Source: Dendronephthya gigantea
Taxonomy: Eukaryota
Assembly (NCBI RefSeq): GCF_004324835.1
Contig: NW_021163311.1
Location: 74,208 to 138,207 of the forward strand
DNA: 64,000 nt
Direction: 5' to 3'
Shown: positions 1-64,000 of the stretch, one piece after another
How the letters are laid out: every line of letters starts with the position of its first letter
Numbering within the stretch: the first letter of the stretch is position 1
Notes under the pieces: generated by a model
What the model was told of the DNA's origin: nothing
Seen by the model: the letters and a program-made list of their open reading frames with translations, nothing else
The model's database searches: none
Position numbers and translations under genes: made by a program

Positions 1-43
1 GATCGACGTATATTCGAGAATATACCATAAGCATTTCTTAAAG

Positions 44-370
44 TTGAACGCGCATCAAAACATGGCTGTGTCTAGACGTGAACTTTGCTTGAAATTACTA
101 ATTTTACTATCAATTCTTCAGACAACAATTGTATCAGCAGAAGACTTGCAACTTATCGACGACACTGAGACAGAAAAACATCGCGAAATGGAGGCTTCTT
201 CAACTTGTGATGAATTCCCGATTGACTATGACCCCGTCACAAATACGTTCTCGAAAAATCGAAAGTATACCGGAGGTTGCAAGAATTTCGTAGCGACATA
301 TACTGAAGACTATGAGAAGTCAAGACAGGAGATTCATAAAAAAACAACGACGATTACAATTGGGATCTAA
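44..370 (+). CDS. Small ORF with an N-terminal hydrophobic, signal-peptide-like segment (108 aa); possibly an exon of a secreted protein
   Basis: ORF track only. It has a hydrophobic h-region, LKLLILLSILQTTIVSA, after basic residues. I see no recognisable homology. Confidence 0.2.
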   Translation: MNAHQNMAVSRRELCLKLLILLSILQTTIVSAEDLQLIDDTETEKHREMEASSTCDEFPIDYDPVTNTFSKNRKYTGGCKNFVATYTEDYEKSRQEIHKKTTTITIGI

Positions 371-1817
371 CAATGCATGAAGATACAAAAAAGTCATTGC
401 AAGAACGGAGTTCAAGTCAAATAGAGCATAACGTGTACAAGTTATACAGGACTACAAATGACATCAACTAATTCAGAATGGAGATCTCACGTTGTAAAGA
501 AATGTTTTTTGAAATCATAAGTGACAGTGGGAGGCTATGAACACATTAGCTACATACAAAAATCCTGAACGAAACTATGATATATAAATAGATCAAGATG
601 ACAACAATCATTATGGTAACGCAAGCAAGTTGATTGATAAGTTGTTTGACGTTCGTTAAATTCTCGTGGTTTTTCCACAGACAATAAAATAGTGAAGGTC
701 TCGAATATACCAGACACTTAGTTTTCTTATTTTCGACGACCTGTGCAGAAGTTATGATGAGTATATACCTCATTTAAATATCAAAATATACGCAACGATT
801 TTTTAAAACCGCACAATATATAAGTTATCAGTATATATACTGATAACAGTCCTTATAATCATATCAGAGAAAGTGATTTATAGATCTCTTTATAATAAAC
901 GACTTTCCATTTCTGGTAGTTGTTATTTCAATTGCTCTTCACTGAACAGTGCGTTAGAACAGCAACGCAAGTTTTCTTCCTGAGTCAGTCATTTGGGTTA
1001 TTCTTCGACTGTCTGATTCAAGGACAAAGTGATTCCTGCGTCCCAACAGGTAAAACACGGAGGTTTCCACGGTACGATATATGTACTTCGTCCCATCTTC
1101 GCATTCGTGTCAAATATTGGCCAACGTATCTCAGAAAGAGATGAATTTTCCGTAGATCCTATTTCGCCACTCGAAAAACGGTAAAACCACAAATAATAGC
1201 AGACACCGAAGGTCAAAATGGCAACCTTCATCACCACCGACATCTTGATAACAATTTAAAAAAAATATTTCGAGCAAGGAAGTTATAGAGTCTGAAAATG
1301 CGCAAATGTAGCACATTCCTATAAGTTTTAGCGTATTCTGGTTTTTTCCAGATTATTCGACATGACATTGAGAAGAAAGAAACTGACGTATATTTGAATA
1401 ACTTTCTTGTTTTGAAGACGCGGGAAAATTTCCTGTTTACGTTTTTGCATACAGTGGTAAAAACTCGTTATTTTCTGAAGGAAATATTTTGAATAGCATG
1501 AGATTACAATGACGACTGTCTAACTGAAAGATATGATATATATATATATATATAGATGCTACATTTAATAAACTTTTTTAAGATTTTCAAATAGCCTGCC
1601 ATGAAATATTTCATATTTCATCAACATTTGTGATTATAGTAAATATTTAGTGGTGCCACATTACGTCAAATTCAATGCACAAACGATGTCTCCTGTCTAA
1701 AGATGAAATATTTCTACGTCTATTTATAAATCTTTCAAAATAAGCAGGTGTCGTAATGTGGTGAAATAGAGCACAAATTATTTCATGTAATTGATTTTAT
1801 TTCGTTAAATATATGAA

Positions 1818-2170
1818 GCAAAACACCGCAGAAATTGGTATTTATGAAGTCTAAACTCGGAAATCCAATCGCTGGTTCACAATTGTGCATTTCTGTATCG
1901 CTATCAAAGAGAAAACTATTGAATAATTTTAAAAAGTTGAATTTTTTTCTGAATAAACATTCTGCAATCTTTTGACAGCTCATCATACACATCTGACAGC
2001 TGTGAAATGGCCATTTTGAGGCTTAAAGTATACACAAGGTTATTAATTCAGACGATTCGTTTTTGCCGTGTGCAAGCTTCAAATCTTTTGTGAAAGAAAT
2101 ATTTTGTTGAGTCTTTATAAATCTTTTTTTTCTCATCAAGTTTGAAGTCTAAGTATTAAGAATTGCGGCT
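1818..2170. repeat. Dispersed repeat of about 350 bp, copy 1 (second copy at 50722-51075, about 90% identical)
   Basis: There is direct sequence identity between the two regions (…ctggttcacaattgtgcatttctgtatcgctatcaaagagaaaactattgaataa…). Confidence 0.7.
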
Positions 2171-2565
2171 AATTTCCAGTTTTAGTTTTTGAAACTTCGT
2201 TTCGCTTGAGGACTTGGAAACGTGAAAATTCATTTGTTTGTTTCTATGAATGTTCTCAACCGGTTTTCAAAATACAGCGCGCGGTCCAAAGGCGAGAACA
2301 GTCCACATAATATACTTTATTGCTTTAAGATTGATTCATAAACAAATATCAAAGTTCTCTTCACTGAAGGTGTAAAAAGCTGACATTTGAATTAAGTTAT
2401 ACAAAACTATTCCATTTTAAGTCGATTATAAACATAATATACGTCAGAAGTATTTCAAAAGATTACATAGAAAACTATTCTTGTAAATGTTATCTTTACT
2501 GCTTCTATACGTAAGACTGGCCACTAAACTCACTAAAAGTTTCACTTAAGTAACTCATATTGCCA

Positions 2566-2926
2566 AGGGCGTAGGAAGCATCCAGAGGTTGGGGGGGCAC
2601 CAGCTTCTAGGGGCACTTTTGGTTAATAAAAATGGCGGTTAAAATGGTTAATAAAGATATACAGGGACGGTTTGATTCGTATTTCTTGGGCTTTGTACTG
2701 CTAGGGGGGTCCGGGGGCATGCTCCCCCGAGAAAATTTTGAGATATAGGCCTCTGAAATGGCCACAAACCCCTCTTAATTTAAGGATTTTTGGGATATAG
2801 TAGATACTTTTTAGTTTATTTTCGCTTCTCAAAAAGGCATTTTTTTGAAAAAAGGGCACTTTTGGTCCCTTGAAAAATCTTGGGGGGGCACGTGCCCCCA
2901 GTGCCCCCCCCCCTTCCTACGCCACT
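2566..2926. mobile_element. GC-rich MITE-like element with TIR gggcgtaggaag…cttcctacgcc and internal G/C homopolymers
   Basis: The terminal inverted repeats are at 2567-2578 and 2916-2926. The internal sequence is palindromic (ggggggcaccag / gggggcacgtgccccc). Confidence 0.5.
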
Positions 2927-3081
2927 GCATATTGCATTAAGTCGACTTTTAAAGTCGAAAAGAACACAAAACCTAACTAAATTATACGAACAAACTTATA
3001 CTAAAACTCGCAGGTCACTTTTATCCAGATTTTCGTTTCGTTCTAAACGTCCACAACACGCATTTATTCTTTCCTAAGACC

Positions 3082-3386
3082 TTATACCTTAGTTTCACGT
3101 TCAAATCGGTCAAATGTAGTCAAAAGCCTTGGAATCACCTCTTCCCAATTGTTGCCCAACTGTAGTCGGGTGCACAGGCACGGTACCGAGCGGTCAGCGG
3201 TCTTTAGCCACGTCATCGCCTTGGCAACCTTCGCGTGCAACTCGGTATCAGACCCCACGGGGCACTCCGGCGTTTTGAACGGCGGGATAAGTTGAATTTG
3301 AAAAGCAAAGCATTTCTTTTGACGTAAATATGCCAAAACCAAAAGGGTCGCTACCATTTTGCAAAGGGTTTTGAACGTTCGAACAC
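3082..3386 (-). CDS. PARP4: PARP4-like conserved C-terminal exon (GVRTFKTLCKMVATLLVLAYLRQKK...AKAMTWLKTADRSVPCLCTRLQLGNNWEEVIPRLL...)
   Basis: Acceptor ctgaaaag|GT joins in phase 1 to the exon at 3782, giving …SKSLGVRTFK…. It matches PARP4 QSLGVKGRECLLDLIATMLVLQFIRTR...AIKQASEWVRRTEGQYPSICPRLELGNDWDSATKQLL. The stop is at 3082-3084, although an AAG|gtataa donor just before it could extend the CDS. Confidence 0.65.
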
Positions 3387-3781
3387 CTTTTCAGACAATA
3401 AAATACAAAGCTTTTAATGGATTTTAATGAAAATGGAGCATTTTAATTGGTTCTTTAGCGGTCGGTAACCCCCGATATTGACCGCTAAGTTTTGGCGGGA
3501 AAAAAATGAAATTTAGAGTTTTGAGTGATTTTCTTCAAAAACTCTGTTTGGGAGAATGGTTTAGAAAGTTTAAAATGTCTTAAAGGGAAGAGGAATTAAT
3601 TGGTTTTTATTATCCAGAAAAAGATGATGTTTTGGGCATCGTAAACATTTGAATAGCTAAAAAAATTCACGAGATTGGGCTGGTTCTCGGCTTTTAGCTA
3701 GCGATCCAGAACTTGCAAACAGAAGGATTATTTGGGTTGGATCAAGGCGAAGATATGCACTTTACTTATTAGCAAACTTAC

Positions 3782-3884
3782 CAAGCGATTTCGAACCACA
3801 ATCAACCAACATTTTCTCAATTTCCGAAGCATTTACCGGAAGGTAATTATCTAGACGAGAATCTGTTAAATTCCAAGAACCATT
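3782..3884 (-). CDS. PARP4: PARP4-like exon from the C-terminal MVP-interaction region (NGSWNLTDSRLDNYLPVNASEIEKMLVDCGSKSL-)
   Basis: Acceptor cttctcctag and donor CTTG|gtaagttt (phase 1). It matches PARP4 EDGFWKLTPELGLILNL...LKQKGIQSLG. Confidence 0.6.
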
Positions 3885-5267
3885 CTAGGAGAAGTTCCGG
3901 AAAGATGTAAGTATACATCCAGTATGTATATATATCAGTCTAGAGTTAGTTTAGTTTAGGTTTCCTCCTGTAGTAACACTGGATCAATAAGAGATGATCC
4001 TTACTGGACCTCTAGGAAGAACAGTTTAGTCATATATTACCTCATCTTGTAGCAGAAATACTAGGACTGGTGGTTTCATATTTTTTCGTGCCGACAGCAT
4101 TTCTGGAATGTTGATCGAATGTGTGATCCTCCCTGCTCTTTTGCGTAATCTCTCCTTCTCTATTTGCAAAAGTAATAATCATTTCAACTTATATTTTGCT
4201 AAACAAGAACAGAAGTTAAACGCTAGCCTTCTAAATAGTTTACTTTTGGGCAATTTTTACATCAGGGGCAGTTGTTCAAAGCTAGGTGGGCGCTAACCAT
4301 GGGTTAAAATGTTAATCCAGTGTTTTATAATCCAGTGTTGATGTGCTTCTGAGCCGCTGTTCGCTTCAAAACCTTTACAAAATATGACTTCTATCGGTCA
4401 AAAAAATATTTTTAAAAAAAAGATATTCAACTTTGTAAACGACCAATAAAAATTTAATGTAAAGATTTGCTTTAACCCAGGGTCAGAGCAGTTTCGAATA
4501 ATTTCGGGGTTTCGCAGAATTGTAAAAACAGGTTGGGAAACGAACTTTTAATCGGCTCAACGTTGTAGCAATTTGATAAAATGGCATTACAATGTTGACA
4601 GATTTAATAAAGAGGATATTTTCTATGCCACGTATAATATTTGTTTAATTTCTTTTAAAATTGAGAACGTTTTGCAAACCTCAAAAACATCTAAAAAGAA
4701 TGTTTACTATTTCATCTAAAAACAACATTAAAATGAAAAGATTTCTCGGGATACGCCGAGAAGAAAATGACACTTGAATCGAAGCTACTTTTGTATTCAT
4801 CTCAGTTATAATGGTGTTGACACTTATAACATTGTTGATAGCCGCATTATATTTTGAAATAACTCTTGTCGTTTTGTGTTTTGCAATCACCAAATACGAG
4901 CGATATAGAAAGGTTTGACCAAGGTTAACCGCAGTTTTTGTAAGATTATTTCATTTATTTCTGGACAGTACTGTAATTATAGCAACTTGAGAATACTGAT
5001 GGGTGACTGTTACATGAAGTCTACATGAGTGACTGGCGCTAAATAACGCAGGCATAGGTTAGCGGGCACGACAGAGAACAGAGAAACTCGAGCAAGATAA
5101 CTTTCGATCAGTTGACATTATTTTTTCTGTTCATATTTTTGTACAAAAGTTTTTCTGTATAAATAAAAATTGTTCATCGAACACACCAATGAGAACATTC
5201 ATTGTGACGATTAGTAGATGAGTTTCGAATAATATTTTTTTCTAACAAGTGAAGAGGTATATTATAC

Positions 5268-5498
5268 CTTTTGGTTTTGAAGCGCTATAGCATCGCCTAA
5301 AGGAACCCCTTGCCATAGGCGGTGGAGAGGGTTCCCGTGACTCGATGGATCTGGGGAGCAAGGGTGGAGCGGCGGGGGATGGCGTTTCTTGTTCTTCTTG
5401 TGGTTGTTCTTTATCCGTCTGAACTTGCTGACTGCTAAGAGACAACGCTACAACGTTCTCCGAAACCCCATCTTCTTTTTTCCTCCGTTTAGGAGAAT
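5268..5498 (-). CDS. Repeated phase-1/phase-1 exon module, copy 1
   Basis: Acceptor atcagcag and donor AAAAG|gtataata. The Met-start ORFs in the track here are artefacts. Confidence 0.4.
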
Positions 5499-5987
5499 CT
5501 GCTGATTTCAATGATAAAATAGAACTAAAGCGCGCCTCACACGAGAGCTGGTAGCTGAGGTAAAGACCTCGCAAGGCTGGTAATTTGCTCAACAAGTTAG
5601 AGGCTGTTTACATGAGCCCGGTTACCCGAGATTCAAGGCAGCGTGAGAGGACTTTGATATATTGTAACAAGTCTTTATGACACGAAACAAGCACATGCAA
5701 TTGTTGTGGTGATTATACGACTGCCAGGATCATGTTATCTGCTCATTTCAATACCTCAAAATCATCTCATGCTTCGTCGAACTCGGGTAACCGGGCTCAT
5801 GAAAACAGCCCCTTACTCTCGTGTGCGGATAGTTTCCGTGCGGAATTCGCCTCGAGAGGCAAGTTTCAAGAGTTTTTCTCTGGAAATAAAAAGCGTTCTT
5901 CGTATACAGCGAAGAGAACAGTCATTGAGACGATTAGTAGATGAGTTTCGAATAAGAATTTCTTTTAACAAGCGGAGAAGTATATAC

Positions 5988-6197
5988 CTTTTGTTTTAAC
6001 AGCCCCGAGGCTTTGCCTAGGGGAGCTGACGCTAAACGGTGACTTGGAGAGCAAGGGTGGAGCGGCCCCGGCAGGCATTTCTTGTTCTTTTTGTGGTTGC
6101 TGTCTATGCGTCTGAACTTGCTGAATACCAAACGAAAATCCTCCAAAGGTATCCTTCACCGAGACCTCATCTTCTTTTTTCTTCTGTTCAGGAGAGT
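5988..6197 (-). CDS. Repeated phase-1/phase-1 exon module, copy 2 (…TDSPEQKKKEDEVSVKDTFGGFSFGIQQVQTHRQQPQKEQEMPAGAAPPLLSKSPFSVSSPRQSLGAVKTK)
   Basis: Acceptor atcaacag|AC and donor AAAAG|gtatatac. Length is 2+207+1 nt. Confidence 0.4.
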
Positions 6198-7164
6198 CTG
6201 TTGATTTCAATGATAAAATAGAACTAAAGCGCTAAAGAATTCATATTAGGCACGGGAAATTCATCTTAGACAGGAAAGTTGATTGTAAAAACGCGTCTTA
6301 ATATGACTTGGAATGGATATAAGATTTACACGTGTGATGGGTCGGGTAATGCTAAAAAGAGTATCGTGATTATTACGATAATAATTTTGTTTATTTTCTC
6401 AGTTAAGCGCGCCTCACACGAGAGCTGCTAGCTGAGGTAAAGACCTCGCGAGGCTGTTAGCTCAGCAAGTTACTCTCGTGTGCGGATAGTTTTTCGTCAG
6501 GAATTCGTCTACATAGTTCGTCTACATAGTTCGTCGTGTGTTTTTACTCAGACGAAAGATCTGTCAGATGGATCATTTGTCCAGACGGATAATCCGTCTT
6601 TAGTATCATTTGGGCCAACATTTAATCGACTGTTATAGCACTGTCAAGTTGCGGTTCGGTTGCGGTCCACCGATAGGGAAAAAATACGACCGCGGTTGCC
6701 ATTCGCTTCTGAACGGAATGCTATGGACTGCTGAGAACAACAACACAATAACATCAAATCCTAAGAAATGTCTGTCAGACCGAGTTAGGCTGAGGTTTAA
6801 CGTCCGTCTCACCGCGGTTCGACCTCGGTTCAACTGCGATCAGACCGAGGTTTCACCAAGGTTCTGGACAGTACTATAATTATAGCAACTTGAGAATACT
6901 GATGAGTGACTGTTACATGAAGTTTACATAAGTGACTAACAATAACGCAGGCACAGGTCAGCGGGCTCGACGGAGCAGATGGAAACTCGAGCGAGATAAC
7001 TTCGGATCAGTTGTCAAATAATTTTTTGTGTTCATATTTTTGTACAAGAGTTTTTCTCTAGAAATAAAAAGAGTTCTTCGTACACAACAATGAGAATATT
7101 CATTGTGACGATTAGTACATGAGTTTCGAATAATATTTTTTCTAACAAGTGGAGAGGTATATAC

Positions 7165-7395
7165 CTTTTGGTTCTGAAGCGCTATAGCATCGCGTAAAGG
7201 AACTGCTTGCCACAGGCGGTGGAGGGGGATTCCGTGACCTGATGGATCTGCGGAGCAAGGGTGGAGCGGCGGGGGGTGGCGTTTCTTGTTCTTCTTGTGT
7301 TTGTTGTTTATCCGTCTGAACTTGCTGACTACCAAGAGACAACGCTACAACGTTCTCCGAAACCTCATCTTCTCTTTTCCTCCGTTCAGGAAAAT
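7165..7395 (-). CDS. Repeated phase-1/phase-1 exon module, copy 3
   Basis: Acceptor atcaacag and donor AAAAG|gtatatac. Confidence 0.4.
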
Positions 7396-8953
7396 CTGTT
7401 GATTTCAATGATAAAATAGAACTAAAGCGCGCCTCACACGAGAGCTGGTAGCTGAGGTAAAGACCTCGCGAGGCTGTTAGCTCAGCAAGTTACTCTCGTG
7501 TGCGGATAGTTTTTCGTGAGGAATTCGCCTCGAGAGGCAAGTTTCTATCGTGTGCGGATAGTTTTCAGGCCGCTGAGTTAACTGCCTCGCGAGGTCGTTA
7601 GCTCAGCTGATAGCTCTCTTGTGCGGCTTGCTTAAGGCTATGTGGTGCATGCGAGCGTCATTTTCGAGCGTTTTTTTAACAGTATTTACCCAGTGAGCCT
7701 ACATCGCCAAAGCGGTTTTCAGTATTCTTACCAGGTAAGGAAGGCTTGAAGTAGCTAGGTCTTCGTAGATTCTTTGGAACCTCATCTCGTATTAAGTGAG
7801 GTTTTGCTTCTCCATCAAAACCACGCCTGGAATCAGATTCCATTTCTATAAAATATGACAAAACGATGATGTGCATTGAATGCCCTAAATTCATAACTGC
7901 ATATTTCAGATTTCCATGCACGTCTTTCCATGAACATCGACGCTACATTAAGAAGCAGAATAGGCTACTTTGAGAATATCACTCTAACATCAGACCCAAC
8001 AACTTGTATACATTAAATTGATACGATGTATAATATAGGAACAGATTTTTCACCTGAATTCATATTTAGACATTTGGGACAAAAGGCTACCATTGTTAGG
8101 AGCTGTTTATATTGGAGCCAGGCTGGCCCGGCCGTGAAAACTATTCAAGTCTCTTAAAAGTTTAGAAAAACATCGGAAAGGGCGGTCGTGTGTTTCTCGA
8201 AAGATCTGTCATTATCTGCGGTTTCTTGTTGTTGGGGTTGTTTTAGTTTATGTGCTTTTGAACCACTGTTCGTTTCAACACTTTACAAAATAAGACTTCT
8301 TTCGGTCCAGAAAATATTTGTAATAAAGATATTCAACTTTGTAAACAGGCAATAAAAAAATTTAGTGCAAAGATTTGCTTTAACCCCGTTAGGGTTGGCC
8401 AAGCCGGGTTTTGAACGACCTGGCTCAGAGGATCGAACGTTGTAATGAGCAAGAGTTTTTCTCTAGAAATAACAAGTACGATCGTACTATAGTGGACCAG
8501 GAACTGCGTAACCGAGTTTAATTTCTGAACTGCATTGTATTTACAACAATGGAGAGGACAATGTATTTCTAATCGTTTGCGTTTACTTATATATAGGCTG
8601 AATATTAATGATATGTATACATTATTTGCTGCACATATAGGCACGAATTGCTTGTAACTTGCTCCAAAGGTCAAAAGTAAAAATTCGAACTCCGTCAATC
8701 GATGCGGAATATTGCTTATAGAATAATTGTGCCAAGTTTCATTCCGATCAAACAAGTAATGATAGAGCCTTAGGGTTTTTTTAAAGAGCGTAGCCCCCTA
8801 ACAACAACAACAACAACAGAAGATTAGCAGCGGTTAGGGACCACTTCCTGGTCCAAAAAGCGTTCCTCGTATACAGCGAAGAGAACATTCATTGTGACGA
8901 TTAGTAAACGAATTTCGAATAAGAATTTTTTTATCAAGTGGAGAGGTACATAC

Positions 8954-9163
8954 CTTCTGTTTTCAAAATCCCAAAGCTTCGTCTACGGTAGGCGATGCTA
9001 AACGGTGACTTGGAGAACAGGCGTGGAGCGGCGAGGGGTGGTGTTTCTTGTTCTTCTTGTGGCTGTTGTTTATCTGTCTGAACTTGCTGAATACCAAACG
9101 AAAATCCTCCAAAGGTATCGTTCTTGGACACCCCATCTTCTTCTTTCTTCTCTTCAGAAGAAT
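8954..9163 (-). CDS. Repeated phase-1/phase-1 exon module, copy 4
   Basis: Acceptor atcaacag and donor GAAG|gtatgtac. It is a P/Q/E-rich paralogue of the module at 5988-6197. Confidence 0.4.
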
Positions 9164-10379
9164 CTGTTGATTTCAATGATAAAATAAAACTAAAGCGCTA
9201 AAGAATTCATATTAGGCACGGGAAATTCATCTTAGACAGGAAAGTTGATTGTAAAAACCCGTCTTAATATGACTTGGAATGGATATAAAATTTACACGTG
9301 TGATGGGTCGGGTAATGCTAAAAAGGGTATCGTGATTATTACGATAATAATTTTGTTTATTTTCTCAGTTAAGCGCGCCTCACACGAGAGCTGGTAGCTG
9401 AGGTAAAGACCTCGCGAGGCTGTTAGCTCAGCAAGTTACTCTCGTGTGCGGATAGTTTTTCGTCAGGAATTCGTCTACACAGTTCGTCTAGATAGTTTGT
9501 CGTGTGTTTATACTCAGACGAATGAATCATCTGTCAGATGGATCATTTGTCCAGACGGATAATCCGTCTCTAGTATCATTTGGGCCAACATTTAATCGAC
9601 TGTCATAGCACTGTCCAGTTGCGGTTAGGTTGCGGTCGACCGATAAAAACCGCAGACGACCGCAAGGGAAAAAACACGATCGCGGTTGCCGTTCGCTTCC
9701 GAACGGAATGCTATGAACTGCTGAGAACAACAACACAATAAACATCCTAAGAAATGTCTGTCAGACCGAGTTAGGCTGCAGTTTAACGTCCATCTCACCA
9801 CGGTTCGACCTCGGTCTCGGCCTCGGTTCGACCGCGATCAGACCGAGGTGTGACCAAGGTTCTGGACAGTACTATAATTATAGCAACTCGAGAATACTGA
9901 TGAGTGACTGTTACATGAAGTTTACGTCAGTGACTAACAATAACGCAGGCACAGGTCAGCGGGCTCGACGGAGCACATGGAAACTCGAGCAAGATAACTT
10001 CGGATAGGTTGACATTATTTTACGTTTTCATATTTTTGTACAAGAGTTTTTCTCTTTAAATAAAAATCGTTCGTCGTACACAACAATGAGAATATTCTTT
10101 GTGACGATTAGTACATGAGTTTCAATAAAGAATTTTTTTCTAACAAGCGGAGAGGTACATACCTTTTGCTTCTGAAGCGTCATAGCATGGAATAATAGAG
10201 GAACTGGCGCTAAGGGGTGTATATATAGAGGGTGGAGAGGGTGGAGGGGAATGCCGTGACTCAACGCGCAGTGGTGAAGCGGTGGGGGATGCCATCTTGA
10301 CACTTCTCTTCGACTTGAGAGAATGCAACGATTCCAATGCTACAAATGCAAACAAAAGATGCTGTAGAAATTGTTGATG

Positions 10380-10680
10380 CAATTCGCGCTTGTGGACGCC
10401 CCATCCCCCCCTCCTGCACTTCTCGTTTCTACACCCCCTCCCCCCTCCTGCACTTCTCGTTTCTACACCCCCTCCCCCCTCCTGCACTTCTCGTTTCTAC
10501 ACCCCCTCCCCCCTCCTGCACTTCTCGTTTCTACACCCCTCCCCCCCTCCTGCACTTCTCGTTTCTACACCCCCTCCCCCCCTCCTGCACTTCTCGTTTC
10601 TACACCCCCTCCCCCCTCCTGCACTTCTCGTTTCTACACCCCCTCCCCCCCTCCTGCACTTCTCGTTTCTACAAAATTGT
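10380..10680. repeat. Minisatellite, about 9 copies of a 33-34-bp unit (cacccc(c)tcccccctcctgcacttctcgtttcta)
   Basis: Perfect to near-perfect tandem copies, which create the proline-rich artefact ORFs at 10337-10717. Confidence 0.9.
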
Positions 10681-10760
10681 TTCAGTAGATGAGTTTTTTC
10701 AATCGATTTGTAGATGAGTTTCGAATAATATTTTTTTCTAACAAGTGAAGAGGTATATAC

Positions 10761-11000
10761 CTTTTGGTTCTGAAGCGCTATAGCATCGCAGAAAGGAACT
10801 GCTTGGCATAGGCGGTAGAGGGGGATCCCGTGACCTGATGCCGGACTTGGGCGGCAAGGGTGGAGCAGCCGGGGATGGTGTTTCTTGTTCTTCTTGTGGT
10901 TTTTGTTTAGCCGTCTGAGCTTGCTCAATACCAAACGAAAATCCTCCAAAGGTATCGTTCTTGGACACCACGTCTTCTTCTTTCTTCTGTTCAGCAGAAT
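10761..11000 (-). CDS. Repeated phase-1/phase-1 exon module, copy 5 (…TDSAEQKKEEDVVSKNDTFGGFSFGIEQAQTAKQKPQEEQETPSPAAPPLPPKS…SEPK)
   Basis: Acceptor atcaacag and donor AAAAG|gtatatac. The exon and about 1.5 kb of flanking intron are tandemly repeated. I read it as the PARP4 low-complexity region. Confidence 0.4.
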
Positions 11001-11657
11001 CTGTTGATTTCAATGATAAAATAGAACTAAAGCGCTAAGAATTCATATTAGGCACGGGAAATTCATCTTAGACAGGAAAGTTGATTGTAAAAACCCGTCT
11101 TAATATGACTTGGAATGGATATAAAATTTACACGTGTGATGGGTCGGGTAATGCTAAAAAGGGTATCGTGATTATTACGATAATAATTTTGTTTATTTTC
11201 TCAGTTAAGCGCGCCTCACACGAGAGCTGGTAGCTGAGGTAAAGACCTCGCGAGGCTGTTAGCTCAGCAAGTTACTCTCGTGTGCGGATAGTTTTTTCGT
11301 GAGGAATTCGCCTCGAGAGGCAAGTTTCTATCGTGTGCGGATAGTTTTCAGGCTGAGTTAACTGCCTCGCGAGGTCGTTAGCTCAGCTGATAGCTCTCTT
11401 GTGCGGCGGGCTTAAGGCTACATGCGGTGCACGCTAGCTATAGCGTCATTTTCGAGCGATTTCAATATTCTTACCAGGTAAGGAGGACCTGCCGTAGGCA
11501 GAACTTCGCGAACGCGGTATTAGAACCTCATCTCTTATTGAGTGAGATATTTCTCCACCACCAAAAGTCTGTCTCAAATCAGGTACGATTTCTATAAAAT
11601 ACAACAAAACGATGATGTGTATTAATAATGCTCTAAATTAAAAACTGAATATTTCAG

Positions 11658-11896
11658 GGGCCGGTTGTATCAAGCCCGTTTAGCTTAAACGGTGGATAAG
11701 TTTAAAATAGAAAGCAATTCTATCGTTTTATTCAAGAAGCAAACTAAATGTTTTTAACCTTAATACAAAGATACTGTTTACAACTACATATTCAGTGCAT
11801 AATATTCAAGTTGACTCATTCAAGAGAGATGTAAGAGTGTTATTTAATTTTGACTTATCCACCGCTCAAACTCGTTTCGAACATGCACAACCGGAC
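11658..11896. mobile_element. MITE family A (about 235 bp; 42-bp TIR ggccggttgtatcaagcccgtttagcttaaacggtggataag)
   Basis: Long TIRs. Further copies are at 12428-12679, 34262-34500, 37861-38103, 53803-54040 and 54664-54902. Variant copies are at 49303-49548 and 49549-49735. Confidence 0.7.
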
Positions 11897-11982
11897 CTTG
11901 GTATATTTGATGGCCCCTTCACACATATTTTAGGGCTACACCCTCCCCCCCCGGTTTAAGTCAAACTTTTCAAGCTTCTTAC

Positions 11983-12095
11983 CAAATGTCGGAGCGATCC
12001 TAGAGCTCGGAACAGGGGGTGGGAGCGATGCTACACCTTCTTCTTTCGCACCACGAGATGGAACACCTCGTCTCAAAGATTTTTTGGACTTTATC
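11983..12095 (-). CDS. Putative phase-1 exon (…RRGVPSRGAKEEGVASLPPPVPSSRIAPTFG)
   Basis: Donor TTTG|gtaagaagcttg. The acceptor is not fixed. This is the second copy of an approximately 1-kb duplicated segment (11930-12360 and 12990-13430). Confidence 0.3.
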
Positions 12096-13041
12096 TTTCC
12101 GAGGAGAGAAGCAAGTTTTAATTTTGCTTGTGGATCATCTACCACTAGAAAGAAATATGGTGTAGAAATTCTTTGACAACAAAGCAAAAGTAGTTCATGG
12201 TTGACATGTATCGTATTTAGATCATACAGTTCCAGAATAACATCGGTGGTAAACCGCATAATATGGTAAACATACCATCATCAAAGCACATATCATCGCC
12301 TTCACTTTTATCATCATCATCATGTAAATCTGGGAAGAACAATTTGGAATTTCGAGAATCCACCTGACCTTATTTATGCCTCACTATATCACCTGAGTCA
12401 CTATTGATAGTTTCCGAGAACTTTCTTTGCAAGTCCTGGGGCCGGTTGTATCAAGCCCGTTTAGCTTAAACGGTGGATAAGTTCAAAATAGAAAGCAAGT
12501 TTATCGTTTTACTCAACAAGCAAACTAAATGTTTTCAACCTTAATACAAAGATACTGTTTACAACTACATATTCAGTGCATAATATTCAAGTTGACTCAT
12601 TCAAGAGAGATGTAAGAGTGTTATTTCATTTTGACTTATCCGCCGTTTAAGCTAAACGGGCTTGATACAACTGGCCCCAGATTTCCACGTCCTGTTTTCC
12701 ACCAGGCGAATTTATTCGCGTGACGCGAAGCGATATCTGAAATCGGGTTATTTGATTGCTTTGCGAAAAAAATCGCCGCGAAAAAGTAGAAACGCTTCTT
12801 AAGGCGGATTTCCACTTACAGCGAAATCGTTCGCTAGCGAAATATTTGCATATTTCCTTTTGAATTGAGAACAGTCAAGTCGAACTAATTTATTTATGCT
12901 GTTAAAATTCAAAAGAAAACATGCAAATATTTCGCTGGCGAACGATTTCGCTGTAAGTGGAAATCGGCCTTTACTTTTTATATGTTCGCGCGAAAGGGCT
13001 AACACCCCCCCGGTTTAAGTCAAACTTTTCAAGCTTCTTAC

Positions 13042-13160
13042 CTAATGTCTGTGCGTTCGTAGAGCTCGGAACAGGGGGAGGAGGGCGTGGTGGCGATGCT
13101 ACACCTTCTTCTTTAGCACTACGAGATGGAACACCTCGTCTCAAAGATTTTTTGGACCTT
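13042..13160 (-). CDS. Putative phase-1 exon (…RRGVPSRSAKEEGVASPPRPPPPVPSSTNAQTLG)
   Basis: Open minus-strand frame ending in donor TTAG|gtaagaagcttgaaaag. It is a paralogue of the exon at 11983-12095, and the donor flank is also shared with the micro-exon units. Confidence 0.3.
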
Positions 13161-13444
13161 AATTTTGCTCGTGGATCATCTACCAGTAAAAAGAAAGATG
13201 GTGAAGAAATTCTTTGATAACAAAGCAAAAGTAGTTCATGGTTGACATGTATCGTATTTAGACCATACAGTTCCAGAATAACATCGGTGGTAAACTGCAT
13301 AATATGGTTAACATACCATCATCACTGAATAATCCAAAGTCCATATCCTCGGCTTTACTTTCATCATTATCATCATGTAAATCTGAGAAGAACAATTTGG
13401 AATTTTGAGAATCCACCTGACCTTACTTATGCATCACTATATCA

Positions 13445-13683
13445 CAGAGTTGCAAAAAGAGTTCAACCTTCCTCCGGTAGGATTTCAAGTTTTGAAAACC
13501 TTCCTCAAAACGACGTTACGTCAGTGAGTCAAGTGGCAACCAGCATAAACAAATATTTGTTTTTTTAGTACATGCATGTGATCATTTAGAGTGCTCAACT
13601 TTTAACCTTCCTCACAAACCTCATTCAAAGCAAACCTTCCTCCGGGTGGTACCCGCATACCCGCTGCTTTTTTGCAACTCTGC
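13445..13683. mobile_element. hAT-like MITE (239 bp) with TIR cagagttgcaaaaa…tttttgcaactctg and 8-bp TSD ctatatca
   Basis: The TSD is at 13437-13444 and 13684-13691. The corresponding empty site is visible in the paralogous sequence at about 12405 (cactatatcacctgagtc). Confidence 0.7.
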
Positions 13684-13892
13684 TATATCACCTGAGTCAC
13701 TATTGATAGTCTCCGAGAATTTTCTTGCAATTCCAGGGGCGTAGCCAAACGGGGAATGGGGTGTTCGGACTTTCTCCCCCCTGTTGTAATTTTCGTCTAG
13801 TAACATGTAGAGCTTAGTATACTTAATGGTTGCCCCCTGTTAATCTTAGGCTGCTCCGCCTCTGTTTAAGTGAAACTTTTCAAGCTTCGTAC

Positions 13893-13952
13893 CTGGTGAG
13901 AATGTGTTCATAACTGGAAATTCAGTACTCAAAGATCGTCCGCTTGGTGCCC
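13893..13952 (-). CDS. Example 60-nt phase-1/phase-1 micro-exon (GAPSGRSLSTEFPVMNTFSPG) from the repeated exon array, probably the PARP4 disordered region
   Basis: tttctttttag|…CCAG|gtacgaagc on the minus strand. The same exon, with variants, recurs about every 0.5 kb through 13.9-16.4 kb. Confidence 0.4.
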
Positions 13953-14068
13953 CTAAAAAGAAAAATGATGTGGAAATACAATAATCAAGAGTGAATATGG
14001 AGACAGAAACACAATAATTAAGAGTGGATATGGAGAGTTAAATTTTTCAGTTTCATTGCAAGCCTCAC

Positions 14069-14110
14069 CTAGATCTGGAGGCAAATCATCAAGTTCTTCA
14101 ACATCATGTC
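14069..14110 (-). CDS. Example 42-nt phase-1/phase-1 micro-exon (HDVEELDDLPPDLG) from the repeated exon array
   Basis: cacag|GACATGATG…CTAG|gtgaggc on the minus strand. It recurs at about 15145 with identical sequence. Confidence 0.4.
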   Translation of the reverse strand, partial: DMMLKNLMICLQI

Positions 14111-16926
14111 CTGTGCATAACAAAATGAAAATAACAAATGAATAAACCGAAAGCAGATAATAATTTAGATATACTCATAAGCTAGACACCGTGGATTTTA
14201 GTAAGAGTTGATTTCATAAGTATCATTTAAATGATTTTAAACTTTTAATTGCGTTTACATACGCACAAAAAACACGAAAGTGGAAAACAACCCTTAACCT
14301 ACAAGCTAATTTACAAAGATTTCGTACTGTCTTGCTTCAAAGCATGAAATTTAAATTCTTGCAAGTTCAGGGGCGTAGCCAAACGGGAAATGGGGTGTTC
14401 TTAAGTGAAACTTTTCAAGCTTCTTACCTGTTGAGAATGTGTTTATAATTGGAAATCTAGGACTTAAAGAACTTTCCCTTGGTGGCACTAAAAGAAAAAT
14501 GATGTGGAAATACAATAATCAAGAGTGAATATGGAGACTGAAATTCTTTAGTTTCATTGCAAGCCTCACCTATATCATAAATATCTTCAAAATCATGTCC
14601 TGTGTATAACGAAGTGAAAATAACAAATAAATAAACCGAAAGCAGATAATAGTTTAGATATACTCATAAGCTAGACACCGTGGAAATTGGTAAGAGTTGA
14701 TTTCATAAGTATCATTTAAATGATTTTAAACTTTTACGTGCGTTTAGGTACGTATAAAAAACACGAAAGTGGAAAACAGCCCTTAAGCTACAAGCTAATT
14801 TACAAAGATTTCGTACTGTTTTGCTTCAAAGCATGAAATTTAAATTCTCGCAAGTCCAGGGGCGTAGCCAAACGGGAAATGGGGTGTTTTTAAGTGAAAC
14901 TTTTCAAGCTTCTTACCTGTTGAGAATGTGTTCATAATTGGAAATCCAGGACTTAAAGAACGTTCCTTTGGTGGCACTAAAAAGAAAAATGATGTGGAAA
15001 TACAATAATCAAGAGTGAATATGGAGACAGAAACACAATAATTAAGAGTGGATATGGAGACAGAAATACAATAATCAAGAGTGAATATGGAGAGTTAAAT
15101 TTTTCAGTTTCATTGCAAGCCTCACCTAGATCTGGAGGCAAATCATCAAGTTCTTCAACATCATGTCCTGTGCATAACAAAATGAAAATAACAAATGAAT
15201 AAACCGAAAGCAGATAATAATTTAGATATACTCATAAGCTAGACACCGTGGATTTTAGTAAGAGTTGATTTCATAAGTATCATTTAAATGATTTTAAACT
15301 TTTAATTGCGTTTACATACGCACAAAAAACACGAAAGTGGAAAACAACCCTTAACCTACAAGCTAATTTACAAAGATTTCGTACTGTCTTGCTTCAAAGC
15401 ATGAAATTTAAATTCTTGCAAGTTCAGGGGCGTAGCCAAACGGGAAATGGGGTGTTCTTAAGTGAAACTTTTCAAGCTTCTTACCTGTTGAGAATGTGTT
15501 TATAATTGGAAATCTAGGACTTAAAGAACTTTCCCTTGGTGGCACTAAAAAGAAAAATGATGTGGAAATACAATAATCAAGAGTGAATATGGAGACTGAA
15601 ATTCTTTAGTTTCATTGCAAGCCTCACCTATATCATAAATATCTTCAAAATCATGTCCTGTGTATAACGAAGTGAAAATAACAAATAAATAAACCGAAAG
15701 CAGATAATAGTTTAGATATACTCATAAGCTAGACACCGTGGAAATTGGTAAGAGTTGATTTCATAAGTATCATTTAAATGATTTTAAACTTTTACGTGCG
15801 TTTAGGTACGTATAAAAAACACGAAAGTGGAAAACAGCCCTTAAGCTACAAGCTAATTTACAAAGATTTCGTACTGTTTTGCTTCAAAGCATGAAATTTA
15901 AATTCTCGCAAGTCCAGGGGCGTAGCCAAACGGGAAATGGGGTGTTTTTAAGTGAAACTTTTCAAGCTTCTTACCTGTTGAGAATGTGTTCATAATTGGA
16001 AATCCAGGACTTAAAGAACGTTCCTTTGGTGGCACTAAAAAGAAAAATGATGTGGAAATACAATAATCAAGAGTGAATATGGAGACAGAAATACAAGAAT
16101 CAAGAGTGGATATGGAGAGTTAAATTTTTCAGTTTCATTGCAAGCCTCACTTGCATCATGTCTTGTGCATAACAAAGTGAAAATAACAAATAAATAAACC
16201 GAAAGCAGATAATAATTTAGATATACTCATAAACTAGACACCGTGGATTTTAGTAAGAGTTGATTTCATAAGTATCATTTAAATGATTTTAAACTTTTAA
16301 TTGCGTTTACATACGCACAAAAAACACGAAAGTGGAAGACAACCCTTAAGCCACAAGCTAATTTACAAAGATTTCGTATTGTTTTCCTTTAAAACTTGAA
16401 ATTTAAACATTCACTGAAGCTGGGAGAGTCTATGGAAAGTCTGCGAAATACAGATAATGTACAAACGTCGACAGAATATCGGTCGACTTTTACGCTACTT
16501 TTATGACTATTTTTGGACTAAATTTAATGACGGCAGAAGTCAGTGAATATGGAGACAGAAGTTCAATAATCAAGAGTGAATATGGAGAAGAATGTTGTGA
16601 ATACCCAGAGAACATTCCAAAGAACATTTCTCTACGTCCATATCAAAACAAAGCTCGCTTGACCCTCCACCGAAACCATAAATTTCTTCATCACCTGTTC
16701 ATGCCAGAGAAAAATAAGTTAATAATTTAGATTTACTGCGTATAGACAATACGTTCAGTTCTGGAGTAAAATGATAATATATATGTTATTTACCAGATTG
16801 GAGGTCCGTATAGGGAAATATTTCCCAAGGTCTCAAAAACAGCCCGAGGCTGAAGGCCGAGGGACGTTTTTGAGACCGAGGGAAATATTTCCATATACAG
16901 ACCGACTAAACTGGTAAATAATAGAT

Positions 16927-17073
16927 TTATTTTTTTTTCTTGCGGTCCGAATTCATATTTTAGCGTTGGCTATGTGCTTTTAAATCTCGCGCGGTCCGTA
17001 CGGCCTCATACGGACCGCTCGCGTAGTCAATTAGATTGCAGGGAACGCTAAAATATGAATTCGGACCGCAAGG
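16927..17073. repeat. Near-perfect palindrome or hairpin with 29-bp arms and a nested inner palindrome
   Basis: cttgcggtccgaattcatattttagcgtt … aacgctaaaatatgaattcggaccgcaag. The inner palindrome is gcggtccgtacggcctcatacggaccgc. Confidence 0.8.
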
Positions 17074-17385
17074 AAAAAAATAATATCCAGTGCGAAACGT
17101 TTAGATTGTCATAAATTTTCTTTACCAGAAGAATCATATAATCGAGGCGAACAATCGAAATCCGTAAATTCGGGAGAAAAATTACGCACCATCAAACCAG
17201 GATATGCAGGCTGCAAAAAATATTATTCATGTGAAATATGGCAAAGAGATAAAATATTTTTTAAGAGTTTCAGCACATTTAGGGACAGAAAATCATCCTA
17301 AGCTATATACTATAAATTCTACTGAAATACACGAATGTAGGTTAGGATTATGTTTTAGATTAGGTTCATGGTTGATGAGGGTTAG

Positions 17386-17425
17386 CCTTAATCCTTAATC
17401 CTTAATCCTAACCCTAATCCAAGGA
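17386..17425. repeat. Interstitial telomere-like repeat (CCTAA/CCCTAA)n, equivalent to (TTAGG/TTAGGG)n
   Basis: ccttaatccttaatccttaatcctaaccctaatcc. Confidence 0.7.
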
Positions 17426-17514
17426 CATGGAATTATTAACAATTTGGCTTTGAAGATGGCAGCCGAGTTATCGTTCCAGTCTAAGTAGAGTTCAGTGTTA
17501 CTTTATTAACAAAC

Positions 17515-17814
17515 CTCATGAGCTGCACCCAAAAGTTCATCAATATCACCAGAAGACAATGATTCCTCCTCTGATTCATCCTCTGAGTCCTCTGAATCCC
17601 CCTCTGATTCCTCATCGTCCTCCTCGAACCCAATATATCCCAAGATATCCACATCTTCTCCATCAAGAATTTCGTCGATGTCCGGCGCAGTTGTCGAATC
17701 AAAGGTCTCGCCTTCTTCACGCTTTTCAATTGCGACAAAACTTGTGAACTTTGACGTGACTGAGTATTTCTTGCTTATTTCAATAATATAATCTTTCCGA
17801 GATACCTTGACCGC
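17515..17814 (-). CDS. PARP4: PARP4-like exon with an acidic tail (AVKVSRKDYIIEISKKYSVTSKFTSFVAIEKREEGETFD...EEDDEESEGDSEDSEDESEEE...GAAHE)
   Basis: Acceptor ttttccag and donor CATGAG|gtttgt, 100 codons, phase 0-0. It matches PARP4 ...LITQFTSFVAVEKRDE.... The apparent stop codon lies beyond the donor. Confidence 0.6.
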
Positions 17815-18169
17815 CTGGAAAATAAGATTACAGCGTCGTTCAAGAACAATTACAAAATTAAACGTGAAAAAAAATTACGACAATTTTCCGTGAATTTCGA
17901 TGCAAAGCCTTGTTTACACCTGCGATTTTCCCTGATGTGCGATTTTCTCCATTTGATAGATGCGAATGAGTGAATAAGTTGCGGATGTTCAAATTAGGAG
18001 ACTTATTACTTATACATTAGAACATTGAAAGCTTTTGCTCGTTTCCATCTGTCAAAAGCAGAAAATCGCACTTATAAAATTGCAGCAAAAATTGCAAGTC
18101 TAAACGGGCCTAAACGTGGTGTTATAAGCATTTAGTTATAATCAAGGCTAGTGTTATTAACAGATTGTG

Positions 18170-18480
18170 ATTTTTTCCACTTCACTTGATGTAGGTAAAT
18201 TCTAGAGGTTGAAAGGGTCTTAATTTCGAGTGGAATTATACACACTTCAAATTCAAGCCAGGAAAAGTTGATGGAAAATGGGTCAACTATCGGTCCTCCG
18301 GCAGAGATGAACCTACGATGCAATGGTAGTGGTCTCAATGGCAAGAGCATTGCACCGGCATCGCAAAAACGTAGGTTCGATTCCTGCCGGAGGACCTATA
18401 GTTGACTCATTTTTTCATCAACTGTTCCTGGCTTGAGTTTGAAGTGTGTATAATTCCACTCGAAGTTAAGACCCTTTAAC
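18170..18480. mobile_element. Foldback element with about 115-bp arms, each carrying a tRNA T-arm-like motif (GGTTCGATTCC)
   Basis: tcaactatcggtcctccggcagagatgaacctacg … cgtaggttcgattcctgccggaggacctatagttga is a perfect inverted repeat. It has no complete cloverleaf, so it is not a tRNA gene. Confidence 0.5.
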
Positions 18481-18559
18481 CCTCTAGTGTTATTAACAAT
18501 CAAACAATATTTGAAATATCAGCTAAAACAATAAGTGCGGTGGTTCAGCCTTCACAGAC

Positions 18560-18721
18560 CTGGTGATGGAGGTGGTCTGGAGCAAGTAAACCTTCTTCCC
18601 AATCATTAATCAGTGCTCTGGCTGTCAGCTGATGCAAGGTTGAACCAGAGGTGATACTCAGTTCTGACGTTGAGACCATTGTTGAAATCTCCTTGCCATT
18701 GATCATAGCTTTTAATGTCGC
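18560..18721 (-). CDS. PARP4: PARP4-like exon (ATLKAMINGKEISTMVSTSELSITSGSTLHQLTARALINDWEEGLLAPDHLHHQ)
   Basis: Acceptor tttttccag and donor CAG|gtctgtg, 54 codons, phase 0-0. It matches PARP4 ATLCALIQEKEFRTMVSTTELQKTTGTMIHKLAARALIRDYEDG. Confidence 0.65.
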
Positions 18722-19016
18722 CTGGAAAAAAGAAATAAGAGATGATCCTTACTGTACCTCTAGGAAGAACAGCTTAGAACTGATAGAGCTAACCACTATA
18801 AATAAAGTTAGTTTAGTTTAGGTTTCCTCCTGTAGTAACACTTGATCAATAAGAGATGATCCTTTCTGGACCTCTAGGAAGAACAATTTAGAACTGATAG
18901 AGTTATCCAGTATAAATAAAGTTAGTTTAGTTTAGGTTTCCTCCTGTATTAACACTGGATCAGTAAGAGATGATCCTTACTGGACCTCCACGAAGAACAG
19001 TTCAGATCTCTTTACC

Positions 19017-19287
19017 TGGGTACAGTAAGGAACAAAGCCATACACCACTTGTCTCGAGCCATTGAAAAGCGACAATATTTGGCTTGGGGCCTGGATTGGA
19101 GTTGGTGCGTCATTATCAAACTGTTGCCAAGCAACAGATACTGACGTCAGAACAGGTTGTTGCGACCTCGAGATAAACGACTCTACTTTTCTTTTCCATT
19201 TTGACTTGACTTTCTCGTCAAAGTATTCCGAGGCACCGGCGCCAACTTTTGCCAAAGTCCGCAAGAAATAACGGTTTGCAGAAGAGC
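19017..19287 (-). CDS. PARP4: PARP4-like exon (SSANRYFLRTLAKVGAGASEYFDEK...SVSVAWQQFDNDAPTPIQAPSQILSLFNGSRQVVYGFVPYCTQ)
   Basis: Acceptor tttcgtag and donor CAG|gtaaagag. It is 271 nt, consistent with a phase-2 entry. It matches the PARP4 block SVSVKWQQLNPDVPEALQAPAQVPSLF.NDRLLVYGFIPHCTQ. Confidence 0.65.
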
Positions 19288-19965
19288 TACGAAATAGAAA
19301 GACATTGAATTCTAGTTTCTGCTAACTCGTTGCCGAGGTTCCTGTGTTTACATGGCCAGGAATGGACGACTTGCGCTTTAGACTAATTTCTTACCTCGGC
19401 GATAAAAAGGACATTTTCTGAAAATGCTTACGAAAATTTGCCAACTTCGCATGGCTATATTTTCCGTATTTTACAAAATTTCGCAGCCAAACTTTGCATT
19501 TGCACTAATTTAAGTAAGATCTTTCTAGCTGTGATGATTTATTTTCTTCTAGTTACTTCCATAAAAAATTAGTCTAAAGCGCAAATCGTCCATTGGTTTG
19601 AATGCTGTTTCAAAGATTTGTTATCGACAATAGTATTAGGCTAGACTAATTCCTGTATTCTAAAAGCTAGACTAACGCCTGTATTCTAAAAGCTCGCTCG
19701 CACTCAAACTCATTGAGTGGAAGATCTTAAACTTCTCATATCGTTTCCATAACGTTATTTTCAGTCGAATAGGGGCTTGATTTTCAGTGTTTTACCTTCT
19801 GCCTCCACCTATTTAGAAAGAACTTTCTTATTGTCCAGCATTAACAAAATATTTATGTCACAGTCAATGAGTGTGAGTGAGCTTTTTGGATATAGGTGTA
19901 TATCTCACTGCTTGTTCTAAGATCATTGACAAGTTTTCAAAGCCCAAAACAAAGAGATGTGCGTC

Positions 19966-20150
19966 CAGGGGCGTTATTAGAACGATAATTGGGGGGGGGG
20001 GGGGGGTCGAATAGTCATACATTCAGTTCTGCCCGACGGATTTCTATTGTAAGCTATTGCAATTACAAAAGTAATCCGTAAGGCAGAACTGAATATATGA
20101 ATAAATATTCACCCCCAAATTATCGTCCTAGTTACGCCACTGTGTGCGTC
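19966..20150. mobile_element. Small MITE or foldback with TIR ggcgttattagaacgataattggggg…cccccaaattatcgtcctagttacgcc and an inner hairpin
   Basis: It has an inverted repeat plus a 17-nt poly-G tract (19987-20003). It lies in a PARP4 intron. Confidence 0.45.
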
Positions 20151-20226
20151 TTTTGCATCAAGTTATATCATCTTGATACGCGTTACGCCGCCTTCAAAAT
20201 ATTCATTCATAAACACTGTAACTTAC

Positions 20227-20420
20227 CCTACACCAAACGTGAATATCCTGGTCTGAGCGAAGCCACTGGTTGCCAGTCTCAAAACCATCTCGGTTTCAGT
20301 CACGTGCCCATCACTGAGAATGCACACGTTCCTCACGTGGACATTGGATCTCACCGGTAGTAGACTTAAAGCTCTTAGAATCTTCCAGAGATCCGTGGCT
20401 CCCATATCACTGGTGCGGTT
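20227..20420 (-). CDS. PARP4: PARP4-like vWA exon (…DLWKILRALSLLPVRSNVHVRNVCILSDGHVTETEMVLRLATSGFAQTRIFTFGVG)
   Basis: Acceptor cctgtttag and donor GG|gtaagtta (phase 2). It has the vWA motifs ILSDG and RIFTFGVG. Confidence 0.7.
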
Positions 20421-20477
20421 CTAAACAGGAATGATAATGATTACATGAAGTTTCCATGACAGCTAAAGTACGCGTTA

Positions 20478-20740
20478 CTTGATAGTATTTTACTCTGTTT
20501 AATGTCAGATGATTTTACTCATCAGTGGAAGAGTACTGTCAGTTAATAAGTTAACAAAACTATCTGTCAATGTCTCTTGTTAACCCATTAGCTTGCAATG
20601 CACCCAGATGTGACCTACTTTAGTATTTTACTCTGTCTAATGTCAGATGATTTTAATCATCAGTGGAAGAGTACTGTCAGTTAATGAGCTAACAAAACTA
20701 TCTGTCAGTGTCTCTTGTTAACCCATTAGCTTGCAATGCA
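20478..20740. repeat. Direct tandem duplication, 2 x about 131 bp
   Basis: tactttagtattttactctgtctaatgtcagatgatttta…cttgcaatgcacccaga appears twice. Confidence 0.8.
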
Positions 20741-20813
20741 CCCAGACCTACTTTAGTATTTTATTCTCTTTCTAATGCTTGTCTAAAGTTGTTAAAACGC
20801 TATTTCCACCTAC

Positions 20814-20981
20814 TTTAACAAAAGCAGCAGCTTCTTTCAAACTTTTCTCCGTCTTCTCAACACTTGACGGAAATAATTCCAACCACTGGTTTCCAAAAGC
20901 AACGATATTAAATCTAGCGTTGGCTGGTAGTTTGTTCAGAGCAAGAAGAAAAATTTTCTTTGCATTGTCAATAGAAGTTCC
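20814..20981 (-). CDS. PARP4: PARP4-like vWA exon (GTSIDNAKKIFLLALNKLPANARFNIVAFGNQWLELFPSSVEKTEKSLKEAAAFVK)
   Basis: Acceptor gaatatag and donor AAA|gtaggtgg, 56 codons, phase 0-0. Confidence 0.7.
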
Positions 20982-21089
20982 CTATATTCATAAAAACGCG
21001 ATAAAATAGGTTTGAAAAATAAGAAAATTTACTCTGAAGCTTGAATCTTCCATTAAACTGAACGATATAAAGCCATGAATCGTTCTTAC

Positions 21090-21182
21090 CTTCATTGAGC
21101 AAGACACATCTAATAGGAAGATATATTCAACATTTTCAATCTGGTCTGCCTCGAATTCGGGATAAAAAGACAACATACAAGC
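21090..21182 (-). CDS. PARP4: PARP4-like exon at the start of the vWA domain (ACMLSFYPEFEADQIENVEYIFLLDVSCSMK)
   Basis: Acceptor tatctag and donor ATGAAG|gtaagaacg, 31 codons. LLDxSxSM is the vWA MIDAS motif. Confidence 0.65.
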
Positions 21183-21613
21183 CTAGATAAAAACAAAAAT
21201 GGCTGAAACGAAATGGCTGAACACAAAAAACAAAAACGGTTTTCGTGTCCTCATATAGGGGAACCTTTTGGGTGGAAAAGGCGATTATCGCTGAACGCGA
21301 AAAAAAACTCACAAATGCTTCAAAATTCTTTAGTGATATCAGACAGTAGAGTTTAGAACTTTCAGAGTTTTCTGACCGTAAAAGTGCTGGACAAATGAAG
21401 CAAGAAAGAATCGCTTAATTTTAACATCAAAATTATGGTAATCGATCGAAGTTTGTTTCCAGAGTTTTCTCACCGTAAACGTGCTGGACAAATGAAGCAA
21501 GAATCGCTTAATTTGAACATCTAAATTATGGTAATTGTTCGAAGTTTGTTTCCTTAAAGAATACGACCAGCATGCAGATTTTCTTTATTAGAAAGTCAGA
21601 AATGATATTCAAC

Positions 21614-21751
21614 CTGCGAGTCTGCGTTTTCGGGATGTCTCTCGGCCCACATTCGTGGAACGTGGATTTCCGCGAGACCGATCAACAATTGAAATCCATT
21701 GTCCAGTTTTTGGCCTTCCTTCATCTCCAGAACTGCTTTTGTTGCTGTTTT
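21614..21751 (-). CDS. PARP4: PARP4-like exon (KTATKAVLEMKEGQKLDNGFQLLIGLAEIHVPRMWAERHPENADSQ)
   Basis: Acceptor cttacag and donor CAG|gttgaata, 46 codons, phase 0-0. It matches the PARP4 segment ...HIGLSAAYLPRMWVEKHPEKESEA. Confidence 0.6.
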
Positions 21752-21794
21752 CTGTAAGAAACAATAGACATTTGAGTGTGTGCACGGGCGGTTG

Positions 21795-22110
21795 GTACAT
21801 GAGGTAGGGGGTGTAGAGGTGGCGTGTAAAGGTGGGGGTACAGAGATGGGGGTGTAGAGTTGGGGGTGCAGAATGGGGATGTAGATAGAGGTCGGGGTGT
21901 GGAGGTGGGGGTGTAGAGATGCGGTGTAGAGGTGGCGGCTCAGAGATGGGGGTGTAGAGGTGGGGGTGTAGAGATGCGGTGTAGAGGTGGCAGCTCAGAG
22001 ATGGGGGTGTAGAGTTGGGGTGTAGAGATGCGATGTATATAGGTGGGGGTACAGAGATGGGTGTGTAGAGGTGGGTGTGTAGAGGTGGGGGTGTAGGGGT
22101 GGGGTGTAGG
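21795..22110. repeat. G-rich minisatellite with a unit of about 15 bp (ggtgggggtgtagag and variants)
   Basis: Tandem degenerate copies. They are read through on the minus strand as a spurious proline-rich ORF. Confidence 0.8.
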
Positions 22111-22118
22111 CCACAAAC

Positions 22119-22241
22119 CTTTAATCTAACAGCGTGTGTAGGACAGTCCAGTGTTCTTATATCGAACGGCATCTCAACAGCAATTTGAACAGAAAGATCA
22201 CAAGAATTATCATCACCAGCTTGAAAACTCTGAAGAATATT
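22119..22241 (-). CDS. PARP4: PARP4-like exon (NILQSFQAGDDNSCDLSVQIAVEMPFDIRTLDCPTHAVRLK)
   Basis: Acceptor tatag and donor AAAG|gtttgtgg, 41 codons. The 187-aa ORF 21609..22172 in the track is this exon fused to a read-through of a G-rich minisatellite. Confidence 0.6.
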
Positions 22242-22254
22242 CTATAGTACGGAA

Positions 22255-22700
22255 AACACCACAGTCAATTTAGAGGAAACATAAACTAAACTAACTTTAT
22301 TTATACTGGATAGCTCTATCAGTTCTAAACTGTTCTTCCTAGAGGTCCAGTAAGAATCATCTCTTATTGATCCAGTGTTACTACAGGAGGAAACCTAAAC
22401 TAAACTAACTTTATTTATACTGGATAGCTCTATCAGTTTTAAACTGTTCTTCCTAGAGGTCCAGTAAGGATAATCTCTTATTGATCCAGTGTTACTACAG
22501 GAGGAAACCTAAACTAAACTAACTTTATTTATACTGGATAGCTCTATCAGTTCTAAACTGTTCTTCCTAGAGGTCCAGTAAGGATCATCTCTTATTCATC
22601 TAGTGTTACTACAGGAGGAAACCTAAACTAAACTAACTTCATTTACACTCGATAGCTCTATAAGTTCTAAACTGTTTTTACTATGAGCTTCACTATCGAT
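22255..22700. repeat. 118-bp satellite array (about 4 units), reverse orientation
   Basis: Same unit. Confidence 0.85.
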
Positions 22701-22747
22701 CATTTCTACCACAGCAATACAAAACTAAACTATACGTAAAATCGTAC

Positions 22748-22912
22748 TTGTGTGCTTTCTTTCAGCGCCTGATCACGTGACCATGGTGCGAGGGAACCGG
22801 GGAGACTGAACACTATATTTTCATCTTCAACAGCAAGCTCAGCAACGTAAGTTATCTTGATCAAGACGGTCGCTCCGGGAGGGATATTACCAACACTAAC
22901 CGTAAACACATC
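22748..22912 (-). CDS. PARP4: PARP4-like VIT-domain exon (DVFTVSVGNIPPGATVLIKITYVAELAVEDENIVFSLPGSLAPWSRDQALKESTQ)
   Basis: Acceptor catcgcag and donor CAA|gtacga, 55 codons, phase 0-0. The VIT motif FTVxVGNxPPGxxVxIKITY is present. Confidence 0.7.
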
Positions 22913-23238
22913 CTGCGATGAAAACCGACCAAAAATACATAAAATATTCTCATCTACCGATGTTTCAGAATATCTCGCCAATTTTTTAAAAAAAAACTAC
23001 ATGCGGACTACCAAACTTAACCAATGATAATCTACCGATTATTGGGGAAATTAAAAGTGTCAGAAAACCTACTGAATCGATATCAAAATCACTAGGTCTT
23101 GCTTGGTCGGGAGACTATGATTCACTTAAACTGTTTGTTGCTGAATCACTAAGGTTACAGGGTACCTGGACTCAACCTGGCGGGGATAGAAAAGTGTTTA
23201 ATTTTTACTAAAGCAATAAGATGATGACGTGAACTTAC

Positions 23239-23372
23239 TGGCGTCTCCTCGTCCATCAAATAAGCCCCATGCCCCTCGCTTATTGCTTTCTTGTACTCCT
23301 TGTGGGCTTGTTCTTTCTCCTTTACTTCACCAACGATATGTTTACCATTGATAAATGCCTCAAAACCACACA
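23239..23372 (-). CDS. PARP4: PARP4-like VIT-domain exon (CGFEAFINGKHIVGEVKEKEQAHKEYKKAISEGHGAYLMDEETP)
   Basis: Acceptor tctctag and donor CCA|gtaagtt. The phase is consistent with the flanking exons. The motif CGFEAFINGKHIVGE is the VIT core. Confidence 0.7.
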
Positions 23373-23382
23373 CTAGAGAAAG

Positions 23383-23905
23383 ATAGTTTAGTTTAGGTTT
23401 CCTCCTGTAGTAACACTGGATCAATAAGAGATGATCCTTACTGGACCTCTAGGAAGAACAGTTTAGAACTGATAGAACTATCCAGTATAAATAAAGTTAG
23501 TTTAGTTTAGGTTTCCTCCTGTGGTAACACTGGATCAATAAGAGATGATCCTTACTGGACCCCAAGGAAGAACAGTTTAGAACTGATAGAGCTATCCAGT
23601 ATAAATAAAGTTAGTTTAGTTTAGGTTTCCTCCTGTAGAAACACTGGATCAATAAGAGATGATCCTTACTGGACCTCTAGGAAGAACAGTTTAGAACTGA
23701 TAGAACTATCCAGTAGAAATAAAGTTAGTTTAGTTTAGGTTTCCTCTTGTAGTAACACTGGATCAATAACAGATGATCCTTACTGGACCTCTAGGAAGAA
23801 CAGTTTAGAACTGATAGAAATATCCAGTAAAAATAAAGTTAGTTTAGTTTAGGTTTCCTCCTGTAGTAACACTGGATCAATAAGAGATGATCCTTACTGG
23901 ATCTC
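23383..23905. repeat. 118-bp satellite array (about 4.5 units), forward orientation, in a PARP4 intron
   Basis: It has the same unit as 52680-53520. Confidence 0.85.
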
Positions 23906-23947
23906 AATAAAAAAATCTTGAAAATATAAGAACATTTAAATCAATAC

Positions 23948-24255
23948 CGGCAGCCATGTCATCTAATGGAAAAACATATTTGGCTTCAATTGGTTTGTCA
24001 TTTGAATTCTCATAAACTTGCATGACAACGACTTTCGCACAAAGGTCCAAAAGTTTCGCTCTAATATGAACGGATTTTAAAGGCACCAAGGTGTCTCCAT
24101 CAGATCGCAATCCTGGTTTAACTTTGGTCAGTGGATCTTCAACAGCCTCGATATCAGAGGTTGTAATATTCGGAGCAAATTCTTCTTCATCCGATGATGA
24201 CATTGCTTCATCGTCAAGAGAAATTGCTGTTGTGGGTTCAACAAGAACATCTTCA
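23948..24255 (-). CDS. PARP4: PARP4-like exon encoding the linker and start of the VIT domain (…LVPLKSVHIRAKLLDLCAKVVVMQVYENSNDKPIEAKYVFPLDDMAA)
   Basis: Putative acceptor tttctag|T at 24255. Its phase-2 join to the ART exon at 50049 gives an uninterrupted frame (…IGRESEDVLVEPTTA…). The donor is GCCG|gtattga. The VIT start motif resembles PARP4 LVPLEDVHIKGRI...PIEAKYIFPLDDKAA. Confidence 0.6.
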
Positions 24256-24299
24256 CTAGAAATTGTTGAGAAAAGTGAGTTACAAAACGTCTTTCTCTG

Positions 24300-24500
24300 A
24301 AGGCCCTGTTACACGGTGCTATTTTTCTTGCAACTTGCAATGCAATTCTACTTTTGAGAGATCCAAATTTGGCCATTACCAAACTTTTCTGTTTATTAAA
24401 CTCCATGCACGTCTCCTACACTTACATTTTGAACACTCTGTACTAAATTACATCTCTTAAAAGTAGGATTGCATTGCATTAAGTTGCAAGAAAAATTGCA
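24300..24500. repeat. Inverted repeat with about 50-bp arms, roughly 110 bp apart
   Basis: acggtgctatttttcttgcaacttgcaatgcaattctacttttgagagat pairs with atctcttaaaagtaggattgcattgcattaagttgcaagaaaaattgcaccgtg. Confidence 0.7.
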
Positions 24501-25187
24501 CCGTGAAACACAACCTCGTTACCGCGCCGTCTTGAACACAGAAGACCCTGGGAACGAGCTTGCGTGTAATACAGCTTTGACCTCGCTTGAACCTCGTTCC
24601 CCGAGCCCGCGATTCCTCTGGCGAGAAAACAAAGGCTCTGGGAAAATCTCATTCTGAACCGGTTTGCAACCGTTCTCTGTATTTCAAAATTGGAATGGCG
24701 TGAACGACCAATCAGAATAATTTCTGTTCAGGAATTTCCTTAACAAATCATTTAATATTTATTCTTTCTTAGTACGATACAATAAAAAATTTTTACCATT
24801 AATCTATTTACAAACATTTTGCTGTTATCTCAAGTCAATAGCGATGGTTTACAAGTAAATTTGTGGCGCTTTCTTGCTATATGAGAAAGCGAATGTCTTT
24901 CTTTAATCATAACCCTGACTTGAACCGTTATTGAAATATTTGAAAAATGATTGTTTATATTCTTGTTTGCTTCTACAAGGAATCAAATTTGTCTAAAAAC
25001 TAAATGTTTTGAAACCTAGGAACCACTTGTTACGAGTTTTGTACCATAGTTCTTTGCGAAAAACATGCATAAAATTACATGATATATCTACAACTAAATA
25101 TTGTGAATATCTACTCTAAATAGTTCATATTATATGAATATGGCGATACTTCACATAAACGAGTTCAATATTTATATACGAAATAGT

Positions 25188-26792
25188 TCACACAACAACA
25201 GCAGTGGACATCCATCTTGCTTCAGACATTTCTGGAAGTTTTTCCCAAGAATACCTTTCAAAGTTGAAACCTTCAACTGTCTTCAGGTATTCTTCCTCAC
25301 GAAACCCTCCCAGGACTACAATGTTGTTTCCAATAACAACTGCAGTACATCCCCTCCTCTTACATCTCATTGATGGCAGCACGTGACTTTGTTCTGTCTT
25401 GACATTGTAAATGATAACTGTATCTAATGTCTTGCCATGTTTGTCAACGCCACCAATAACAACAATGTTGTCTCCCCATCTCACACTTGCCATACGACTC
25501 ACTTCATACGGCAGTGGTGACAACTGTTTCAGCTCATTCTTCTTTATATCGTACAGTACAACACTGCTGAGGTCGTAATTGCGAGTTGAAATTCCACCAA
25601 CTATCAACAAATTATCATCAAATATTTCCATGCTGTGATATTGTCTTGGTTCTGGCATTCTTGATAAGGTCTTCACAGTATAGGGAGGAACTAGCTGGAC
25701 TGCTCTGATCAAGTCAGATGAACCATTTCCATTATCACCTCCAGAGACTATCAACTGATCATTATACAGCACACTGCTGTGGTTTTTCAACTTATCAGGT
25801 AGTTTAACAGGACAGTCACTCCAGTGTGTTGAGAGATCAGAGTTTGAGTCAGTATTCATTCTAATCATATCATCAACAATGCCAGAAAAACCACAGGTAC
25901 CCCCAGCTATAGTTATATGATTGTTATAAATAAATGAAGTCGCTCCATAACGTTTCTTTGGCATTGATTGTAATGGCGACCATGTTCTTTGACGCCAGTT
26001 AAACATCTCTACAGAGTTAGTTCTGACACCTCCAGCAACAATTATATTTTCCTTATCACCACTTGGTCTATTTCTTACTTTTCTTGTGTTTTCTTCTTTC
26101 TTGCCCTCCATCGTGATAAGAACGTCCTTCATTTCATCAAAAGCTCTGACCAAAGCTGTTTTCAATCCTTTCACTTCGTTGTTACCCGCTTCGAGTTTTC
26201 CTTCGATATCTGCTTTTAAATCCGCGGTATTTTCGTCTATTTTTCTCCCTAAATTTGTTATTTTAGTTTCAATTGTTACATTATTCTTCTCGATATTCGC
26301 CATTCTTTCCTCCACATCTGCCAAAGTTTTCGTCATTTCTCCGCACGAGTGACACTTCAACTTTCGGAATTCACAGACTTCACTTTCATGGTGAATAAGA
26401 TCACGCTTGTTGACAATTAAACCACAGCCTTGGTTTGTACAAACGGCTGGTGTATATCCACATGTATCTTCATGGTGGTCAAGATGCTGTAATTCGACAA
26501 CTTCTTGACAACCTCTGTCGATGTAAACGCAACGAATTTTTGATTCATTCAAAAAATATTTTACCATTCGCGGTGCTTCGATCAAAGTCTCTACGGTCAG
26601 TTCATCAGCACACGTTGGACATGTTTGAGAATTTTCCAGATGTTTCGTAATACAACAACGGCAAAAAGAATGCTGGTATCTCGAACACATAACCGGCTCT
26701 TTCAAGACATTGAAACAAATCTGACACAGGAAATTTTGATTCACTTTGTCCACAAATCTTTCTTCATCGTAGCCTTGTATATATGAAGCCAT
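25188..26792 (-). CDS. RING-HC / TRAF-type zinc finger / coiled-coil / six-bladed Kelch protein, array copy 1 (534 aa, intact)
   Basis: Single uninterrupted ORF. It has the RING signature CQICFNVLKEPVMCSRYQHSFCRCCITKHLENSQTCPTC. The TRAF zinc finger is CVYIDRGCQEVVELQHLDHHEDTCGYTPAVCTNQGCG...CEFRKLKCHSCGE. A heptad-rich segment follows, then six blades each built on a G-G doublet (IIVAGG, ITIAGG, LIVSGG, LLIVGG, IVVIGG, IVVLGG). Confidence 0.85.
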   Translation of the reverse strand: MASYIQGYDEERFVDKVNQNFLCQICFNVLKEPVMCSRYQHSFCRCCITKHLENSQTCPTCADELTVETLIEAPRMVKYFLNESKIRCVYIDRGCQEVVELQHLDHHEDTCGYTPAVCTNQGCGLIVNKRDLIHHESEVCEFRKLKCHSCGEMTKTLADVEERMANIEKNNVTIETKITNLGRKIDENTADLKADIEGKLEAGNNEVKGLKTALVRAFDEMKDVLITMEGKKEENTRKVRNRPSGDKENIIVAGGVRTNSVEMFNWRQRTWSPLQSMPKKRYGATSFIYNNHITIAGGTCGFSGIVDDMIRMNTDSNSDLSTHWSDCPVKLPDKLKNHSSVLYNDQLIVSGGDNGNGSSDLIRAVQLVPPYTVKTLSRMPEPRQYHSMEIFDDNLLIVGGISTRNYDLSSVVLYDIKKNELKQLSPLPYEVSRMASVRWGDNIVVIGGVDKHGKTLDTVIIYNVKTEQSHVLPSMRCKRRGCTAVVIGNNIVVLGGFREEEYLKTVEGFNFERYSWEKLPEMSEARWMSTAVVV

Positions 26793-28544
26793 ATTTCACG
26801 TCGTTCTTGTGTCGTAATAATAAAGCAAGTTCTGTGTTGTTTGTCGCTCTGTAGTATAAACCTCGCTGTATAGACTGAATATAGATACAGTGTTCGTTCT
26901 TGGAGAAGTCTGTGTATTTGCTTGAAATCTTTTGATCGGTTTAGAAAAGGCAGGAAAATATCGCTTCGGTATAAAGTGTTTAAAGCGTCTTTTGTTGACA
27001 GGAATTTGTAGTATGGAAAAAGATATTTTTATCAGGTCTTGTGACAAAAGGTCATCACCTCTTGTTCAAATACTGATTTGCAATTGGTTGTGTTTTAGTG
27101 TTTACGTTGGTAGGAATTTCTTATTTCATTATATGGAAATGAGTTCGAAGAAAACGATACTTTATACCAAGAATAATCAATCATAATAATGAAATATTTA
27201 GACGAAGTACATTGTAATCGATGTTGATAAAGTCTGCATCAGAATATGTCTCAAATCTTTTACATAATCATGTGTTAAAACATACAAACTGCCTTTGTTT
27301 AAAAATATTTCACACAACGCTAGGCAGACTGATATATATTTTGTTTATAATATCACAATGGGTGGTCGCGAGGTAATATTATTACTGGTTTCAACTGGTT
27401 TTTTTAGCCAGGATTTTTAATACGAGTGTTTTAACGTCCTAATAGTCGACTAATTCCTAAGTATTAAGACGTGTCTTTATACTGACGTTTGTCGTAGCTT
27501 ATTTGCTGCTACTGAAAAATGTCGCCGTTATGAATTTTTGCAACTATTTTGTTGCAAAATATCAGGATTTGTAATTGTTCAGCCAAATAATATATGAAAA
27601 TGATATTCCTCGGTCTGTTGTATAAAAAGGTATTGAATCACAATTGGTCAATCACAATTCCGTATTCTGTAGTTAACTACGATAATTATCTGTCGCATTG
27701 CATTGGATCAATCCTTTTATATAATATAAACTCACATTCGCTCTTGTCAGCTCACTCCGTACACTGTATATAGCTCAGTGACCAGAGCTGTTGACGTCAT
27801 CGCTCATGACGTAATGTTTGATTGCTGAAGGAAGCCTGGAAGTCTGGTAATTCCTAAATTCTTCTAAACTGTCCCAAGGTTAGGACTTAAAACTATATAA
27901 ATTTCACTCGATTTTCCATCAACCAAATACTCACACGTAAAAATGGTTCGATTCGACTCAAATGAAAAATAATTTTGCCATTTCTACGAGTGTTTTCGTA
28001 CGAATTTAGAAAGAACTTTATAAGAAAGTGTCTTTATAACCAAACTTATCCATGCAAAAAGGAATAAAAACATTGACAATGGACCGTTTAGGGATTTCCT
28101 CAATAAATCATTTAATATTTATTCTTTCTTAGTAGGATACAACATAAAAATTTTTACAATTAATCTATTTACAAACATTTTGCTGTTGTCTCAAGTCAAT
28201 AGCGATGGTTTACAAGCAAATTTGTGGCGCTTTCTTGCTATATGGGAAAGCGAATGTCTTTGTTAATCATAACCCTGATTTAAACCGTTAATGAAATATT
28301 TGAAAAATGATTGTTTATATTCTTGTTTCCTTCTACAAGGAATGAAATTTGTCTAAAAACTAAATGTTTTGAAATCTAGGAACCACTTGTTACGAACTTT
28401 CGCCACAATCCTTCTCAAAAAACATGCATAAAATTATATAATATATTTACAACTAAATATTTTGAATATCTGCTCTAAATAGTTCATATTATGATTATGG
28501 CTATACTTCACATAAACGAGTTCATCAAGATCCGACGTCACTTT

Positions 28545-30147
28545 TCACACAACAACAGCATTGTGAATCCATCTTGCTTCAGACATTTCTGGAAGTTTTT
28601 TCCAAAAATACCTTTCAAAGTTGAAACATTCAACTGACTTCAACTTTCCTCCATCACCCCACCCTCCCAGGACTACAATGTTGTTTTCAATAACAACTGC
28701 AGTACATCCCTTTCTCTTACATCTCATTGATGGCAGCATGTGACTTTGTTCTGTCTTGATATTGTAAATGATAACTGTATCTAATGTCTTGCCATGTTTG
28801 TCAGTGCCACCAATAACAACGATGTTGTCTCCCCATTTCACAATTGCCATATCACTCACTTCATACGGCAGTGGTGACAACTGTTTCAGCTCATTCTTCT
28901 TATATCGTACAGCACAACACTGCTTAGGTTGTCTTTGTTATTACCAGTTCTTCCACCAACTATCAACAATTTATCATCAAATATTTTCATGCTGTGACCT
29001 TGTCTTGGTTTTGGCATTCTTGATAAGGTCTTCACAGTATAGGGAGGAACAAGCTGGACTGCTCTGATCAAGTTAGATGAAATAATTCCATCATCACCTC
29101 CAGAGACTATCAACTGATCATTATACAGCACACTGCTGTGGTTTCTCAACTCACGAGGTAGTTTAACAGGACAGTTACTCCAGTGTGTTGAGAGATCAGG
29201 GTTTGGGTCAATATTCATTCTAATCATATCATCAACAATGTCAGGAAAAACAGAGCAACCCCCAGCTATAGTCATATGATTGTTGTAAATAAATGAAGTC
29301 GCTCCCCAAAGTTTCTCTGGCATTGATTGTAATAGCGACCATGTTCTTTGACGCCAGTTAAACATCTCTACAGAGTTAGTTCCTACACCTCCAGCGACAA
29401 TTATATTTTCCTTATCACCATTTGGTCTATTTCTTTTTTTTCCTGTGTTTTCTTCTTTCTTGCCCTCCATTGTGATAAGAACGTTCTTCATTTCATCAAA
29501 AGCTCTGACCAAAGCTGTTTTTAATCCTATGACTTCGTTGTTAACCGCTTCGAGTTTTCCTTCCAGATCTGCTTTTAAATCTGCGACTGTGGTATTTCTC
29601 GCCATATTTTTTTCTAAATTTGTTATTTTAGTTTCAATTGTTGTATTATTCTTCGCCATTCTTTCCTCCATATCTGCCAAAGTTTTGGTCATTTCTCCGC
29701 ACGAGTGACACTTCAACTTTCGGAATTCACAGACTTCACTTTCATGGTGAATAAGATCACGCTTGTTGACAATTAAACCACAGCCTTGGTTTGTACAAAC
29801 GGCTGGTGTATATCCACATGTATCTTCATGGCGGTCAAGATGCTGTAATTCTACAACTTCTTGACAACCTCTGTCGATGTAAACGCAACGAATTTTCGAT
29901 TCATTTAAGAACTCTTTTACATTCGCGGTGGTTCGATCAAAGTCTCTAAGTTCAGTTCATCAGCGCACGTTGGGCATGTTTGAGAATTTTCCAGATGTTT
30001 CGTAATACAACAACGGCAAAACGAATGCTGGTTTGTCGGACAAAGGACAGGCTCTTTCAAGACATTGAAGCAAATCTGACACAGGAAATTTTGATTGATT
30101 TTGTCCACAAACCTTTCTTCATCGTAGCCTTGTATATATGAAGCCAT
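28545..30147 (-). pseudogene. RING-TRAF-Kelch array copy 2, disrupted (ORF pieces 28545-28880, 28886-29716, 29917-30147)
   Basis: It has the same frameshift near 28883 as copy 6. It also has an additional 1-bp deletion near 29925 (ttttacattcgcgg against ttttaccattcgcgg). Confidence 0.75.
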
Positions 30148-31900
30148 ATTTCACGTCGTTCTTGTGTCGTAATAATAAAGCAAGTTCTGTGTGTTTGTCG
30201 CTCTGTAGTATAAACCTCGCTGTATAGACTGAATATAGATACAGTGTTCGTTCTTAGAGAAGTCTGTGTATTTGCTTGAAATCTTTTGATCGGTTTAGAA
30301 AAGGCAGACAAGTATCGCTTCGGTATAAAGTGTTTAAAGCGTCTTTTGTTGACAGGAATTTGTAGTATGAAAAAAAGTTATTTTTATCAGGTCTTGTGAC
30401 GAAAGGTCATCACCTCTTCTTCAAATACTGACTTGCAATTGGTTGTGTTTTAGTGTTTATGCAGGTAGGAATTTCTTATTTCATTATATGGAAATGAGTT
30501 CAAAGAAAACGATACTTTATACCAAGAAAAATCAATCATAATAATGAAATATTTAGACTAAGTACATTGTAATCGATGTTAATAAAGTCTGCATCAGAAT
30601 TTGTCTCAAATCTTTTACAAAATCATGTGTTAAAACATACAAACTGCCTTTGTTTAAAAATATTTCACACAACGCTACACAGACTGATATATATTTTGTT
30701 TATAATATCGCAACGGGTGGTTGCCACTTGCCAGGCAATATTATTACTGGTTTCAACTGGTTTTATCAGCCAGGATTTTTAATACGAGTATTTTTACGTT
30801 TTAATAGTCGACTAATTCCTAAGTATTAAGACGTGTCTTACTGACGTTTGTCGTAGCTTATTTGCTGCTACTGAAAAATGTCGCCATTATGAAATTTTGC
30901 AACTATTTTGTTGCAAAATATCAGGATTTGTAATTGTTCAGCGAAATAATATATGAAAATGATATTCCTCGGTTTGTTATATAAAAAGGTATTGAATCAC
31001 AATTGGTCAATCACTATTCCGTATTTTGTAGTTAACTACGATAATTATCTGTCACATTGCATTGGATCAATCCTTTTATATAATATAAACTCACATTCGC
31101 TCTTGTCAGCTCACTCCGTACACTGTATATAGCTCAGTGACCAGAGCTGTCACGACGTCATCGCTCATGACGTAATGTTTGATTTCTGAAGGAAACCTGG
31201 AAGTCTGGTAATTGCTAAATTATTCTCAACTGTCCCAAGGTTAGGACTTAAAACGATATAAATTTCGCTCGATTTTCCATCAACCAAAAACTCACACGTA
31301 AAAATGGTTCGATTCGACTCAAATGAAAAATAATTTTGCCATTTGTACGAGTGTTTTCGTACGAATTTAGAAAGAACTTTATAAAAAAGTGTCGTTATAA
31401 CCAAACTTATCCATGCGAAAAGGAATAAAAACATTGAAAATGGACCGTTTAGGGATTTCCTTAATAAATCATATAATATTTATTCTTTCTTAGTAGGATA
31501 CAATATGAAAAATTTTTACCAATAATCTATTTACAAACATTTTGCTGTTGTCTCAAGTCAATAGCGATGGTTTACAAGCAAATTTGTGGCACTTTCTTGC
31601 TATATGGGAAAGCGAAAGTCTTTCATTAATCATAACCCTGATTTCAACCGTTATTGAAATATTTGAAAAAAGATTGTTTATATTCTTGTTTCCTTCTACA
31701 AGGAATTAAATTTGTCTAAAAACTAAATGTGTTGAAATCTAGGAACCACTTGTTACGAACTTTCGCCATAATCCTTCTCAAAAAAACATGCATAATATCT
31801 ATCTACAACTAAATATTTTGAATATCAACTCCAAATAGTTCATATTATGATTATGGCGATACTTCACATAAACGAGTTCATGAACATCCTACGTCACTTT

Positions 31901-33511
31901 TCACACAACAACAGCAGTGGACATCCATCTTGCTTGAGACATTTCTGGAAGTTGTTCCCAAGAATACCTTTCAAAGTTGAAACCTTCAACTGACTTTAGC
32001 TCTCCTTCCTCACCCAACCCTCCCAGGACTACAATGTTGTTTTCAATAACAACTGCAGTACATCCACTCCTCTTCCATCTCATTGATGGCAGCATGTGAC
32101 TTTGTCCTGTCTTGACATTGTAAATGATAACTGTATCAAATGCATTGATATGTTTGTCAGCACCACCAATAACAAGAATGTTGTCTCCCCATCTCACAGT
32201 TGCCATGTGACTCACTTCATACGGCAGTGGTGACAACTGTTTCAGCTCATTCTTCTTTATATCGTACAGTACGACACTGCTGAGGCTGTCTTTGTAATTG
32301 TCAGTTGTACTTCCACCAACTATCAACAAATTATCATCAAATATTTCCATGCTGTGATATTGTCTTGGTTCTGGCATTCTTGATAAGGTCTTCACACTAT
32401 AGGGAGGAACAAGCTGGACTGATCTGATCAATTCAGATGAAACATTTCCATTATCACCTCCAGAGACTATCAACTGATCATTATACAGCACACTGCTGTG
32501 GTAGCACAACTTATCAGGTAGTTTAACAGGACAGTAACTCCAGTGTGTTGAGAGATCAGGGTTTGGGTCAATATTCATTCTAATCATATCATCAACATCG
32601 CCAGACCCATCACGACCCCCAGCTATAGTCATATGACTGTTATAAATAAACGAAGTCGCTGCATCACGATTCTCTGGCACTGATTGTAATGGCGACCATG
32701 TTCTTCGACGCCAGTTAAACATCTCCACAGAGTTAGTTTTATAACCTGCAGCAACAATTATATTTTCCTTAACACCACTTGGTCTATTTCTTACTTTTCT
32801 TGTGTTTTCTTCTATCTTCCCCTCCATCGTGATAAGAACGTCCTTCATTTCATCAAAAGCTCTGACCAAAGCTGTTTTCAATCCTTTGACTTCGTTGTTA
32901 ACCGCTTCGTGTTTTCCTTCCATATCTGCTTTCATATCTGCTTTTAAATCCACGGTATTTTTGTCTATTTTTCTCTCTAAATTTGTTATTTTAGTTTCAA
33001 TTGTTATATTATTCTGCGCCATTCTTTCCTCCATATCTGCCAAAGTTTTCGTGATTTCTCCGCACGAGTGACACTTCAACTTTCGGAATTCACAGACTTC
33101 ACTTTCATGGTGAATAAGATCACGCTTGTTGACAATTGAACCACAGCCTTGGTTTGTACAAACGGCTGGTGTATATCCACATGTATCTTCATGGCGGTCA
33201 AGATGCTGTAATTCTACAACTTCTTGACAACCTCTGTCGATGTAGAGGCAACGAATTTTCGATTCATTTAAGAACTCTTTTACCATTCGCGGTGGTTCGA
33301 TCAAAGTCTCTAAGGTCAGTTCATCAGCACACGTTGGGCATGTTTGAGAATTTTCCAGATGTTTCGTAATACAACAACGGCAAAACGAATGCTGGTTTGT
33401 CGGACAAAGGACAGGCTCTTTCAAGACATTGAAGCAAATCTGACACAGGAAATTTTGATTCATTTTGTCCACAAACCTTTCTTCATCGTAACCTTGTATA
33501 TATGAAGCCAT
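31901..33511 (-). CDS. RING-TRAF-Kelch protein, array copy 3 (536 aa, intact)
   Basis: Full-length ORF with the same domain order. It differs from the other copies mainly in the Kelch loops. Confidence 0.85.
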   Translation of the reverse strand: MASYIQGYDEERFVDKMNQNFLCQICFNVLKEPVLCPTNQHSFCRCCITKHLENSQTCPTCADELTLETLIEPPRMVKEFLNESKIRCLYIDRGCQEVVELQHLDRHEDTCGYTPAVCTNQGCGSIVNKRDLIHHESEVCEFRKLKCHSCGEITKTLADMEERMAQNNITIETKITNLERKIDKNTVDLKADMKADMEGKHEAVNNEVKGLKTALVRAFDEMKDVLITMEGKIEENTRKVRNRPSGVKENIIVAAGYKTNSVEMFNWRRRTWSPLQSVPENRDAATSFIYNSHMTIAGGRDGSGDVDDMIRMNIDPNPDLSTHWSYCPVKLPDKLCYHSSVLYNDQLIVSGGDNGNVSSELIRSVQLVPPYSVKTLSRMPEPRQYHSMEIFDDNLLIVGGSTTDNYKDSLSSVVLYDIKKNELKQLSPLPYEVSHMATVRWGDNILVIGGADKHINAFDTVIIYNVKTGQSHMLPSMRWKRSGCTAVVIENNIVVLGGLGEEGELKSVEGFNFERYSWEQLPEMSQARWMSTAVVV

Positions 33512-34261
33512 ATTTCACGTCGTTCTTGTGTCGTAATAATAAAGCAAGTTCTGTGTTGTTTGTCGCTCTGTAGTGTAAACCTCGCTGTATAGACTGAATA
33601 TAGATACAGTGTTCGTTCTTAGAGAAGTCTGTGTATTTGTTTGAAATCTTTTGATCGGTTTAGAAAAGGCAGACAAATATCGCTTCTGTATAAAGTGTTT
33701 AATAAAGCGTCTTATGTAGACAGAAATTTGTTGCTATGAAAATATGATATTATTTTCACGTCTTGTGACAAAAGGTCATCACCTGCTGTTCAAATGCTGA
33801 CTTGCAATTGGTTGTGTTTATGTTGCTAGGAATTTCTTATTTTATTATATGGAAATGAGTTCGAAGAAAAGGATACTTTATACCAAGAAAAATCAATCAT
33901 AATAATGAAATATTTAGACGAAGTACATTTTTGGGGAATTGTCATAGTATAGGGTTAACCTCACGATTTCCTGTTCAAGATTGTTGTGAATGTTATCTTG
34001 TTATCTTGAATAAATTATGTATGTATATGTATGTATGTATGTACATTGTAATCGATGTTGATAAAGTCTGCATCAGAATTTGTCTCAAATCTTTTACAAA
34101 ATCATGTGTTAAAACATACAAACTGCCTTTGTTTAAAAATATTTCACACAACGCTAGGCAGACTGATATATATTTTGTTTATAATATCTTAACGGGTGGT
34201 CGCCAGGCAATATTATTATTGGTTTCAACTGGTTTTATCAGTGAGGGATTTTAATACCAGG

Positions 34262-34500
34262 GTCTGGTTGTATCAAGCCCGTTTAGCTTAAACGGTGGAT
34301 AAGCCAAAATTAAACAACACTCTTACATCTCTCTTGAATGAGTCAACTTGAATATTATGCACTGAATATGTAGTTGTAAACAGTATCTTTGTATTAAAGT
34401 TAAAAATATTCAGTTCGCCTGTTGAATAAAACGGCAGACTTTCTTTCTATTTTGAACTTATCCACCGGTTAAGCTAAACGGGCTTAATACAACCGGCCCC
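34262..34500. mobile_element. MITE family A copy between array units 3 and 4
   Basis: It has the same TIRs and is absent from the equivalent position in the other units. Confidence 0.7.
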
Positions 34501-35617
34501 TGTGTTTTAACGCTCTATTAGTCGACTAATTCCTAAGTATTAAGTCGTGTCTTACTGACGTTTGTCGTAGCTTATTTGCTAGCGAAAAATGTCGCCATTA
34601 TGAAATTCTGCAACAACTTTGTTGCAAAATATCAGGATTTGTAATTGTTCAGCAAAATAATATATGAAAATGATATTCCTCAGTCTGTTATATAAAAAGG
34701 TATTGAATCACAATTGACCAATCACAATTCCGTATTCTGTAGTTAACTACGATAATTATCTGTCGCATTGCATTGGATCAATCATTTTATATAATATAAA
34801 CTCACATTCGCTCTTGTCAGCTCACTCCGTACACTGTATATAGCTCAGTGACCAGAGCTGTCACGTCATCGCTCATGACGTAATGTTTGATTTCTGAAGG
34901 AAACCTTGAGGTCTGGTAATTGCTAAATTCTTCTAAACTGTCCCAAGATTAGGACTTAAAACGATATAAATTTCACTCGATTTTCCATCAACCAAAAACT
35001 CACACGTAAAAATGGTTCCGTTCGACTCAAATGAAAAATAATTTTGCCATTTGTACGAGTGTTTTCCTACGAATTTAGAAAGAACTTTATAATAAAGTGT
35101 CTTTATAACCAAACTTATCCATGCAAAAAAGACTAAAAACATTGACCATGGACCGTTTAGGGATTTCCTTAATAAATCATTTAATATTTATTCTTTCTTA
35201 GTACGATACAATATATAAAAGTTTACCATTAATCTATATTTACAAACATTTTGCTGTTGTCTCAAAAGTCAATAGCGATGGTTTACAAGCAAATTTGTGG
35301 CGCTTTCTTGCTATATGGGAAAGCGAAAGTCTTTCGTTAATCATAACCCAGATTTGAACCGTTATTGAAATATTTGAAAAATGATTGTTTATATTCTTGT
35401 TTGCCTCTACAAGGAATTAAATTGGTCAAAAACTTAATCTGTAGAAACCTAGGAACCACTTGTTACGAACTTTCGCCATAATCCTTCTCAAAAAACATGC
35501 AAAAAATTATATAATATATCTACAACTAAATATTTTGAATATCTACTCTAAATAGTTCATATTATGAATATGGCTATACTTCACATAAACGAGTTCATCA
35601 ACATCCTACGTCACTTC

Positions 35618-37228
35618 TCACACAACAACAGCAGTGGACATCCATCTCCCTTGAGACATTTCTGGAAGTTCTTCCCAAGAATGCCTTTCAAAGTTGAAAC
35701 CTTCAACTGACTTCAGCTCTCCTCCCGCACCCCACCCTCCCAGGACTACAATGTTGTTTTCAATAACAACTGCAGTACATCCCGACCTCTTACATCTCAT
35801 TGATGGCAGCATGTGACTTTGTTCTGTCTTGACATTGTAAATGATAACTGTATCTAATGCATTGTTATGTTTGTCAACGCCACCAATAACAACAATGTCG
35901 TCTCCCCATCTCACAGTTGCCATAGCACTCACTTCATACGGCAGTGGTGACAACTGTTTCAGCTCATTCTTCTTTATATCGTACAGTACGACACTGCTGA
36001 GGCTGTCTTTAAACCTTTCAGTTGTTCTTCCACCAACTATCACCAAATTATCATCAAATATTTCCATGGTGTGATGTTGTCTTGGTTCTGGCATTCTTGA
36101 TAAGGTCTTCACAGTATAGGGAGGAACAAGCTGGACTGCTCTGATCAAGTCAGATAAACCATTTCCATTATCACCTTCAGAGACTATCAACTGATCATTA
36201 TGCACCACACTGCTGTGGAATCTCAAATTATCAGGTAGTTTAACAGGACAGTCACTCCAGTGTGTTGAGAGATCAGGGTTTGGGTCAATATTCATTCTAA
36301 TCATATCATGTAAAATGCCAGATCCACAACCACCCCCAGCTATAGTCATATGATTGTTATAAATAAATGAAGTCGCTCCATAACGTTTCTTTGGCATTGA
36401 TTGTAATGGCGACCATGTTCTTTGATGCCAGTTAAACATCTCTACAGAGTTAGTTTTATAACCACCAGCAACAATTATATTTTTCTTATCACCGCTTGGT
36501 CTATTTATTACTTTTCTTGTGTTTTCTACTTTCTTGCCCTCCATCGTGATAAGGACGTCCTTCATTTCATCAAAAGCTCTGACCAAAGCTGTTTTCAATC
36601 CTTTGACTTCGTTGTTAACCGCTTCGAGTTTTCCTTCCATATCTGCTTTTATATCTGCTTTTAAGTCCGCGGTATTTTTGTCTATTTTTCTCTCTAAATT
36701 TGTTATTTTAGTTTCAATTGTTGCATTATTCCGCGCCATTCTTTCCTCCATATTTGCCAAAGTTTTGGTTATTTCTCCGCACGAGTGACACTTCAACTTT
36801 CGGAATTCACAGACTTCACTTTCATGGTGAATAAGATCACGCTTGTTGACAATTAAACCACAGCCTTGGTTTGTACAAACGGCTGGTGTATATCCACATG
36901 TATCTTCATGGCGGTCAAGATGCTGTACTTCTACAACTTCTTGACAACCTCTGTCGATGTAAACGCAACGAATTTTCGATTCATTTAAAAAATCTTTTAC
37001 CATTCGTGAAGGTTCGGCCAAAGTCTCTACGGTCAGTTCATCAGCACACGTTGGGCATGTCTGAGAATTTTCCAGATGTTTCGTAATACAACAACGGCAA
37101 AAAGAATGCTGGTTTCTCGAACACATAACCGGCTCTTTCAAGACATTGAAGCAAATCTGACAATGAAAATTTTGATTGATTTTGTCCACAAACCTTTCTT
37201 CATCGTAGCCTTGTATACATGAAGCCAT
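35618..37228 (-). CDS. RING-TRAF-Kelch protein, array copy 4 (536 aa, intact)
   Basis: Full-length ORF, begins MASCIQGYDEERF. Confidence 0.85.
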   Translation of the reverse strand: MASCIQGYDEERFVDKINQNFHCQICFNVLKEPVMCSRNQHSFCRCCITKHLENSQTCPTCADELTVETLAEPSRMVKDFLNESKIRCVYIDRGCQEVVEVQHLDRHEDTCGYTPAVCTNQGCGLIVNKRDLIHHESEVCEFRKLKCHSCGEITKTLANMEERMARNNATIETKITNLERKIDKNTADLKADIKADMEGKLEAVNNEVKGLKTALVRAFDEMKDVLITMEGKKVENTRKVINRPSGDKKNIIVAGGYKTNSVEMFNWHQRTWSPLQSMPKKRYGATSFIYNNHMTIAGGGCGSGILHDMIRMNIDPNPDLSTHWSDCPVKLPDNLRFHSSVVHNDQLIVSEGDNGNGLSDLIRAVQLVPPYTVKTLSRMPEPRQHHTMEIFDDNLVIVGGRTTERFKDSLSSVVLYDIKKNELKQLSPLPYEVSAMATVRWGDDIVVIGGVDKHNNALDTVIIYNVKTEQSHMLPSMRCKRSGCTAVVIENNIVVLGGWGAGGELKSVEGFNFERHSWEELPEMSQGRWMSTAVVV

Positions 37229-37860
37229 ATTTCACGTCGTTCTTGTGTCGTAATAATAAAGCAAGTTCTGTGTTGTTTGTCGTTCTGTAGTATAAACCTC
37301 GCTGTATAGACTGAATATAGATACAGTGTTCGTTCTTGGAGAAGTCTGGGTTTATTTGCTGGAAATCTTTTGATCTGTTTAGAAAGGCAGACACATATCG
37401 CTTCGGTATAAAGTATTTAAAGCGTCTTTTGTTGACAGGAATTTGTAGTATGAAAAAAGATATTTTTATCATGTCTTGTGACGAAAGGTCATAACCTCTT
37501 CTTCAAATACTGACTTGCAATTGGTTGTGTTTTAGTGTTTATGCAGGTAGGAATTTCTTATTTCATTATATGGAAATGAGTTCAAAGAAAACGATACTTT
37601 ATACCAAGAAAAATCAATCATAATAATGAAATATTTAGACTAAAACATTGTAATCGATGTTGATAAAGTCTGCATCAGAATTTGTCCCAAATCTTTTACA
37701 AAATCATGTGTTAAAACATACAAACTGCCTTTGTTTAAAAATACTTCACACAACGCTACACAGACTGATATATATTTTGTTTATAATATCGCAACGGGTG
37801 GTTGCCAGGCAATATTATTACTGGTTTCAACTGGTTTTATGAGTGAGGGATTTTAATAGG

Positions 37861-38103
37861 GCTGGTTGTATCAAGCCCGTTTAGCTTAAACGGTGGATAA
37901 GTCAAAATTAAATAACACTCTTACATCTCTCTTGAATGAGTCAACTTGAATATTATGCACTGAATATGTAGTTGTAAACAGTATCTTTGTATTAGGGTTA
38001 AAAATATTCAGTTCGCTTGTTGAATAAAACGGCAGACTTTCTTGCTATTTTGAACTTACCACCGTTTAAGTTTAAGCTAAACGGGGTTGATACAACCGGC
38101 CCC
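37861..38103. mobile_element. MITE family A copy between array units 4 and 5
   Basis: It has the same TIRs and explains the longer unit spacing. Confidence 0.7.
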
Positions 38104-39228
38104 TGTGTTTTAACGTTCTAATAGTCGACTAATTCCTAAGTATTAAGACGTGTCCTACTGACGTTTGTCGTAGCTTATTTGCTGCTACTGAAAAATGTCG
38201 CCATTATGAAATTTTGCAACTATTTTGTTGCAAAATATCAGGATTTGTAATTGTTCAGCAAAATAATATATGAAAATGATATTCCTCGGTCTGCTGTATA
38301 AAAAGGTATTGAATCACAATTGGTCAATCACAATTCCGTATTCTGTAGTTAACTACGATAATTATCTGTCGCATTGCATTGGATCAATCCTTTTATATAA
38401 TATAAACTCACATTCGCTCTTGTCAGCTCACTCCGTACACTGTATATAGCTCAGTGACCAGAGCTGTCACGACGTCATCGCTCATGACGTAATGTTTGAT
38501 TTCAGAAGGAAACCTGGAAGTCTGGTAATTGCTAAATCTTCTCAACTGTCCCAAGGTTAGGACTTAAAACTATATAAATTTCACTCGATTTTCCATCAAC
38601 CAAAAACTCACACGTAAAAATGGTTCCATTCGACTCAAATGAAAAATATTTTTGCTATTTGTACGAGTGTTTTCCTACGAATTTAGAAAGAACTTTACAA
38701 GAAAGTGTCTTTGACTTTATAATTAAACTTATCCATGCAAAAAGGAATAAAAACATTGACAATGGACCGTTTAAGGATTTCCTTAATAAGTCATTTAATA
38801 TTTATTCTTTCTTAGTACGATACAATATGAAAATTTTTACCATTAATCTATTTACAAACATTTTGCTGTAATTTCAAGTCAAAAGCGATGGTTTACAAGC
38901 AAACTTGTGGCGCTTTCTTGCTATATGGGTAAGCGAAAGTCTTTCGTTAATCATAACCCTGATTTGAACCGTTATTGAAATATTTGAAAAATGATTGTTT
39001 ATATTCTTGTTTGTTTCTACAAGGAATAAGATTTGTCTAAAAACTAAATGTTTTGAAATCTAGGAACCGCTTATTACGAACTTTCGCCACAATCCTTCTC
39101 AAAAAACATGCAGAAAATTACATAATATATCTACAACTAAATATTTTGAATATCTACTCTAAATCGTATATATTATGATTATGGCAATACTTCACATAAA
39201 CGAGTTCATCAACATCCGACGACACTTT

Positions 39229-40839
39229 TCACACAACAACAGCAGTGTGTATCCATCTCGCTCGAGACATTTCTGGAAGTTCTTCCCAAGAATACCTTTC
39301 AAAGTTGATACCTTCAACTGCCTTCAGCTTTCCTTCCTCACCCCTCCCTCCCAGGACTACAATGTTGTTTTCAATAACAACTGCAGTACATCCCCTCCTC
39401 TTACATCTCATTGATGGCAGCATGTGACTTTCTTCTGTCTTCACATTGTAAATGATAACTGTATCTAATTCATTGCCATGTTTGTCAACGCCACCAATAA
39501 CAACAATGTTGTCTCCCCATCTCACAGTTGCCATAGCACTCACATCATACGGCAGTGGTGACAACTGTTTCAGCTCATTCTTCTTTATATCGTACAGTAC
39601 GACACTGCTGAGGTTATCTTTGTAATTGTCAGTTGTACTTCCACCAACTATGAACAAATTATCATCAAATATTTCCATGCTGTGATATTGTCTTGGTTCT
39701 GGCATTCTTGATAAGGTCTTCACAGTATAGGGAGGAACAAGCTGGACTGCTTTGATCAGGTCAGATGAAACATTTTTATTACCACCTCCAGAGACTATCA
39801 ACTGATCATTATACAGCACACTGCTGTGGTTTCTCAACTTATCAGGTAGTTTAACAGGACAGTCACTCCAGTGTGTTGAGAGATCACAGTTTGGGCCAGT
39901 ATTCATTCTAATCATATCATCAACAATGCCAGATAAACCACAGTCACCCCCAGCTATAGTCATATGATTGTTATAAATAAATGAAGTCGCTCCATAACGA
40001 TTCTTTGGCATTGATTGTAATGGCGACCATGTTCTTTGACGCCAGTTAAACATCTCTACAGAATTAGTTCCTACACCTCCAGCAACAATTATATTTTCCT
40101 TATCACCACTTGGTCTATTTCTTACTTTTCTTGTGTTTTCTTCTATCTTGCCCTCCATCGTGATAAGAACGTCCTTCATTTCATCAAAAGCTCTGACCAA
40201 AGCTATTTTCAAACCATCGACTTTGTTGTTAACCGCTTCGTGTTTTCCCTCCATATCTGCTTTTAAATCTGTGGTATTTCTCGACATGTTTCGCTCTAGT
40301 TTTGTTATTTTAGTTTCAATTGTTATATTATTCTTCTCGATATTCGCCATTCTTTCCTCCATATCTGCCAAAGTTTTCGTGATTTCTCCGCACGAGTGAC
40401 ACTTCAACTTTCGGAATTCACAGACTTCACTTTCATGGTAAATAAGATCACGCTTGTTGACAATTAAACCACAGCCTTGGTTTCTACAAACGGCTGGTGT
40501 ATATCCACATGTATCTTCATGGCGGTCAAGATGCTGTAATTCCACAACTTCTTGACAACCTCTGTCGATGTAAACGCAACGAATTTTTGATTCCTTCAAA
40601 AAATCTCTTACCATTCGTGGTGGCTCGACTAAAGTCTCTACGGTCAGTTCATCAGCACACGTTGGACATGTTTGAGAATTTTCAAGATGTTTCGTAATAC
40701 AACAACGGCAAAAAGAATGCTGGTTTCTCGAACACATAACCGGCTCTTTCAAGACATTGAAGCAAATCTGACAAAGGAAATTTTGATTCACTTTGTCCAC
40801 AAACCTTTCTTCATCGTAGCCTTGTATATATGAAGCCAT
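39229..40839 (-). CDS. RING-TRAF-Kelch protein, array copy 5 (536 aa, intact)
   Basis: Full-length ORF. Confidence 0.85.
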   Translation of the reverse strand: MASYIQGYDEERFVDKVNQNFLCQICFNVLKEPVMCSRNQHSFCRCCITKHLENSQTCPTCADELTVETLVEPPRMVRDFLKESKIRCVYIDRGCQEVVELQHLDRHEDTCGYTPAVCRNQGCGLIVNKRDLIYHESEVCEFRKLKCHSCGEITKTLADMEERMANIEKNNITIETKITKLERNMSRNTTDLKADMEGKHEAVNNKVDGLKIALVRAFDEMKDVLITMEGKIEENTRKVRNRPSGDKENIIVAGGVGTNSVEMFNWRQRTWSPLQSMPKNRYGATSFIYNNHMTIAGGDCGLSGIVDDMIRMNTGPNCDLSTHWSDCPVKLPDKLRNHSSVLYNDQLIVSGGGNKNVSSDLIKAVQLVPPYTVKTLSRMPEPRQYHSMEIFDDNLFIVGGSTTDNYKDNLSSVVLYDIKKNELKQLSPLPYDVSAMATVRWGDNIVVIGGVDKHGNELDTVIIYNVKTEESHMLPSMRCKRRGCTAVVIENNIVVLGGRGEEGKLKAVEGINFERYSWEELPEMSRARWIHTAVVV

Positions 40840-42587
40840 ATTTCACGTCGTTCTTGTGTCGTAATAATAAAGCAAGTTCTGTGTTGTTTGTCGCTCTGTA
40901 GTATAAACCTCGCTGTATAGACTGAATATAGATGTAGTGTTCGTTCTGGGAGAAGTCTGTGTATTTGCTTGAAATCTTTTGATCGGTTTAGAAAAGGCAG
41001 ACAAATATCGCGTCTGTATAAAGTGTTTAAAGCGTCTTTTGTTGACAGGAATTTGTAGCATGGAAAAATATATTTTTATCAGGTCTTGTGACAAAAGGTC
41101 ATCACCTCTAGTTCAAATACTGACTTGCAATTGGTTGTGTTTTAGTGTTTATGTTAGCAAGAATTTCTTATTTCATTATATGGAAATGAGTTCGAAGAAA
41201 ACGATACTTTATACCAAGAAAAAATCAATCATAATAATGAAATATTTAGACTAAGTACATTGTAATCGATGTTAATAAAGTCTGCATCAGAATTTGTCTC
41301 AAATCTTTTACAAAATCATGTGTTAAAACATACAAACTGCCTTTGTTTAAAAATATTTTATACGACGCTAGGCAGACTCATATATATTTTGTTTATAATA
41401 TCTTAACGGGTGGTCGCCAGGCAATATTATTATTGGTTTCAACTGGTTTTATCAGTGAGGGTTTTTAATACGAGTGTTTTTACGTTTTAATAGTCGACTA
41501 ATTCCTAAGTATTAAGATATGTCTTATTGACGTTTGTCGTAGCTTATTTGCAACCGAAAAACGTCGCCATTATGAAATTTTGCAACCACTTTGTTGCAAA
41601 ATATCAGGATTTGTAATTGTCCAGCGAAATAATATATGAAAATGATATTCCTCGGTCTGTTGTATAAAAAGGTATTGAATCACAATTGGTCAATCACAAT
41701 TCCGTATTCTGTAGTTAACTACGATAATTATCTGTCACATTGCATTGGATCAATCCTTTTATATAATATAAACTCACATTCGCTCATGTCAGCTCACTCC
41801 GTACACTGTATATAGTTCAGTGACCAGAGCTGTTCACGTCATCGCTCATGACGTAATGTTTGATTTCTGAAGGAAGCCTGGAAGTCTGGTAATTCCTAAA
41901 TTCTTCTAAACTGTCCCAAGGTTAGGACTTAAAACTATATAAATTTCACTCGATTTTCCATCAACCAAATACTCACACGTAAAAATGGTTCGATTCGACT
42001 CAAATGAAAAATAATTTTGCCATTTCTACGAGTGTTTTCGTACGAATTTAGAAAGAACTTTATAAGAAAGTGTCTTTATAACCAAACTTATCCATGCAAA
42101 AAGGAATAAAAACATTGACAATGGACCGTTTAGGGATTTCCTCAATAAATCATTTAATATTTATTCTTTCTTAGTAGGATACAACATAAAAATTTTTACA
42201 ATTAATCTATTTACAAACATTTTGCTGTTGTCTCAAGTCAATAGCGATGGTTTACAAGCAAATTTGTGGCGCTTTCTTGCTATATGGGAAAGCGAATGTC
42301 TTTCGTTAATCATAACCCTGATTTAAACCGTTAATGAAATATTTGAAAAATGATTGTTTATATTCTTGTTTCCTTCTACAAGGAATGAAATTTGTCTAAA
42401 AACTAAATGTTTTGAAATCTAGGAACCACTTGTTACGAACTTTCGCCACAATCCTTCTCAAAAAACATGCATAAAATTATATAATATATTTACAACTAAA
42501 TATTTTGAATATCTGCTCTAAATAGTTCATATTATGATTATGGCTATACTTCACATAAACGAGTTCATCAAGATCCGACGTCACTTT

Positions 42588-44191
42588 TCACACAACAACA
42601 GCATTGTGAATCCATCTTGCTTCAGACATTTCTGGAAGTTTTTTCCAAAAATACCTTTCAAAGTTGAAACATTCAACTGACTTCAACTTTCCTCCATCAC
42701 CCCACCCTCCCAGGACTACAATGTTGTTTTCAATAACAACTGCAGTACATCCCTTTCTCTTACATCTCATTGATGGCAGCATGTGACTTTGTTCTGTCTT
42801 GATATTGTAAATGATAACTGTATCTAATGTCTTGCCATGTTTGTCAGTGCCACCAATAACAACGATGTTGTCTCCCCATTTCACAATTGCCATATCACTC
42901 ACTTCATACGGCAGTGGTGACAACTGTTTCAGCTCATTCTTTTTATATCGTACAGCACAACACTGCTTAGGTTGTCTTTGTTATTACCAGTTCTTCCACC
43001 AACTATCAACAATTTATCATCAAATATTTTCATGCTGTGACCTTGTCTTGGTTTTGGCATTCTTGATAAGGTCTTCACAGTATAGGGAGGAACAAGCTGG
43101 ACTGCTCTGATCAAGTTAGATGAAATAATTCCATCATCACCTCCAGAGACTATCAACTGATCATTATACAGCACACTGCTGTGGTTTCTCAACTCACGAG
43201 GTAGTTTAACAGGACAGTTACTCCAGTGTGTTGAGAGATCAGGGTTTGGGTCAATATTCATTCTAATCATATCATCAACAATGTCAGGAAAAACAGAGCA
43301 ACCCCCAGCTATAGTCATATGATTGTTGTAAATAAATGAAGTCGCTCCCCAAAGTTTCTCTGGCATTGATTGTAATAGCGACCATGTTCTTTGACGCCAG
43401 TTAAACATCTCTACAGAGTTAGTTCCTACACCTCCAGCGACAATTATATTTTCCTTATCACCATTTGGTCTATTTCTTTTTTTTCCTGTGTTTTCTTCTT
43501 TCTTGCCCTCCATTGTGATAAGAACGTTCTTCATTTCATCAAAAGCTCTGACCAAAGCTGTTTTTAATCCTATGACTTCGTTGTTAACCGCTTCGAGTTT
43601 TCCTTCCAGATCTGCTTTTAAATCTGCGACTGTGGTATTTCTCGCCATATTTTTTTCTAAATTTGTTATTTTAGTTTCAATTGTTGTATTATTCTTCGCC
43701 ATTCTTTCCTCCATATCTGCCAAAGTTTTGGTCATTTCTCCGCACGAGTGACACTTCAACTTTCGGAATTCACAGACTTCACTTTCATGGTGAATAAGAT
43801 CACGCTTGTTGACAATTAAACCACAGCCTTGGTTTGTACAAACGGCTGGTGTATATCCACATGTATCTTCATGGCGGTCAAGATGCTGTAATTCTACAAC
43901 TTCTTGACAACCTCTGTCGATGTAAACGCAACGAATTTTCGATTCATTTAAGAACTCTTTTACCATTCGCGGTGGTTCGATCAAAGTCTCTAAGTTCAGT
44001 TCATCAGCGCACGTTGGGCATGTTTGAGAATTTTCCAGATGTTTCGTAATACAACAACGGCAAAACGAATGCTGGTTTGTCGGACAAAGGACAGGCTCTT
44101 TCAAGACATTGAAGCAAATCTGACACAGGAAATTTTGATTGATTTTGTCCACAAACCTTTCTTCATCGTAGCCTTGTATATATGAAGCCAT
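42588..44191 (-). pseudogene. RING-TRAF-Kelch array copy 6, frameshifted (420 aa + 111 aa pieces)
   Basis: The frame breaks at about 42925 between the ORFs 42929-44191 and 42588-42923. The sequence is almost identical to copy 2, flanks included. Confidence 0.75.
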
Positions 44192-45898
44192 ATTTCACGT
44201 CGTTCTTGTGTCGTAATAATAAAGCAAGTTCTGTGTGTTTGTCGCTCTGTAGTATAAACCTCGCTGTATAGACTGAATATAGATACAGTGTTCGTTCTTA
44301 GAGAAGTCTGTGTATTTGCTTGAAATCTTTTGATCGGTTTAGAAAAGGCAGACAAGTATCGCTTCGGTATAAAGTGTTTAAAGCGTCTTTGTTGACAGGA
44401 ATTTGTAGTATGAAAAAAAGTTATTTTTATCAGGTCTTGTGACGAAAGGTCATCACCTCTTCTTCAAATACTGACTTGCAATTGGTTGTGTTTTAGTGTT
44501 TATGCAGGTAGGAATTTCTTATTTCATTATATGGAAATGAGTTCAAAGAAAACGATACTTTATACCAAGAAAAATCAATCATAATAATGAAATATTTAGA
44601 CTAAGTACATTGTAATCGATGTTAATAAAGTCTGCATCAGAATTTGTCTCAAATCTTTTACAAAATCATGTGTTAAAACATACAAACTGCCTTTGTTTAA
44701 AAATATTTCACACAACGCTACACAGACTGATATATATTTTGTTTATAATATCGCAACGGGTGGTTGCCACTTGCCAGGCAATATTATTACTGGTTTCAAC
44801 TGGTTTTATCAGCCAGGATTTTTAATACGAGTATTTTTACGTTTTAATAGTCGACTAATTCCTAAGTATTAAGACGTGTCTTACTGACGTTTGTCGTAGC
44901 TTATTTGCTGCTACTGAAAAATGTCGCCATTATGAAATTTTGCAACTATTTTGTTGCAAAATATCAGGATTTGTAATTGTTCAGCAAAATAATATATGAA
45001 AATGATATTCCTCGGTCTGCTGTATAAAAAGGTATTGAATCACAATTGGTCAATCACAATTCCGTATTCTGTAGTTAACTACGATAATTATCTGTCGCAT
45101 TGCATTGGATCAATCCTTTTATATAATATAAACTCACATTCGCTTTTGTCAGCTCACTCCGTACACTGTATATAGCTCAGTGACCAGAGCTGTCACGACG
45201 TCATCGCTCATGACGTAATGTTTGATTTCTGAAGGAAGCCTGGAAGTCTGGTAATTCCTAAATTCTTCTCAACTGTCCCAAGGTTAGGACTTAAAACTAT
45301 ATAAATTTCACTCGATTTTCCATCAACCAAATACTCACACGTAAAAATGGTTCGAATCGACTCAAATGAAAAATAATTTTGCCATTTCTACGAGTGTTTT
45401 CGTACGAATTTAGAAAGAACTTTATAAGAAAGTGTCTTTATAACCAAACTTATCCATGCAAAAAGGAATAAAAACATTGACAATGGACCGTTTAGGGATT
45501 TCCTTAATAAATCATTTAATATTTATTCTTTCTTAGTAGGGTACAATATAAAAAAATTTACCATTAATCTATTTACAAACATTTTGCTGTTGACTCAAGT
45601 CAAAAGCGATGGTTTACAAGCAAATTTGTGGCGCTTTCTTGCTATATGGGAAAGCGAAAGTCTTTCGTTAATCATAACCCTGATTTGAACCGTTATTGAA
45701 ATATTTGAAAAATGATTGTTTACATTCTTGTTTGCTTCTACAAGGAATCAAATTTGTCTAAAAACTAAATGTTTTGAAATCTAGGAAGCACTTGTTACGA
45801 ACTTTGACCACAATCCTTCTCAAAAAACATGTAAAAAATTATATAATATATTTACAACTAAATATTGTAAATATCTACTCTAAATAGTTCATATTATG

Positions 45899-46136
45899 CA
45901 GAGTTGCAAAAAGAGTTCAACCTTCCTCCGGTAGGATTTCAAGTTTTGAAAACCTTACTCAAAATGACGTTACGTCACTGAGTCAAGTAGCAGCCAGCAT
46001 AAAGAAATATTTGGTTTTTTGGTACATACATGTGATCAATTAGAGTGTTCAACTTTGAACCTTCCTCACAAACCTCGTTCAAAGCAAACCTTCCTCCGGG
46101 TGGTACCCGCATACCCGCAGCTTTTTTGCAACTCTG
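45899..46136. mobile_element. Second copy of the hAT-like MITE, inserted about 50 bp 3' of array copy 7; TSD atattatg
   Basis: The TSD is at 45891-45898 and 46137-46144. Unoccupied paralogous sites (catattatgattatgg) are present downstream of the other array copies. Confidence 0.75.
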
Positions 46137-46190
46137 ATATTATGATTATGGCAATACTTCAAATAAACGAGTTCAATATTCACATATTGT

Positions 46191-47826
46191 TCACACAACA
46201 ACAGCAGTGGGCCGCCATCTTACTTTAGACATTTCTGGAAGTTCTTCCCAAGAATACCTTTCAAAGTTGAAACCTTCAACTGACTTCAGCTTTCCTCCCT
46301 CACCCAACCCTCCCAGGACTACAATGTTGTTTTCAATAACAACTGCAGTACATCCAAACCTCTTACATCTCATTGATGGCAGCATGTGACTTTGTTCTGT
46401 CTTGACATTGTAAATGATAACTGTATCTAATGGCTTGCTATGTTTGTCAACACCACCAATAACAACAATGTTGTCTCCCCATCTCACAGTTGCTATATCA
46501 CTCACTTCATACGGCAGTGGTGACAACTGTTTCAGCTCATTCTTCTTTATATCGTACAGTACGACACTGCTGAGGTTGTCTTTGGAATAAGGAGTTGAAC
46601 TTCCACCAACTATCAACAAATTATCATCAAATATTTCCATGCTGTGACATTGTCTTGGTTTTGGCATTCGTGATAAGGTCTTCACAGTATAGGGAGGAAC
46701 AAGCTGGACTGATCTGATCAAGTCAGATAAACCATTTCTATTACCACCTCCAGAGATTATCAACTGATCATTATACAGCACACTGCTGTGGTATCTCAAC
46801 TTATCAGGTAGTTTAACAGGACAGCCATTCCAGTGTGTTGAGAGATCAGGGTTTGGGTCAATATTCATTCTAATCATATCATCAGCAATGCCAGACCAAC
46901 CACAGCCACCCTCAACTATAGTCATATGATTGTTATAAATAATTGAAGTCGCTCCATGACGTTCCTCTGGCATTGATTGTAATGGCGACCATGTTCTTTG
47001 ACGCCAGTTAAACATCTCTACAGAGCTAGTTCCTACACCTCCAGCAACAATTATATTTTCCTTATCACCACTTGGTCTATTTCTTACTTTTCTTGTGTTT
47101 TCTTCTATCTTGCCCTCCATCGTCATAAGAACGTCCTTCATTTCATCAAAAGCTCTGACCAAAGCTGTTTTTAATCCTTTGACTTCGTTGTTAACCGCTT
47201 CGTGTTTTCCTTCCATGTCTGCTTTTATATCTGCCGTATTTTTCTCGATATTCCGTGCAACATTTCGCTCCAAATTTGTTATTTTAGTTTCAATTGTTAC
47301 ATTATTCTTCCTCATGTTCTTCTCCATATTCGCCATTCTTTCCTCCATGTCTGCCAAAGTTTTCGTTATTTCTCCGCACGAGTGACACTTCAACTTTCGG
47401 AATTCACAGACTTCACTTTCATGGTGAATAAGATCACGCTTGTTGACAATTAAACCACAGCCTTGGTTTGTACAAACGACTGGTGTGTATCCACATGTAT
47501 CTTCATGGCGGTCAAGATGCTGTAATTCTACAACTTCTTGACAACCTCTGTCGATGTAAACGCAACGAATTTTCGATTCATTTAAGAAATCTTTAACCAT
47601 TCGCGGTGCTTCGATCAAAAGTCTCTACAGTCAGTTCATCAGCACACGTTGGACATGTTTGAGAATTTTCCAGATGTTTCGTAATACAACAACGGCAAAA
47701 AGAATGCTGGTATCTCCAACACATAACCGGCTCTTTCAAGACGTTGAAGCAAATGTGACAATGAAAATTTCGATCGATTTTGTTCACAAACCTTTCTTCA
47801 TCGTAGCCTTGTACATATGAAGCCAT
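46191..47826 (-). pseudogene. RING-TRAF-Kelch array copy 7, frameshifted near the RING/TRAF junction (475 aa + 77 aa pieces)
   Basis: An extra A at about 47600 (gatcaaaagtctc against gatcaaagtctc in the other copies). This could also be a sequencing error. A hAT-like MITE sits about 50 bp downstream of the stop. Confidence 0.6.
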
Positions 47827-49302
47827 ATTTCACGTCGTTCTTGTGTCGTAATAATAAAGCAAGTTCTGTGTTGTTTGTCGCTCTGTAGTATAAACCTCGC
47901 TGTATAGACTGAATATAGATAAAGTGTTCGTTCTTGGGAAGAAGTCTGTGTTTGTACTTTTTCAAATCGCTACAAAATTATCCGTTCGGAACAGCAGACA
48001 AATATCGCTTACGTGTAAAGTGGTTATAGACAGGAATTTGCTGCTATGAAAATATGATATTATTATCATGTCTTGTGACAACAAACAGGTCATCACCTGC
48101 TGTTCAAATGCTGACTTGCAATTGGTTGTGTTTATGTTGATAGGTATTTCTTATTTCATTATATGGAAATGAGTTCGAAGAAAATTATACTTTATACCAA
48201 GAAATATCAATCATAATAATGAAATATTTAGACGAAGTACATTGTAATCGATGTTGATAAAGTCTGCATCAGAATTTGTCTGAAATCTTTTACAAAATCA
48301 TGTGTTAAAACATACAAACTGCCTTTGTTTAAAAATATTTCACACAACGATACACAGACTGATATATATTTTGTTTATAATGTCACAACGGGTGGTCGCC
48401 AGGCAATATTATTATTGGTTTCAAGTGGTTTTATCAGCGAGGGTTTTTTAACGAGTGTTTTAACGTTCTAATTATTAATTGTTTTAATGTTCTAAGTATT
48501 AAGACGTGTCTTACTGACGTTTGTCGTAGCTTATTTGCTAGCGAAAAATGTCGCAATTATGAAATTTTGCAACTATTTTGTTGCAAAATACCAGGATTTG
48601 TAATTGTTCGGCGCATTATTGCGAGGAAAGTCCAAATAACATCATCTTGGAAACGCAAGATTTGAGTTCGTAGAACTCTCGTTATGTTTCGACTTTATTC
48701 CAAAGTTTTTTGTCAATGGGCTTGACAGTAACTTTGGAATAACAGGTTTTCTTCTTTTGATGGATGAGATTGAGTTGATAAGTTACGAATGTTTAAATAA
48801 GAGCAATTGTACCCAAAGAGCATTCATAACTATTCACTCGTTTCCATCTGTCACTTGTCGCTTTGCGAACATATGCGAACAGGCTTGTAGCTTTGTTTTT
48901 CGCCTTTGCTTCTACCCGCAAATTTTAGGGCGGGTGGAACACAGGTCTGTGTTCGGGCTAAATTTATCGGCGATATCCATTGTCGGTGGAAATTAATGCA
49001 TAAAACGCTTTGGCTTTTAAAAGAAATTTTATCTACTTTATTGATAACCGACAATGGATCGTGGAAAACCGCTGGTAAAAGTAACACAATGAATCCCAGA
49101 TTCTGAAGTTTGGTTTCCATTTGATCGTAATTGTCGTGAAGAAGCCATTTTCATCGATGAGAAATAGTCTGGATGTGACTTTGTCTTTACTTCAGTATTT
49201 AAATCGGTCATTGTCGATTGGACACACATAGAAATACTCTCAAACACATCGACCACCTTGACATGTTCACGACACTCACGAACAAACGGAAACCAGAAGC
49301 CA

Positions 49303-49735
49303 GGGGCCGGTTGTTCGAAAGGCGTTTAGTTTAAACGGTGGATAAGCCAAAGTTTGAAATTCCTCTCATAGATCTTGTGAATGACTAAATCTGCATCTTA
49401 TGCATTAAATATGTACTTTCATTGACAATTAAGCCATTTACATCGCAATATTTCAGATCAGTTGTTCAATAAATAAATAGTTTTGTTTTCCATTTTGAAC
49501 TTATCCACCGTTTAAGCTAAACGCCTTTCGAACAACCGGCCCCTGGAGAACTATTTATTGAGCAACTGAGCTGAAATATTTCGATGTAAATAGTTTAATT
49601 TTCAATGGAAGTACACATTGAATGCATAAGATGCAAGTTCAGTCATTCACAAGATGTATGAGAGTATTTTTAAACTTGGCTTATCCACCGTTTAAACTAA
49701 ACGCCTTTCGAACAACTGGCCCCAGTTGTTCAAAG
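49303..49735. mobile_element. Rearranged dimer of a MITE family A variant (TIR ggccggttgttcgaaaggcgtttagtttaaacggtggataagcc)
   Basis: A complete copy at 49303-49548 is followed by an internally inverted partial copy. Confidence 0.55.
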
Positions 49736-49965
49736 CTTGGTTAGCGCTAACCCTGGGTTAAATTTTAATCCACTTTTAAGTGTTTCTGAGCCGCTGTTCG
49801 TTTTAAAATCTTTACAAAATATGGCTTTGCCAGTTCAGAAAATATTTATGGAAAAAGATATTCAACTTTGTGAACAAGCGATTAAAAATATTGATGTAAA
49901 GATTTCCTTTAACCCAGGGTTAAGCTAACCTGCTTTTGAACAACCGGCCGCAGGCATAAATGAAA
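49722..49965. mobile_element. MITE family C (TIR …gttgttcaaagc.ggttagcgctaaccctgggttaaa)
   Basis: Other copies are at about 4268-4500 and 8235-8400 (truncated). There is a shared internal sequence of about 190 bp. Confidence 0.55.
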
Positions 49966-50048
49966 ACCAGCCCTTAGGAGCTGTTGTTGAACCATGGTTC
50001 AAGGATTAGAAATTGATTAAACACCCACCCAGGCCCCTCGCCACCTAC

Positions 50049-50272
50049 CTTTCACGTCCAATGACAGTATCTCCGATGATGACATCCTTTACATCGTCTT
50101 CTGGTAAATTAAACTCGACCAAATATCGAATCCTTTGTTGGTTGACAGAGTAAACAACATATTCGTCTTCTTCAAATTCTGATGGACAAGAATTTGGCTG
50201 GTTTTTGACACCGTGACAGCTCTGGTAACCATCGGGCGCATGCTCCAAATCATAGGTGAATTCTGTGAAGTC
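50049..50272 (-). CDS. PARP4: PARP4-like exon encoding the C-terminal part of the ART domain (DFTEFTYDLEHAPDGYQSCHGV...EDEYVVYSVNQQRIRYLVEFNLPEDD...)
   Basis: Acceptor gttttcag and donor GAAAG|gtaggtgg. It ends in phase 2. The PARP C-terminal motif pattern (PxGYxSxHGV...EYVVY...Y) is present. The in-frame stop reported in the ORF track lies just past the donor. Confidence 0.75.
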
Positions 50273-50721
50273 CTGAAAACGAAAGACCAATTCGTTATTG
50301 AACATGCGGTCAGTAATGAGAGTAGTTGACTTTCTCCAAGTCTCGCTCAAAATGGTTTTAGATTTTGATAGGTCTATCCGCGGTAATTTTGAGATCAGTG
50401 CGTACTACTGAACTCAAGATTACCCTGGATAGACCTATCGAAATCTAAAACCATTTTGATTGAGGCTTGGAGCAAATCTATGAGACTAGTGGATATTGAA
50501 ACTGAATGAAGATTTTGTGATGATTTATGATGGTGCTATAACTCTGTCTCTGAGTTACCAGCCACGCAAAATGAAAGACTTGCTTTACCACTGTGGGAAT
50601 CGAACCAGCGACCTTTGCTTTGCTAGTCCAACTAACGTGATGGACAATCACAATTCACTTTATACCCACATTCACTATCACTTTAAGACACACAGGTATG
50701 GCAAGGACTAGATCAGTTGAA

Positions 50722-51075
50722 CACCGCAGAAATTGGTGTTTATCAGTGAAGTTTCAAGCCGAAAATCTAATGACTGGTTCACAATTGTGCATTTCTGTAT
50801 CGCTATCAAAGAGAAAACTATTGAATAACTTTGAAAAGTTCAATTTTTCTTCTAAATACGCATTCTGCAATCTTTTGACAGCTTATCATACACATCTGAC
50901 AGCTGTGAAATGGCCATTTTGAGGCTTAAAGTATACACAAAGTTATTAATTCAGACGATTCGTTTTTGCCGTGTGCAAGCTTCAAATCATTTGTGCAAGA
51001 TATATTTTGTTGAGTGTTTATAAATATTTTTTCTCACCAAGTTTGAAGCCTGAGTATTGAGAATTGCGGTGAGAA
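50722..51075. repeat. Dispersed repeat of about 350 bp, copy 2
   Basis: It matches 1818-2170. Confidence 0.7.
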
Positions 51076-51160
51076 GCTTACCAATTTCCGCAGTGTCAAT
51101 TATTTGACTTTCAAAGCCGATCAAAGATAGATTCTGCAATTAAAAATAATAGCTATTTAC

Positions 51161-51476
51161 CTTCGTACGCCCTAACGCAACCTCGCATATAAGAAGTAAC
51201 CGTGTTCCCCGAGTTTTTCCTGGGGATGAGTACTTCACACTCGTCGTCGCATCCGAACCGAAGTAGATTCCAGTCCCCAAGTTACCAGCGTCCGAGCGCT
51301 CACCTCCGAAATCACGGACCACAATTTTGGGGGGAAGAAGACCCCGGGATAAAATACCCAGGAAATTTTGCGCTTTCGAGGAATGGAAGAGTTGACGAAT
51401 GTTTCCAAGATGGGATTGGAAATGCGCTGACTCGGCTGGACGTTGGCATGAAAATATGTTCTGTACTTTGATATTT
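51161..51476 (-). CDS. PARP4: PARP4-like exon encoding the ART (PARP catalytic) core: ...LGNIRQLFHSSKAQNFLGILSRGLLPPKIVVRDFGGERSDAGNLGTGIYFGSDATTSVKYSSPGKTRGTRLLLICEVALGRTK
   Basis: Acceptor tttctag and donor AAG|gtaaatag. The first base completes AGA with the previous exon's AG. It has the H-G-S and GIYF...S..Y PARP signature, and the stretch GNLGTGIYF...TRLLLICEVALG is near-identical to PARP4. Confidence 0.75.
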
Positions 51477-51882
51477 CTAGAAATAAATGTATAAATAAAG
51501 TTAGCTTAGTTTAGGTTTCCTCCTGTAGTAACACTGGATCAATAAGAGATGATCCTTACTGGACCTCTAGAAAGAACAGTTTAGAACTGATAGAGTTATC
51601 CAGTATAAATAAAGTTAGTTTAGTTTAGGTTTCTTCCTGTAGTAACACTGGATCAATAAGAGATGATTCTTACTGGACCTCTAGGAGGAACAGTTTAAAA
51701 CTGATAGAGCTATCCAGTATAAATAAAGTTAGTTTAGTTTAGGTTTCCTCCTGTAGTAACACTGGATCAATAACAGATTATCCTTGCTGGACCTTTAGGA
51801 ACAGTTTAGAACTAAAATAAATCTTAGAGGAACCTATGTGATTTCAATTTTAGGAGAAAATAGCTGGCAAATATTTCCTTAC

Positions 51883-52043
51883 CTGGTCGAGGATGACAGC
51901 ACTTTATTGACAATGTTCAAGTATTCGTCTGTTGTCTTCGAAAGACTTTCAAGATGACAACCGCACGCTTTGTATTTTGCTTCGTCGCTGCTTCGCGTTG
52001 AGAAATTCGTCGCTTCGTTTACATTTAAGATGTCTTTAATTAA
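51883..52043 (-). CDS. PARP4: PARP4-like exon (LIKDILNVNEATNFSTRSSDEAKYKACGCHLESLSKTTDEYLNIVNKVL...)
   Basis: Acceptor ctttag and donor CAG|gtaagg, phase 0 to 2. It matches the PARP4 LIRDMVNVCETNL...AKYRALRCKIEHVEQNTEEFLRVRKEVL segment. Confidence 0.6.
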
Positions 52044-52325
52044 CTAAAGAAGAATAAAAATTAGCCTCGATAGTTTGGAAATCTATTTTTAACATTTTGT
52101 GTATTTTATTATATATCTTTGGGGAAAAAATAGTCAAATTTAACCAAAATTTTGGCGATATATAAAAAGAGCGGGAAAACTTCCGTCAATTTCCGGAATG
52201 ATACGAGAACTTCCCGCGCTTTCCGATACTAACTCGCGGCCTTTGATTGGCTTAGGAACGGATTTCACTTGTTCGCTCGACCAATCAGGTTATCTGTTCG
52301 GTAACGTTAGCCAATCAGAACGTAC

Positions 52326-52646
52326 CTGACAGAGATCCTGTTTTTCTGCAATAACTCGCTTTGTAGTTATTTCTTTCACGTATTCCTTGTTGTGTGGAAC
52401 GAGCGAGTAAAACTCCTGAGAATATTTCCCCAAATTTTCATCGGAAGCATCGCCTTTGTCGAGAATTTCTCGGATAGCTTGCAATACTCCTTCAGCTTTT
52501 GAGATATCCTCCAGTTTGAGCCGTTCAACCGGGTCGCACATTAGAGAACTCAGCTCTCCAATCGCTTCAGACGAAATGCTGTGGACAAGCGCTTTCACAG
52601 GAGGAGACAGATTTTCTTTGTTCAATACTTCACTGGATATATTGTT
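52326..52646 (-). CDS. PARP4: PARP4-like exon encoding the PARP alpha-helical (regulatory) domain
   Basis: 107 codons, phase 0-0, acceptor tttcag, donor CAG|gtacgt. The motif LKLEDISKAEGVLQAIREILDKG...SQEFYSLVPH corresponds to PARP4 ISLNDVSKAEGILLLVKAALKNG...EFYRLIPH. Confidence 0.7.
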
Positions 52647-52679
52647 CTGAAATGAGTCAAAATACAAACTTAAAATCAG

Positions 52680-53520
52680 TAAGCTAAACTAAACTAACTT
52701 TATTTATACTGGATAGCACTATCAGTTCTAAACTGTTCTTCCTAGAGGTCCATTAAGGATCATCTCCTATTGATCCAGTGTAACTACAGGAGGAAACCTA
52801 AACTAACTTTATTTATACTGGATAGCTCTATCAGTTCTAAACTGTTCTTCCTAGAGGCCCAGTAATGATCATCTCTTATTGATCCAGTGTTACTACAGGA
52901 GGAAAACTAAACTAAACTAACTTTATTTATACTGGATAGCTCTATGAGTTCTAAACTGTTCTTCCTAGAGGTCCAGTAAGGATCATCTCTTATTGATCCA
53001 GTGTTACTACAGGAGGAAACCTAAACTAAACTAACTTTATTTATACTGGATAGCTCTATCAGTTCTAAACTGTTCTTCCTAGAGGCCCAGTAATGATCAT
53101 CTCTTATTGATCCAGTGTTACTACAGGAGGAAAACTAAACTAAACTAACTTTATTTATACTGGATAGTTCTATCAGTTCTAAACTGTTCTTCCTAGAGGT
53201 CCAGTAAGGATCATCTCTTATTGATCCAGTGTTACTACAGGAGGAAACCTAAACTAAACTAACTTTATTTATACTGGATAGCTCTATCAGTTCTAAACTG
53301 TTCTTCCTAGAGGTCCAGTAAGGATCATCTCTTATTGATCCAGTGTTACTACAGGAGGAAACCTAAACTAAACTAACTTTATTTATACTGGATAGCTCTA
53401 TCAGTTCTAAACTGTTTTTCCTAGAGGCCCAGTAAGGATCATCTCTTATTGATCCCGTGTTACTACAGGAGGAAACCTAAACTAAACTAACTTTATTTAT
53501 ACTGGATAGCTCTATCAGTT
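52680..53520. repeat. 118-bp satellite array (about 7 units), reverse orientation
   Basis: The unit is approximately aaataaagttagtttagtttaggtttcctcctgtagtaacactggatcaataagagatgatccttactggacctctaggaagaacagtttagaactgatagagctatccagtat. Other arrays are at 18725-19010, 22255-22700, 23383-23905, 51490-51830, 62215-62395 and 62990-63170. A single unit is at 3930-4030. Confidence 0.85.
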
Positions 53521-53541
53521 CAAAACCTTTTCATGACTTAC

Positions 53542-53706
53542 AGAAATCATTTTATGTGATCCAACACCAGGAGGAAAGGCTGAGAATTGCCGACGGTATT
53601 CGGGCTGTTGTTGTGAACAGAAAAGGGAATACAATTGCTCAGCAGTATCGGAGTTGTCGGCAAAACGACATTCCTTTTTGTCAGGTTTCTCATTCACATC
53701 GATTCC
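53542..53706 (-). CDS. PARP4: PARP4-like exon (…QQPEYRRQFSAFPPGVGSHKMIS)
   Basis: Acceptor cttccag and donor TCT|gtaagtc, phase 0-0, 55 codons. The EYRRQFSAFP stretch matches the PARP4 METRRQFAIKK region. Confidence 0.55.
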
Positions 53707-54120
53707 CTGGAAGAAAGCAACGTTTTAAATGAAGAAAATAAAATTCAAACTACAAAATTACCGCGAAAGCTTACACTACAAGAACTTAAATGTAACCTAC
53801 TGGGGCTGGTTGTATCAAGCCCGTTTAGCTTAAACGGTGGATAAGTCAAAATTAAATAACACTCTTACAACTCTCTTGAATGAGTCAACTTGAATTCTAT
53901 GCACTGAATATGTAGTTGTAAACAGTATATTTGTATTAAGGTTAAAACATTTAGTTCGCTTGTTAAATAATTCGATAAACTTGCTTTTTATTTTGAACTT
54001 ATCCACCGTTTAAGCTAAACGGGCTTGATACAACCGGCCCCTGTACACTGAGAGATAATGCTAAACCAAGAATAAGCTGTTTTAAACGGTACAATCTAAC
54101 AAGATTTCCGTTTGTCAAAC

Positions 54121-54255
54121 CTTTTGAAGGATTCCAGAATGAGAGAATATACGATGACTTGGATGTGATTTTTCGACGTCAATTTCATCTTCCTTGGCAG
54201 TACTGATATGCAATTCAATAGCGACAAAACGAAACAACCCATTTTTGTCAGATTT
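54121..54255 (-). CDS. PARP4: PARP4-like exon in the linker between BRCT and helical domain (KSDKNGLFRFVAIELHISTAKEDEIDVEKSHPSHRIFSHSGILQK)
   Basis: AG|...|gtttga boundaries, phase 0-0, 45 codons. It resembles the PARP4 region just before the TRRQFA motif. More exons between 54.3 and 56.7 kb are probably missed. Confidence 0.4.
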
Positions 54256-54984
54256 CTAGAAAATATTTAAGTATTCCTTGTTAGTTTACGGGTCAGGTAA
54301 TCCGTTTTCAATCTTCATCAAAATGCGTGTCCATGCAGTAGTCACGTATAGCTTAGCCTAGAGCTAGCCTTTCAAGCGAAGAAACTTTCTATAACCGGTT
54401 ATTTAAACGATATTGGAGCAAGTTAGCCGTTAGTTAGTTTTGAGATTTGTGTGGCGTTACCTTGTGGGCAAAATTTAAGAGGAAGTTACCTTAAACCACG
54501 AATGTTTAACGATTTCAAAATCATCAGATGGAAAGAAAGGAATAGACTCGTTATCTTGATTAAACCGATAAACCCTACGGTAGAAAATATATTTCAGTGA
54601 AACGTCAAACTATTACAGAAGGAAAATGTAGGGGAATTTCTATGCATTCTATGAAAACGGCGGGGGTCGGTTGTATCAAGCCCGTTTAGCTTAAACGGTG
54701 GATAAGTTCAAAATAGAAAGCAAGTCTATCGTTTTATTCAACAAGCGAACTAAATGTTTTCAACCTTTATACAAAGATACTGTTTACAATTACATATTCA
54801 GTGCATAATATTCAAGTTGACTCATTCAAGAGAGATGTAAGAGTGTTATTTAATTTTGACTTATCCACCGTTTAAGCTAAACGGGCTCGATACAACCGGC
54901 CGCAGGTATACACAGTTTTTGAACGCGAACTTTTTCAAAACAAAACAAATTTCAGTTGTAAATTTCTTCGCGTAATAAATTTGG

Positions 54985-55075
54985 CGCCAACGGATAAACC
55001 CAGTGCGCTGATTGGTCAAAAATTGGCGGGCAATTACTAAACGAGCCGCGCTGATTGGTCGAATTTAGTCCCCCG
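54985..55075. promoter_or_regulatory. Cluster of two inverted CCAAT boxes (gctgattggtc x2), a putative TATA-less promoter for the plus-strand transcript starting about 55.1 kb
   Basis: The motifs are visible in the sequence. Plus-strand splice donors follow at 55192 and 55347. Confidence 0.3.
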
Positions 55076-56675
55076 TGATGCCTGACGACAGCAAGAAAGA
55101 AGAACACTTCGCAAACTCGAAATTTCCAGCGATTTTCAATCATTTCAGCGTTTTCAAAAGCTTTTTGGGAGAGATTTTGAGCTTTTGCAGGTAAATTATC
55201 GAGAAAAAAAGAAAACTGTGGGTTACGAAAGGGGTATGGGACAACGCGAAGAGCGGTCTAGTCTCTAGACAGCAATAAATACGCCGAAAATTGTGCAATC
55301 GCCTGGAAAAACGAAGAAAATCGCAAAGCTGAAAATTAAAATGCAGGTAAAAAGGTGTAAATGTGAGAAAATGTTAGGTTAATTTCCTTGATCTAATCAT
55401 ACGAAGATGTTGTTTCCTTAGTTTTCATAAGATTTCAGTACATTCTTCGCATTTGAAAGTATTAAAGTTGTAAAAATGATGGAAAATCCGTTGTCATATT
55501 TGTCATTTATAGAGCAAAATGTCTATTGGTTTTGTGAAAAAAAGCATAACCATGTTCATAGACCTTTAGAAGGGCTAAATACTTTTGAATGGAAGCAGGC
55601 TGATGATTTTATTGACTGGATTCACCTTAAATTCAGGGGGGGATGCTTCTGAAAGAGGGGGTGCAACTGTCCCCCAACCCACTTCACATATCTATGCCCA
55701 TGTTAAAATAATTCAATGATTCATCATTACCTTGTAGCTCTAAGATTTGCCAATGTCAGGGGCTTTTGTGTCTTTTGTTTCGAGACATTCGGTGTCTTGG
55801 AAGCTGCTGGTAAAACAGAAATATAACCAAAAATTAGGTTTAAATTACAAAATTATACTTAATTGTGGTGGTGAGGAATGCCAAAGAATATTTTTGTTTA
55901 ATACATAACAAATATAATCTAATTTAGTATCAATATCTTTTTTAAATAATGCTCAAAATGCCACTAACTTTGCAATTGCTAGATTAATGTATGGACACAA
56001 TCAACTTATTTCTCAATTAATCAGCTAATTAGCAACCAATTCACTTTGTTATGGTATTTAACTACAAATTAGTAATCCAAATGTCAGCATCTACGAAATC
56101 TAGTTAACTTGATAGTTTCCTAATTATTTAGTTAGTGTAATTGATAATCCTGGTTATGAATCGAATTCTACAGACATTCTGACTAAAACTAATATTAAAT
56201 TAAAAATTAATAAATTCATTAGTATGCTTATTATTAGCCTGATAAAATTACTGGATGCTGATTGGTCAAGAAGAGTACAGTTATTTCGTTAATTGTACAT
56301 GCATTGGTGTACCTAGAACTATAATTGGGGGGGGGGTGTATTCATATACTTGTGATATGCTGTCCAGATTCATTTCTTTTCTATTAACATGAATATATGA
56401 ACATTGGCCCCCCAAATTATCAATGCTGGCTAGGCCTCGGTGGACATGTACAGTATACACACGGTACAATTAACGATTTTGACAAAATAAACAAAATGGC
56501 TGAATGTTATTGCATGCACACTAAACAGCCCTGGAGGAAATAAAAATGCTTAAAGTACCATTCAGTCATACAATTATAATCCCAAATTCCATTCACCATC
56601 ACATGACCATAGCTATATTAATCTGTACATGCTAACTCATTTCTAGAAGAGAACCATAATATATAAAAGTTCTAC

Positions 56676-56871
56676 CTTTGATGATACCAGAGGAAAACTG
56701 GTTGGCCAAGGACTTGCCAATCGTGAGATATTCATCGCTTTCCAACAACTTCTGCTGTTCCGCGCAGTCGTCAATAAATGACAATGACACAATCGGTATA
56801 CCAAGTTTCAGAGCTGCCCTGCCCTTGTATGTGTCGTCTACCTCTTTGTTTTCTGAGACGAAGTACTTGGT
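56676..56871 (-). CDS. PARP4: PARP4-like exon encoding the second half of the BRCT domain (TKYFVSENKEVDDTYKGRAALKLGIPIVSLSFIDDCAEQQKLLESDEYL...)
   Basis: Open minus-strand frame bounded by acceptor tttcag and donor AAAG|gtagaac. The BRCT-like motif pattern matches the PARP4 N-terminal BRCT as I remember it. The 5' exons upstream of this one are not resolved. Confidence 0.55.
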
Positions 56872-57339
56872 CTGAAATAATATACCATATAAATATATAT
56901 ATATGATTGTCCAGTTGTAGGACCCTGGAAGTTAAAACTAGTACAATTTTATGTTAAAATTAGCCAGTAGCTTTAAACTTGGAAATTAAAACTAGTACAA
57001 TTTTACACTAGCCAGTAGATCAAAACTTGGAAGTTAGAACTAGAACAATTTGATGTTAGCCAGTAGATTTAAACTGGCTACAACACAACAGAATTGTATA
57101 AAAACAACTGATAAACCTTTCTGTACTATACTAAAGGGGTAAAGGCTGTATTAAGGCGACTACCAAACTTTAAACTTCCTTGTGTAAACATGATAGGTCC
57201 TTTAAATTTAGCACATTGATTATTGCGAGCCTTTGTACTCATTTAAATGCACTCAATGTACTTGGAAATGTACTCATTTACCATAAAGGGAGAAGATTTT
57301 CATAATTGAAAATTGAAAATTTGCATTGCTTGCAGAGAA

Positions 57340-57400
57340 ATCAGAGGAGGTTGGACAGCTGTCACGTGAATTTCTCGACCAATGAGATTGCGCTATTTTC
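57340..57400. promoter_or_regulatory. E-box (gtcacgtga) plus CCAAT box (cgaccaatgag), putative promoter element
   Basis: The motifs are visible. A plus-strand splice donor lies at 57553. Confidence 0.25.
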
Positions 57401-58020
57401 CAAGCGTGCTTGCGAAGATTTTGAGCGAGAAAATTTACATAAGACGGAGAAACATAAAAATATTGAGTATATTTTTTAAAGTTTACTGATTAAAACGCAT
57501 ATTTTTTGAAAAAAGATTCATTGGACTGGCGATATCTGTCGAGATTATCGAGGTAAGCGTTACTTTTTAAGTCGATTTTTATAACTGAAGTTGGTCGGGT
57601 CGTTCCGAAGTGATGAGTCATTTGCTTGTCTGTTTACAATTTTCAAAGTTGAAAATCTCGAATTCCTGTGGTTCGATTTTTGAGATTCTTTGTAAGAATG
57701 AAGTTAAGTATGTAAAAAAAAAATCGGCTGGATCGACCCCTTGCGACCCCACACCATTTCCGAGATATCGGGCTTTGAATTTACCACTCTTGTTTTGAGA
57801 TGTTCAAAATAGCGCATTTCGGGTCAATGGGATATTTCCCTTTCAAATATTGTTTAACTACATAATTTGTAATATTTATGTAAATTTTATTTGTATTCAT
57901 GGTTTAACTTCCTTAGTTATTAACATTTAGACGGGAAAATAGAATTTTTTTGTATTTTATATAGATTTCCATTTTTGGCAGTGACGACTCCTATGCTTGA
58001 TCATCACTGTTTTTTTGTAG

Positions 58021-58452
58021 GAGTTTAGACGTCGATATGGTATTGAAAAAGGGCTTCCTCCTGAACACCCACGGGCAGGATCAACAGATGATGTTGAAGG
58101 CATCTTTGCTTTTTTACATGGATTACTGGGACCGATTTTTGATGAGAAGGATTTTCATGATGCTTTTCCAAAAGTTATCAGTGAATATACAAAGAAGTGT
58201 GATCCTGATCTGCCATTTTACTATTACACTGGATCCAATGATAGATACAATGATGGATGCTTGCAATCTTTTAACATACCCTCTAGTAGTGGGGAAGAAC
58301 GTCTAGATCGTGTCTGTATTTCTAGGCGAGCTGACCCTGGAGTATTTGTTGCCAACAGAGCTGTAATCCCACAACGTGGTCAATTGAGTGTTAGATCAGC
58401 ACATTTCAAACAACCAGAAGGCTTACCACCACCACCACCTTCACAAAATTGA
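58021..58452 (+). CDS. Open 144-codon exon of a plus-strand gene of unknown function (EFRRRYGIEKGLPPEHPRAGSTDDVEGIFAFLHGLLGPIFDEKDFHDAFPKVISEYTKKCDPDLPFYYYTGSNDRYNDGC...PPPPPSQN*)
   Basis: It is preceded by tttttttgtag and has no in-frame ATG before codon 81, so a 5' coding exon is required. One candidate is ATGCAG|gtaaaaag at 55341-55346, which is phase-compatible. An AATAAA lies about 45 bp after the stop. Confidence 0.4.
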   Translation, partial: EFRRRYGIEKGLPPEHPRAGSTDDVEGIFAFLHGLLGPIFDEKDFHDAFPKVISEYTKKCDPDLPFYYYTGSNDRYNDGCLQSFNIPSSSGEERLDRVCISRRADPGVFVANRAVIPQRGQLSVRSAHFKQPEGLPPPPPSQN

Positions 58453-59229
58453 TAAATATGAAACATATTGTGTGATTATATGTTTTCACTTCTTCAGTAA
58501 AATAAACTGACATTTTATATTGGTTCTGTTCTTTAGATGCTTGTTGATGTTTACAGTTAGTGTGAGTTAAGATCTGCATTACTAAGCCATTGTGTGTTAG
58601 AACTGGCAATATTTATGTATATTAGGTTGATTGAAAAGCTAAAGGCATGAACACCTTATCTAGTACAATTGATCTTCAAGTTTGCATGAATTGTAAATGC
58701 TATTAGCATAGAAACAATAACCAATGGTGTGTGTATGCAGGTTTTTACTTTTTTGAACATCATGTAAATATATGTATAAATGCAAAATCTTGGCTGTTTT
58801 GTCAAGGCAATTTTACTTACAATATTTTATAACCATCATAAAATTTGATGAGTTTATTTATTTGTTCATCAATAAATACAGATTTACATATTTATACCAT
58901 GTATTGTATGAATATTTTTCTAATTTTCTTAATATTGCAAGGGTTTGTATGAAATATCACATGACAGTGAAGTGCTTTGGTTATAGACAATAGGTTTTGA
59001 GGATATAAAATAGAAAGCCTGGTTTCCATACAACATTGTCAGGGTGTTGTGTTAACCATTAAGAAAAATATCTATCATTAGTTATTATGCAACAACTTGA
59101 TTGTCATATGGAAACCAGACAAAAAACAAGTTGATGGCAAAAATGCTGGAAAAATCTACATAGGTTAGCCAATGGAAATAATTGCAGAAATTCACAACTT
59201 GCAAACCCTGGTTCTTATGAAATTATATG

Positions 59230-59771
59230 TCAACGTACACTCATACTAGCCCTTACAATCTGACCTTCCCATTCACCACGCCTCTTTATCCAGATTTTTG
59301 GATAAAATCCTATTTTTAAAAAGTTAACCCGAAACTTGATGTGTTCAACATAGACGTCTAGTATATCTCCTGCTGCAATCAGTGGATGTAAATACTTGCA
59401 ATGTTCAGAAGCTATATATCCAACATTTTCCCATTGAGTTCCATAATGAAGATCAATAGCAATTGCATTTTGGTCCCGAGGATTCTCCGGCTCTGGTCTT
59501 AGTCGAACATTTACTGATTCATTATATTCAAGGGCAAGATATGCCTGTTCCAGATGATGTTGGTAACTTTGTTCATGAGCAGCTCCAATGCACTTGAATG
59601 GTAGAGCATGAGTGATTTCTTCCTCATCACTTTCAACTTCTTCACTTTCATCTTCTTCACTGTCCTCATTACTAATTTGCTCATTGACAGTTTCATTTCT
59701 TTTACTTTGTTCATCCCCATTCTCCTCTCCAGCATTTTCTAGTTCAGCTAAATGCTCAAGTAGATCTCTTT
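59230..59771 (-). CDS. HIRAN-domain gene, exon 3: acidic linker followed by the HIRAN domain (…VNVRLRPEPENPRDQNAIAIDLHYGTQWENVGYIASEHCKYLHPLIAAGDILDV…)
   Basis: Acceptor ctttatag, in frame with exon 2, stop at 59230. It carries the HIRAN signature (V.L.REP.NP.D.NAI.V...G.lGYi....A..L.PLid.G). Confidence 0.6.
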
Positions 59772-59971
59772 CTATAAAGCAAAACAAAAAAATGCCCGTC
59801 TAATACTGTTATGTCTATAAATAAAAACTCACTAGTAATTTCTAAAAATAGAATTGAACGACTCTGAGATTAATTTTTACTTTAAGCATGAAACCATTTA
59901 TAACAAAGCATGTGTAAAGAAAACATTCGTAAACAGAAATGAACTATCAAAACTTTATACAGTAACTATAC

Positions 59972-60326
59972 CTTCAGATTCATCAGAGAACCAATGATGA
60001 TCATCAATGTCTCTATTTTCTGTTCTTTCATGACCAAAATCGTTTTCGTTACTTTCACTTGGTTCTTGAGAGGCTTGAGAGCTCCCTGATTCAGATGTGT
60101 TATCTAAAGGAGGTAGAAGTACTTTCTGAGTGGGATAAAAGTTTGAACAATTGCAACTTACTGCGTTGATATTAAGCAACGGAGTTTCTTCGATGTCATC
60201 AAAATCAGGAGTAACCGCATCCACAGCGCTCGTATTTTCTGTCAATACACGATCCACATCAAAATCCCAAATTAAAAGCATTCTCTCCGCTTTACAATGA
60301 ATAAATTCATCAGGGATAGTACCAAA
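59972..60326 (-). CDS. HIRAN-domain gene, exon 2 (FGTIPDEFIHCKAERMLLIWDFDVDRV...acidic/Ser-rich...WFSDESE)
   Basis: Acceptor ttttttag and donor GAAG|gtatag. Phase 0 to 1, consistent with exons 1 and 3. Confidence 0.5.
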
Positions 60327-60426
60327 CTAAAAAATAGTTTCAGTTAAATTTTAATACACAAATCAAGCCTTAAAAGTTAATAAAAAATATTAAAAAATAA
60401 GGTGTTGACAAGTACTTTATACTAAC

Positions 60427-60726
60427 CTCAAATGTAGTACTTGCTTTAACGTTGATGACACAAGGAGATTTAAGGCCATTCAACTTCGAAAGCAGTGCTT
60501 CGGTGTTTGGTATAATACAAAGTCTTCTTTCAGACGGAGTATTATGAAAGGCGAAATGGCAGCAAAGCCCATGCAGCTTAAAAAACGGTAAACTCGGTAC
60601 AGTAAAAGATAAGTCGTAATGCGGATCGCAACAATACATATACATCATAGTATTTTGCACTATCGCAGCTTGAAAATCCTGTCTTTCGAAAGCATCCATT
60701 TTTCCTATACTCGCAGAGCTCTTCAC
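60427..60726 (-). CDS. HIRAN-domain gene, exon 1 (MKSSASIGKMDAFERQDFQAAIVQNTMMYMYCCDPHYDL...ASTTFE)
   Basis: Met-initiated exon, donor GAG|gttagt, phase 0. Confidence 0.5.
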
Positions 60727-61807
60727 ATCACGACAGTCAAAACGTCAAATGGAGCGTTCGCATAATTGAGCGCTCAATATCCATCATGCTTTGCGGCCTG
60801 CTGTCCAACCTCCTCTGCAGAGAAATGGGAATATTTCATAGCCCGGACACATGTTTAACTATTTAGCAAACCTTGTTATTCAGTATGTACGAAATTGTTC
60901 CTCCATGGTCAACGATATTTCGACGGATTTCTTGCTTTCGTTTGTAAGCAAAGTGCTTGGAAGTAAAATCCACCGTGAACTGGCAATCCTTGAAGAATAA
61001 AACCATGCTTAATCGATGAAAAAACCCTCAGCGTTTTGCAAGAAATGCTGCAAATGTTGTTGTTACATTTACATTTCAAAACATTGCTAAATATTAAAAT
61101 TATGACGCAATTTGACAATTGACTCCGTCTTCTTCCTGTTCCTGTTTGGGGAAGAACCGGCGGCCACTACAAACGTCCGGGTATATTTTGAAATTTTTGA
61201 GAAAATTTGATAGAAAATTCATATTAGGCACGGGAAACTATTTCCTATTTCATTATATGAAAACGGTTCTAAAATCTAAGATATTGATACCTTATAACAA
61301 GAAAATTCGATCGTAATAATGTGTCTAGAAACTGTCAAATTGCTATAGTCCAGGCCAGAATCAGAAAATCGATTAAAGACCAACAAACACTGTATAAATA
61401 TTGTATAGTGTTATTTCCCACCACCAAAAGGTACATCTAGCCCTCTTACCGTATCTACAAACTTTAGTTGCATAAACTAGTAATTTTTCAATATATTTCC
61501 ACGTTTTTAAGCAATAGTTTATACTATGTAATGAACTATGTACTCTAGTCCATTGTCCTGGTGCCCTTTATGTTTCTTGCGGTTTAAAACAATACCTGAG
61601 TGAAGTAATCTTAAAATTCGTTTTTGCTTAAAGAAAAGGAGTAAACTTCAAAATGAAATGTTGTAGATCCTAATCTCATCTCTTTTAAGCAATCAATTCC
61701 CTTATACAAATATATACTACTTTACAGTCGGTAAGATAGAAATATATTTAGTGTTGTATTATGTAGCAGTGACCGAATGATTACGTCCTTTTTTTGAATG
61801 TGGTCGT

Positions 61808-61865
61808 TTAGTTTGACCCATCTTTTACTGTAAGACCTCTTCTGATTTTTCCCCAGCCAATTAAT
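61808..61865 (-). CDS. EIF2S3: eIF2-gamma last exon (RLIGWGKIRRGLTVKDGSN*)
   Basis: Acceptor cttttag. The first base completes AGA (R) with the previous exon's AG. The stop is at 61808-61810. Confidence 0.65.
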
Positions 61866-61989
61866 CTAAAAGTGAAGAAACAGGTAACGTAAATAAACTG
61901 ATAAATAAGCAAGTAAACAAAAACAAGTTATGGAAAACAAATAAACAAACAAACAGAGGAATACAAGAACAAATATTCTTCATTCAAAC

Positions 61990-62162
61990 CTCCAATGTTT
62001 TTCCACTCTTCGACTTAATGCAATCTTTTCACCAATTTCCGTACAGACAGGTTGTGTCAACACGATCTTTGCCAAATCAACTTTGACTGCGAGAACTCGA
62101 CCACCAGTTGATAGTGAACCAATGTTGACCATCAGAACTTCGTTTTTCGCTAGTTTTTGAAC
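61990..62162 (-). CDS. EIF2S3: eIF2-gamma penultimate exon (domain III: [57 protein letters not shown])
   Basis: Acceptor ctttatccag and donor GGAG|gtttgaatg. It has the highly conserved eIF2-gamma C-terminal motif [38 protein letters not shown]. Confidence 0.7.
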
Positions 62163-63420
62163 CTGGATAAAGATTATGGAGGAATCAATATTCATCCAAT
62201 GTCACCACAGGAGGAAATCTGATCAATCCAGAATAGCTTTACCAGTTCTAAACTGTTCTTCCTAGAGGTCCAGTAAGGATCATCTCTTATTGATCCAGAG
62301 TTACTACAGGAGAAAACCTAAACTAAACTAACTTTATTTATACTGGATAGTTCTATCAGTTCTAAACTGTTCTTCCTAGAGGTCTGTTACATGATACATA
62401 ATATCATGTAATTAGATCGTATAATAATATAGAGTCATATACTTAGCTAGTATAAATATATATACCTTTTAGTTAGTTAACCTTATTCTCGCAAGACTTA
62501 CATGCATGAGTAAGCAAAATAGGTATAAGCATGAGCAGGCAATAGCTATGTCCACGCCTAACCGCAAGTGCGTAGCTTGGTGTCAACCACAAAGCCATGG
62601 TAGCATGCGCTACAACGCTCTGAATTGCGTAGGGGAAATTACTTGTTGTTTTGCAGTTTCTCTTAGCAAGCGTATATAAGTCGATCCGAGCGCAAATAGA
62701 TATAAGCAAGCGATTACAGCCATTACAAGATGCCATAACTGACGATGCTAATTTAAGCTGACGGCTGACCAAATGAACATTATAACATAGATGGATGTAT
62801 GATGGATTTTCAACTATGGAGCTATTCACTGTTACTCTTACCAGATAAGTTAATGTTAGGAAATAGGATATTGTTAATGTGCTTTGTAAAGTTTAAGTTG
62901 TTTATTGCTCACTATAATTCACTAAATGTTTTAAAATGCTCAACACTGTTCTCATTTTTTGTTCGTTCTCACCGGCGAACGTAACAGGTCTAGTAAGGAT
63001 TATCTCTTATTGATCCAGTGTTACTACAGGAGGAAACCTAAACTAAACTAACTTTATTTATACTGGATAGTTCTATCAGTTCTAAACTGTTCTTCCTAGA
63101 GGTCCAGTAAGGATCATCTCTTATTGATCCAGTGTTACTACAGGAGGAAACCTAAACTAAACTAACTTTAATAATTTTCTTGTATGATTGCATGGCGACT
63201 TTAGTAATTATAATAACTTGTAGGTACACCACGTAAGTATTAAATACTGCAAAGCTTTCGGTCCGTTAACCCGGACCTTCATCAGTGCAATTACTTGAAT
63301 ACACGTTTGCGCGTCACTTAAATATCATGTTAGTCGTGATTAGTTTGCTCGCGCTATTAATTAAACGGTTTCATTTAATTAAGTTCTAACTAATGCGCGC
63401 GCCCTAGACAAGTATTTGAC

Positions 63421-63807
63421 TAAGAGACACCGAAAAGAGCACGCCACGTACTATTAAGTGGCTTTCCCTCTTGGACGATAGTTTGATGTTTATAAATTTC
63501 AATAGATTCTCTCATTTTACGAGAGACAGTAAACTTATCGTTTGCTAAAATGGTAGCATCGTTCCATTTAATGCGATGATCATAAGTCCATGCATGGTGA
63601 GCTACTGCAGACTTATCCAGTTTACCTTTCTCGCAGTTCGTCTTATGTTCTTTAAGACGTATTGAGAGATTTCTACCGGTCTCTCCAATGTAAACCAAAC
63701 CACATTCACATGGAATGCGGTACACACCAGGTTTCTGTTGTTCATCGACGCCATCCTTGTGTGTGTAAAGAGCGCGAAACAATTTGTTATTGCTAGAACA
63801 TAAGACG
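63421..63807 (-). mobile_element. 5'-truncated Penelope-like element fragment carrying the GIY-YIG endonuclease domain
   Basis: ORF 63420..63782 contains GVYRIPCECGLVYIGETGRNLSIRLKEH, a GIY-YIG core of the type that follows the RT in Penelope-like retroelements. It is the left arm of an inverted duplication. Confidence 0.6.
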
Positions 63808-64000
63808 AACTGCGAGAAAGGTAAACTGGATAAGTCTGCAGTAGCTCACCATGCATGGACTTATGATCATCGCATTAAATGGAACGATGCTACCATTTTA
63901 GCAAACGATAAGTTTACTGTCTCTCGTAAAATGAGAGAATCTATTGAAATTTATAAACATCAAACTATCGTCCAAGAGGGAAAGCCACTTAATAGTACGT
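63808..64000 (+). mobile_element. Inverted partial copy of the same GIY-YIG / Penelope-like fragment (head-to-head, runs off the window)
   Basis: 63808-64000 is the exact reverse complement of 63440-63658 (…cataagacgaactgcgagaaagg… against …cctttctcgcagttcgtcttatg…). Confidence 0.7.

Follow-up and report, generated by a model that had tools for sequence, protein, structure and literature searches.

Arrays of short phase 1-1 candidate exons in the linker section of a putative PARP4 orthologue

Disordered linkers and symmetric exons

Mammals and birds show adaptive evolution in the disordered region of PARP4 that precedes the vault-binding domain (PMC4038475). In vertebrates this region, which is more than 300 amino acids long and lies in exon 30 of the human gene, is variable in length and under positive selection, with a human-rhesus dN/dS of 1.75 (PMC4038475). 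The adaptive evolution of this region is the one strong evolutionary clue to the function of vaults and of PARP4 (PMC4038475). In the 64-kb window (the whole stretch of DNA analyzed here), the linker section of a PARP4 orthologue appears to be coded by arrays of short exons born of tandem duplication of exon-plus-intron units, a reading to which we give a probability of about 65% on the basis of the sequence. The putative linker occupies the same place as the vertebrate region, after the ITIH-like region (human residues ~1153-1218, matched by exon T0) and before the MVP-interaction domain, which spans residues 1570-1724 of human PARP4 (PMC10450202) and is matched by exons X, Y, and Z. It is likewise of the disordered type, variable in length, and evolving at a rate at or above neutral. 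Unlike the vertebrate region, which is one large exon, it is divided among about 22 short phase 1-1 candidate exons in tandem arrays, and the selection on it was inferred from paralogous copies in one genome rather than from orthologues. No sequence similarity was detected between this linker and the human PARP4 linker.

Symmetric exons that stem from tandem duplications within a gene code preferentially for disordered regions (Schad, Kalmar & Tompa 2013, PMC3632108). The exons described here are like them in being adjacent and homologous, phase 1-1, multiples of three in length, of low complexity and rich in P, S, E, and K, and apparently produced by internal tandem duplication; they are unlike them in that they outpace their introns and form a mosaic array with chimeric copies, and in being candidates predicted from sequence. 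Comparable tandem duplications of symmetric exons coding disordered regions are the titin PEVK and nebulin-type exon arrays. If the reading is true, rapid linker turnover would be an ancient and general property of PARP4 and not a vertebrate peculiarity, and the locus would provide a natural setting for variation of a linker in length and sequence by whole exons, as well as a clean, datable case of the growth of a disordered region through tandem duplication of symmetric exons.

The host gene and its exon arrays

Domain searches identified the host gene of the arrays, on the minus strand, as an orthologue of PARP4 (vault PARP), probably that of an octocoral. The preliminary description, too, had placed the modules inside one large gene. 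The Pfam domain PARP_reg was matched at 52667-52290 (E=4.6e-10), and the C-terminal end of the PARP catalytic domain at 50350-50045 (E=7.3e-5), the latter with a score under the Pfam cut-off because the ORF holds only the last 30 residues of the domain. VIT and VWA were both found, with the VIT match at 24203-23904 (E=2.7e-9); the proteins retrieved with the VIT-VWA query, at up to 71% identity, carried the Pfam domains VIT, VWA, and PARP and were called PARP4 in their sources, and the exons of this region were colinear with those of locus L001. The joined peptide of X, Y, and Z matched residues 1584-1704 of the 1724 residues of human PARP4 (E=2.4e-4), within the C-terminal MVP-interaction domain, and in one search the whole conceptual tail gave two colinear matches to human PARP4, to residues 1153-1218 and 1621-1704 (E=3.1e-12). 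All the PARP4 domains across the window presumably belong to one transcript. The PARP catalytic exon (50.0 kb) and the VIT exon (24.2 kb) were about 26 kb apart, with six same-strand RING-TRAF-Kelch ORFs between them.

The upstream anchor of the linker was the conserved exon T0 (17515-17814, minus strand, like all the exons below), which carries the motif FTSFVAIEKRE and an acidic tract and corresponds to human residues 1153-1218. The tentative exon T0b (17126-17210, phase 0 to 1) would set the phase-1 frame for all the array exons; T0 is joined to the arrays through this candidate, for which no homology support was found. Downstream of the arrays, the conserved C-terminal domain begins with exon X (4041-4159, phase 1 to 0) and continues with exon Y (3782-3884, phase 0 to 1), which belongs to the MVP-interaction domain, and exon Z (3082-3350), the last coding exon, which corresponds to human residues 1621-1704 and ends with the stop codon TAA at 3084-3082. 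With a phase-1 acceptor at X and a phase-1 donor at T0b, the phase logic closes. T0 could also be a protein end, since read-through meets TAA TAA two codons beyond its donor, overlapping AATAAA. The donor of exon T1 was weak, and in the closest related loci the tail was not detectable. With conserved exons on both sides, the modules, which had been described as a low-complexity tail, would thus encode an internal linker ahead of the conserved C-terminal domain formed by X, Y, and Z.

Four exon arrays were found between 16.7 and 5.3 kb, the largest of which was the E/C array (11.6-5.3 kb). Five intact exon-like copies bounded by AG/GT were confirmed on the minus strand: E1 (10761-11000, 240 nt), E3 (8954-9163, 210 nt), E4 (7165-7395, 231 nt), E5 (5988-6197, 210 nt), and E6 (5268-5498, 231 nt). 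All five run from phase 1 to phase 1, so any number of copies would splice in frame, as had been proposed. Each was open only in the frame giving these phases, apart from E1, whose frame 0 was open as well; sequence of biased composition commonly leaves several frames open. The acceptor was atcaacag before four of the intact copies and atcagcag before E6, as expected from the proposed form atcaRcag, and the acceptor tract was interrupted by purines (tcattgaaatcaacag). A GT donor followed each copy; the donor AAAAG/gtatatac, which had been given as common to all, was found at E1, E4, and E5 (CAAAAG/gtatatac) but not at E3 (CAGAAG/gtatgtac) or E6 (CAAAAG/gtataata).

The E exons were of two types, A (E4 and E6) and B (E3 and E5), which are unlike in their 3' thirds, and E1 was a chimera with a type-B 5' part of 157 nt and a type-A 3' part. 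The motif FGGFSFG, formerly taken as conserved in all copies, occurred in E1, E3, and E5 only, and the same position was occupied by VVALSLG or VVALSLS in E4 and E6. As peptides the copies shared 59-64% identity with E1, and as DNA those of one type shared 81-91%. They are genuine paralogues rather than chance resemblances. The sixth copy had been called degenerate; its 5' half was indeed lost, but it had kept its donor and, at the 3' end, ~135 nt of type A, and with a candidate new acceptor it would form the tentative, remodelled exon E2 (10163-10339), open over 177 nt and phase 1-1. The replaced 5' half lies beside a minisatellite of the E1-E2 intron (10406-10673) that has 7.8 copies of a 34-bp unit, with a G-rich sense strand, and marks the loss. 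A further duplicated exon, absent from the preliminary description, was present as C1 (11475-11591, 117 nt) and C2 (7732-7845, 114 nt), both phase 1-1 and heading the first and the second higher-order unit, respectively. The array was therefore a mosaic of two exon types and a third exon of 114-117 nt rather than a uniform head-to-tail repeat of about 1.8 kb: the start-to-start spacings of the intact E exons were 1837, 1768, 1198, and 699 nt, the sixth copy lay 661 nt past E1, and BLAST gave offsets of ~1.84, 1.9, and 2.97-3.0 kb.

Upstream of the E/C array, an R/S exon pair duplicated once occupied 11983-13382 (R1 13382-13317, S1 13179-13042, R2 12329-12276, and S2 12138-11983), and an array of alternating micro-exons, Q (60 nt, five copies) and P (30 or 42 nt, four copies), occupied 13893-16034, where a 1,006-bp duplication (14028-15033 and 15085-16091) was perfect save for one 1-nt indel. 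The pairs of C, R, S, Q, and P exons were 74-93% identical. All 22 candidate array exons were phase 1-1 and 30-240 nt long, every length being divisible by three; AG/GT was present at every boundary in all copies of the six exon families, and the flanking consensus was kept within each family. With this symmetry, any subset of the modules would splice in frame. The 22 exons together comprised 825 codons without a stop, 70% of them for disorder-promoting residues, and 27 exons joined (flanks and arrays) gave one ORF of 1117 codons closing at the natural stop. On the minus strand there were 40 candidates of class phase 1-1 against 12-34 in each of the other eight phase classes (mean ~19), and on the plus strand 3-13 per class (mean ~9).

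Divergence of the exons and their introns

Comparison of the duplicated units showed mismatches at 14.3% of exon positions (126/882) and 5.7% of intron positions (166/2893), a contrast with a Fisher P of ~8e-15 (computed with 167/2893) that was kept at non-CpG sites (12.9% versus 4.9%). The change in divergence was sharp at the splice sites: among E1, E3, and E5, there were 8 variable columns in 299 nt of the upstream intron versus 35 in the 157 nt at the 5' end of the exon, and the latter were mostly private substitutions. The indels between exon paralogues (12, 27, 9, 6, 9, 12, 6, and 3 nt, in addition to the 21-nt length difference between types A and B) were all multiples of three, and those in the introns were mixed (1, 2, 4, 19, 33, and others). 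None of the substitutions distinguishing the paralogues had produced a stop codon (P ~0.0014, counting substitutions alone). The in-frame indels, the lack of stops, and the exon-intron contrast together argue that the exons are truly coding and that selection on them is diversifying or relaxed.

Mismatches at the three codon positions numbered 52, 44, and 37, without an excess at the third, and the pooled pN/pS was 1.22, not different from 1, which together give no sign of purifying selection on the amino-acid sequence. Since pS (0.132) as well as pN (0.161) was above the intron divergence (0.057), selection at the amino-acid level alone cannot explain the exon excess. Exons evolving faster than introns are a feature of the snake-venom PLA2, conotoxin, and MHC families, where introns are homogenized. 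The present exons are like these families in that paralogue divergence is greater in exons than in introns while the frame is kept, but the paralogues here are exons of one gene and not separate genes, and synonymous sites are also raised, so that selection on amino acids is not cleanly split from intron homogenization. We infer that selection, and not homogenization of the introns, is probably responsible for the contrast.

These observations suggest how the locus may have been formed. The disordered linker between the ITIH-like VIT/VWA part, whose last exon is T0 (17.8-17.5 kb), and X/Y/Z (4.2-3.1 kb) would be split over short-exon arrays. These would have arisen as units of exon plus intron were duplicated locally in tandem, and the array exons are presumably spliced into the mRNA. 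Because all of them run from phase 1 to phase 1 and have lengths that are multiples of three, unequal crossing-over would alter the length of the linker and leave the frame intact. After duplication, the exon bodies diverged ~2.6x faster than the co-duplicated introns, without ever gaining stops or frameshifts and with their splice sites fixed, as expected if the sequence is translated and selection on it is diversifying or at least not conservative.

Intron elements and alternative readings

Within the introns of the E/C array, some blocks were highly conserved between copies. The block directly upstream of E1 (11001-11313, minus strand, like the elements below) was 98-99.7% identical to those before E3 (9164-9476) and E5 (6198-6510), and each contained a hairpin element, V1 (11233-11301, 9397-9465, and 6431-6499, respectively). 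V1 was also found before E4 (7422-7519) and in part before E6 (5535-5576); in all, each of the five intact E exons has V1 27-235 nt ahead of its acceptor. V2, an inverted copy of V1, was present ~55 nt past the donor of C1 (11352-11420) and ~92 nt past that of C2 (7572-7640). The two elements were complementary at 83-84% over 64 nt and were self-palindromic, and they may be a co-duplicated foldback repeat. Downstream of the type-A exons was another intron block (4959-5293), with copies at 6862-7205 and 9860-10188 (85-89% identical).

In Dscam-type clusters, tandemly duplicated alternative exons are chosen through RNA pairing between a docking site and selectors. The present array may be like them in that a conserved intronic element before the duplicated exons is complementary to an element just past an upstream exon. 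It differs in that symmetric exons do not require exclusivity, in that the elements are ~64 nt long and hairpins themselves, with two "docking" copies, and in that disordered sequence is coded rather than an Ig half-domain. The E exons might accordingly be combinatorial or mutually exclusive cassettes, with V2 after a C exon pairing with one of the V1 copies to choose the E exon and thereby giving many linker isoforms, all in frame. The predicted V2:V1 duplex of ~54 bp (dG ~-90 kcal/mol) is ~30 kcal/mol better than the separate hairpins, with nearly equal strength for the five V1 copies, and these are 97-100% identical beside exons at 81-91%. But such a near-perfect duplex is far longer than the known docking/selector pairs, the conservation spans the whole ~300-nt block beyond V1, copies so nearly identical have no power to show covariation, and the elements resemble a foldback (MITE-like) repeat merely co-duplicated with the units; we consider cassette choice distinctly unlikely. 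A wider form of it, in which the four arrays are a diversity-generating cassette system of an innate-immunity-linked protein, long-range pairing of V2 docking and V1 selector elements lets a single cnidarian PARP4 gene yield a repertoire of vault-lumen linker isoforms, and the faster exon divergence reflects a host-pathogen conflict predating the cnidarian-bilaterian split, is speculative and quite improbable.

That the modules are pseudo-exons within one very long PARP4 intron (17.1 to 4.2 kb), the mRNA joining T0b or T0 straight to X, is also unlikely. With phase 1 at the donor of T0b as well as at the acceptor of X, skipping everything would keep the frame; the codon positions and pN/pS carry no mark of constraint, and biased composition often leaves several frames open. 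A word-indexed search over 5.8 billion proteins yielded no homologue of the module peptide, and a full HMMER profile search of 1.84 billion representatives gave one match only, which was spurious (a translated satellite). Neutral copies, however, should diverge like their host introns, and not 2.6 times faster with edges at the splice sites, nor should all of at least nine exon indels be multiples of three, with no stops and with AG/GT invariant in every copy of six families. If the exons are not expressed, the finding shrinks to a duplicated intronic repeat whose divergence pattern is unexplained. The most improbable reading is that the array belongs to something other than PARP4, be it a separate gene or an element that is repetitive or mobile; one form of it is independent short genes starting at module "ATGs". 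ORFs of 80-117 amino acids do cover each module, and intronless same-strand genes occur between other exons of the PARP4 locus, but these bacterial-code ORFs all begin at TTG within the conserved acceptor region at the 3' end of the intron (ttgaaatcaacag) and not at ATG, which bears out the earlier judgment that the apparent Met-initiated genes are artefacts, and each meets a stop shortly after the conserved GT donor. No module was found elsewhere in the 64-kb window, and the Pfam search gave no match to a transposase, reverse-transcriptase, or other domain.

A nucleoporin-type FG repeat region was considered and rejected for the E exons, as FGGFSFG occurs once per exon in three of the five and Pfam gave no match to a nucleoporin family. 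Isolated FGGG or FGLF motifs were present in exons T1, C1, and R1.

Position of the exon modules in PARP4

The host gene of the exon modules, PARP4 (vault PARP), lies on the minus strand, where ORFs gave domain matches to PARP_reg (52.7-52.3 kb), the end of the PARP catalytic domain (50.35-50.05 kb) and VIT (24.2 kb). The VIT-VWA query returned proteins named PARP4 by their sources, and the colinearity of the exons with a related locus (L001) extended down to 17.55 kb. Exon T0 (17814-17515, minus strand) matched residues 1153-1218 of human PARP4, while exons X (4159-4041), Y (3884-3782) and Z (3350-3082, with the stop codon at 3084-3082), also on the minus strand, together matched residues 1584-1704, a region belonging to the MVP-interaction domain (residues 1570-1724 of the human protein). 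Since the modules are placed between these two conserved parts of the PARP4 orthologue, with T0 upstream and X, Y and Z downstream, they would form an internal linker and not the terminal tail proposed in the preliminary description.

L001 and a second related PARP4 locus, L002, were intron-poor, with VIT-VWA identities of 71% and 70%, respectively, and offered no comparison for the modules. Translated comparison detected no tail or MVP-interaction domain in L001, and reading of the T0-like ORF of L002 showed that it ended after an acidic tract. If the T0 donor is unused (17515-17500, minus strand), two further codons lead to a double stop, TAA TAA, that overlaps an AATAAA signal; L001 and L002 appeared to end at the corresponding point. 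Read-through of T0 could possibly yield a short PARP4 isoform without the linker and the vault-binding domain.

Exon copies of the E/C array

The exon copies were located by reading positions 11,500 to 4,800 on the minus strand and by searching for the boundaries previously described. Five intact exon-like copies were present in the window, all on the minus strand: E1 (11000-10761, 240 nt), E3 (9163-8954, 210 nt), E4 (7395-7165, 231 nt), E5 (6197-5988, 210 nt) and E6 (5498-5268, 231 nt). Each was preceded by tcattgaaatcaRcag and followed by a GT donor, and its sole stop-free frame was the phase 1 to phase 1 frame, so that the preservation, phase and common acceptor (atcaRcag) of the five copies were borne out. 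The remark that the modules had been misreported as Met-initiated genes was also correct, because the bacterial-code ORFs all start at TTG within the acceptor region. The sixth copy, E2 (10339-10163, minus strand), had been called degenerate. Its 5' half was indeed lost beside a 34-bp minisatellite (10406-10673), but the donor remained together with some 135 nt at the 3' side, and from a candidate new acceptor the copy was open in phase 1-1.

Other parts of the preliminary description did not hold, and its observation was partly confirmed and its interpretation partly supported overall. Instead of a uniform 1.8-kb unit repeated head to tail, the E exons were spaced by 1837, 1768, 1198 and 699 nt, and self-BLAST gave block offsets of about 1.84, 1.9 and 2.97-3.0 kb, which indicated a mosaic. 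Exons C1 (11591-11475) and C2 (7845-7732), both on the minus strand and phase 1-1, each headed a higher-order unit, and the module order was C1-E1-(minisatellite)-E2-E3 / C2-E4-E5 / E6. Two exon types, A (E4 and E6) and B (E3 and E5), had unrelated 3' thirds, with E1 a B/A chimera, and the FGGFSFG motif, described as conserved across the repeats, was restricted among the intact copies to E1, E3 and E5. An FG-nucleoporin identity for these exons was rejected: FGGFSFG stood once per exon and in three of the five intact E exons, otherwise single FGGG/FGLF motifs were seen in exons T1, C1 and R1, and Pfam matched no nucleoporin family.

The minisatellite at 10406-10673 is one of two with G/C strand bias, both in PARP4 introns, the other being at 21807-22109 (14/41-bp units, GGGGGTGTAGAG type). 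The 34-bp array had a G-rich sense strand, from which G-quadruplexes could arise in the pre-mRNA.

A 75-nt hairpin element (V1) was found 27-235 nt before every intact E exon, with copies 97-100% identical to each other, and its inverted form (V2) about 55-92 nt after each C exon. Pairing of V2 with any V1 was predicted over about 54 bp, with an advantage of roughly 30 kcal/mol over the hairpins folded separately. This layout resembles that of docking-site/selector systems, by which one or another of a set of duplicated exons is selected. Such a choice among the E exons would be speculative and is improbable, and the layout may equally be that of a co-duplicated foldback repeat.

Coding status of the modules

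The concatenated E peptide (373 aa) had no match among 5.8 billion proteins, a weak negative since the matches from other searches of that database were all shorter than about 630 aa, and it may lack long annotated proteins. A profile of the five E peptides, run with full HMMER on 1.84 billion representatives, found no genuine homologue; the single match, P0241, was spurious, being a translated tandem repeat that matched only 'QTQESPSPAAPSL' ten times. Pfam gave nothing meaningful for the E peptide, Rfam nothing in the modules over 2.5-18 kb, and no instance of the conserved acceptor turned up in a metagenome scan.

The coding evidence was evolutionary, taken from the comparison of paralogous units within the window. 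The splice dinucleotides were invariant, and the exon length differences (12, 27, 9, 6, 9, 12, 6, 3 and 21) were all multiples of 3, whereas the intron indels were mixed. Under random placement of the observed substitutions, the chance of all copies staying open was about 0.0014. Mismatches were found at 126/882 exon positions (14.3%) versus 166/2893 positions of the co-duplicated introns (5.7%; Fisher P about 8e-15), and seven of the eight pairs showed the excess clearly, with Q3/Q2 only marginal (93.3% versus 94.3%). The boundary was sharp: among E1, E3 and E5, 8 variable columns were present in the 299 nt before the acceptor versus 35 in the first 157 nt of the exon, the majority of them private to one copy. 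CpG hypermutability did not explain the fast exon divergence, as the contrast was the same at non-CpG sites, and conversion from the other exon type accounted for only 4 sites ('aabbb') of roughly 54 variable ones.

The pooled pN/pS was 1.22, not significantly different from 1, and the differences by codon position 1/2/3 were 52/44/37. Taken together, these results indicate that the exon sequence has to remain translatable, while change in its amino acids is unconstrained or even advantageous. Synonymous sites also exceeded the intron rate, so gene conversion that homogenises the introns and spares the exons could stand in for direct positive selection; whichever applies, the exon boundaries are relevant to selection. 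We consider the modules to be probably genuine coding cassette exons of PARP4 (probability about 0.65). The main rival, that they are unexpressed pseudo-exons in one long intron, is unlikely.

In vertebrate PARP4, one large exon (human exon 30) encodes a disordered stretch of more than 300 aa that links the ITIH-like part to the MVP-interaction domain; this stretch varies greatly in sequence and length and has been under recurrent positive selection, with a human-rhesus dN/dS of 1.75 (PMC4038475). The arrays here have the same position and similar behaviour but consist of many small duplicated exons. That disordered regions can grow when symmetric exons duplicate in tandem within a gene has been described as a general phenomenon (PMC3632108), and what is noteworthy here is the contrast between the exon and intron rates.

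Further arrays and neighbouring sequences

A simple splice-site and phase scan, together with reading of the sequence, added three arrays on the minus strand, all of phase 1-1 exons and all upstream of the E/C array: a P/Q array (16.0-13.9 kb), in which Q exons of 60 nt alternate with P exons of 30 or 42 nt, an R/S pair present twice (13.4-12.0 kb) and a tentative single exon, T1. Candidate exon T0b (17210-17126, minus strand) leads from phase 0 to phase 1, and exon X from phase 1 to phase 0. The 27 exons joined gave one ORF of 1117 codons closing at the natural stop, with 825 codons from the 22 array exons, 70% of them for disorder-promoting residues. Since the predicted array exons are all symmetric, the frame would hold whichever of them were spliced in, even if none were, in agreement with the earlier statement that any number of copies splices in frame. 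Within the P/Q array, 14028-15033 and 15085-16091 are duplicates of about 1,006 bp, 100% identical except for one 1-nt indel. They reflect either an assembly artefact or a duplication so recent that the copy number would be expected to be polymorphic.

On the PARP4 strand, between the exons for the PARP catalytic domain (about 50.05 kb) and for VIT (24.2 kb), about six RING-TRAF-zinc-finger-Kelch genes without introns (534-536 aa), some split or truncated, formed a tandem array at 25188-47826. Since the catalytic and VIT parts are contiguous in the related loci, either this array is nested in an intron of roughly 26 kb or it has split the gene. The family is hugely expanded (1683 matches at E<=1e-20); the best named matches were from Paramuricea clavata, at about 70% identity, and four of the ORFs had no exact match in the protein collection.

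A 114-bp repeat family (18734-19006, 22273-22683, 23379-23905, 3941-4029, 51490-53525 and 62233-63170) formed short tandem arrays in both orientations in several PARP4 introns and beyond, and looked like a satellite-like or MITE-like dispersed family. Palindromic MITE-like elements were found at 12801-12971 and 16776-17087 and a dispersed 220-250-bp repeat at 11655-11872/12438-12688, with copies of one or the other near 34.3, 38.0, 49.4, 53.9 and 54.7 kb; the palindromes at 12.8 and 16.8 kb had sub-threshold Rfam matches on both strands to MITE-derived miRNA families (MIR7504 and mir-7973). Two minus-strand ORFs (63420-63782 and 59230-59787), one carrying a GIY-YIG nuclease domain and perhaps a piece of a Penelope-like retroelement, and one with a HIRAN domain after an acidic tract, were unrelated to the exon arrays. 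On the plus strand, the ORF at 44-370 has a signal-peptide-like N-terminus (MNAHQNMAVSRRELCLKLLILLSILQTTIVSAEDL...) and may represent the first exon of a gene that converges on the 3' end of PARP4.

Follow-up and report, generated by a model that had tools for sequence, protein, structure and literature searches.

The PARP4 gene and its linker

The window considered here, a stretch of 64,000 nucleotides of contig NW_021163311.1 from Dendronephthya gigantea, carries on its minus strand a long gene, running from ~52 kb down to 3.1 kb, which its sequence homologies identify as an octocoral-like orthologue of PARP4, the vault PARP. By tblastn, PARP_reg and PARP exons lie at 52.0-50.1 kb, a VIT exon at 24.2 kb and vWA/ITIH-like exons from there down to 17.6 kb. 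A regulatory helical domain is recognised by Pfam PARP_reg at 40.1 bits (cut-off 26.8) in the open reading frame at 52290-52667, and the ART catalytic domain by tblastn with PARP-VIT proteins (P0021 and P0025), which reach 52.0-50.1 kb with E-values down to 1.6e-31; the Pfam score of a single catalytic exon fragment, 22.8 bits, is below its cut-off of 26.7. VIT (37.6 bits, cut-off 26.5) and vWA follow downstream of the catalytic domain in one gene: the exons of 24.2-17.6 kb align with PARP4-like proteins bearing PF13768/PF00092, and in L001, a related contig, 570 bp separate the catalytic from the VIT exons, all on the same strand. For the VIT, vWA and C-terminal exons the best matches are PARP4-like proteins at 52-61% identity.

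The gene closes with a domain that in PARP4 interacts with the major vault protein (MVP), encoded at 3082-4102 in three minus-strand exons (4102-4041, 3884-3782 and 3386-3085, followed by the stop codon). Spliced together, the exons of 4102-3085 align with residues 1576-1704 of human PARP4 (PDB 9bw6/9bw7/11jf; E 1.2e-10) across both inferred C-terminal junctions, and BLASTP of the peptide to a gecko PARP4 fragment (P0010) gives an E-value of 1e-15; the same peptide has no match in the Pfam copy used. An acceptor at 3850 was rejected in favour of 3884 on homology to shark PARP4, which also revealed exon 4102-4041. The closest relative found for the locus, on contigs from ENA metagenomes (L001-L003), is 68-86% identical in exon DNA from the PARP_reg to the vWA exons; its homology ends before the linker, and the remaining VIT matches are too distant to represent an orthologous locus. 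Four proteins of the window have no exact match in the protein collection, so the genome itself is absent from it.

Between the ITIH-like exons and the MVP-interacting exons, on the PARP4 coding strand, lies the repeat array that is the subject of this report, embedded in a longer series of small exons. The last conserved ITIH-like exon (17515-17814, …KYSVTSKFTSFVAIEKREEGE…DILGYIGFEE…) is in phase 0-0, and an 85-nt exon at 17126-17210, PAYPGLMVRNFSPEFTDFDCSPRLYDSS, passes from phase 0 to phase 1 and opens the series. The series is left through exon 4102-4041, which passes from phase 1 to phase 0, and the 23 inferred exons between the two are all in phase 1-1. Read as a chain of 27 exons and 3,333 nt, the only stop is the terminal one. 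Upstream of the array lies a 90-nt acidic exon at 16605-16694, DEEIYGFGGGSSELCFDMDVEKCSLECSL, which is anciently related to the array's acidic micro-exons, has lost its original donor and is followed by the 33-nt motif described below. Beyond the array lie two older units, each of an acidic and a basic/proline-rich exon: a 66-nt exon at 13317-13382, (D)LHDDNDESKAEDMDFGLFSDD, with a 138-nt exon at 13042-13179, DPRAKLRSKKSLRRGVPSRSAKEEGVASPPRPPPPVPSSTNAQTL, and their sisters, a 54-nt exon at 12276-12329 that differs by 12 nt in frame and a 156-nt exon at 11983-12138 with in-frame differences of 27 and 9 nt. The rest of the inferred linker occupies 5268-11591 (exons 11591-11475, 11000-10761, 10339-10163, 9163-8954, 7845-7732, 7395-7165, 6197-5988 and 5498-5268) and includes a five-copy family of 240/210/231/210/231 nt. 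A preliminary description of this DNA had placed a repetitive coding region at 11.9-16.4 kb; that interval does belong to a repetitive linker, and the linker is larger, extending from ~17.2 kb down to 5.3 kb.

Anatomy of the array

The array (13893-16436, minus strand) was delimited by TRF, repeat finding, self-comparison and unit alignments, and consists of five units of ~0.5 kb arranged head to tail with a higher-order period. From upstream to downstream these are U1 (16211-15707), U2 (15706-15217), U3 (15216-14649), U4 (14648-14160) and U5 (14159 to ~13864), with lengths of 505/490/568/489/~290 bp, in which two variants, A and B, alternate; upstream, homology to the unit ends at ~16436. TRF reports a period of 490 in 2.7 copies (score 2013), and five in-register repeat copies are spaced by 489/568/490/505 bp. 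In self-comparison ~13,965-15,045 equals ~15,022-16,103 at an offset of 1057/1058, so that the higher-order repeat measures 1,057-1,058 bp and is present in two full copies with a one-base difference within a T-run. The same is evident unit by unit: U2 and U4 differ in that one T-run base alone, U3 matches U5 exactly until the acceptor of the final 60-nt exon is reached, U1 and U3 share 98.6% identity, and A and B share 93.5%. Two alternating unit variants of ~0.5 kb within a higher-order repeat of ~1.05 kb had been recognised in the preliminary description, and TRF, repeat spacing and the 1057/1058 offset bear this out; the self-alignment it called for sets the higher-order unit at 1,057/1,058 bp.

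A second, shorter repeat is nested within the first. Immediately upstream of every 60-nt exon stand one to three copies of a 33-nt intronic motif, ctccatattcactcttgattattgtatttctgt, in arrays of 2, 1, 3, 1 and 2 copies: the three-copy array is at 14981-15093 on the minus strand, the others are at 13957-14036, 14491-14537, 15549-15595 and 16039-16118, and a lone copy is found at 16542-16588. Because the ends of the recent duplication fall inside these motif arrays, they are the likely substrate of unequal crossing-over.

Candidate micro-exons and their splice flanks

Ten minus-strand exons may be read in the array: five of 60 nt, two of 42 nt, two of 30 nt and one decayed, the intact ones all in phase 1-1. 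In the direction of transcription they begin with a 60-nt Pro/Ser-rich exon (V1, (V)PPKERSLSPGFPIMNTFST, 15975-16034), followed by a 30-nt acidic exon ((G)HDFEDIYDI, 15628-15657), a second 60-nt Pro/Ser-rich variant (V2, (V)PPRESSLSPRFPIINTFST, 15485-15544) and a 42-nt acidic exon ((G)HDVEELDDLPPDL, 15126-15167). The same four recur as second copies at 14917-14976 (V1, identical to 16034-15975), 14570-14599 (30 nt), 14428-14487 (V2) and 14069-14110 (42 nt), and the array is closed by an older 60-nt copy, V3 ((G)APSGRSLSTEFPVMNTFSP, 13893-13952), which is 18% diverged from V1 and at whose acceptor the recent duplication ends. In the most upstream unit the acidic exon has decayed to a 12-nt remnant at 16151-16162 through a 30-nt deletion and an acceptor changed from AG to AA at 16163, and is probably no longer an exon. 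This last point corrects the preliminary description, which had rightly placed 60-nt and 42-nt micro-exons with AG/GT signals in phase 1 at these positions and had missed the 30-nt acidic exon (15657-15628 and 14599-14570) as well as a third variant of the 60-nt exon, PPKERSLSPGFPIMNTFST. It had also read the first residue of the 60-nt exon as Leu; the split codon is G/TG, and thus Val, because the preceding exon ends in G.

Splice signals are well kept. Acceptors read (t)ttttctttttag/ and ttgttatRcacag/, donors CAG/gtaagaag and TAG/gtgaggct; pyrimidine-tract/AG and GTRAG signals run throughout the intact copies, and 9 of the 10 acidic and 60-nt copies retain both canonical sites, near consensus, with a strong polypyrimidine tract. 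The predicted joins are 16605/16034, 15975/15657, 15628/15544, 15485/15167, 15126/14976, 14917/14599, 14570/14487, 14428/14110, 14069/13952 and 13893/13382. Of these, 15126/14976 would read …CCAGATCTAG/TGCCACCAAAGG… and 14917/14599 would read …TTCTCAACAG/GACATGATTTTG…, while SLSPGFPIMNTFSTGHDFEDIYDIVPPR and FPIINTFSTGHDVEELDDLPPDLVPPK are the tryptic peptides predicted to cross micro-exon junctions. The surrounding introns are short, at 83-317 nt, which suits the recognition of very small exons. Reading on in frame past the donors (…GKKLEKFHL…) was considered and rejected, as these open frames run into stops and offer no alternative in-frame donor.

Downstream of each 60-nt exon is a 29-nt donor flank, gtaagaagcttgaaaagtttcacttaaaa, at 14888-14916 and again at 13864-13892, 14399-14427, 15456-15484 and 15946-15974, and it reappears outside the array at 13013-13041 and 11954-11982, all on the minus strand. 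These seven occurrences compare with none expected from shuffles, and the last two substantiate an earlier suggestion that the exon pair at 11983 and 13042 shares the flank. Between copies 26 of 29 positions are invariant even though the exon bodies of the 12-13-kb copies cannot be aligned with the 60-nt exons, and the acceptor flank is likewise near-invariant between copies whose exon bodies are unalignable; exon 13179-13042 and the 60-nt exons have their splice flanks in common. A small hairpin in the donor flank folds no better than shuffled sequence (z -0.65 to +0.26).

Frame, composition and selection

Throughout the region from 16.7 to 12.0 kb acidic and Pro/Ser-rich exon classes alternate, with exon lengths of 60/30/42/66/138/54/156/90 nt that are all multiples of 3 and all bounded by phase 1-1, and neighbouring exons are homologous together with their introns. 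Within the array itself this uniformity of phase is inherited from one ancestral unit, and so does not amount to five independent pieces of evidence. Differences in length between homologous exons, at least 10 in number, are all multiples of 3: 12 nt between the 30-nt and 42-nt acidic exons; 12, 27 and 9 nt between the units at 13 and 12 kb; 78 nt between 60-nt and 138-nt exons; 6, 3 and 30 nt in the five-copy family; and 3 nt between exons of 117 and 114 nt. In the same alignments intron indels include lengths of 1, 2, 4 and 5 nt. In the young array the exons have undergone ~9 substitutions and a single indel, which is in frame, and no copy contains a stop.

At the level of substitutions no constraint on amino acids is seen. 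All nine exon changes between A and B units are nonsynonymous, and summed pN/pS is ~1.4 in the array and 0.7-1.2 in the older families (dN/dS ~1; paralogous exons, small counts). Purifying selection between paralogous exons was not seen in dN/dS, and dN/dS therefore cannot prove that they are coding. In the older unit pair exons are 9.3% diverged and introns 6.5%, exons thus changing at least as fast, and such a pattern is equally expected of neutral, non-coding DNA. The two full higher-order copies, being identical, are too young for selection to have tested. Codon-usage log-odds place the predicted frame best in 19 of 19 exons; for the unique micro-exons they lie just ~1.7 sd above an open-frame intronic background, with no clear separation.

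Judged against the charge-hydropathy boundary, the linker as a whole has the composition of a disordered segment, whereas two folded controls do not, and the peptide of the higher-order repeat alone falls on that boundary, not beyond it. The linker is an orphan in the collections searched: HMMER found no match to its 319-aa chain among 1.84 billion representative proteins, Pfam returned nothing meaningful on the linker peptide, and neither the 60-nt exon nor a conserved exon of the five-copy family has an exact DNA match in JGI metagenome contigs. A word-indexed protein search with the micro-exon peptides also gave none, its list of 8,000 candidates probably flooded by poly-P and poly-D words.

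Are the young copies still exons?

These observations leave room for a reading in which the young copies derive from exons and have fallen silent, as pseudo-exons rarely or never spliced within one long intron (~16.6-13.4 kb) that is effectively an intronic satellite. The pN/pS and the nine of nine nonsynonymous changes, an exon divergence no lower than that of introns, the weak codon-usage scores, the dead acidic exon of one unit and a peptide without homologues in the collections searched are all what it would lead one to expect, and exons of 30-42 nt are in general difficult for the splicing machinery to recognise. Yet both canonical splice sites, along with strong polypyrimidine tracts, survive in nine of the ten copies, the 12-nt indel that distinguishes the A and B acidic exons is in frame, stops have arisen in none of the copies, and the flanking introns are short. 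Splice flanks that outlast the divergence of the exon bodies would be unexpected for unused sites, and the older linker exons evolve in the same fast, frame-preserving way, as does the linker exon of vertebrate PARP4 (PMC4038475). We consider silence of the young copies rather unlikely.

A very unlikely alternative concerns the assembly, in which two identical blocks of 1,058 bp might reflect a mis-assembled shorter array or a haplotype duplication. They differ by a single T-homopolymer base over ~1,060 bp, a typical long-read consensus error. However, A and B are 6.5% apart, U1 differs by 1.4% from U3 and has its own 30-nt deletion, and V3 is 18% from V1; these are distinct sequences, so at least four units are real. 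The junctions, moreover, lie in 33-nt motif arrays of differing copy number, as in genuine unequal exchange, and an artefact would bear on copy number alone and not on the identity of the units. Scarcely credible is an array of transposable elements or structured RNAs with open frames and AG/GT pairs by chance: although MITE-like elements occur in linker introns and loosely defined AG…GT open segments arise by chance about once per 1-2 kb here, the diagnostic motifs of the unit are found nowhere else in the window, and no terminal inverted repeats surround the units. No Rfam family reaches its gathering score anywhere in 11-18 kb, and the folding of the unit is poorer than that of shuffled sequence (z = +1.58). 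Flank for flank, the units show homology to the 12-13-kb exon pairs with their open frames of 138-156 nt.

The reading we favour, with moderate confidence, is that the array consists of recently amplified, frame-preserving micro-exons in the region of PARP4 that encodes its tether. That it is derived from exons and lies inside a coding linker is well supported by homology and gene context; that the young micro-exons are currently spliced into mRNA is probable. The "repetitive coding region" of the preliminary description thus fits in its gene context, phase, frame-preserving indels and flanks, with splicing as its predicted element, and its warning against taking the array for a plain satellite gains weight from the older relatives, in which both frame and splice flanks are kept.

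The tether that joins the ITIH-like (VIT-vWA) region to the MVP-interacting domain would then be long and compositionally disordered, built from ~23 small phase 1-1 exons that fall into a few families, each arising by tandem duplication of exon-plus-intron units, the array at 13.9-16.4 kb being the youngest. Its ancestral unit would have comprised an acidic and then a Pro/Ser-rich exon, separated by an intron with the 33-nt motif and followed by an intron of 317 nt; this unit may have diverged into two variants, and the two-unit block of 1,058 bp would then have been duplicated very recently, probably by unequal crossing-over in the motif arrays. As all exons are symmetric and share one phase, any copy would add 10-20 residues to the tether, or could be skipped, with the frame intact. 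Together the nine intact micro-exons would contribute 148 residues, in which acidic segments alternate with Pro/Ser-rich ones.

Growth of this kind is a known type of event, the tandem duplication of cassette exons, and an ordinary way for linkers to lengthen; the exons here share their phase, are homologous as exon-intron units, and have canonical sites with signs of selection on frame and splicing.

Comparison with known systems

Like non-coding higher-order satellites, the array is made of head-to-tail units in which two monomer variants alternate, and its higher-order copies are nearly identical. Unlike these, it has five units only, is intragenic on the coding strand, carries canonical splice sites and indels that preserve the frame, and is homologous to longer exons. 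Another likeness is the PEVK region of titin, in which many tandemly duplicated, small, symmetric exons, partly in higher-order super-repeats, encode a proline-rich, disordered segment with acidic ones in between, and whose length is tuned by exon inclusion. PEVK exons are ~75-84 nt long, number >100 against the nine micro-exons here, and serve a molecular spring.

Tropoelastin presents a similar architecture: its exon borders are all in phase 1:1, its exons are small, two compositional classes alternate and cassette-style removal is frame-neutral (PMC12554196). Here too acidic and Pro/Ser-rich exons alternate, all in phase 1-1, with a split codon that begins with G; however, tropoelastin is unrelated in protein, function and sequence, and its alternative splicing is documented whereas the present exons are predicted from sequence.

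A further comparison is with PARP4 itself, whose C-terminus anchors to the vault wall and whose long disordered regions bridge folded domains (PMC12280208). The vertebrate linker (human exon 30, roughly residues 1150-1570) occupies the same place, after the ITIH-like region and before the MVP-interacting domain, and is predicted to be disordered, shows no homology to domains, is highly variable in both length and sequence, and evolves under positive selection with dN/dS of at least 1 (PMC4038475, PMC10450202). The coral linker resembles it in a pN/pS of ~1.4 and an orphan peptide. The two linkers are not similar in sequence; one large exon in vertebrates stands against ~23 exons here, all in phase 1-1 and grouped in families that arose by tandem duplication, and positive selection, shown in vertebrates, is something that paralogue comparisons and small counts cannot show here.

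The cnidarian segment is thus a mosaic of duplicating phase 1-1 exons in which frame is kept and amino-acid sequence is not, where vertebrates have one hypervariable exon. This would fit a tether constrained solely in length and general character, or one under diversifying pressure. The latter invites a speculation, which we think quite unlikely, that the octocoral tether diversifies rapidly as an interface, as has been suggested, in the setting of host-virus conflict, for exon 30 of PARP4 in primates and bats: variants might be supplied by repeated amplification and divergence of cassette micro-exons, combinatorial inclusion might yield tether isoforms, and the unusually conserved 29-nt donor flank might act in splicing control of these tiny exons.

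For annotation, masking these 2.5 kb as satellite could truncate or mis-join the PARP4 model, at a cost of up to 148 residues here and ~850 across the linker. For the evolution of exon arrays, the locus offers a clean and datable case of growth by what is probably unequal exchange, with nothing unexpected in kind.

Host gene

The window is eukaryotic in character (G+C ~0.36), its source being an octocoral-like cnidarian to judge by its RING/TRAF/Kelch ORFs, and carries on its minus strand a gene for the vault PARP, PARP4. Three exons searched together, VIT (24.2 kb), one from the vWA region (19.3 kb) and the one at 17.8 kb, returned 'PARP4-like' proteins from brachiopod, crinoid, annelid and shark at 52-61% identity. 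When these proteins were searched against the window (tblastn), 52.0-50.1 kb matched as PARP regulatory/catalytic exons, 24.2-22.7 kb as VIT and the stretch down to 17.6 kb as vWA/ITIH-like exons, with a C-terminal match at 3387-3121, all on the minus strand; the PARP_reg and VIT domains were confirmed with Pfam. The peptide spliced from 4102-4041, 3884-3782 and 3386-3085 matches residues 1576-1704 of human PARP4 (PDB 9bw6/9bw7, E 1.2e-10), its MVP-interacting domain (MVPID), in an alignment unbroken over both inferred exon junctions. The repeat array falls within the stretch that we call the linker, with the final ITIH-like exon (17814-17515) on one side and the first of the MVPID exons (4102-4041) on the other. 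In human PARP4 the counterpart of this interval is intrinsically disordered, and most of it comes from a single large exon (exon 30) whose length is hypervariable and which shows positive selection (PMC4038475, PMC10450202). PARP4 is anchored to the vault wall by its C-terminus, and its folded domains are bridged by long disordered regions (PMC12280208). A HIRAN-domain ORF (33 bits; 59,230-59,787, minus strand) stands upstream of the PARP exons, and a GIY-YIG nuclease-domain ORF near the window end (22.9 bits; 63,420-63,782, minus strand) may be a remnant of a Penelope-like retroelement.

Array structure and micro-exons

At 15063-16407 Tandem Repeats Finder detected an array of period 490 (2.7 copies, score 2013) that contains nested 33-nt repeats, a repeat search found five in-register copies spaced 489, 568, 490 and 505 bp apart, and an offset scan matched ~13,965-15,045 to ~15,022-16,103 at offsets of 1057/1058. 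On unit-by-unit alignment, the copies comprise a type A of 568 bp and a type B of 489-490 bp that are 93.5% identical: U2 (15706-15217) equals U4 (14648-14160) save one base in a T-run, U3 (15216-14649) equals U5 (14159 to ~13864) as far as the acceptor of the last 60-nt exon, and U1 (16211-15707) shares 98.6% identity with U3. The higher-order repeat of two alternating unit types proposed in the preliminary description is confirmed.

A minus-strand exon scan that imposed no divisible-by-three length condition recovered 60-nt exons at 16034-15975, 15544-15485, 14976-14917, 14487-14428 and 13952-13893, 42-nt exons at 15167-15126 and 14110-14069, and 30-nt exons at 15657-15628 and 14599-14570, every one in phase 1-1. 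Their acceptors ((t)ttttctttttag| and ttgttatRcacag|) and donors (CAG|gtaagaag and TAG|gtgaggct) are near the metazoan splice consensus. The 60- and 42-nt phase-1 exons had been recognised from the outset; the two 30-nt exons and the third 60-nt variant (V3, 13952-13893) had been missed, and the 60-nt exons open with a split codon, previously misread, that is G|TG (Val). Common descent from a single unit makes the phase that the copies share one observation, not five. In the most upstream unit the acidic exon has decayed: its AG is now AA (16163), and 30 nt are deleted.

Seven copies of the 29-nt donor-flank motif are present, where 100 shuffles gave none, and the sites at 11.98 and 13.04 kb to which it had already been traced are both among the seven. 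These 29 nt, 26 of them invariant, form the start of the intron after every Pro/Ser-rich exon (11,954-11,982, 13,013-13,041, 13,864-13,892 and four array copies).

Reading frame through the linker

Homology-supported exons fix the phases at which the frame enters and leaves the linker, and so provide an independent check on the phase first assigned to the micro-exons. The conserved exon at 17814-17515 is phase 0-0, an 85-nt exon (17210-17126) brings the frame to phase 1, and the exon at 4102-4041 returns it from phase 1 to 0. In between come, in order, a 90-nt acidic exon (16694-16605), the nine micro-exons, two older exon pairs at 13 kb (13382-13317 with 13179-13042) and 12 kb (12329-12276 with 12138-11983), and another eight exons, the last at 5498-5268; all are minus-strand and phase 1-1. 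The resulting chain of 27 exons (3,333 nt) has the terminal stop as its sole stop; the inferred linker accounts for 2,563 nt (~854 aa), of which the array would supply 444 nt (148 aa). Because every linker exon is symmetric, phase continuity does not discriminate which of them are used.

A second exon-bearing repeat family occupies 5,268-11,000 of the linker on the minus strand, with five copies of a 210-240-nt phase 1-1 exon (11000-10761, 9163-8954, 7395-7165, 6197-5988 and 5498-5268) encoding …KKEEDxVSKNDTFGGFSFGIQQVQTDKQQPQEEQETP….

Constraint and alternative explanations

Homologous exons differ in length only by multiples of three: the 30- and 42-nt exons by 12 nt, those of the 13-kb and 12-kb units by 12, 27 and 9 nt, the 60- and 138-nt exons by 78 nt, members of the five-copy family (240/210/231/210/231 nt) by 6, 3 and 30 nt, and exons of 117 and 114 nt by 3 nt. 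The introns in these alignments show indels that include lengths of 1, 2, 4 and 5 nt, and at least 10 in-frame events would have a chance probability of ~(1/3)^10. The acceptor flank and the 29-nt donor flank (26/29) are near-invariant between the micro-exons and the 12-13-kb exons, the bodies of which are no longer alignable. The donor flank might be a splicing enhancer; a hairpin that can be drawn in it folds no better than shuffles. Acidic exons (net charge -4 to -8) alternate over 16.7-12.0 kb with Pro/Ser-rich, neutral-to-basic ones (0 to +8), and introns are short (83-317 nt). By charge and hydropathy the inferred linker plots beyond the boundary, on the disordered side, where the two folded controls do not, and the array peptide by itself is borderline. 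The predicted frame scores best by codon-usage log-odds in 19/19 exons, but the micro-exons are only ~1.7 sd above open intronic segments.

Strong support exists for units that derive from exons and lie in the PARP4 coding linker, which upholds that part of the earlier reading of the interval as repetitive coding sequence; that the array micro-exons are currently spliced is a prediction from sequence, probable, at moderate confidence. The main alternative, that the units descend from exons and now persist as a silent intronic repeat, we consider unlikely. All nine exon substitutions between A and B units are nonsynonymous, the 13-kb and 12-kb units diverge by 9.3% in exons and 6.5% in introns, and by Nei-Gojobori counts pN/pS is ~1.4 in the array region and 0.7-1.2 in the older families, a pattern that fits the behaviour of the vertebrate linker exon and equally that of unconstrained DNA. 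The exon pair 7395 and 5498, with 19 nonsynonymous changes to one synonymous (Nei-Gojobori), hints at diversifying change. The linker peptide had no homologues in the protein collections searched, and no matching DNA was found in the metagenome contigs searched; the sole close relative found, represented by three ENA metagenome contigs (L001-L003), has homology that ends before the linker. An assembly artefact would alter copy number only. An array of transposons or RNA genes is not supported: within the window the motifs are confined to this region, and neither an Rfam match (11-18 kb) nor excess folding was found.

On L001 (6,317-10,238), PARP4 homology ends after the vWA exon, and the remainder carries ORFs with vWA and LDL-receptor-A domains on the opposite strand; this layout could reflect a truncated paralogue, a rearrangement or a chimeric scaffold.

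Probable history of the array and known parallels

V3, the last 60-nt exon, is 18% diverged from the V1 variant (16034-15975 and 14976-14917), and the intron directly before it matches the U3 intron exactly, which places the end of a recent duplication in the 33-nt motif array beside the V3 acceptor. Unequal exchange probably took place in these motif arrays, which vary in copy number (2, 1, 3, 1 and 2). The A and B unit types would go back to an earlier duplication, and the 12-13-kb pairs and the 16.7-kb acidic exon to events earlier still; that acidic exon has lost its original donor and reads on to a later GT. One acidic exon would have died after the duplications.

Tandem exon duplication in disordered segments is an already known process, and the titin PEVK arrays resemble the array described here. 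The vertebrate PARP4 linker is its counterpart in function and position but is a single exon, whereas the linker here has many; this contrast, a constraint on frame only and the deeply conserved donor flank are the points of note. In gene architecture the likeness is to tropoelastin, with all borders phase 1:1 and two exon classes alternating as removable cassettes (PMC12554196).

Other repeats and insertions

A linker intron holds a C-rich 34-nt tandem repeat (CCCCCCTCCTGCACTTCTCGTTTCTACACCCCCT; 10,406-10,673, 7.8 copies, 97% identity). Others contain MITE-like insertions at 12,436-12,680 (sister copy 11,657-11,872), 13,439-13,688 and 12,801-12,971, which account for the unequal lengths of the 12-kb and 13-kb units; one has 52-nt TIRs, one has 20-nt TIRs bordered on both sides by TGATATAG, and the third is a palindrome with 66-nt arms. 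A 114-nt unit (…ctgttcttcctagaggtccagtaaggatcatctc…) forms 2.3 tandem copies at 18,734-18,999, adjoining the exon at 18724; its single copies beside two other PARP4 exons (~23,400-23,450 and ~3,945-4,030) mark it as a dispersed intronic element.

The intron that separates the catalytic (~50.09 kb) from the VIT (~24.2 kb) exon of PARP4, and whose counterpart in L001 is only ~570 bp, houses on the same (minus) strand seven tandem units of 3.35-3.72 kb (25,080-47,900), each with an intronless RING / TRAF-zinc-finger / coiled-coil / Kelch ORF. Four of the ORFs have full length (534-536 aa) and one more (46191-47618, 475 aa) comes close; units 2 and 6 share ~100% identity, with the ORF broken in both. 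This family has undergone huge expansion, with >1,690 homologues, the best-named being from the gorgonian Paramuricea clavata, with whose proteins these ORFs share 70-74% identity.

Follow-up and report, generated by a model that had tools for sequence, protein, structure and literature searches.

In Dendronephthya gigantea, seven tandem units of a RING/TRAF-finger/Kelch gene family lie within what reads as a single intron of PARP4, on the same strand as their host. As a whole, the observations are best explained by accidental nesting of a lineage-specific, probably immune-type expansion of E3 ligases within that intron; we put the probability of this reading at roughly 70%. Coordinates refer to the window, the whole 64,000-nt stretch of DNA that was analysed.

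The array and its host intron

The exons for the ART and VIT parts behave as one PARP4 (vault PARP) gene on the minus strand. The ART exon has a Pfam PARP match (E 7e-5) and the VIT exon matches VIT (E 2.7e-9) and VIT_2 (E 3.2e-8); both are also found by tblastn with PARP4 relatives. The start of the ART exon, 50272, is placed at a putative acceptor, TTTTCAG/GAC. Reading the donor and acceptor of the gap gives an intron of 25,793 nt. The donor (GAA AG/GTAGGT) is of the consensus type, with GT at 50048-50047; the acceptor (...TTTCTAG/T) follows a pyrimidine tract, with AG at 24257-24256; and the phases agree (2 nt + 1 nt), for a predicted junction product of ...VIGRE-S-EDVLVEPTT...MSSSDEEEF...VIT.

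In tblastn searches, single PARP4 relatives with both ART and VIT map collinearly on both sides of the gap. When spliced in silico, PARP4 can be aligned without a break across the linker to the relatives P0125, P0121 and P0126 (64%, 52% and 47% identity, respectively), and to vertebrate PARP4 with ~50% identity and 98-100% query coverage. Given this collinear mapping and these continuous alignments, the array is nested on the same strand as PARP4. The original prediction of a phase-compatible single intron is thus supported, and the finding it named as a possible refutation, ART and VIT exons belonging to separate genes, is made unlikely by single relatives that span both. The array lies wholly within the gap, as predicted.

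50049..50272, minus strand: last ART exon of PARP4, encoding DFTEFTYDLEHAPDGY...EYVVYSVNQQRIRYLVEF...VIGRE and ending in phase 2 at the donor
24256..50048, minus strand: putative single PARP4 intron hosting the array (phase-compatible GT/AG and continuous spliced alignments)
48614..50048, no strand: non-array intron remainder beside the donor (blastn boundaries)
24726..48613, minus strand: tandem array block, 23.9 kb, seven periods minus 505 bp (blastn boundaries and edge sequences)
24256..24725, no strand: non-array intron remainder beside the acceptor, 470 bp (blastn boundaries)
23948..24255, minus strand: first VIT exon of PARP4, with the acidic linker and the start of VIT, ending in phase 1 at G/GTATTG

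The 1.9 kb of intron outside the array is made up of unique sequence or of interspersed repeats of other kinds. The donor-side remainder holds a MITE-like inverted repeat (49300-49723), further copies of which occur elsewhere in the window.

The array units are direct repeats with 93-95% whole-unit identity and a start-to-start spacing of 3352-3717 nt (3.35-3.72 kb), and the block has sharp outer edges on both sides. A 505-bp junction piece (e.g. 27581-28085) is found at all six internal junctions and is missing from both array ends. The seven same-strand units of ~3.4 kb that had been predicted are therefore present, but they do not contain seven 535-codon ORFs: as assembled, four units are intact (534-536 codons) and three are frameshifted. 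In order of transcription, all on the minus strand, the coding sequences (CDSs) are:

46191..47826, minus strand: unit 7, first in order, with one extra T in a T-run of the RING-proximal region (ORF as assembled 46191-47618, 475 aa)
42588..44191, minus strand: unit 6, frameshifted once, within the fourth Kelch blade, by a missing A at CDS alignment column 1278
39229..40839, minus strand: unit 5, intact, 536 aa
35618..37228, minus strand: unit 4, intact, 536 aa
31901..33511, minus strand: unit 3, intact, 536 aa
28545..30147, minus strand: unit 2, lacking one nucleotide at each of CDS alignment columns 228 and 1278
25188..26792, minus strand: unit 1, last in order, intact, 534 aa

Architecture of the encoded protein

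The unit 5 protein served as the reference for searches and for the structure model. Its domain order is a C3HC4 RING, TRAF/Sina-type zinc fingers, a helical region and a six-blade Kelch propeller. Pfam matches cover RING, Sina_ZnF/zf-TRAF and Kelch; residues 4-152 match TRAF6 RING-zinc-finger structures (3hcs, 5vo0 and related entries) with E ~1e-8, and the Kelch part also matches the Kelch domains of KLHL proteins and KEAP1. AlphaFold2 models the Kelch part with pLDDT above 90, and Foldseek returns six-blade Kelch propellers with a TM of 0.9; six GG doublets are regularly spaced in this part. The zinc ligands are invariant in the 123 sequences compared. The Pfam domain search detected no B-box, no cullin adaptor domain (BTB/BACK or F-box) and no MATH/TRAF-C domain, the last having a Kelch propeller in its place.

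Pfam, the structure matches and the model agree with the predicted order of RING, TRAF-type finger, coiled coil and six-blade Kelch, where the coiled coil is probably the helical region. A 'TRIM-like layout' with TRAF fingers replacing the B-box is an accurate description, judging by Pfam and the TRAF6 structure matches. From its domains, the product would be a RING E3 ubiquitin ligase.

Family distribution and the link to PARP4

The search of other genomes for this architecture was productive, and the array is not unique to the PARP4 locus: 1669 homologues were found, and the best 120 of the 1669 all have the same architecture, many of them on common contigs. Clustering at 50% identity leaves at least 272 groups with E below 1e-30, and no fewer than 20 of the representatives listed align near full length with 33-47% identity. 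The only named members, even for a divergent subfamily, are from the octocoral Paramuricea clavata, and the superfamily appears to be very large and octocoral-specific. The statement that this is not a described family stands in that literature searches found no paper describing the RING/TRAF-finger/Kelch architecture; it falls in that a large family is already in public databases, under automatic names such as 'RING finger 151-like', 'NRDP1', 'TRAF6-like' and 'PDZRN3-like'.

A functional meaning of the nesting is unlikely, and it is the alternative that survives best. The array and PARP4 could be regulated together as an antiviral or innate-immune module; alternatively, the array's seven same-strand promoters and poly(A) sites, once induced, could switch PARP4 to a short BRCT-ART isoform without the VIT, vWA and vault-binding parts. 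PARP4 belongs to the fast-evolving PARPs that have been linked to host-virus conflict, and PARP4 transcription has to read through seven conserved AATAAA motifs on its own strand. The reading frame stops one codon beyond the donor, and so an intron-terminated PARP4 transcript would give a clean ART-only protein. Nested genes that are active can force the transcript of their host to be polyadenylated within an intron (PMC13309782).

However, another genome has same-strand tandem arrays of this family that neighbour unrelated genes and have no PARP, VIT or VWA gene within 10 kb, so that the link to PARP4 looks accidental. In four other eukaryotic PARP4 loci, the ART-to-VIT spacing is just 0.4-1 kb and no gene is called at that position; these are distant PARP4s (30-60% identity), and the nesting may be conserved within octocorals. 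With hundreds of paralogues per genome, chance intronic arrays are to be expected. Nor is same-strand nesting rare in itself: nested genes are common, involve more than one-tenth of mammalian genes and occur in both orientations about equally (PMC11694760), and there is precedent for a gene cluster within an intron (PMC1891103). The special linkage originally proposed is thus not upheld, and PARP4 is most likely just where the array landed or grew. One plausible side effect of the nesting would be transcriptional interference or premature polyadenylation of PARP4.

Continuity of the host gene

It is less likely still that there is no nesting at all, the array having split PARP4 into two genes and being intergenic. 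The BRCT-ART gene would then end at a TAG overlapping the old donor, and the VIT-vWA gene would begin at an in-frame ATG at 24203. This would make sense of the immediate stop codon when the donor is unused, of the ATG itself (MSSSDEEEF, 17 codons past the acceptor in the VIT exon) and of the seven same-strand terminators between the two parts; ORF-based callers on other genomes start VIT-vWA proteins near the same point. What speaks for an undivided gene is that the splice sites are in good order and in matching phase, that the 17 codons ahead of the ATG are open and that the linker, once spliced, is as long and as acidic as in single-polypeptide relatives. In addition, the 470 bp preceding the VIT exon showed no promoter motif.

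Integrity of the units and selection

The frameshifting indels of units 2, 6 and 7 all fall within homopolymer runs of 2-4 nt, and after repair no further stop codons are found, which leaves two readings for the three units: very recent pseudogenes, or errors of assembly. The deletion at column 1278 is common to units 2 and 6, whose CDSs are 99.9% identical. Extended to the whole array, decay or artefact would mean a dying pseudogene cluster, or an assembly in which fewer real copies were over-expanded or collapsed. The three frameshifted copies, the near-identity of units 2 and 6 and an overall dN/dS of 0.76 point in this direction, but we consider it improbable. The units differ by 5-7% and carry different spacer insertions, and thus are distinct copies; indels in homopolymers aside, they have no stops. 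The RING and zinc fingers have a dN/dS of 0.27 (bootstrap interval 0.15-0.47) with every zinc ligand kept, and substitutions cluster at twelve periodic loop sites rather than being evenly spread.

The helical region has a dN/dS of 0.47 and the Kelch part one of 1.47 (bootstrap 1.01-2.19), all these values being non-independent pairwise counts from six paralogues undergoing gene conversion. The twelve sites are the most variable ones in 119 outside homologues, one after each GG doublet and one per R-x-G/H motif, and all twelve vary inside the array too (Fisher p 2.5e-6). Strand/loop register and textbook Kelch topology, used here in place of model coordinates, would put them on the usual Kelch substrate face. 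The pattern suggests purifying selection on the RING/zinc-finger module and diversification of the Kelch B-C and D-A loops, the lower bound for Kelch being just 1.01. Synonymous sites have not diverged evenly (0.13-0.16 for the N-terminal half, 0.065 for Kelch, with spacer divergence of 0.03-0.06); thus, ectopic conversion, not selection, could add to the pattern.

Putative signals for independent transcription

Each unit appears to be an intronless gene of its own, with a putative promoter and poly(A) site, and the units are presumably transcribed. In unit 5, the signals are:

41204..41215, minus strand: TATA-like box GGTATAAAGTAT, ~365-375 nt upstream of the ATG
38796..38809, minus strand: candidate poly(A) signal AAGAATAAATATTA, ~420 nt past the stop codon

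Exact copies of GGTATAAAGTAT begin at 27157, 30512, 33873, 37594, 44555 and 48187, so that all seven units have one; four copies from another genome also carry the core TGGTATAAA unchanged. Similarity to the other-genome copies (loci L005 and L006) runs from ~10 nt upstream of TGGTATAAA to the stop codon. Exact copies of AAGAATAAATATTA begin at 24753, 28113, 31474, 35182, 42155 and 45517, with the AATAAA motif exact in 7/7 units. A leader of ~340-370 nt between the TATA box and the ATG is conserved, as are the position of the ATG, an in-frame TGA at -6..-4, an A at -3 and a G at +4 (good Kozak context). That the array ORFs are alternative PARP4 exons giving chimeric ART-RING-Kelch proteins would suit their same-strand, intronic position, but it is highly implausible given the in-frame TGA directly before the ATG in every unit, the units' own TATA box and leader, and the existence of the family as stand-alone proteins of ~530 aa in other genomes.

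Proposed role and comparison with known systems

In the accidental-nesting explanation, a PARP4 intron splitting the acidic linker between the catalytic and VIT parts would have taken in a 23.9-kb, same-orientation array of seven intronless genes, one of many arrays of the superfamily. The array would have arisen by DNA-level tandem duplication, and gene conversion would still be reshaping its units. In the protein, the TRAF6-like RING and two TRAF-type zinc fingers would recruit E2, the helical, probably coiled-coil region would mediate oligomerisation and the six-blade Kelch propeller would recognise substrates. If TRIM5, finTRIM, and nematode and plant F-box families are a guide, the protein most likely recognises and ubiquitinates targets that change fast, e.g. 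pathogen or other non-self proteins.

For the genomic arrangement, the closest system is the insect GMC oxidoreductase cluster in a Flo-2 intron (PMC1891103), likewise a tandem multi-gene cluster housed in a single large intron of a gene unrelated to it. That cluster shows ancient conservation across insect orders and lies mainly antisense to Flo-2 (PMC1891103), whereas the PARP4 array is young (5-7% divergence), same-strand and not seen in the other PARP4 loci examined.

For the protein, BTB-Kelch (KLHL/KEAP1) Cul3 adaptors and plant Kelch F-box proteins also use a six-blade Kelch as the substrate receptor of a ubiquitin ligase, and the nematode F-box family (PMC8120010) is a substrate-receptor family that is likewise expanded and rapidly evolving; in the array protein, however, Kelch is fused directly to RING, so no BTB/BACK or F-box is present. 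TRIMs (fish finTRIMs, PMC2657112; TRIM5-like restriction factors; TRIM-NHL) share a RING and coiled-coil E3 scaffold with a C-terminal recognition domain, and form large, lineage-specific, tandemly duplicated families with positive selection focused on recognition-domain loops. The array protein differs in lacking a detected B-box and in having Kelch rather than B30.2/SPRY or NHL, and its genes are intronless and in a cnidarian host lineage. TRAF6 and the canonical TRAFs have the same RING and TRAF zinc fingers followed by a helical region, but with MATH/TRAF-C where the array protein has a Kelch propeller.

TRAF7 has the same module order of RING, TRAF-type zinc finger(s), coiled coil and C-terminal beta-propeller (PMC11216086, PMC12801879). 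It too is a stand-alone RING E3 in which a beta-propeller replaces MATH/TRAF-C, but that propeller is a seven-repeat WD40 rather than a six-blade Kelch, and the N-terminus of the array protein matches TRAF6 RING-zinc-finger structures and nothing TRAF7-specific. TRAF7 is a conserved, single-copy gene, whereas the array family is hyper-expanded, intronless and tandemly arrayed.

Domain architecture of the array protein

The seven-unit array in this window belongs to an uncharacterised, very large and apparently octocoral-specific family of TRAF-like RING-Kelch ligases whose substrate face is diversifying, and the interest of the locus lies in that gene family rather than in its link to PARP4. 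The protein of unit 5 (536 aa) serves here as the reference for searches and modeling. Its RING, at residues 23-61, is matched by Pfam zf-C3HC4_2 above the gathering cut-off (E 1.8e-8 to 1.4e-7) and has the eight zinc ligands of a RING-HC domain (C-x2-C...C...H-x2-C-x2-C...C-x2-C). In a 123-sequence family alignment, seven of them (C23, C26, C36, H41, C44, C47, C58) show no variation, and conservation of C61 is at least 90%. TRAF-type fingers follow the RING: zf-TRAF/Sina_ZnF is matched at 88-156, below the gathering cut-offs (E 4e-5 to 5e-4), and the ligand sets C88/C95/H107/C111 and C118/C123/H135/C140 are invariant in the same 123 sequences. In a PDB sequence search, residues 4-152 match the RING-zinc-finger chains of TRAF6 (E 6e-9 to 1e-8).

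The C-terminal half is made of Kelch repeats (residues about 250-536; Kelch_1 and Kelch_6 in Pfam, E down to 5e-35) and matches the Kelch domains of KLHL20, KLHL12 and KEAP1 in the PDB sequence search. Six GG doublets stand in register at 254, 297, 351, 399, 449 and 497. In an AlphaFold2 monomer model the Kelch part has pLDDT >90 and the RING about 85, and Foldseek aligns the model with KLHL12, KEAP1, KLHL20 and designed six-blade Kelch proteins at TM about 0.9, consistent with a propeller of six four-stranded blades, each with its GG doublet. The domain check thus bears out the RING, the TRAF/Sina fingers and the six-blade Kelch propeller of the original prediction; for its coiled coil, the model predicts long helices at 152-184 and 201-231 with pLDDT <50.

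Several other domains were looked for with Pfam. There is no match to MATH/TRAF-C, residues 246-536 being Kelch propeller instead, and none to BTB, BACK, F-box or the USP8-interaction family. With matches considered up to E 0.01, none of the four intact copies shows a B-box, and the sole WD40 match carries no weight (E 1e-3, 19 bits where the cut-off is 200).

Structure of the array

ORF listing and repeat finding place seven direct-repeat units on the minus strand at about 24.7-48.6 kb, with start-to-start distances of 3352-3717 nt. In a MAFFT alignment the whole units are 93-95% identical, and units 2 and 6 reach 98.3%. Seven ORFs of 535 codons had been predicted; the seven units are real, but only four of them have an intact ORF, the other three carrying single-base indels in homopolymers.

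Intact ORFs of the array
25188-26792, minus strand, unit 1, 534 aa
31901-33511, minus strand, unit 3, 536 aa
35618-37228, minus strand, unit 4, 536 aa
39229-40839, minus strand, unit 5, 536 aa

The frame is broken in unit 7 by an additional T within a T-run, in unit 2 by the loss of a G and an A in short homopolymers, and in unit 6 by the same loss of A as in unit 2. After repair of these indels all three units are open through to the normal stop codon; they either are very young pseudogenes or contain assembly errors. The coding sequences of units 2 and 6 are 99.9% identical while their flanks are only 96.8% identical, a sign of recent gene conversion.

Judging from its sequence signals, every unit looks to be a gene in its own right. 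In all seven, an exact GGTATAAAGTAT precedes the ATG by about 365-375 nt, TGA stands at -6 to -4, A at -3 and G at +4, and an exact AAGAATAAATATTA follows the stop codon at a distance of about 420 nt (about 660 nt in unit 7, where more sequence lies between stop and motif). When the upstream regions are aligned with those of four family copies of another genome (sample ERZ25073802), similarity starts about 10 nt before the invariant TGGTATAAA and continues at about 80% up to the ATG; nothing farther upstream aligns, and at the other end DNA-level similarity between the genomes stops at the stop codon. The core promoter and leader thus appear to travel with the coding sequence, which favours duplication at the DNA level and argues against exonisation into PARP4. 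Copying of the gene has included the TATA box and about 10 nt of sequence ahead of it, and on this ground we rejected retroposition as the mode of spread.

Predicted position of the array within PARP4

On the minus strand, the exon encoding the end of the catalytic (ART) domain reads GTC ATT GGA CGT GAA AG, with its last base at 50049, and is followed by GTAGGT. The first VIT exon starts at 24255 with a T, after TTTTCTCAACAATTTCTAG. The phases join as AG+T, a serine codon, and the frame continues through EDVLVEPTTAISLDDEAMSSSDEEEF into the VIT domain. Pfam recognizes PARP in the upstream exon (E 7e-5) and VIT in the downstream exon (E 2.7e-9).

A query of 330 aa, spliced in silico over the gap, matches single-chain PARP+VIT(+VWA) proteins, some of them named PARP4, with 98-100% coverage and about 50% identity. 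Pairwise alignments with three PARP4 relatives are unbroken across the acidic linker (P0125, 64%; P0121, 52%; P0126, 47%), and tblastn with single PARP+VIT proteins maps collinear minus-strand exons on both sides.

PARP4 exons on either side of the gap (tblastn unless stated)
52290-52667, PARP_reg exon (Pfam PARP_reg, E 4.6e-10)
52022-51891, minus strand, upstream of the gap
51481-51146, minus strand, upstream of the gap
50350-50087, minus strand, upstream of the gap
24215-23925, minus strand, downstream of the gap
23391-23161, minus strand, downstream of the gap
22921-22742, minus strand, downstream of the gap
21775-21614, minus strand, downstream of the gap
21182-20814, minus strand, downstream of the gap
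20411-20226, minus strand, downstream of the gap
19288-19061, minus strand, downstream of the gap

The order expected of PARP4, regulatory and catalytic PARP domains and then VIT/vWA, is therefore found, the join over the array being made in silico. Collinear exons and unbroken spliced alignments place the array within a putative 25,793-nt PARP4 intron, on the same strand. A rival reading has PARP4 broken by the array into two genes, one for ART and one for VIT-vWA: without use of the donor site a TAG comes at once, and an in-frame ATG stands at 24203. Given the in-phase splice sites, the collinear exons and the unbroken linker alignments, we consider such a split unlikely. Nesting of the array in a single PARP4 gene, as originally predicted, is well supported in silico.

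Repeat similarity stops sharply at both edges of the array, at 24726, about 460 nt beyond the unit 1 stop codon, and at 48613, from where the ATG of unit 7 is about 790 nt downstream. The remainder of the intron comprises 470 bp at the acceptor side and 1.43 kb at the donor side, so that the intron before the array would have been about 1.9 kb or less. A 505-bp piece (e.g. 27581-28085) is present at all six internal junctions and missing at both outer ends; the block thus equals seven periods minus 505 bp. The pattern fits either en-bloc copying from part of a pre-existing array or filler DNA at the first duplication, and the figure of seven periods minus 505 bp hints at an en-bloc origin from an older array.

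Other features of the PARP4 region

The donor-side remainder contains a MITE-like element at 49300-49723 with inverted arms of about 170 nt. Further copies, near 11655, 12431, 34257, 37859, 53802 and 54663, are scattered over PARP4 introns; those within two array spacers partly explain the greater length of units 3 and 4. Five PARP4 introns, two of them flanking the array-bearing intron, contain a 114-nt minisatellite with 2.4-7.4 copies at 90-95% matches. We rejected it as a boundary feature of the array, since it is a dispersed element found in five introns and in both orientations.

Tracts of the 114-nt minisatellite (both orientations)
18734-19006
22273-22683
23379-23905
51489-51813
52684-53526

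On the PARP4 strand, at 59230-59787 (minus), a 185-aa ORF encodes an acidic N-terminal stretch and a HIRAN domain (Pfam E 4.5e-8). Putative BRCT exons at 60863-61006 and 56632-56790 bracket the upstream PARP4 intron in which this ORF is found, and it may represent either a second nested gene or an ORF of transposon origin. Within the 3' part of the PARP4 region are five related ORFs on the minus strand (5242-11013, 80-117 aa, 0.7-1.8 kb apart) with the pattern MKSTDSPEQKK.EDEVS...FGGFSFG...PPLL...GIYLS.C, none of the five with a Pfam match; they may belong to a repeat family or represent exons repeated within a disordered PARP4 tail. At 10406-10673 there is a 34-nt tandem repeat that codes for proline. 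PARP4 is further characterised by a C-terminal domain for interaction with the major vault protein, and the C-terminal ORF at 3082-3357 has no Pfam match.

Upstream of PARP4, an exon for the C-terminal domain of eIF2 gamma (61980-62195, minus strand, Pfam E 3.7e-24) indicates that about 1 kb separates the end of the same-strand upstream neighbour from the first PARP4 exon that can be recognised. A 120-aa ORF at 63420-63782 (minus strand) has a GIY-YIG nuclease motif (Pfam E 1e-4) and may be a remnant of a Penelope-like retroelement.

Size and spread of the family

At E up to 1e-5, the first protein search returns 1669 homologues, of which the best 120 have the same architecture at 67-76% identity, the array copies being 86-88% identical to one another. 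Homologues often lie on common contigs, for example twelve on one of 427 kb. A representative library contains 272 clusters at 50% identity (E up to 1e-30), and at least 20 of the listed cluster representatives align almost full length at 33-47% identity. The sole names among the homologues are from Paramuricea clavata: 'RING finger 151-like', 'NRDP1' and 'kinase'. Looking up the clusters of ten divergent full-length representatives yields no names, and searching from the most divergent representative again returns this architecture only, with P. clavata names only, consistent with but not proof of a family restricted to octocorals. We found no description in the literature of a RING/TRAF-finger/coiled-coil/Kelch family or of octocoral RING/Kelch/TRAF expansions. 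The original prediction did not recognise this layout as that of a described family; members of the family are already in databases under automatic names (Paramuricea clavata).

Two loci in another genome also contain same-strand tandem copies, 3.7-8 kb apart, and neither has PARP, VIT or VWA neighbours. One of them (L006) has an ABC-transporter exon (ABC_membrane_2) at 1501-1791 and then four same-strand family copies at 4739-21725; arrays of the family may thus lie within or beside other host genes too. The array in the window is one of many.

Diversification of the Kelch domain

Identity among units is lower in coding sequence (91-94%) than in spacers (94-97%). Ratios of nonsynonymous to synonymous change were estimated by the Nei-Gojobori method with bootstrap intervals on six distinct copies; the comparisons are pairwise and non-independent, and gene conversion is active in the array.

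dN/dS by protein region (bootstrap interval)
RING and zinc fingers, 0.27 (0.15-0.47)
Helical region, 0.47 (0.29-0.79)
Kelch, 1.47 (1.01-2.19)

At Kelch sites that are variable across the family, dN/dS is 1.93. Across 119 homologues that lie outside the window, the columns of highest entropy recur periodically. One set is the residue directly after each GG doublet (256, 299, 353, 401, 451, 499), and the other is the x of an R-x-G/H motif ahead of the first strand of each blade (282, 337, 385, 435, 482, 530). By secondary-structure register, these twelve sites are the predicted B-C and D-A Kelch loops. In KEAP1 and KLHL proteins, the B-C and D-A loops form the substrate pocket. All twelve sites vary among the six array copies, with a mean of 3.4 distinct residues versus 1.4 elsewhere in Kelch (Fisher p 2.5e-6). 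Synonymous divergence is 0.13-0.16 in the RING and helical half, versus 0.065 in Kelch and 0.03-0.06 in spacers; one possible source of this unevenness is ectopic conversion from other members of the family. With the catalytic module conserved while the Kelch substrate face diversifies, the family is a concrete candidate recognition repertoire, with twelve positions to test.

Significance of the PARP4 position

The original prediction raised a possible regulatory linkage between array and host and called same-strand gene families nested in an intron of a PARP gene unusual. In four PARP4 loci from distant eukaryotes (30-60% identical), the distance from the ART end to the VIT ORF is 0.4-1 kb in every case, and a search with the junction-spanning protein finds distant PARP4s only, with at most 77% identity over short pieces. 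Since the arrays at the two loci of another genome lack PARP neighbours and the gap is short in these four loci, the position in PARP4 is most likely lineage-specific, which suggests that the link is incidental and speaks against a special connection. The locus is then an illustrative case rather than a new kind of system. Nested genes are common, the same orientation being only slightly rarer than the opposite one (PMC11694760), and a whole gene cluster within an intron is known from insects, the GMC cluster in Flo-2 (PMC1891103).

Active nested genes can trigger intronic polyadenylation of the host gene (PMC13309782); by analogy, this would be the one plausible functional consequence here, and the same-strand nesting makes the locus a natural test case for transcriptional interference with a multi-domain host gene. 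The fullest reading would wire two systems together, an octocoral-specific intracellular recognition repertoire and the truncation of PARP4 by unit induction. The repertoire would consist of many hundreds of RING/TRAF-finger/coiled-coil/Kelch genes, a cnidarian counterpart of TRIM5/finTRIM-type restriction factors; the twelve hypervariable loop positions of the propeller would determine its specificity, and tandem duplication together with gene conversion would renew it. At this locus, inducing the seven same-strand units would cut PARP4 transcription short and so produce an isoform no longer coupled to the vault particle. We give this joint reading a probability of roughly 0.08. To our knowledge, octocoral innate immunity is little characterised.

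Comparison with known E3 families

The nearest known layout is that of TRAF7, with RING, TRAF finger, trimeric coiled coil and WD40 (PMC11216086, PMC12801879); the array protein differs in having a Kelch propeller where TRAF7 has WD40. TRAF1-6 share the RING and TRAF-type fingers, but their TRAF-C (MATH) domain is replaced by Kelch. TRIM proteins have a B-box between RING and coiled coil, and BTB-Kelch (KLHL) proteins an N-terminal BTB and BACK; no B-box, BTB or BACK is matched in the array protein. NRDP1 (RNF41) has a B-box and a C-terminal USP8-interacting domain, and RNF151 is a short RING and TRAF-finger protein without a propeller. The array protein, by contrast, has neither a B-box nor a USP8-interaction match and has a 290-residue Kelch domain. 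We therefore reject the NRDP1 and RNF151 identities given by automatic annotation: the likeness is N-terminal only. The direct fusion of a TRAF-type RING and zinc-finger module with a Kelch propeller is a new domain combination. Both the finTRIMs (PMC2657112) and the nematode F-box genes (PMC8120010) are expanded, tandemly duplicated families with positively selected recognition loops, and the new combination extends this known theme of expanded ubiquitin-ligase receptors in host-pathogen conflict.
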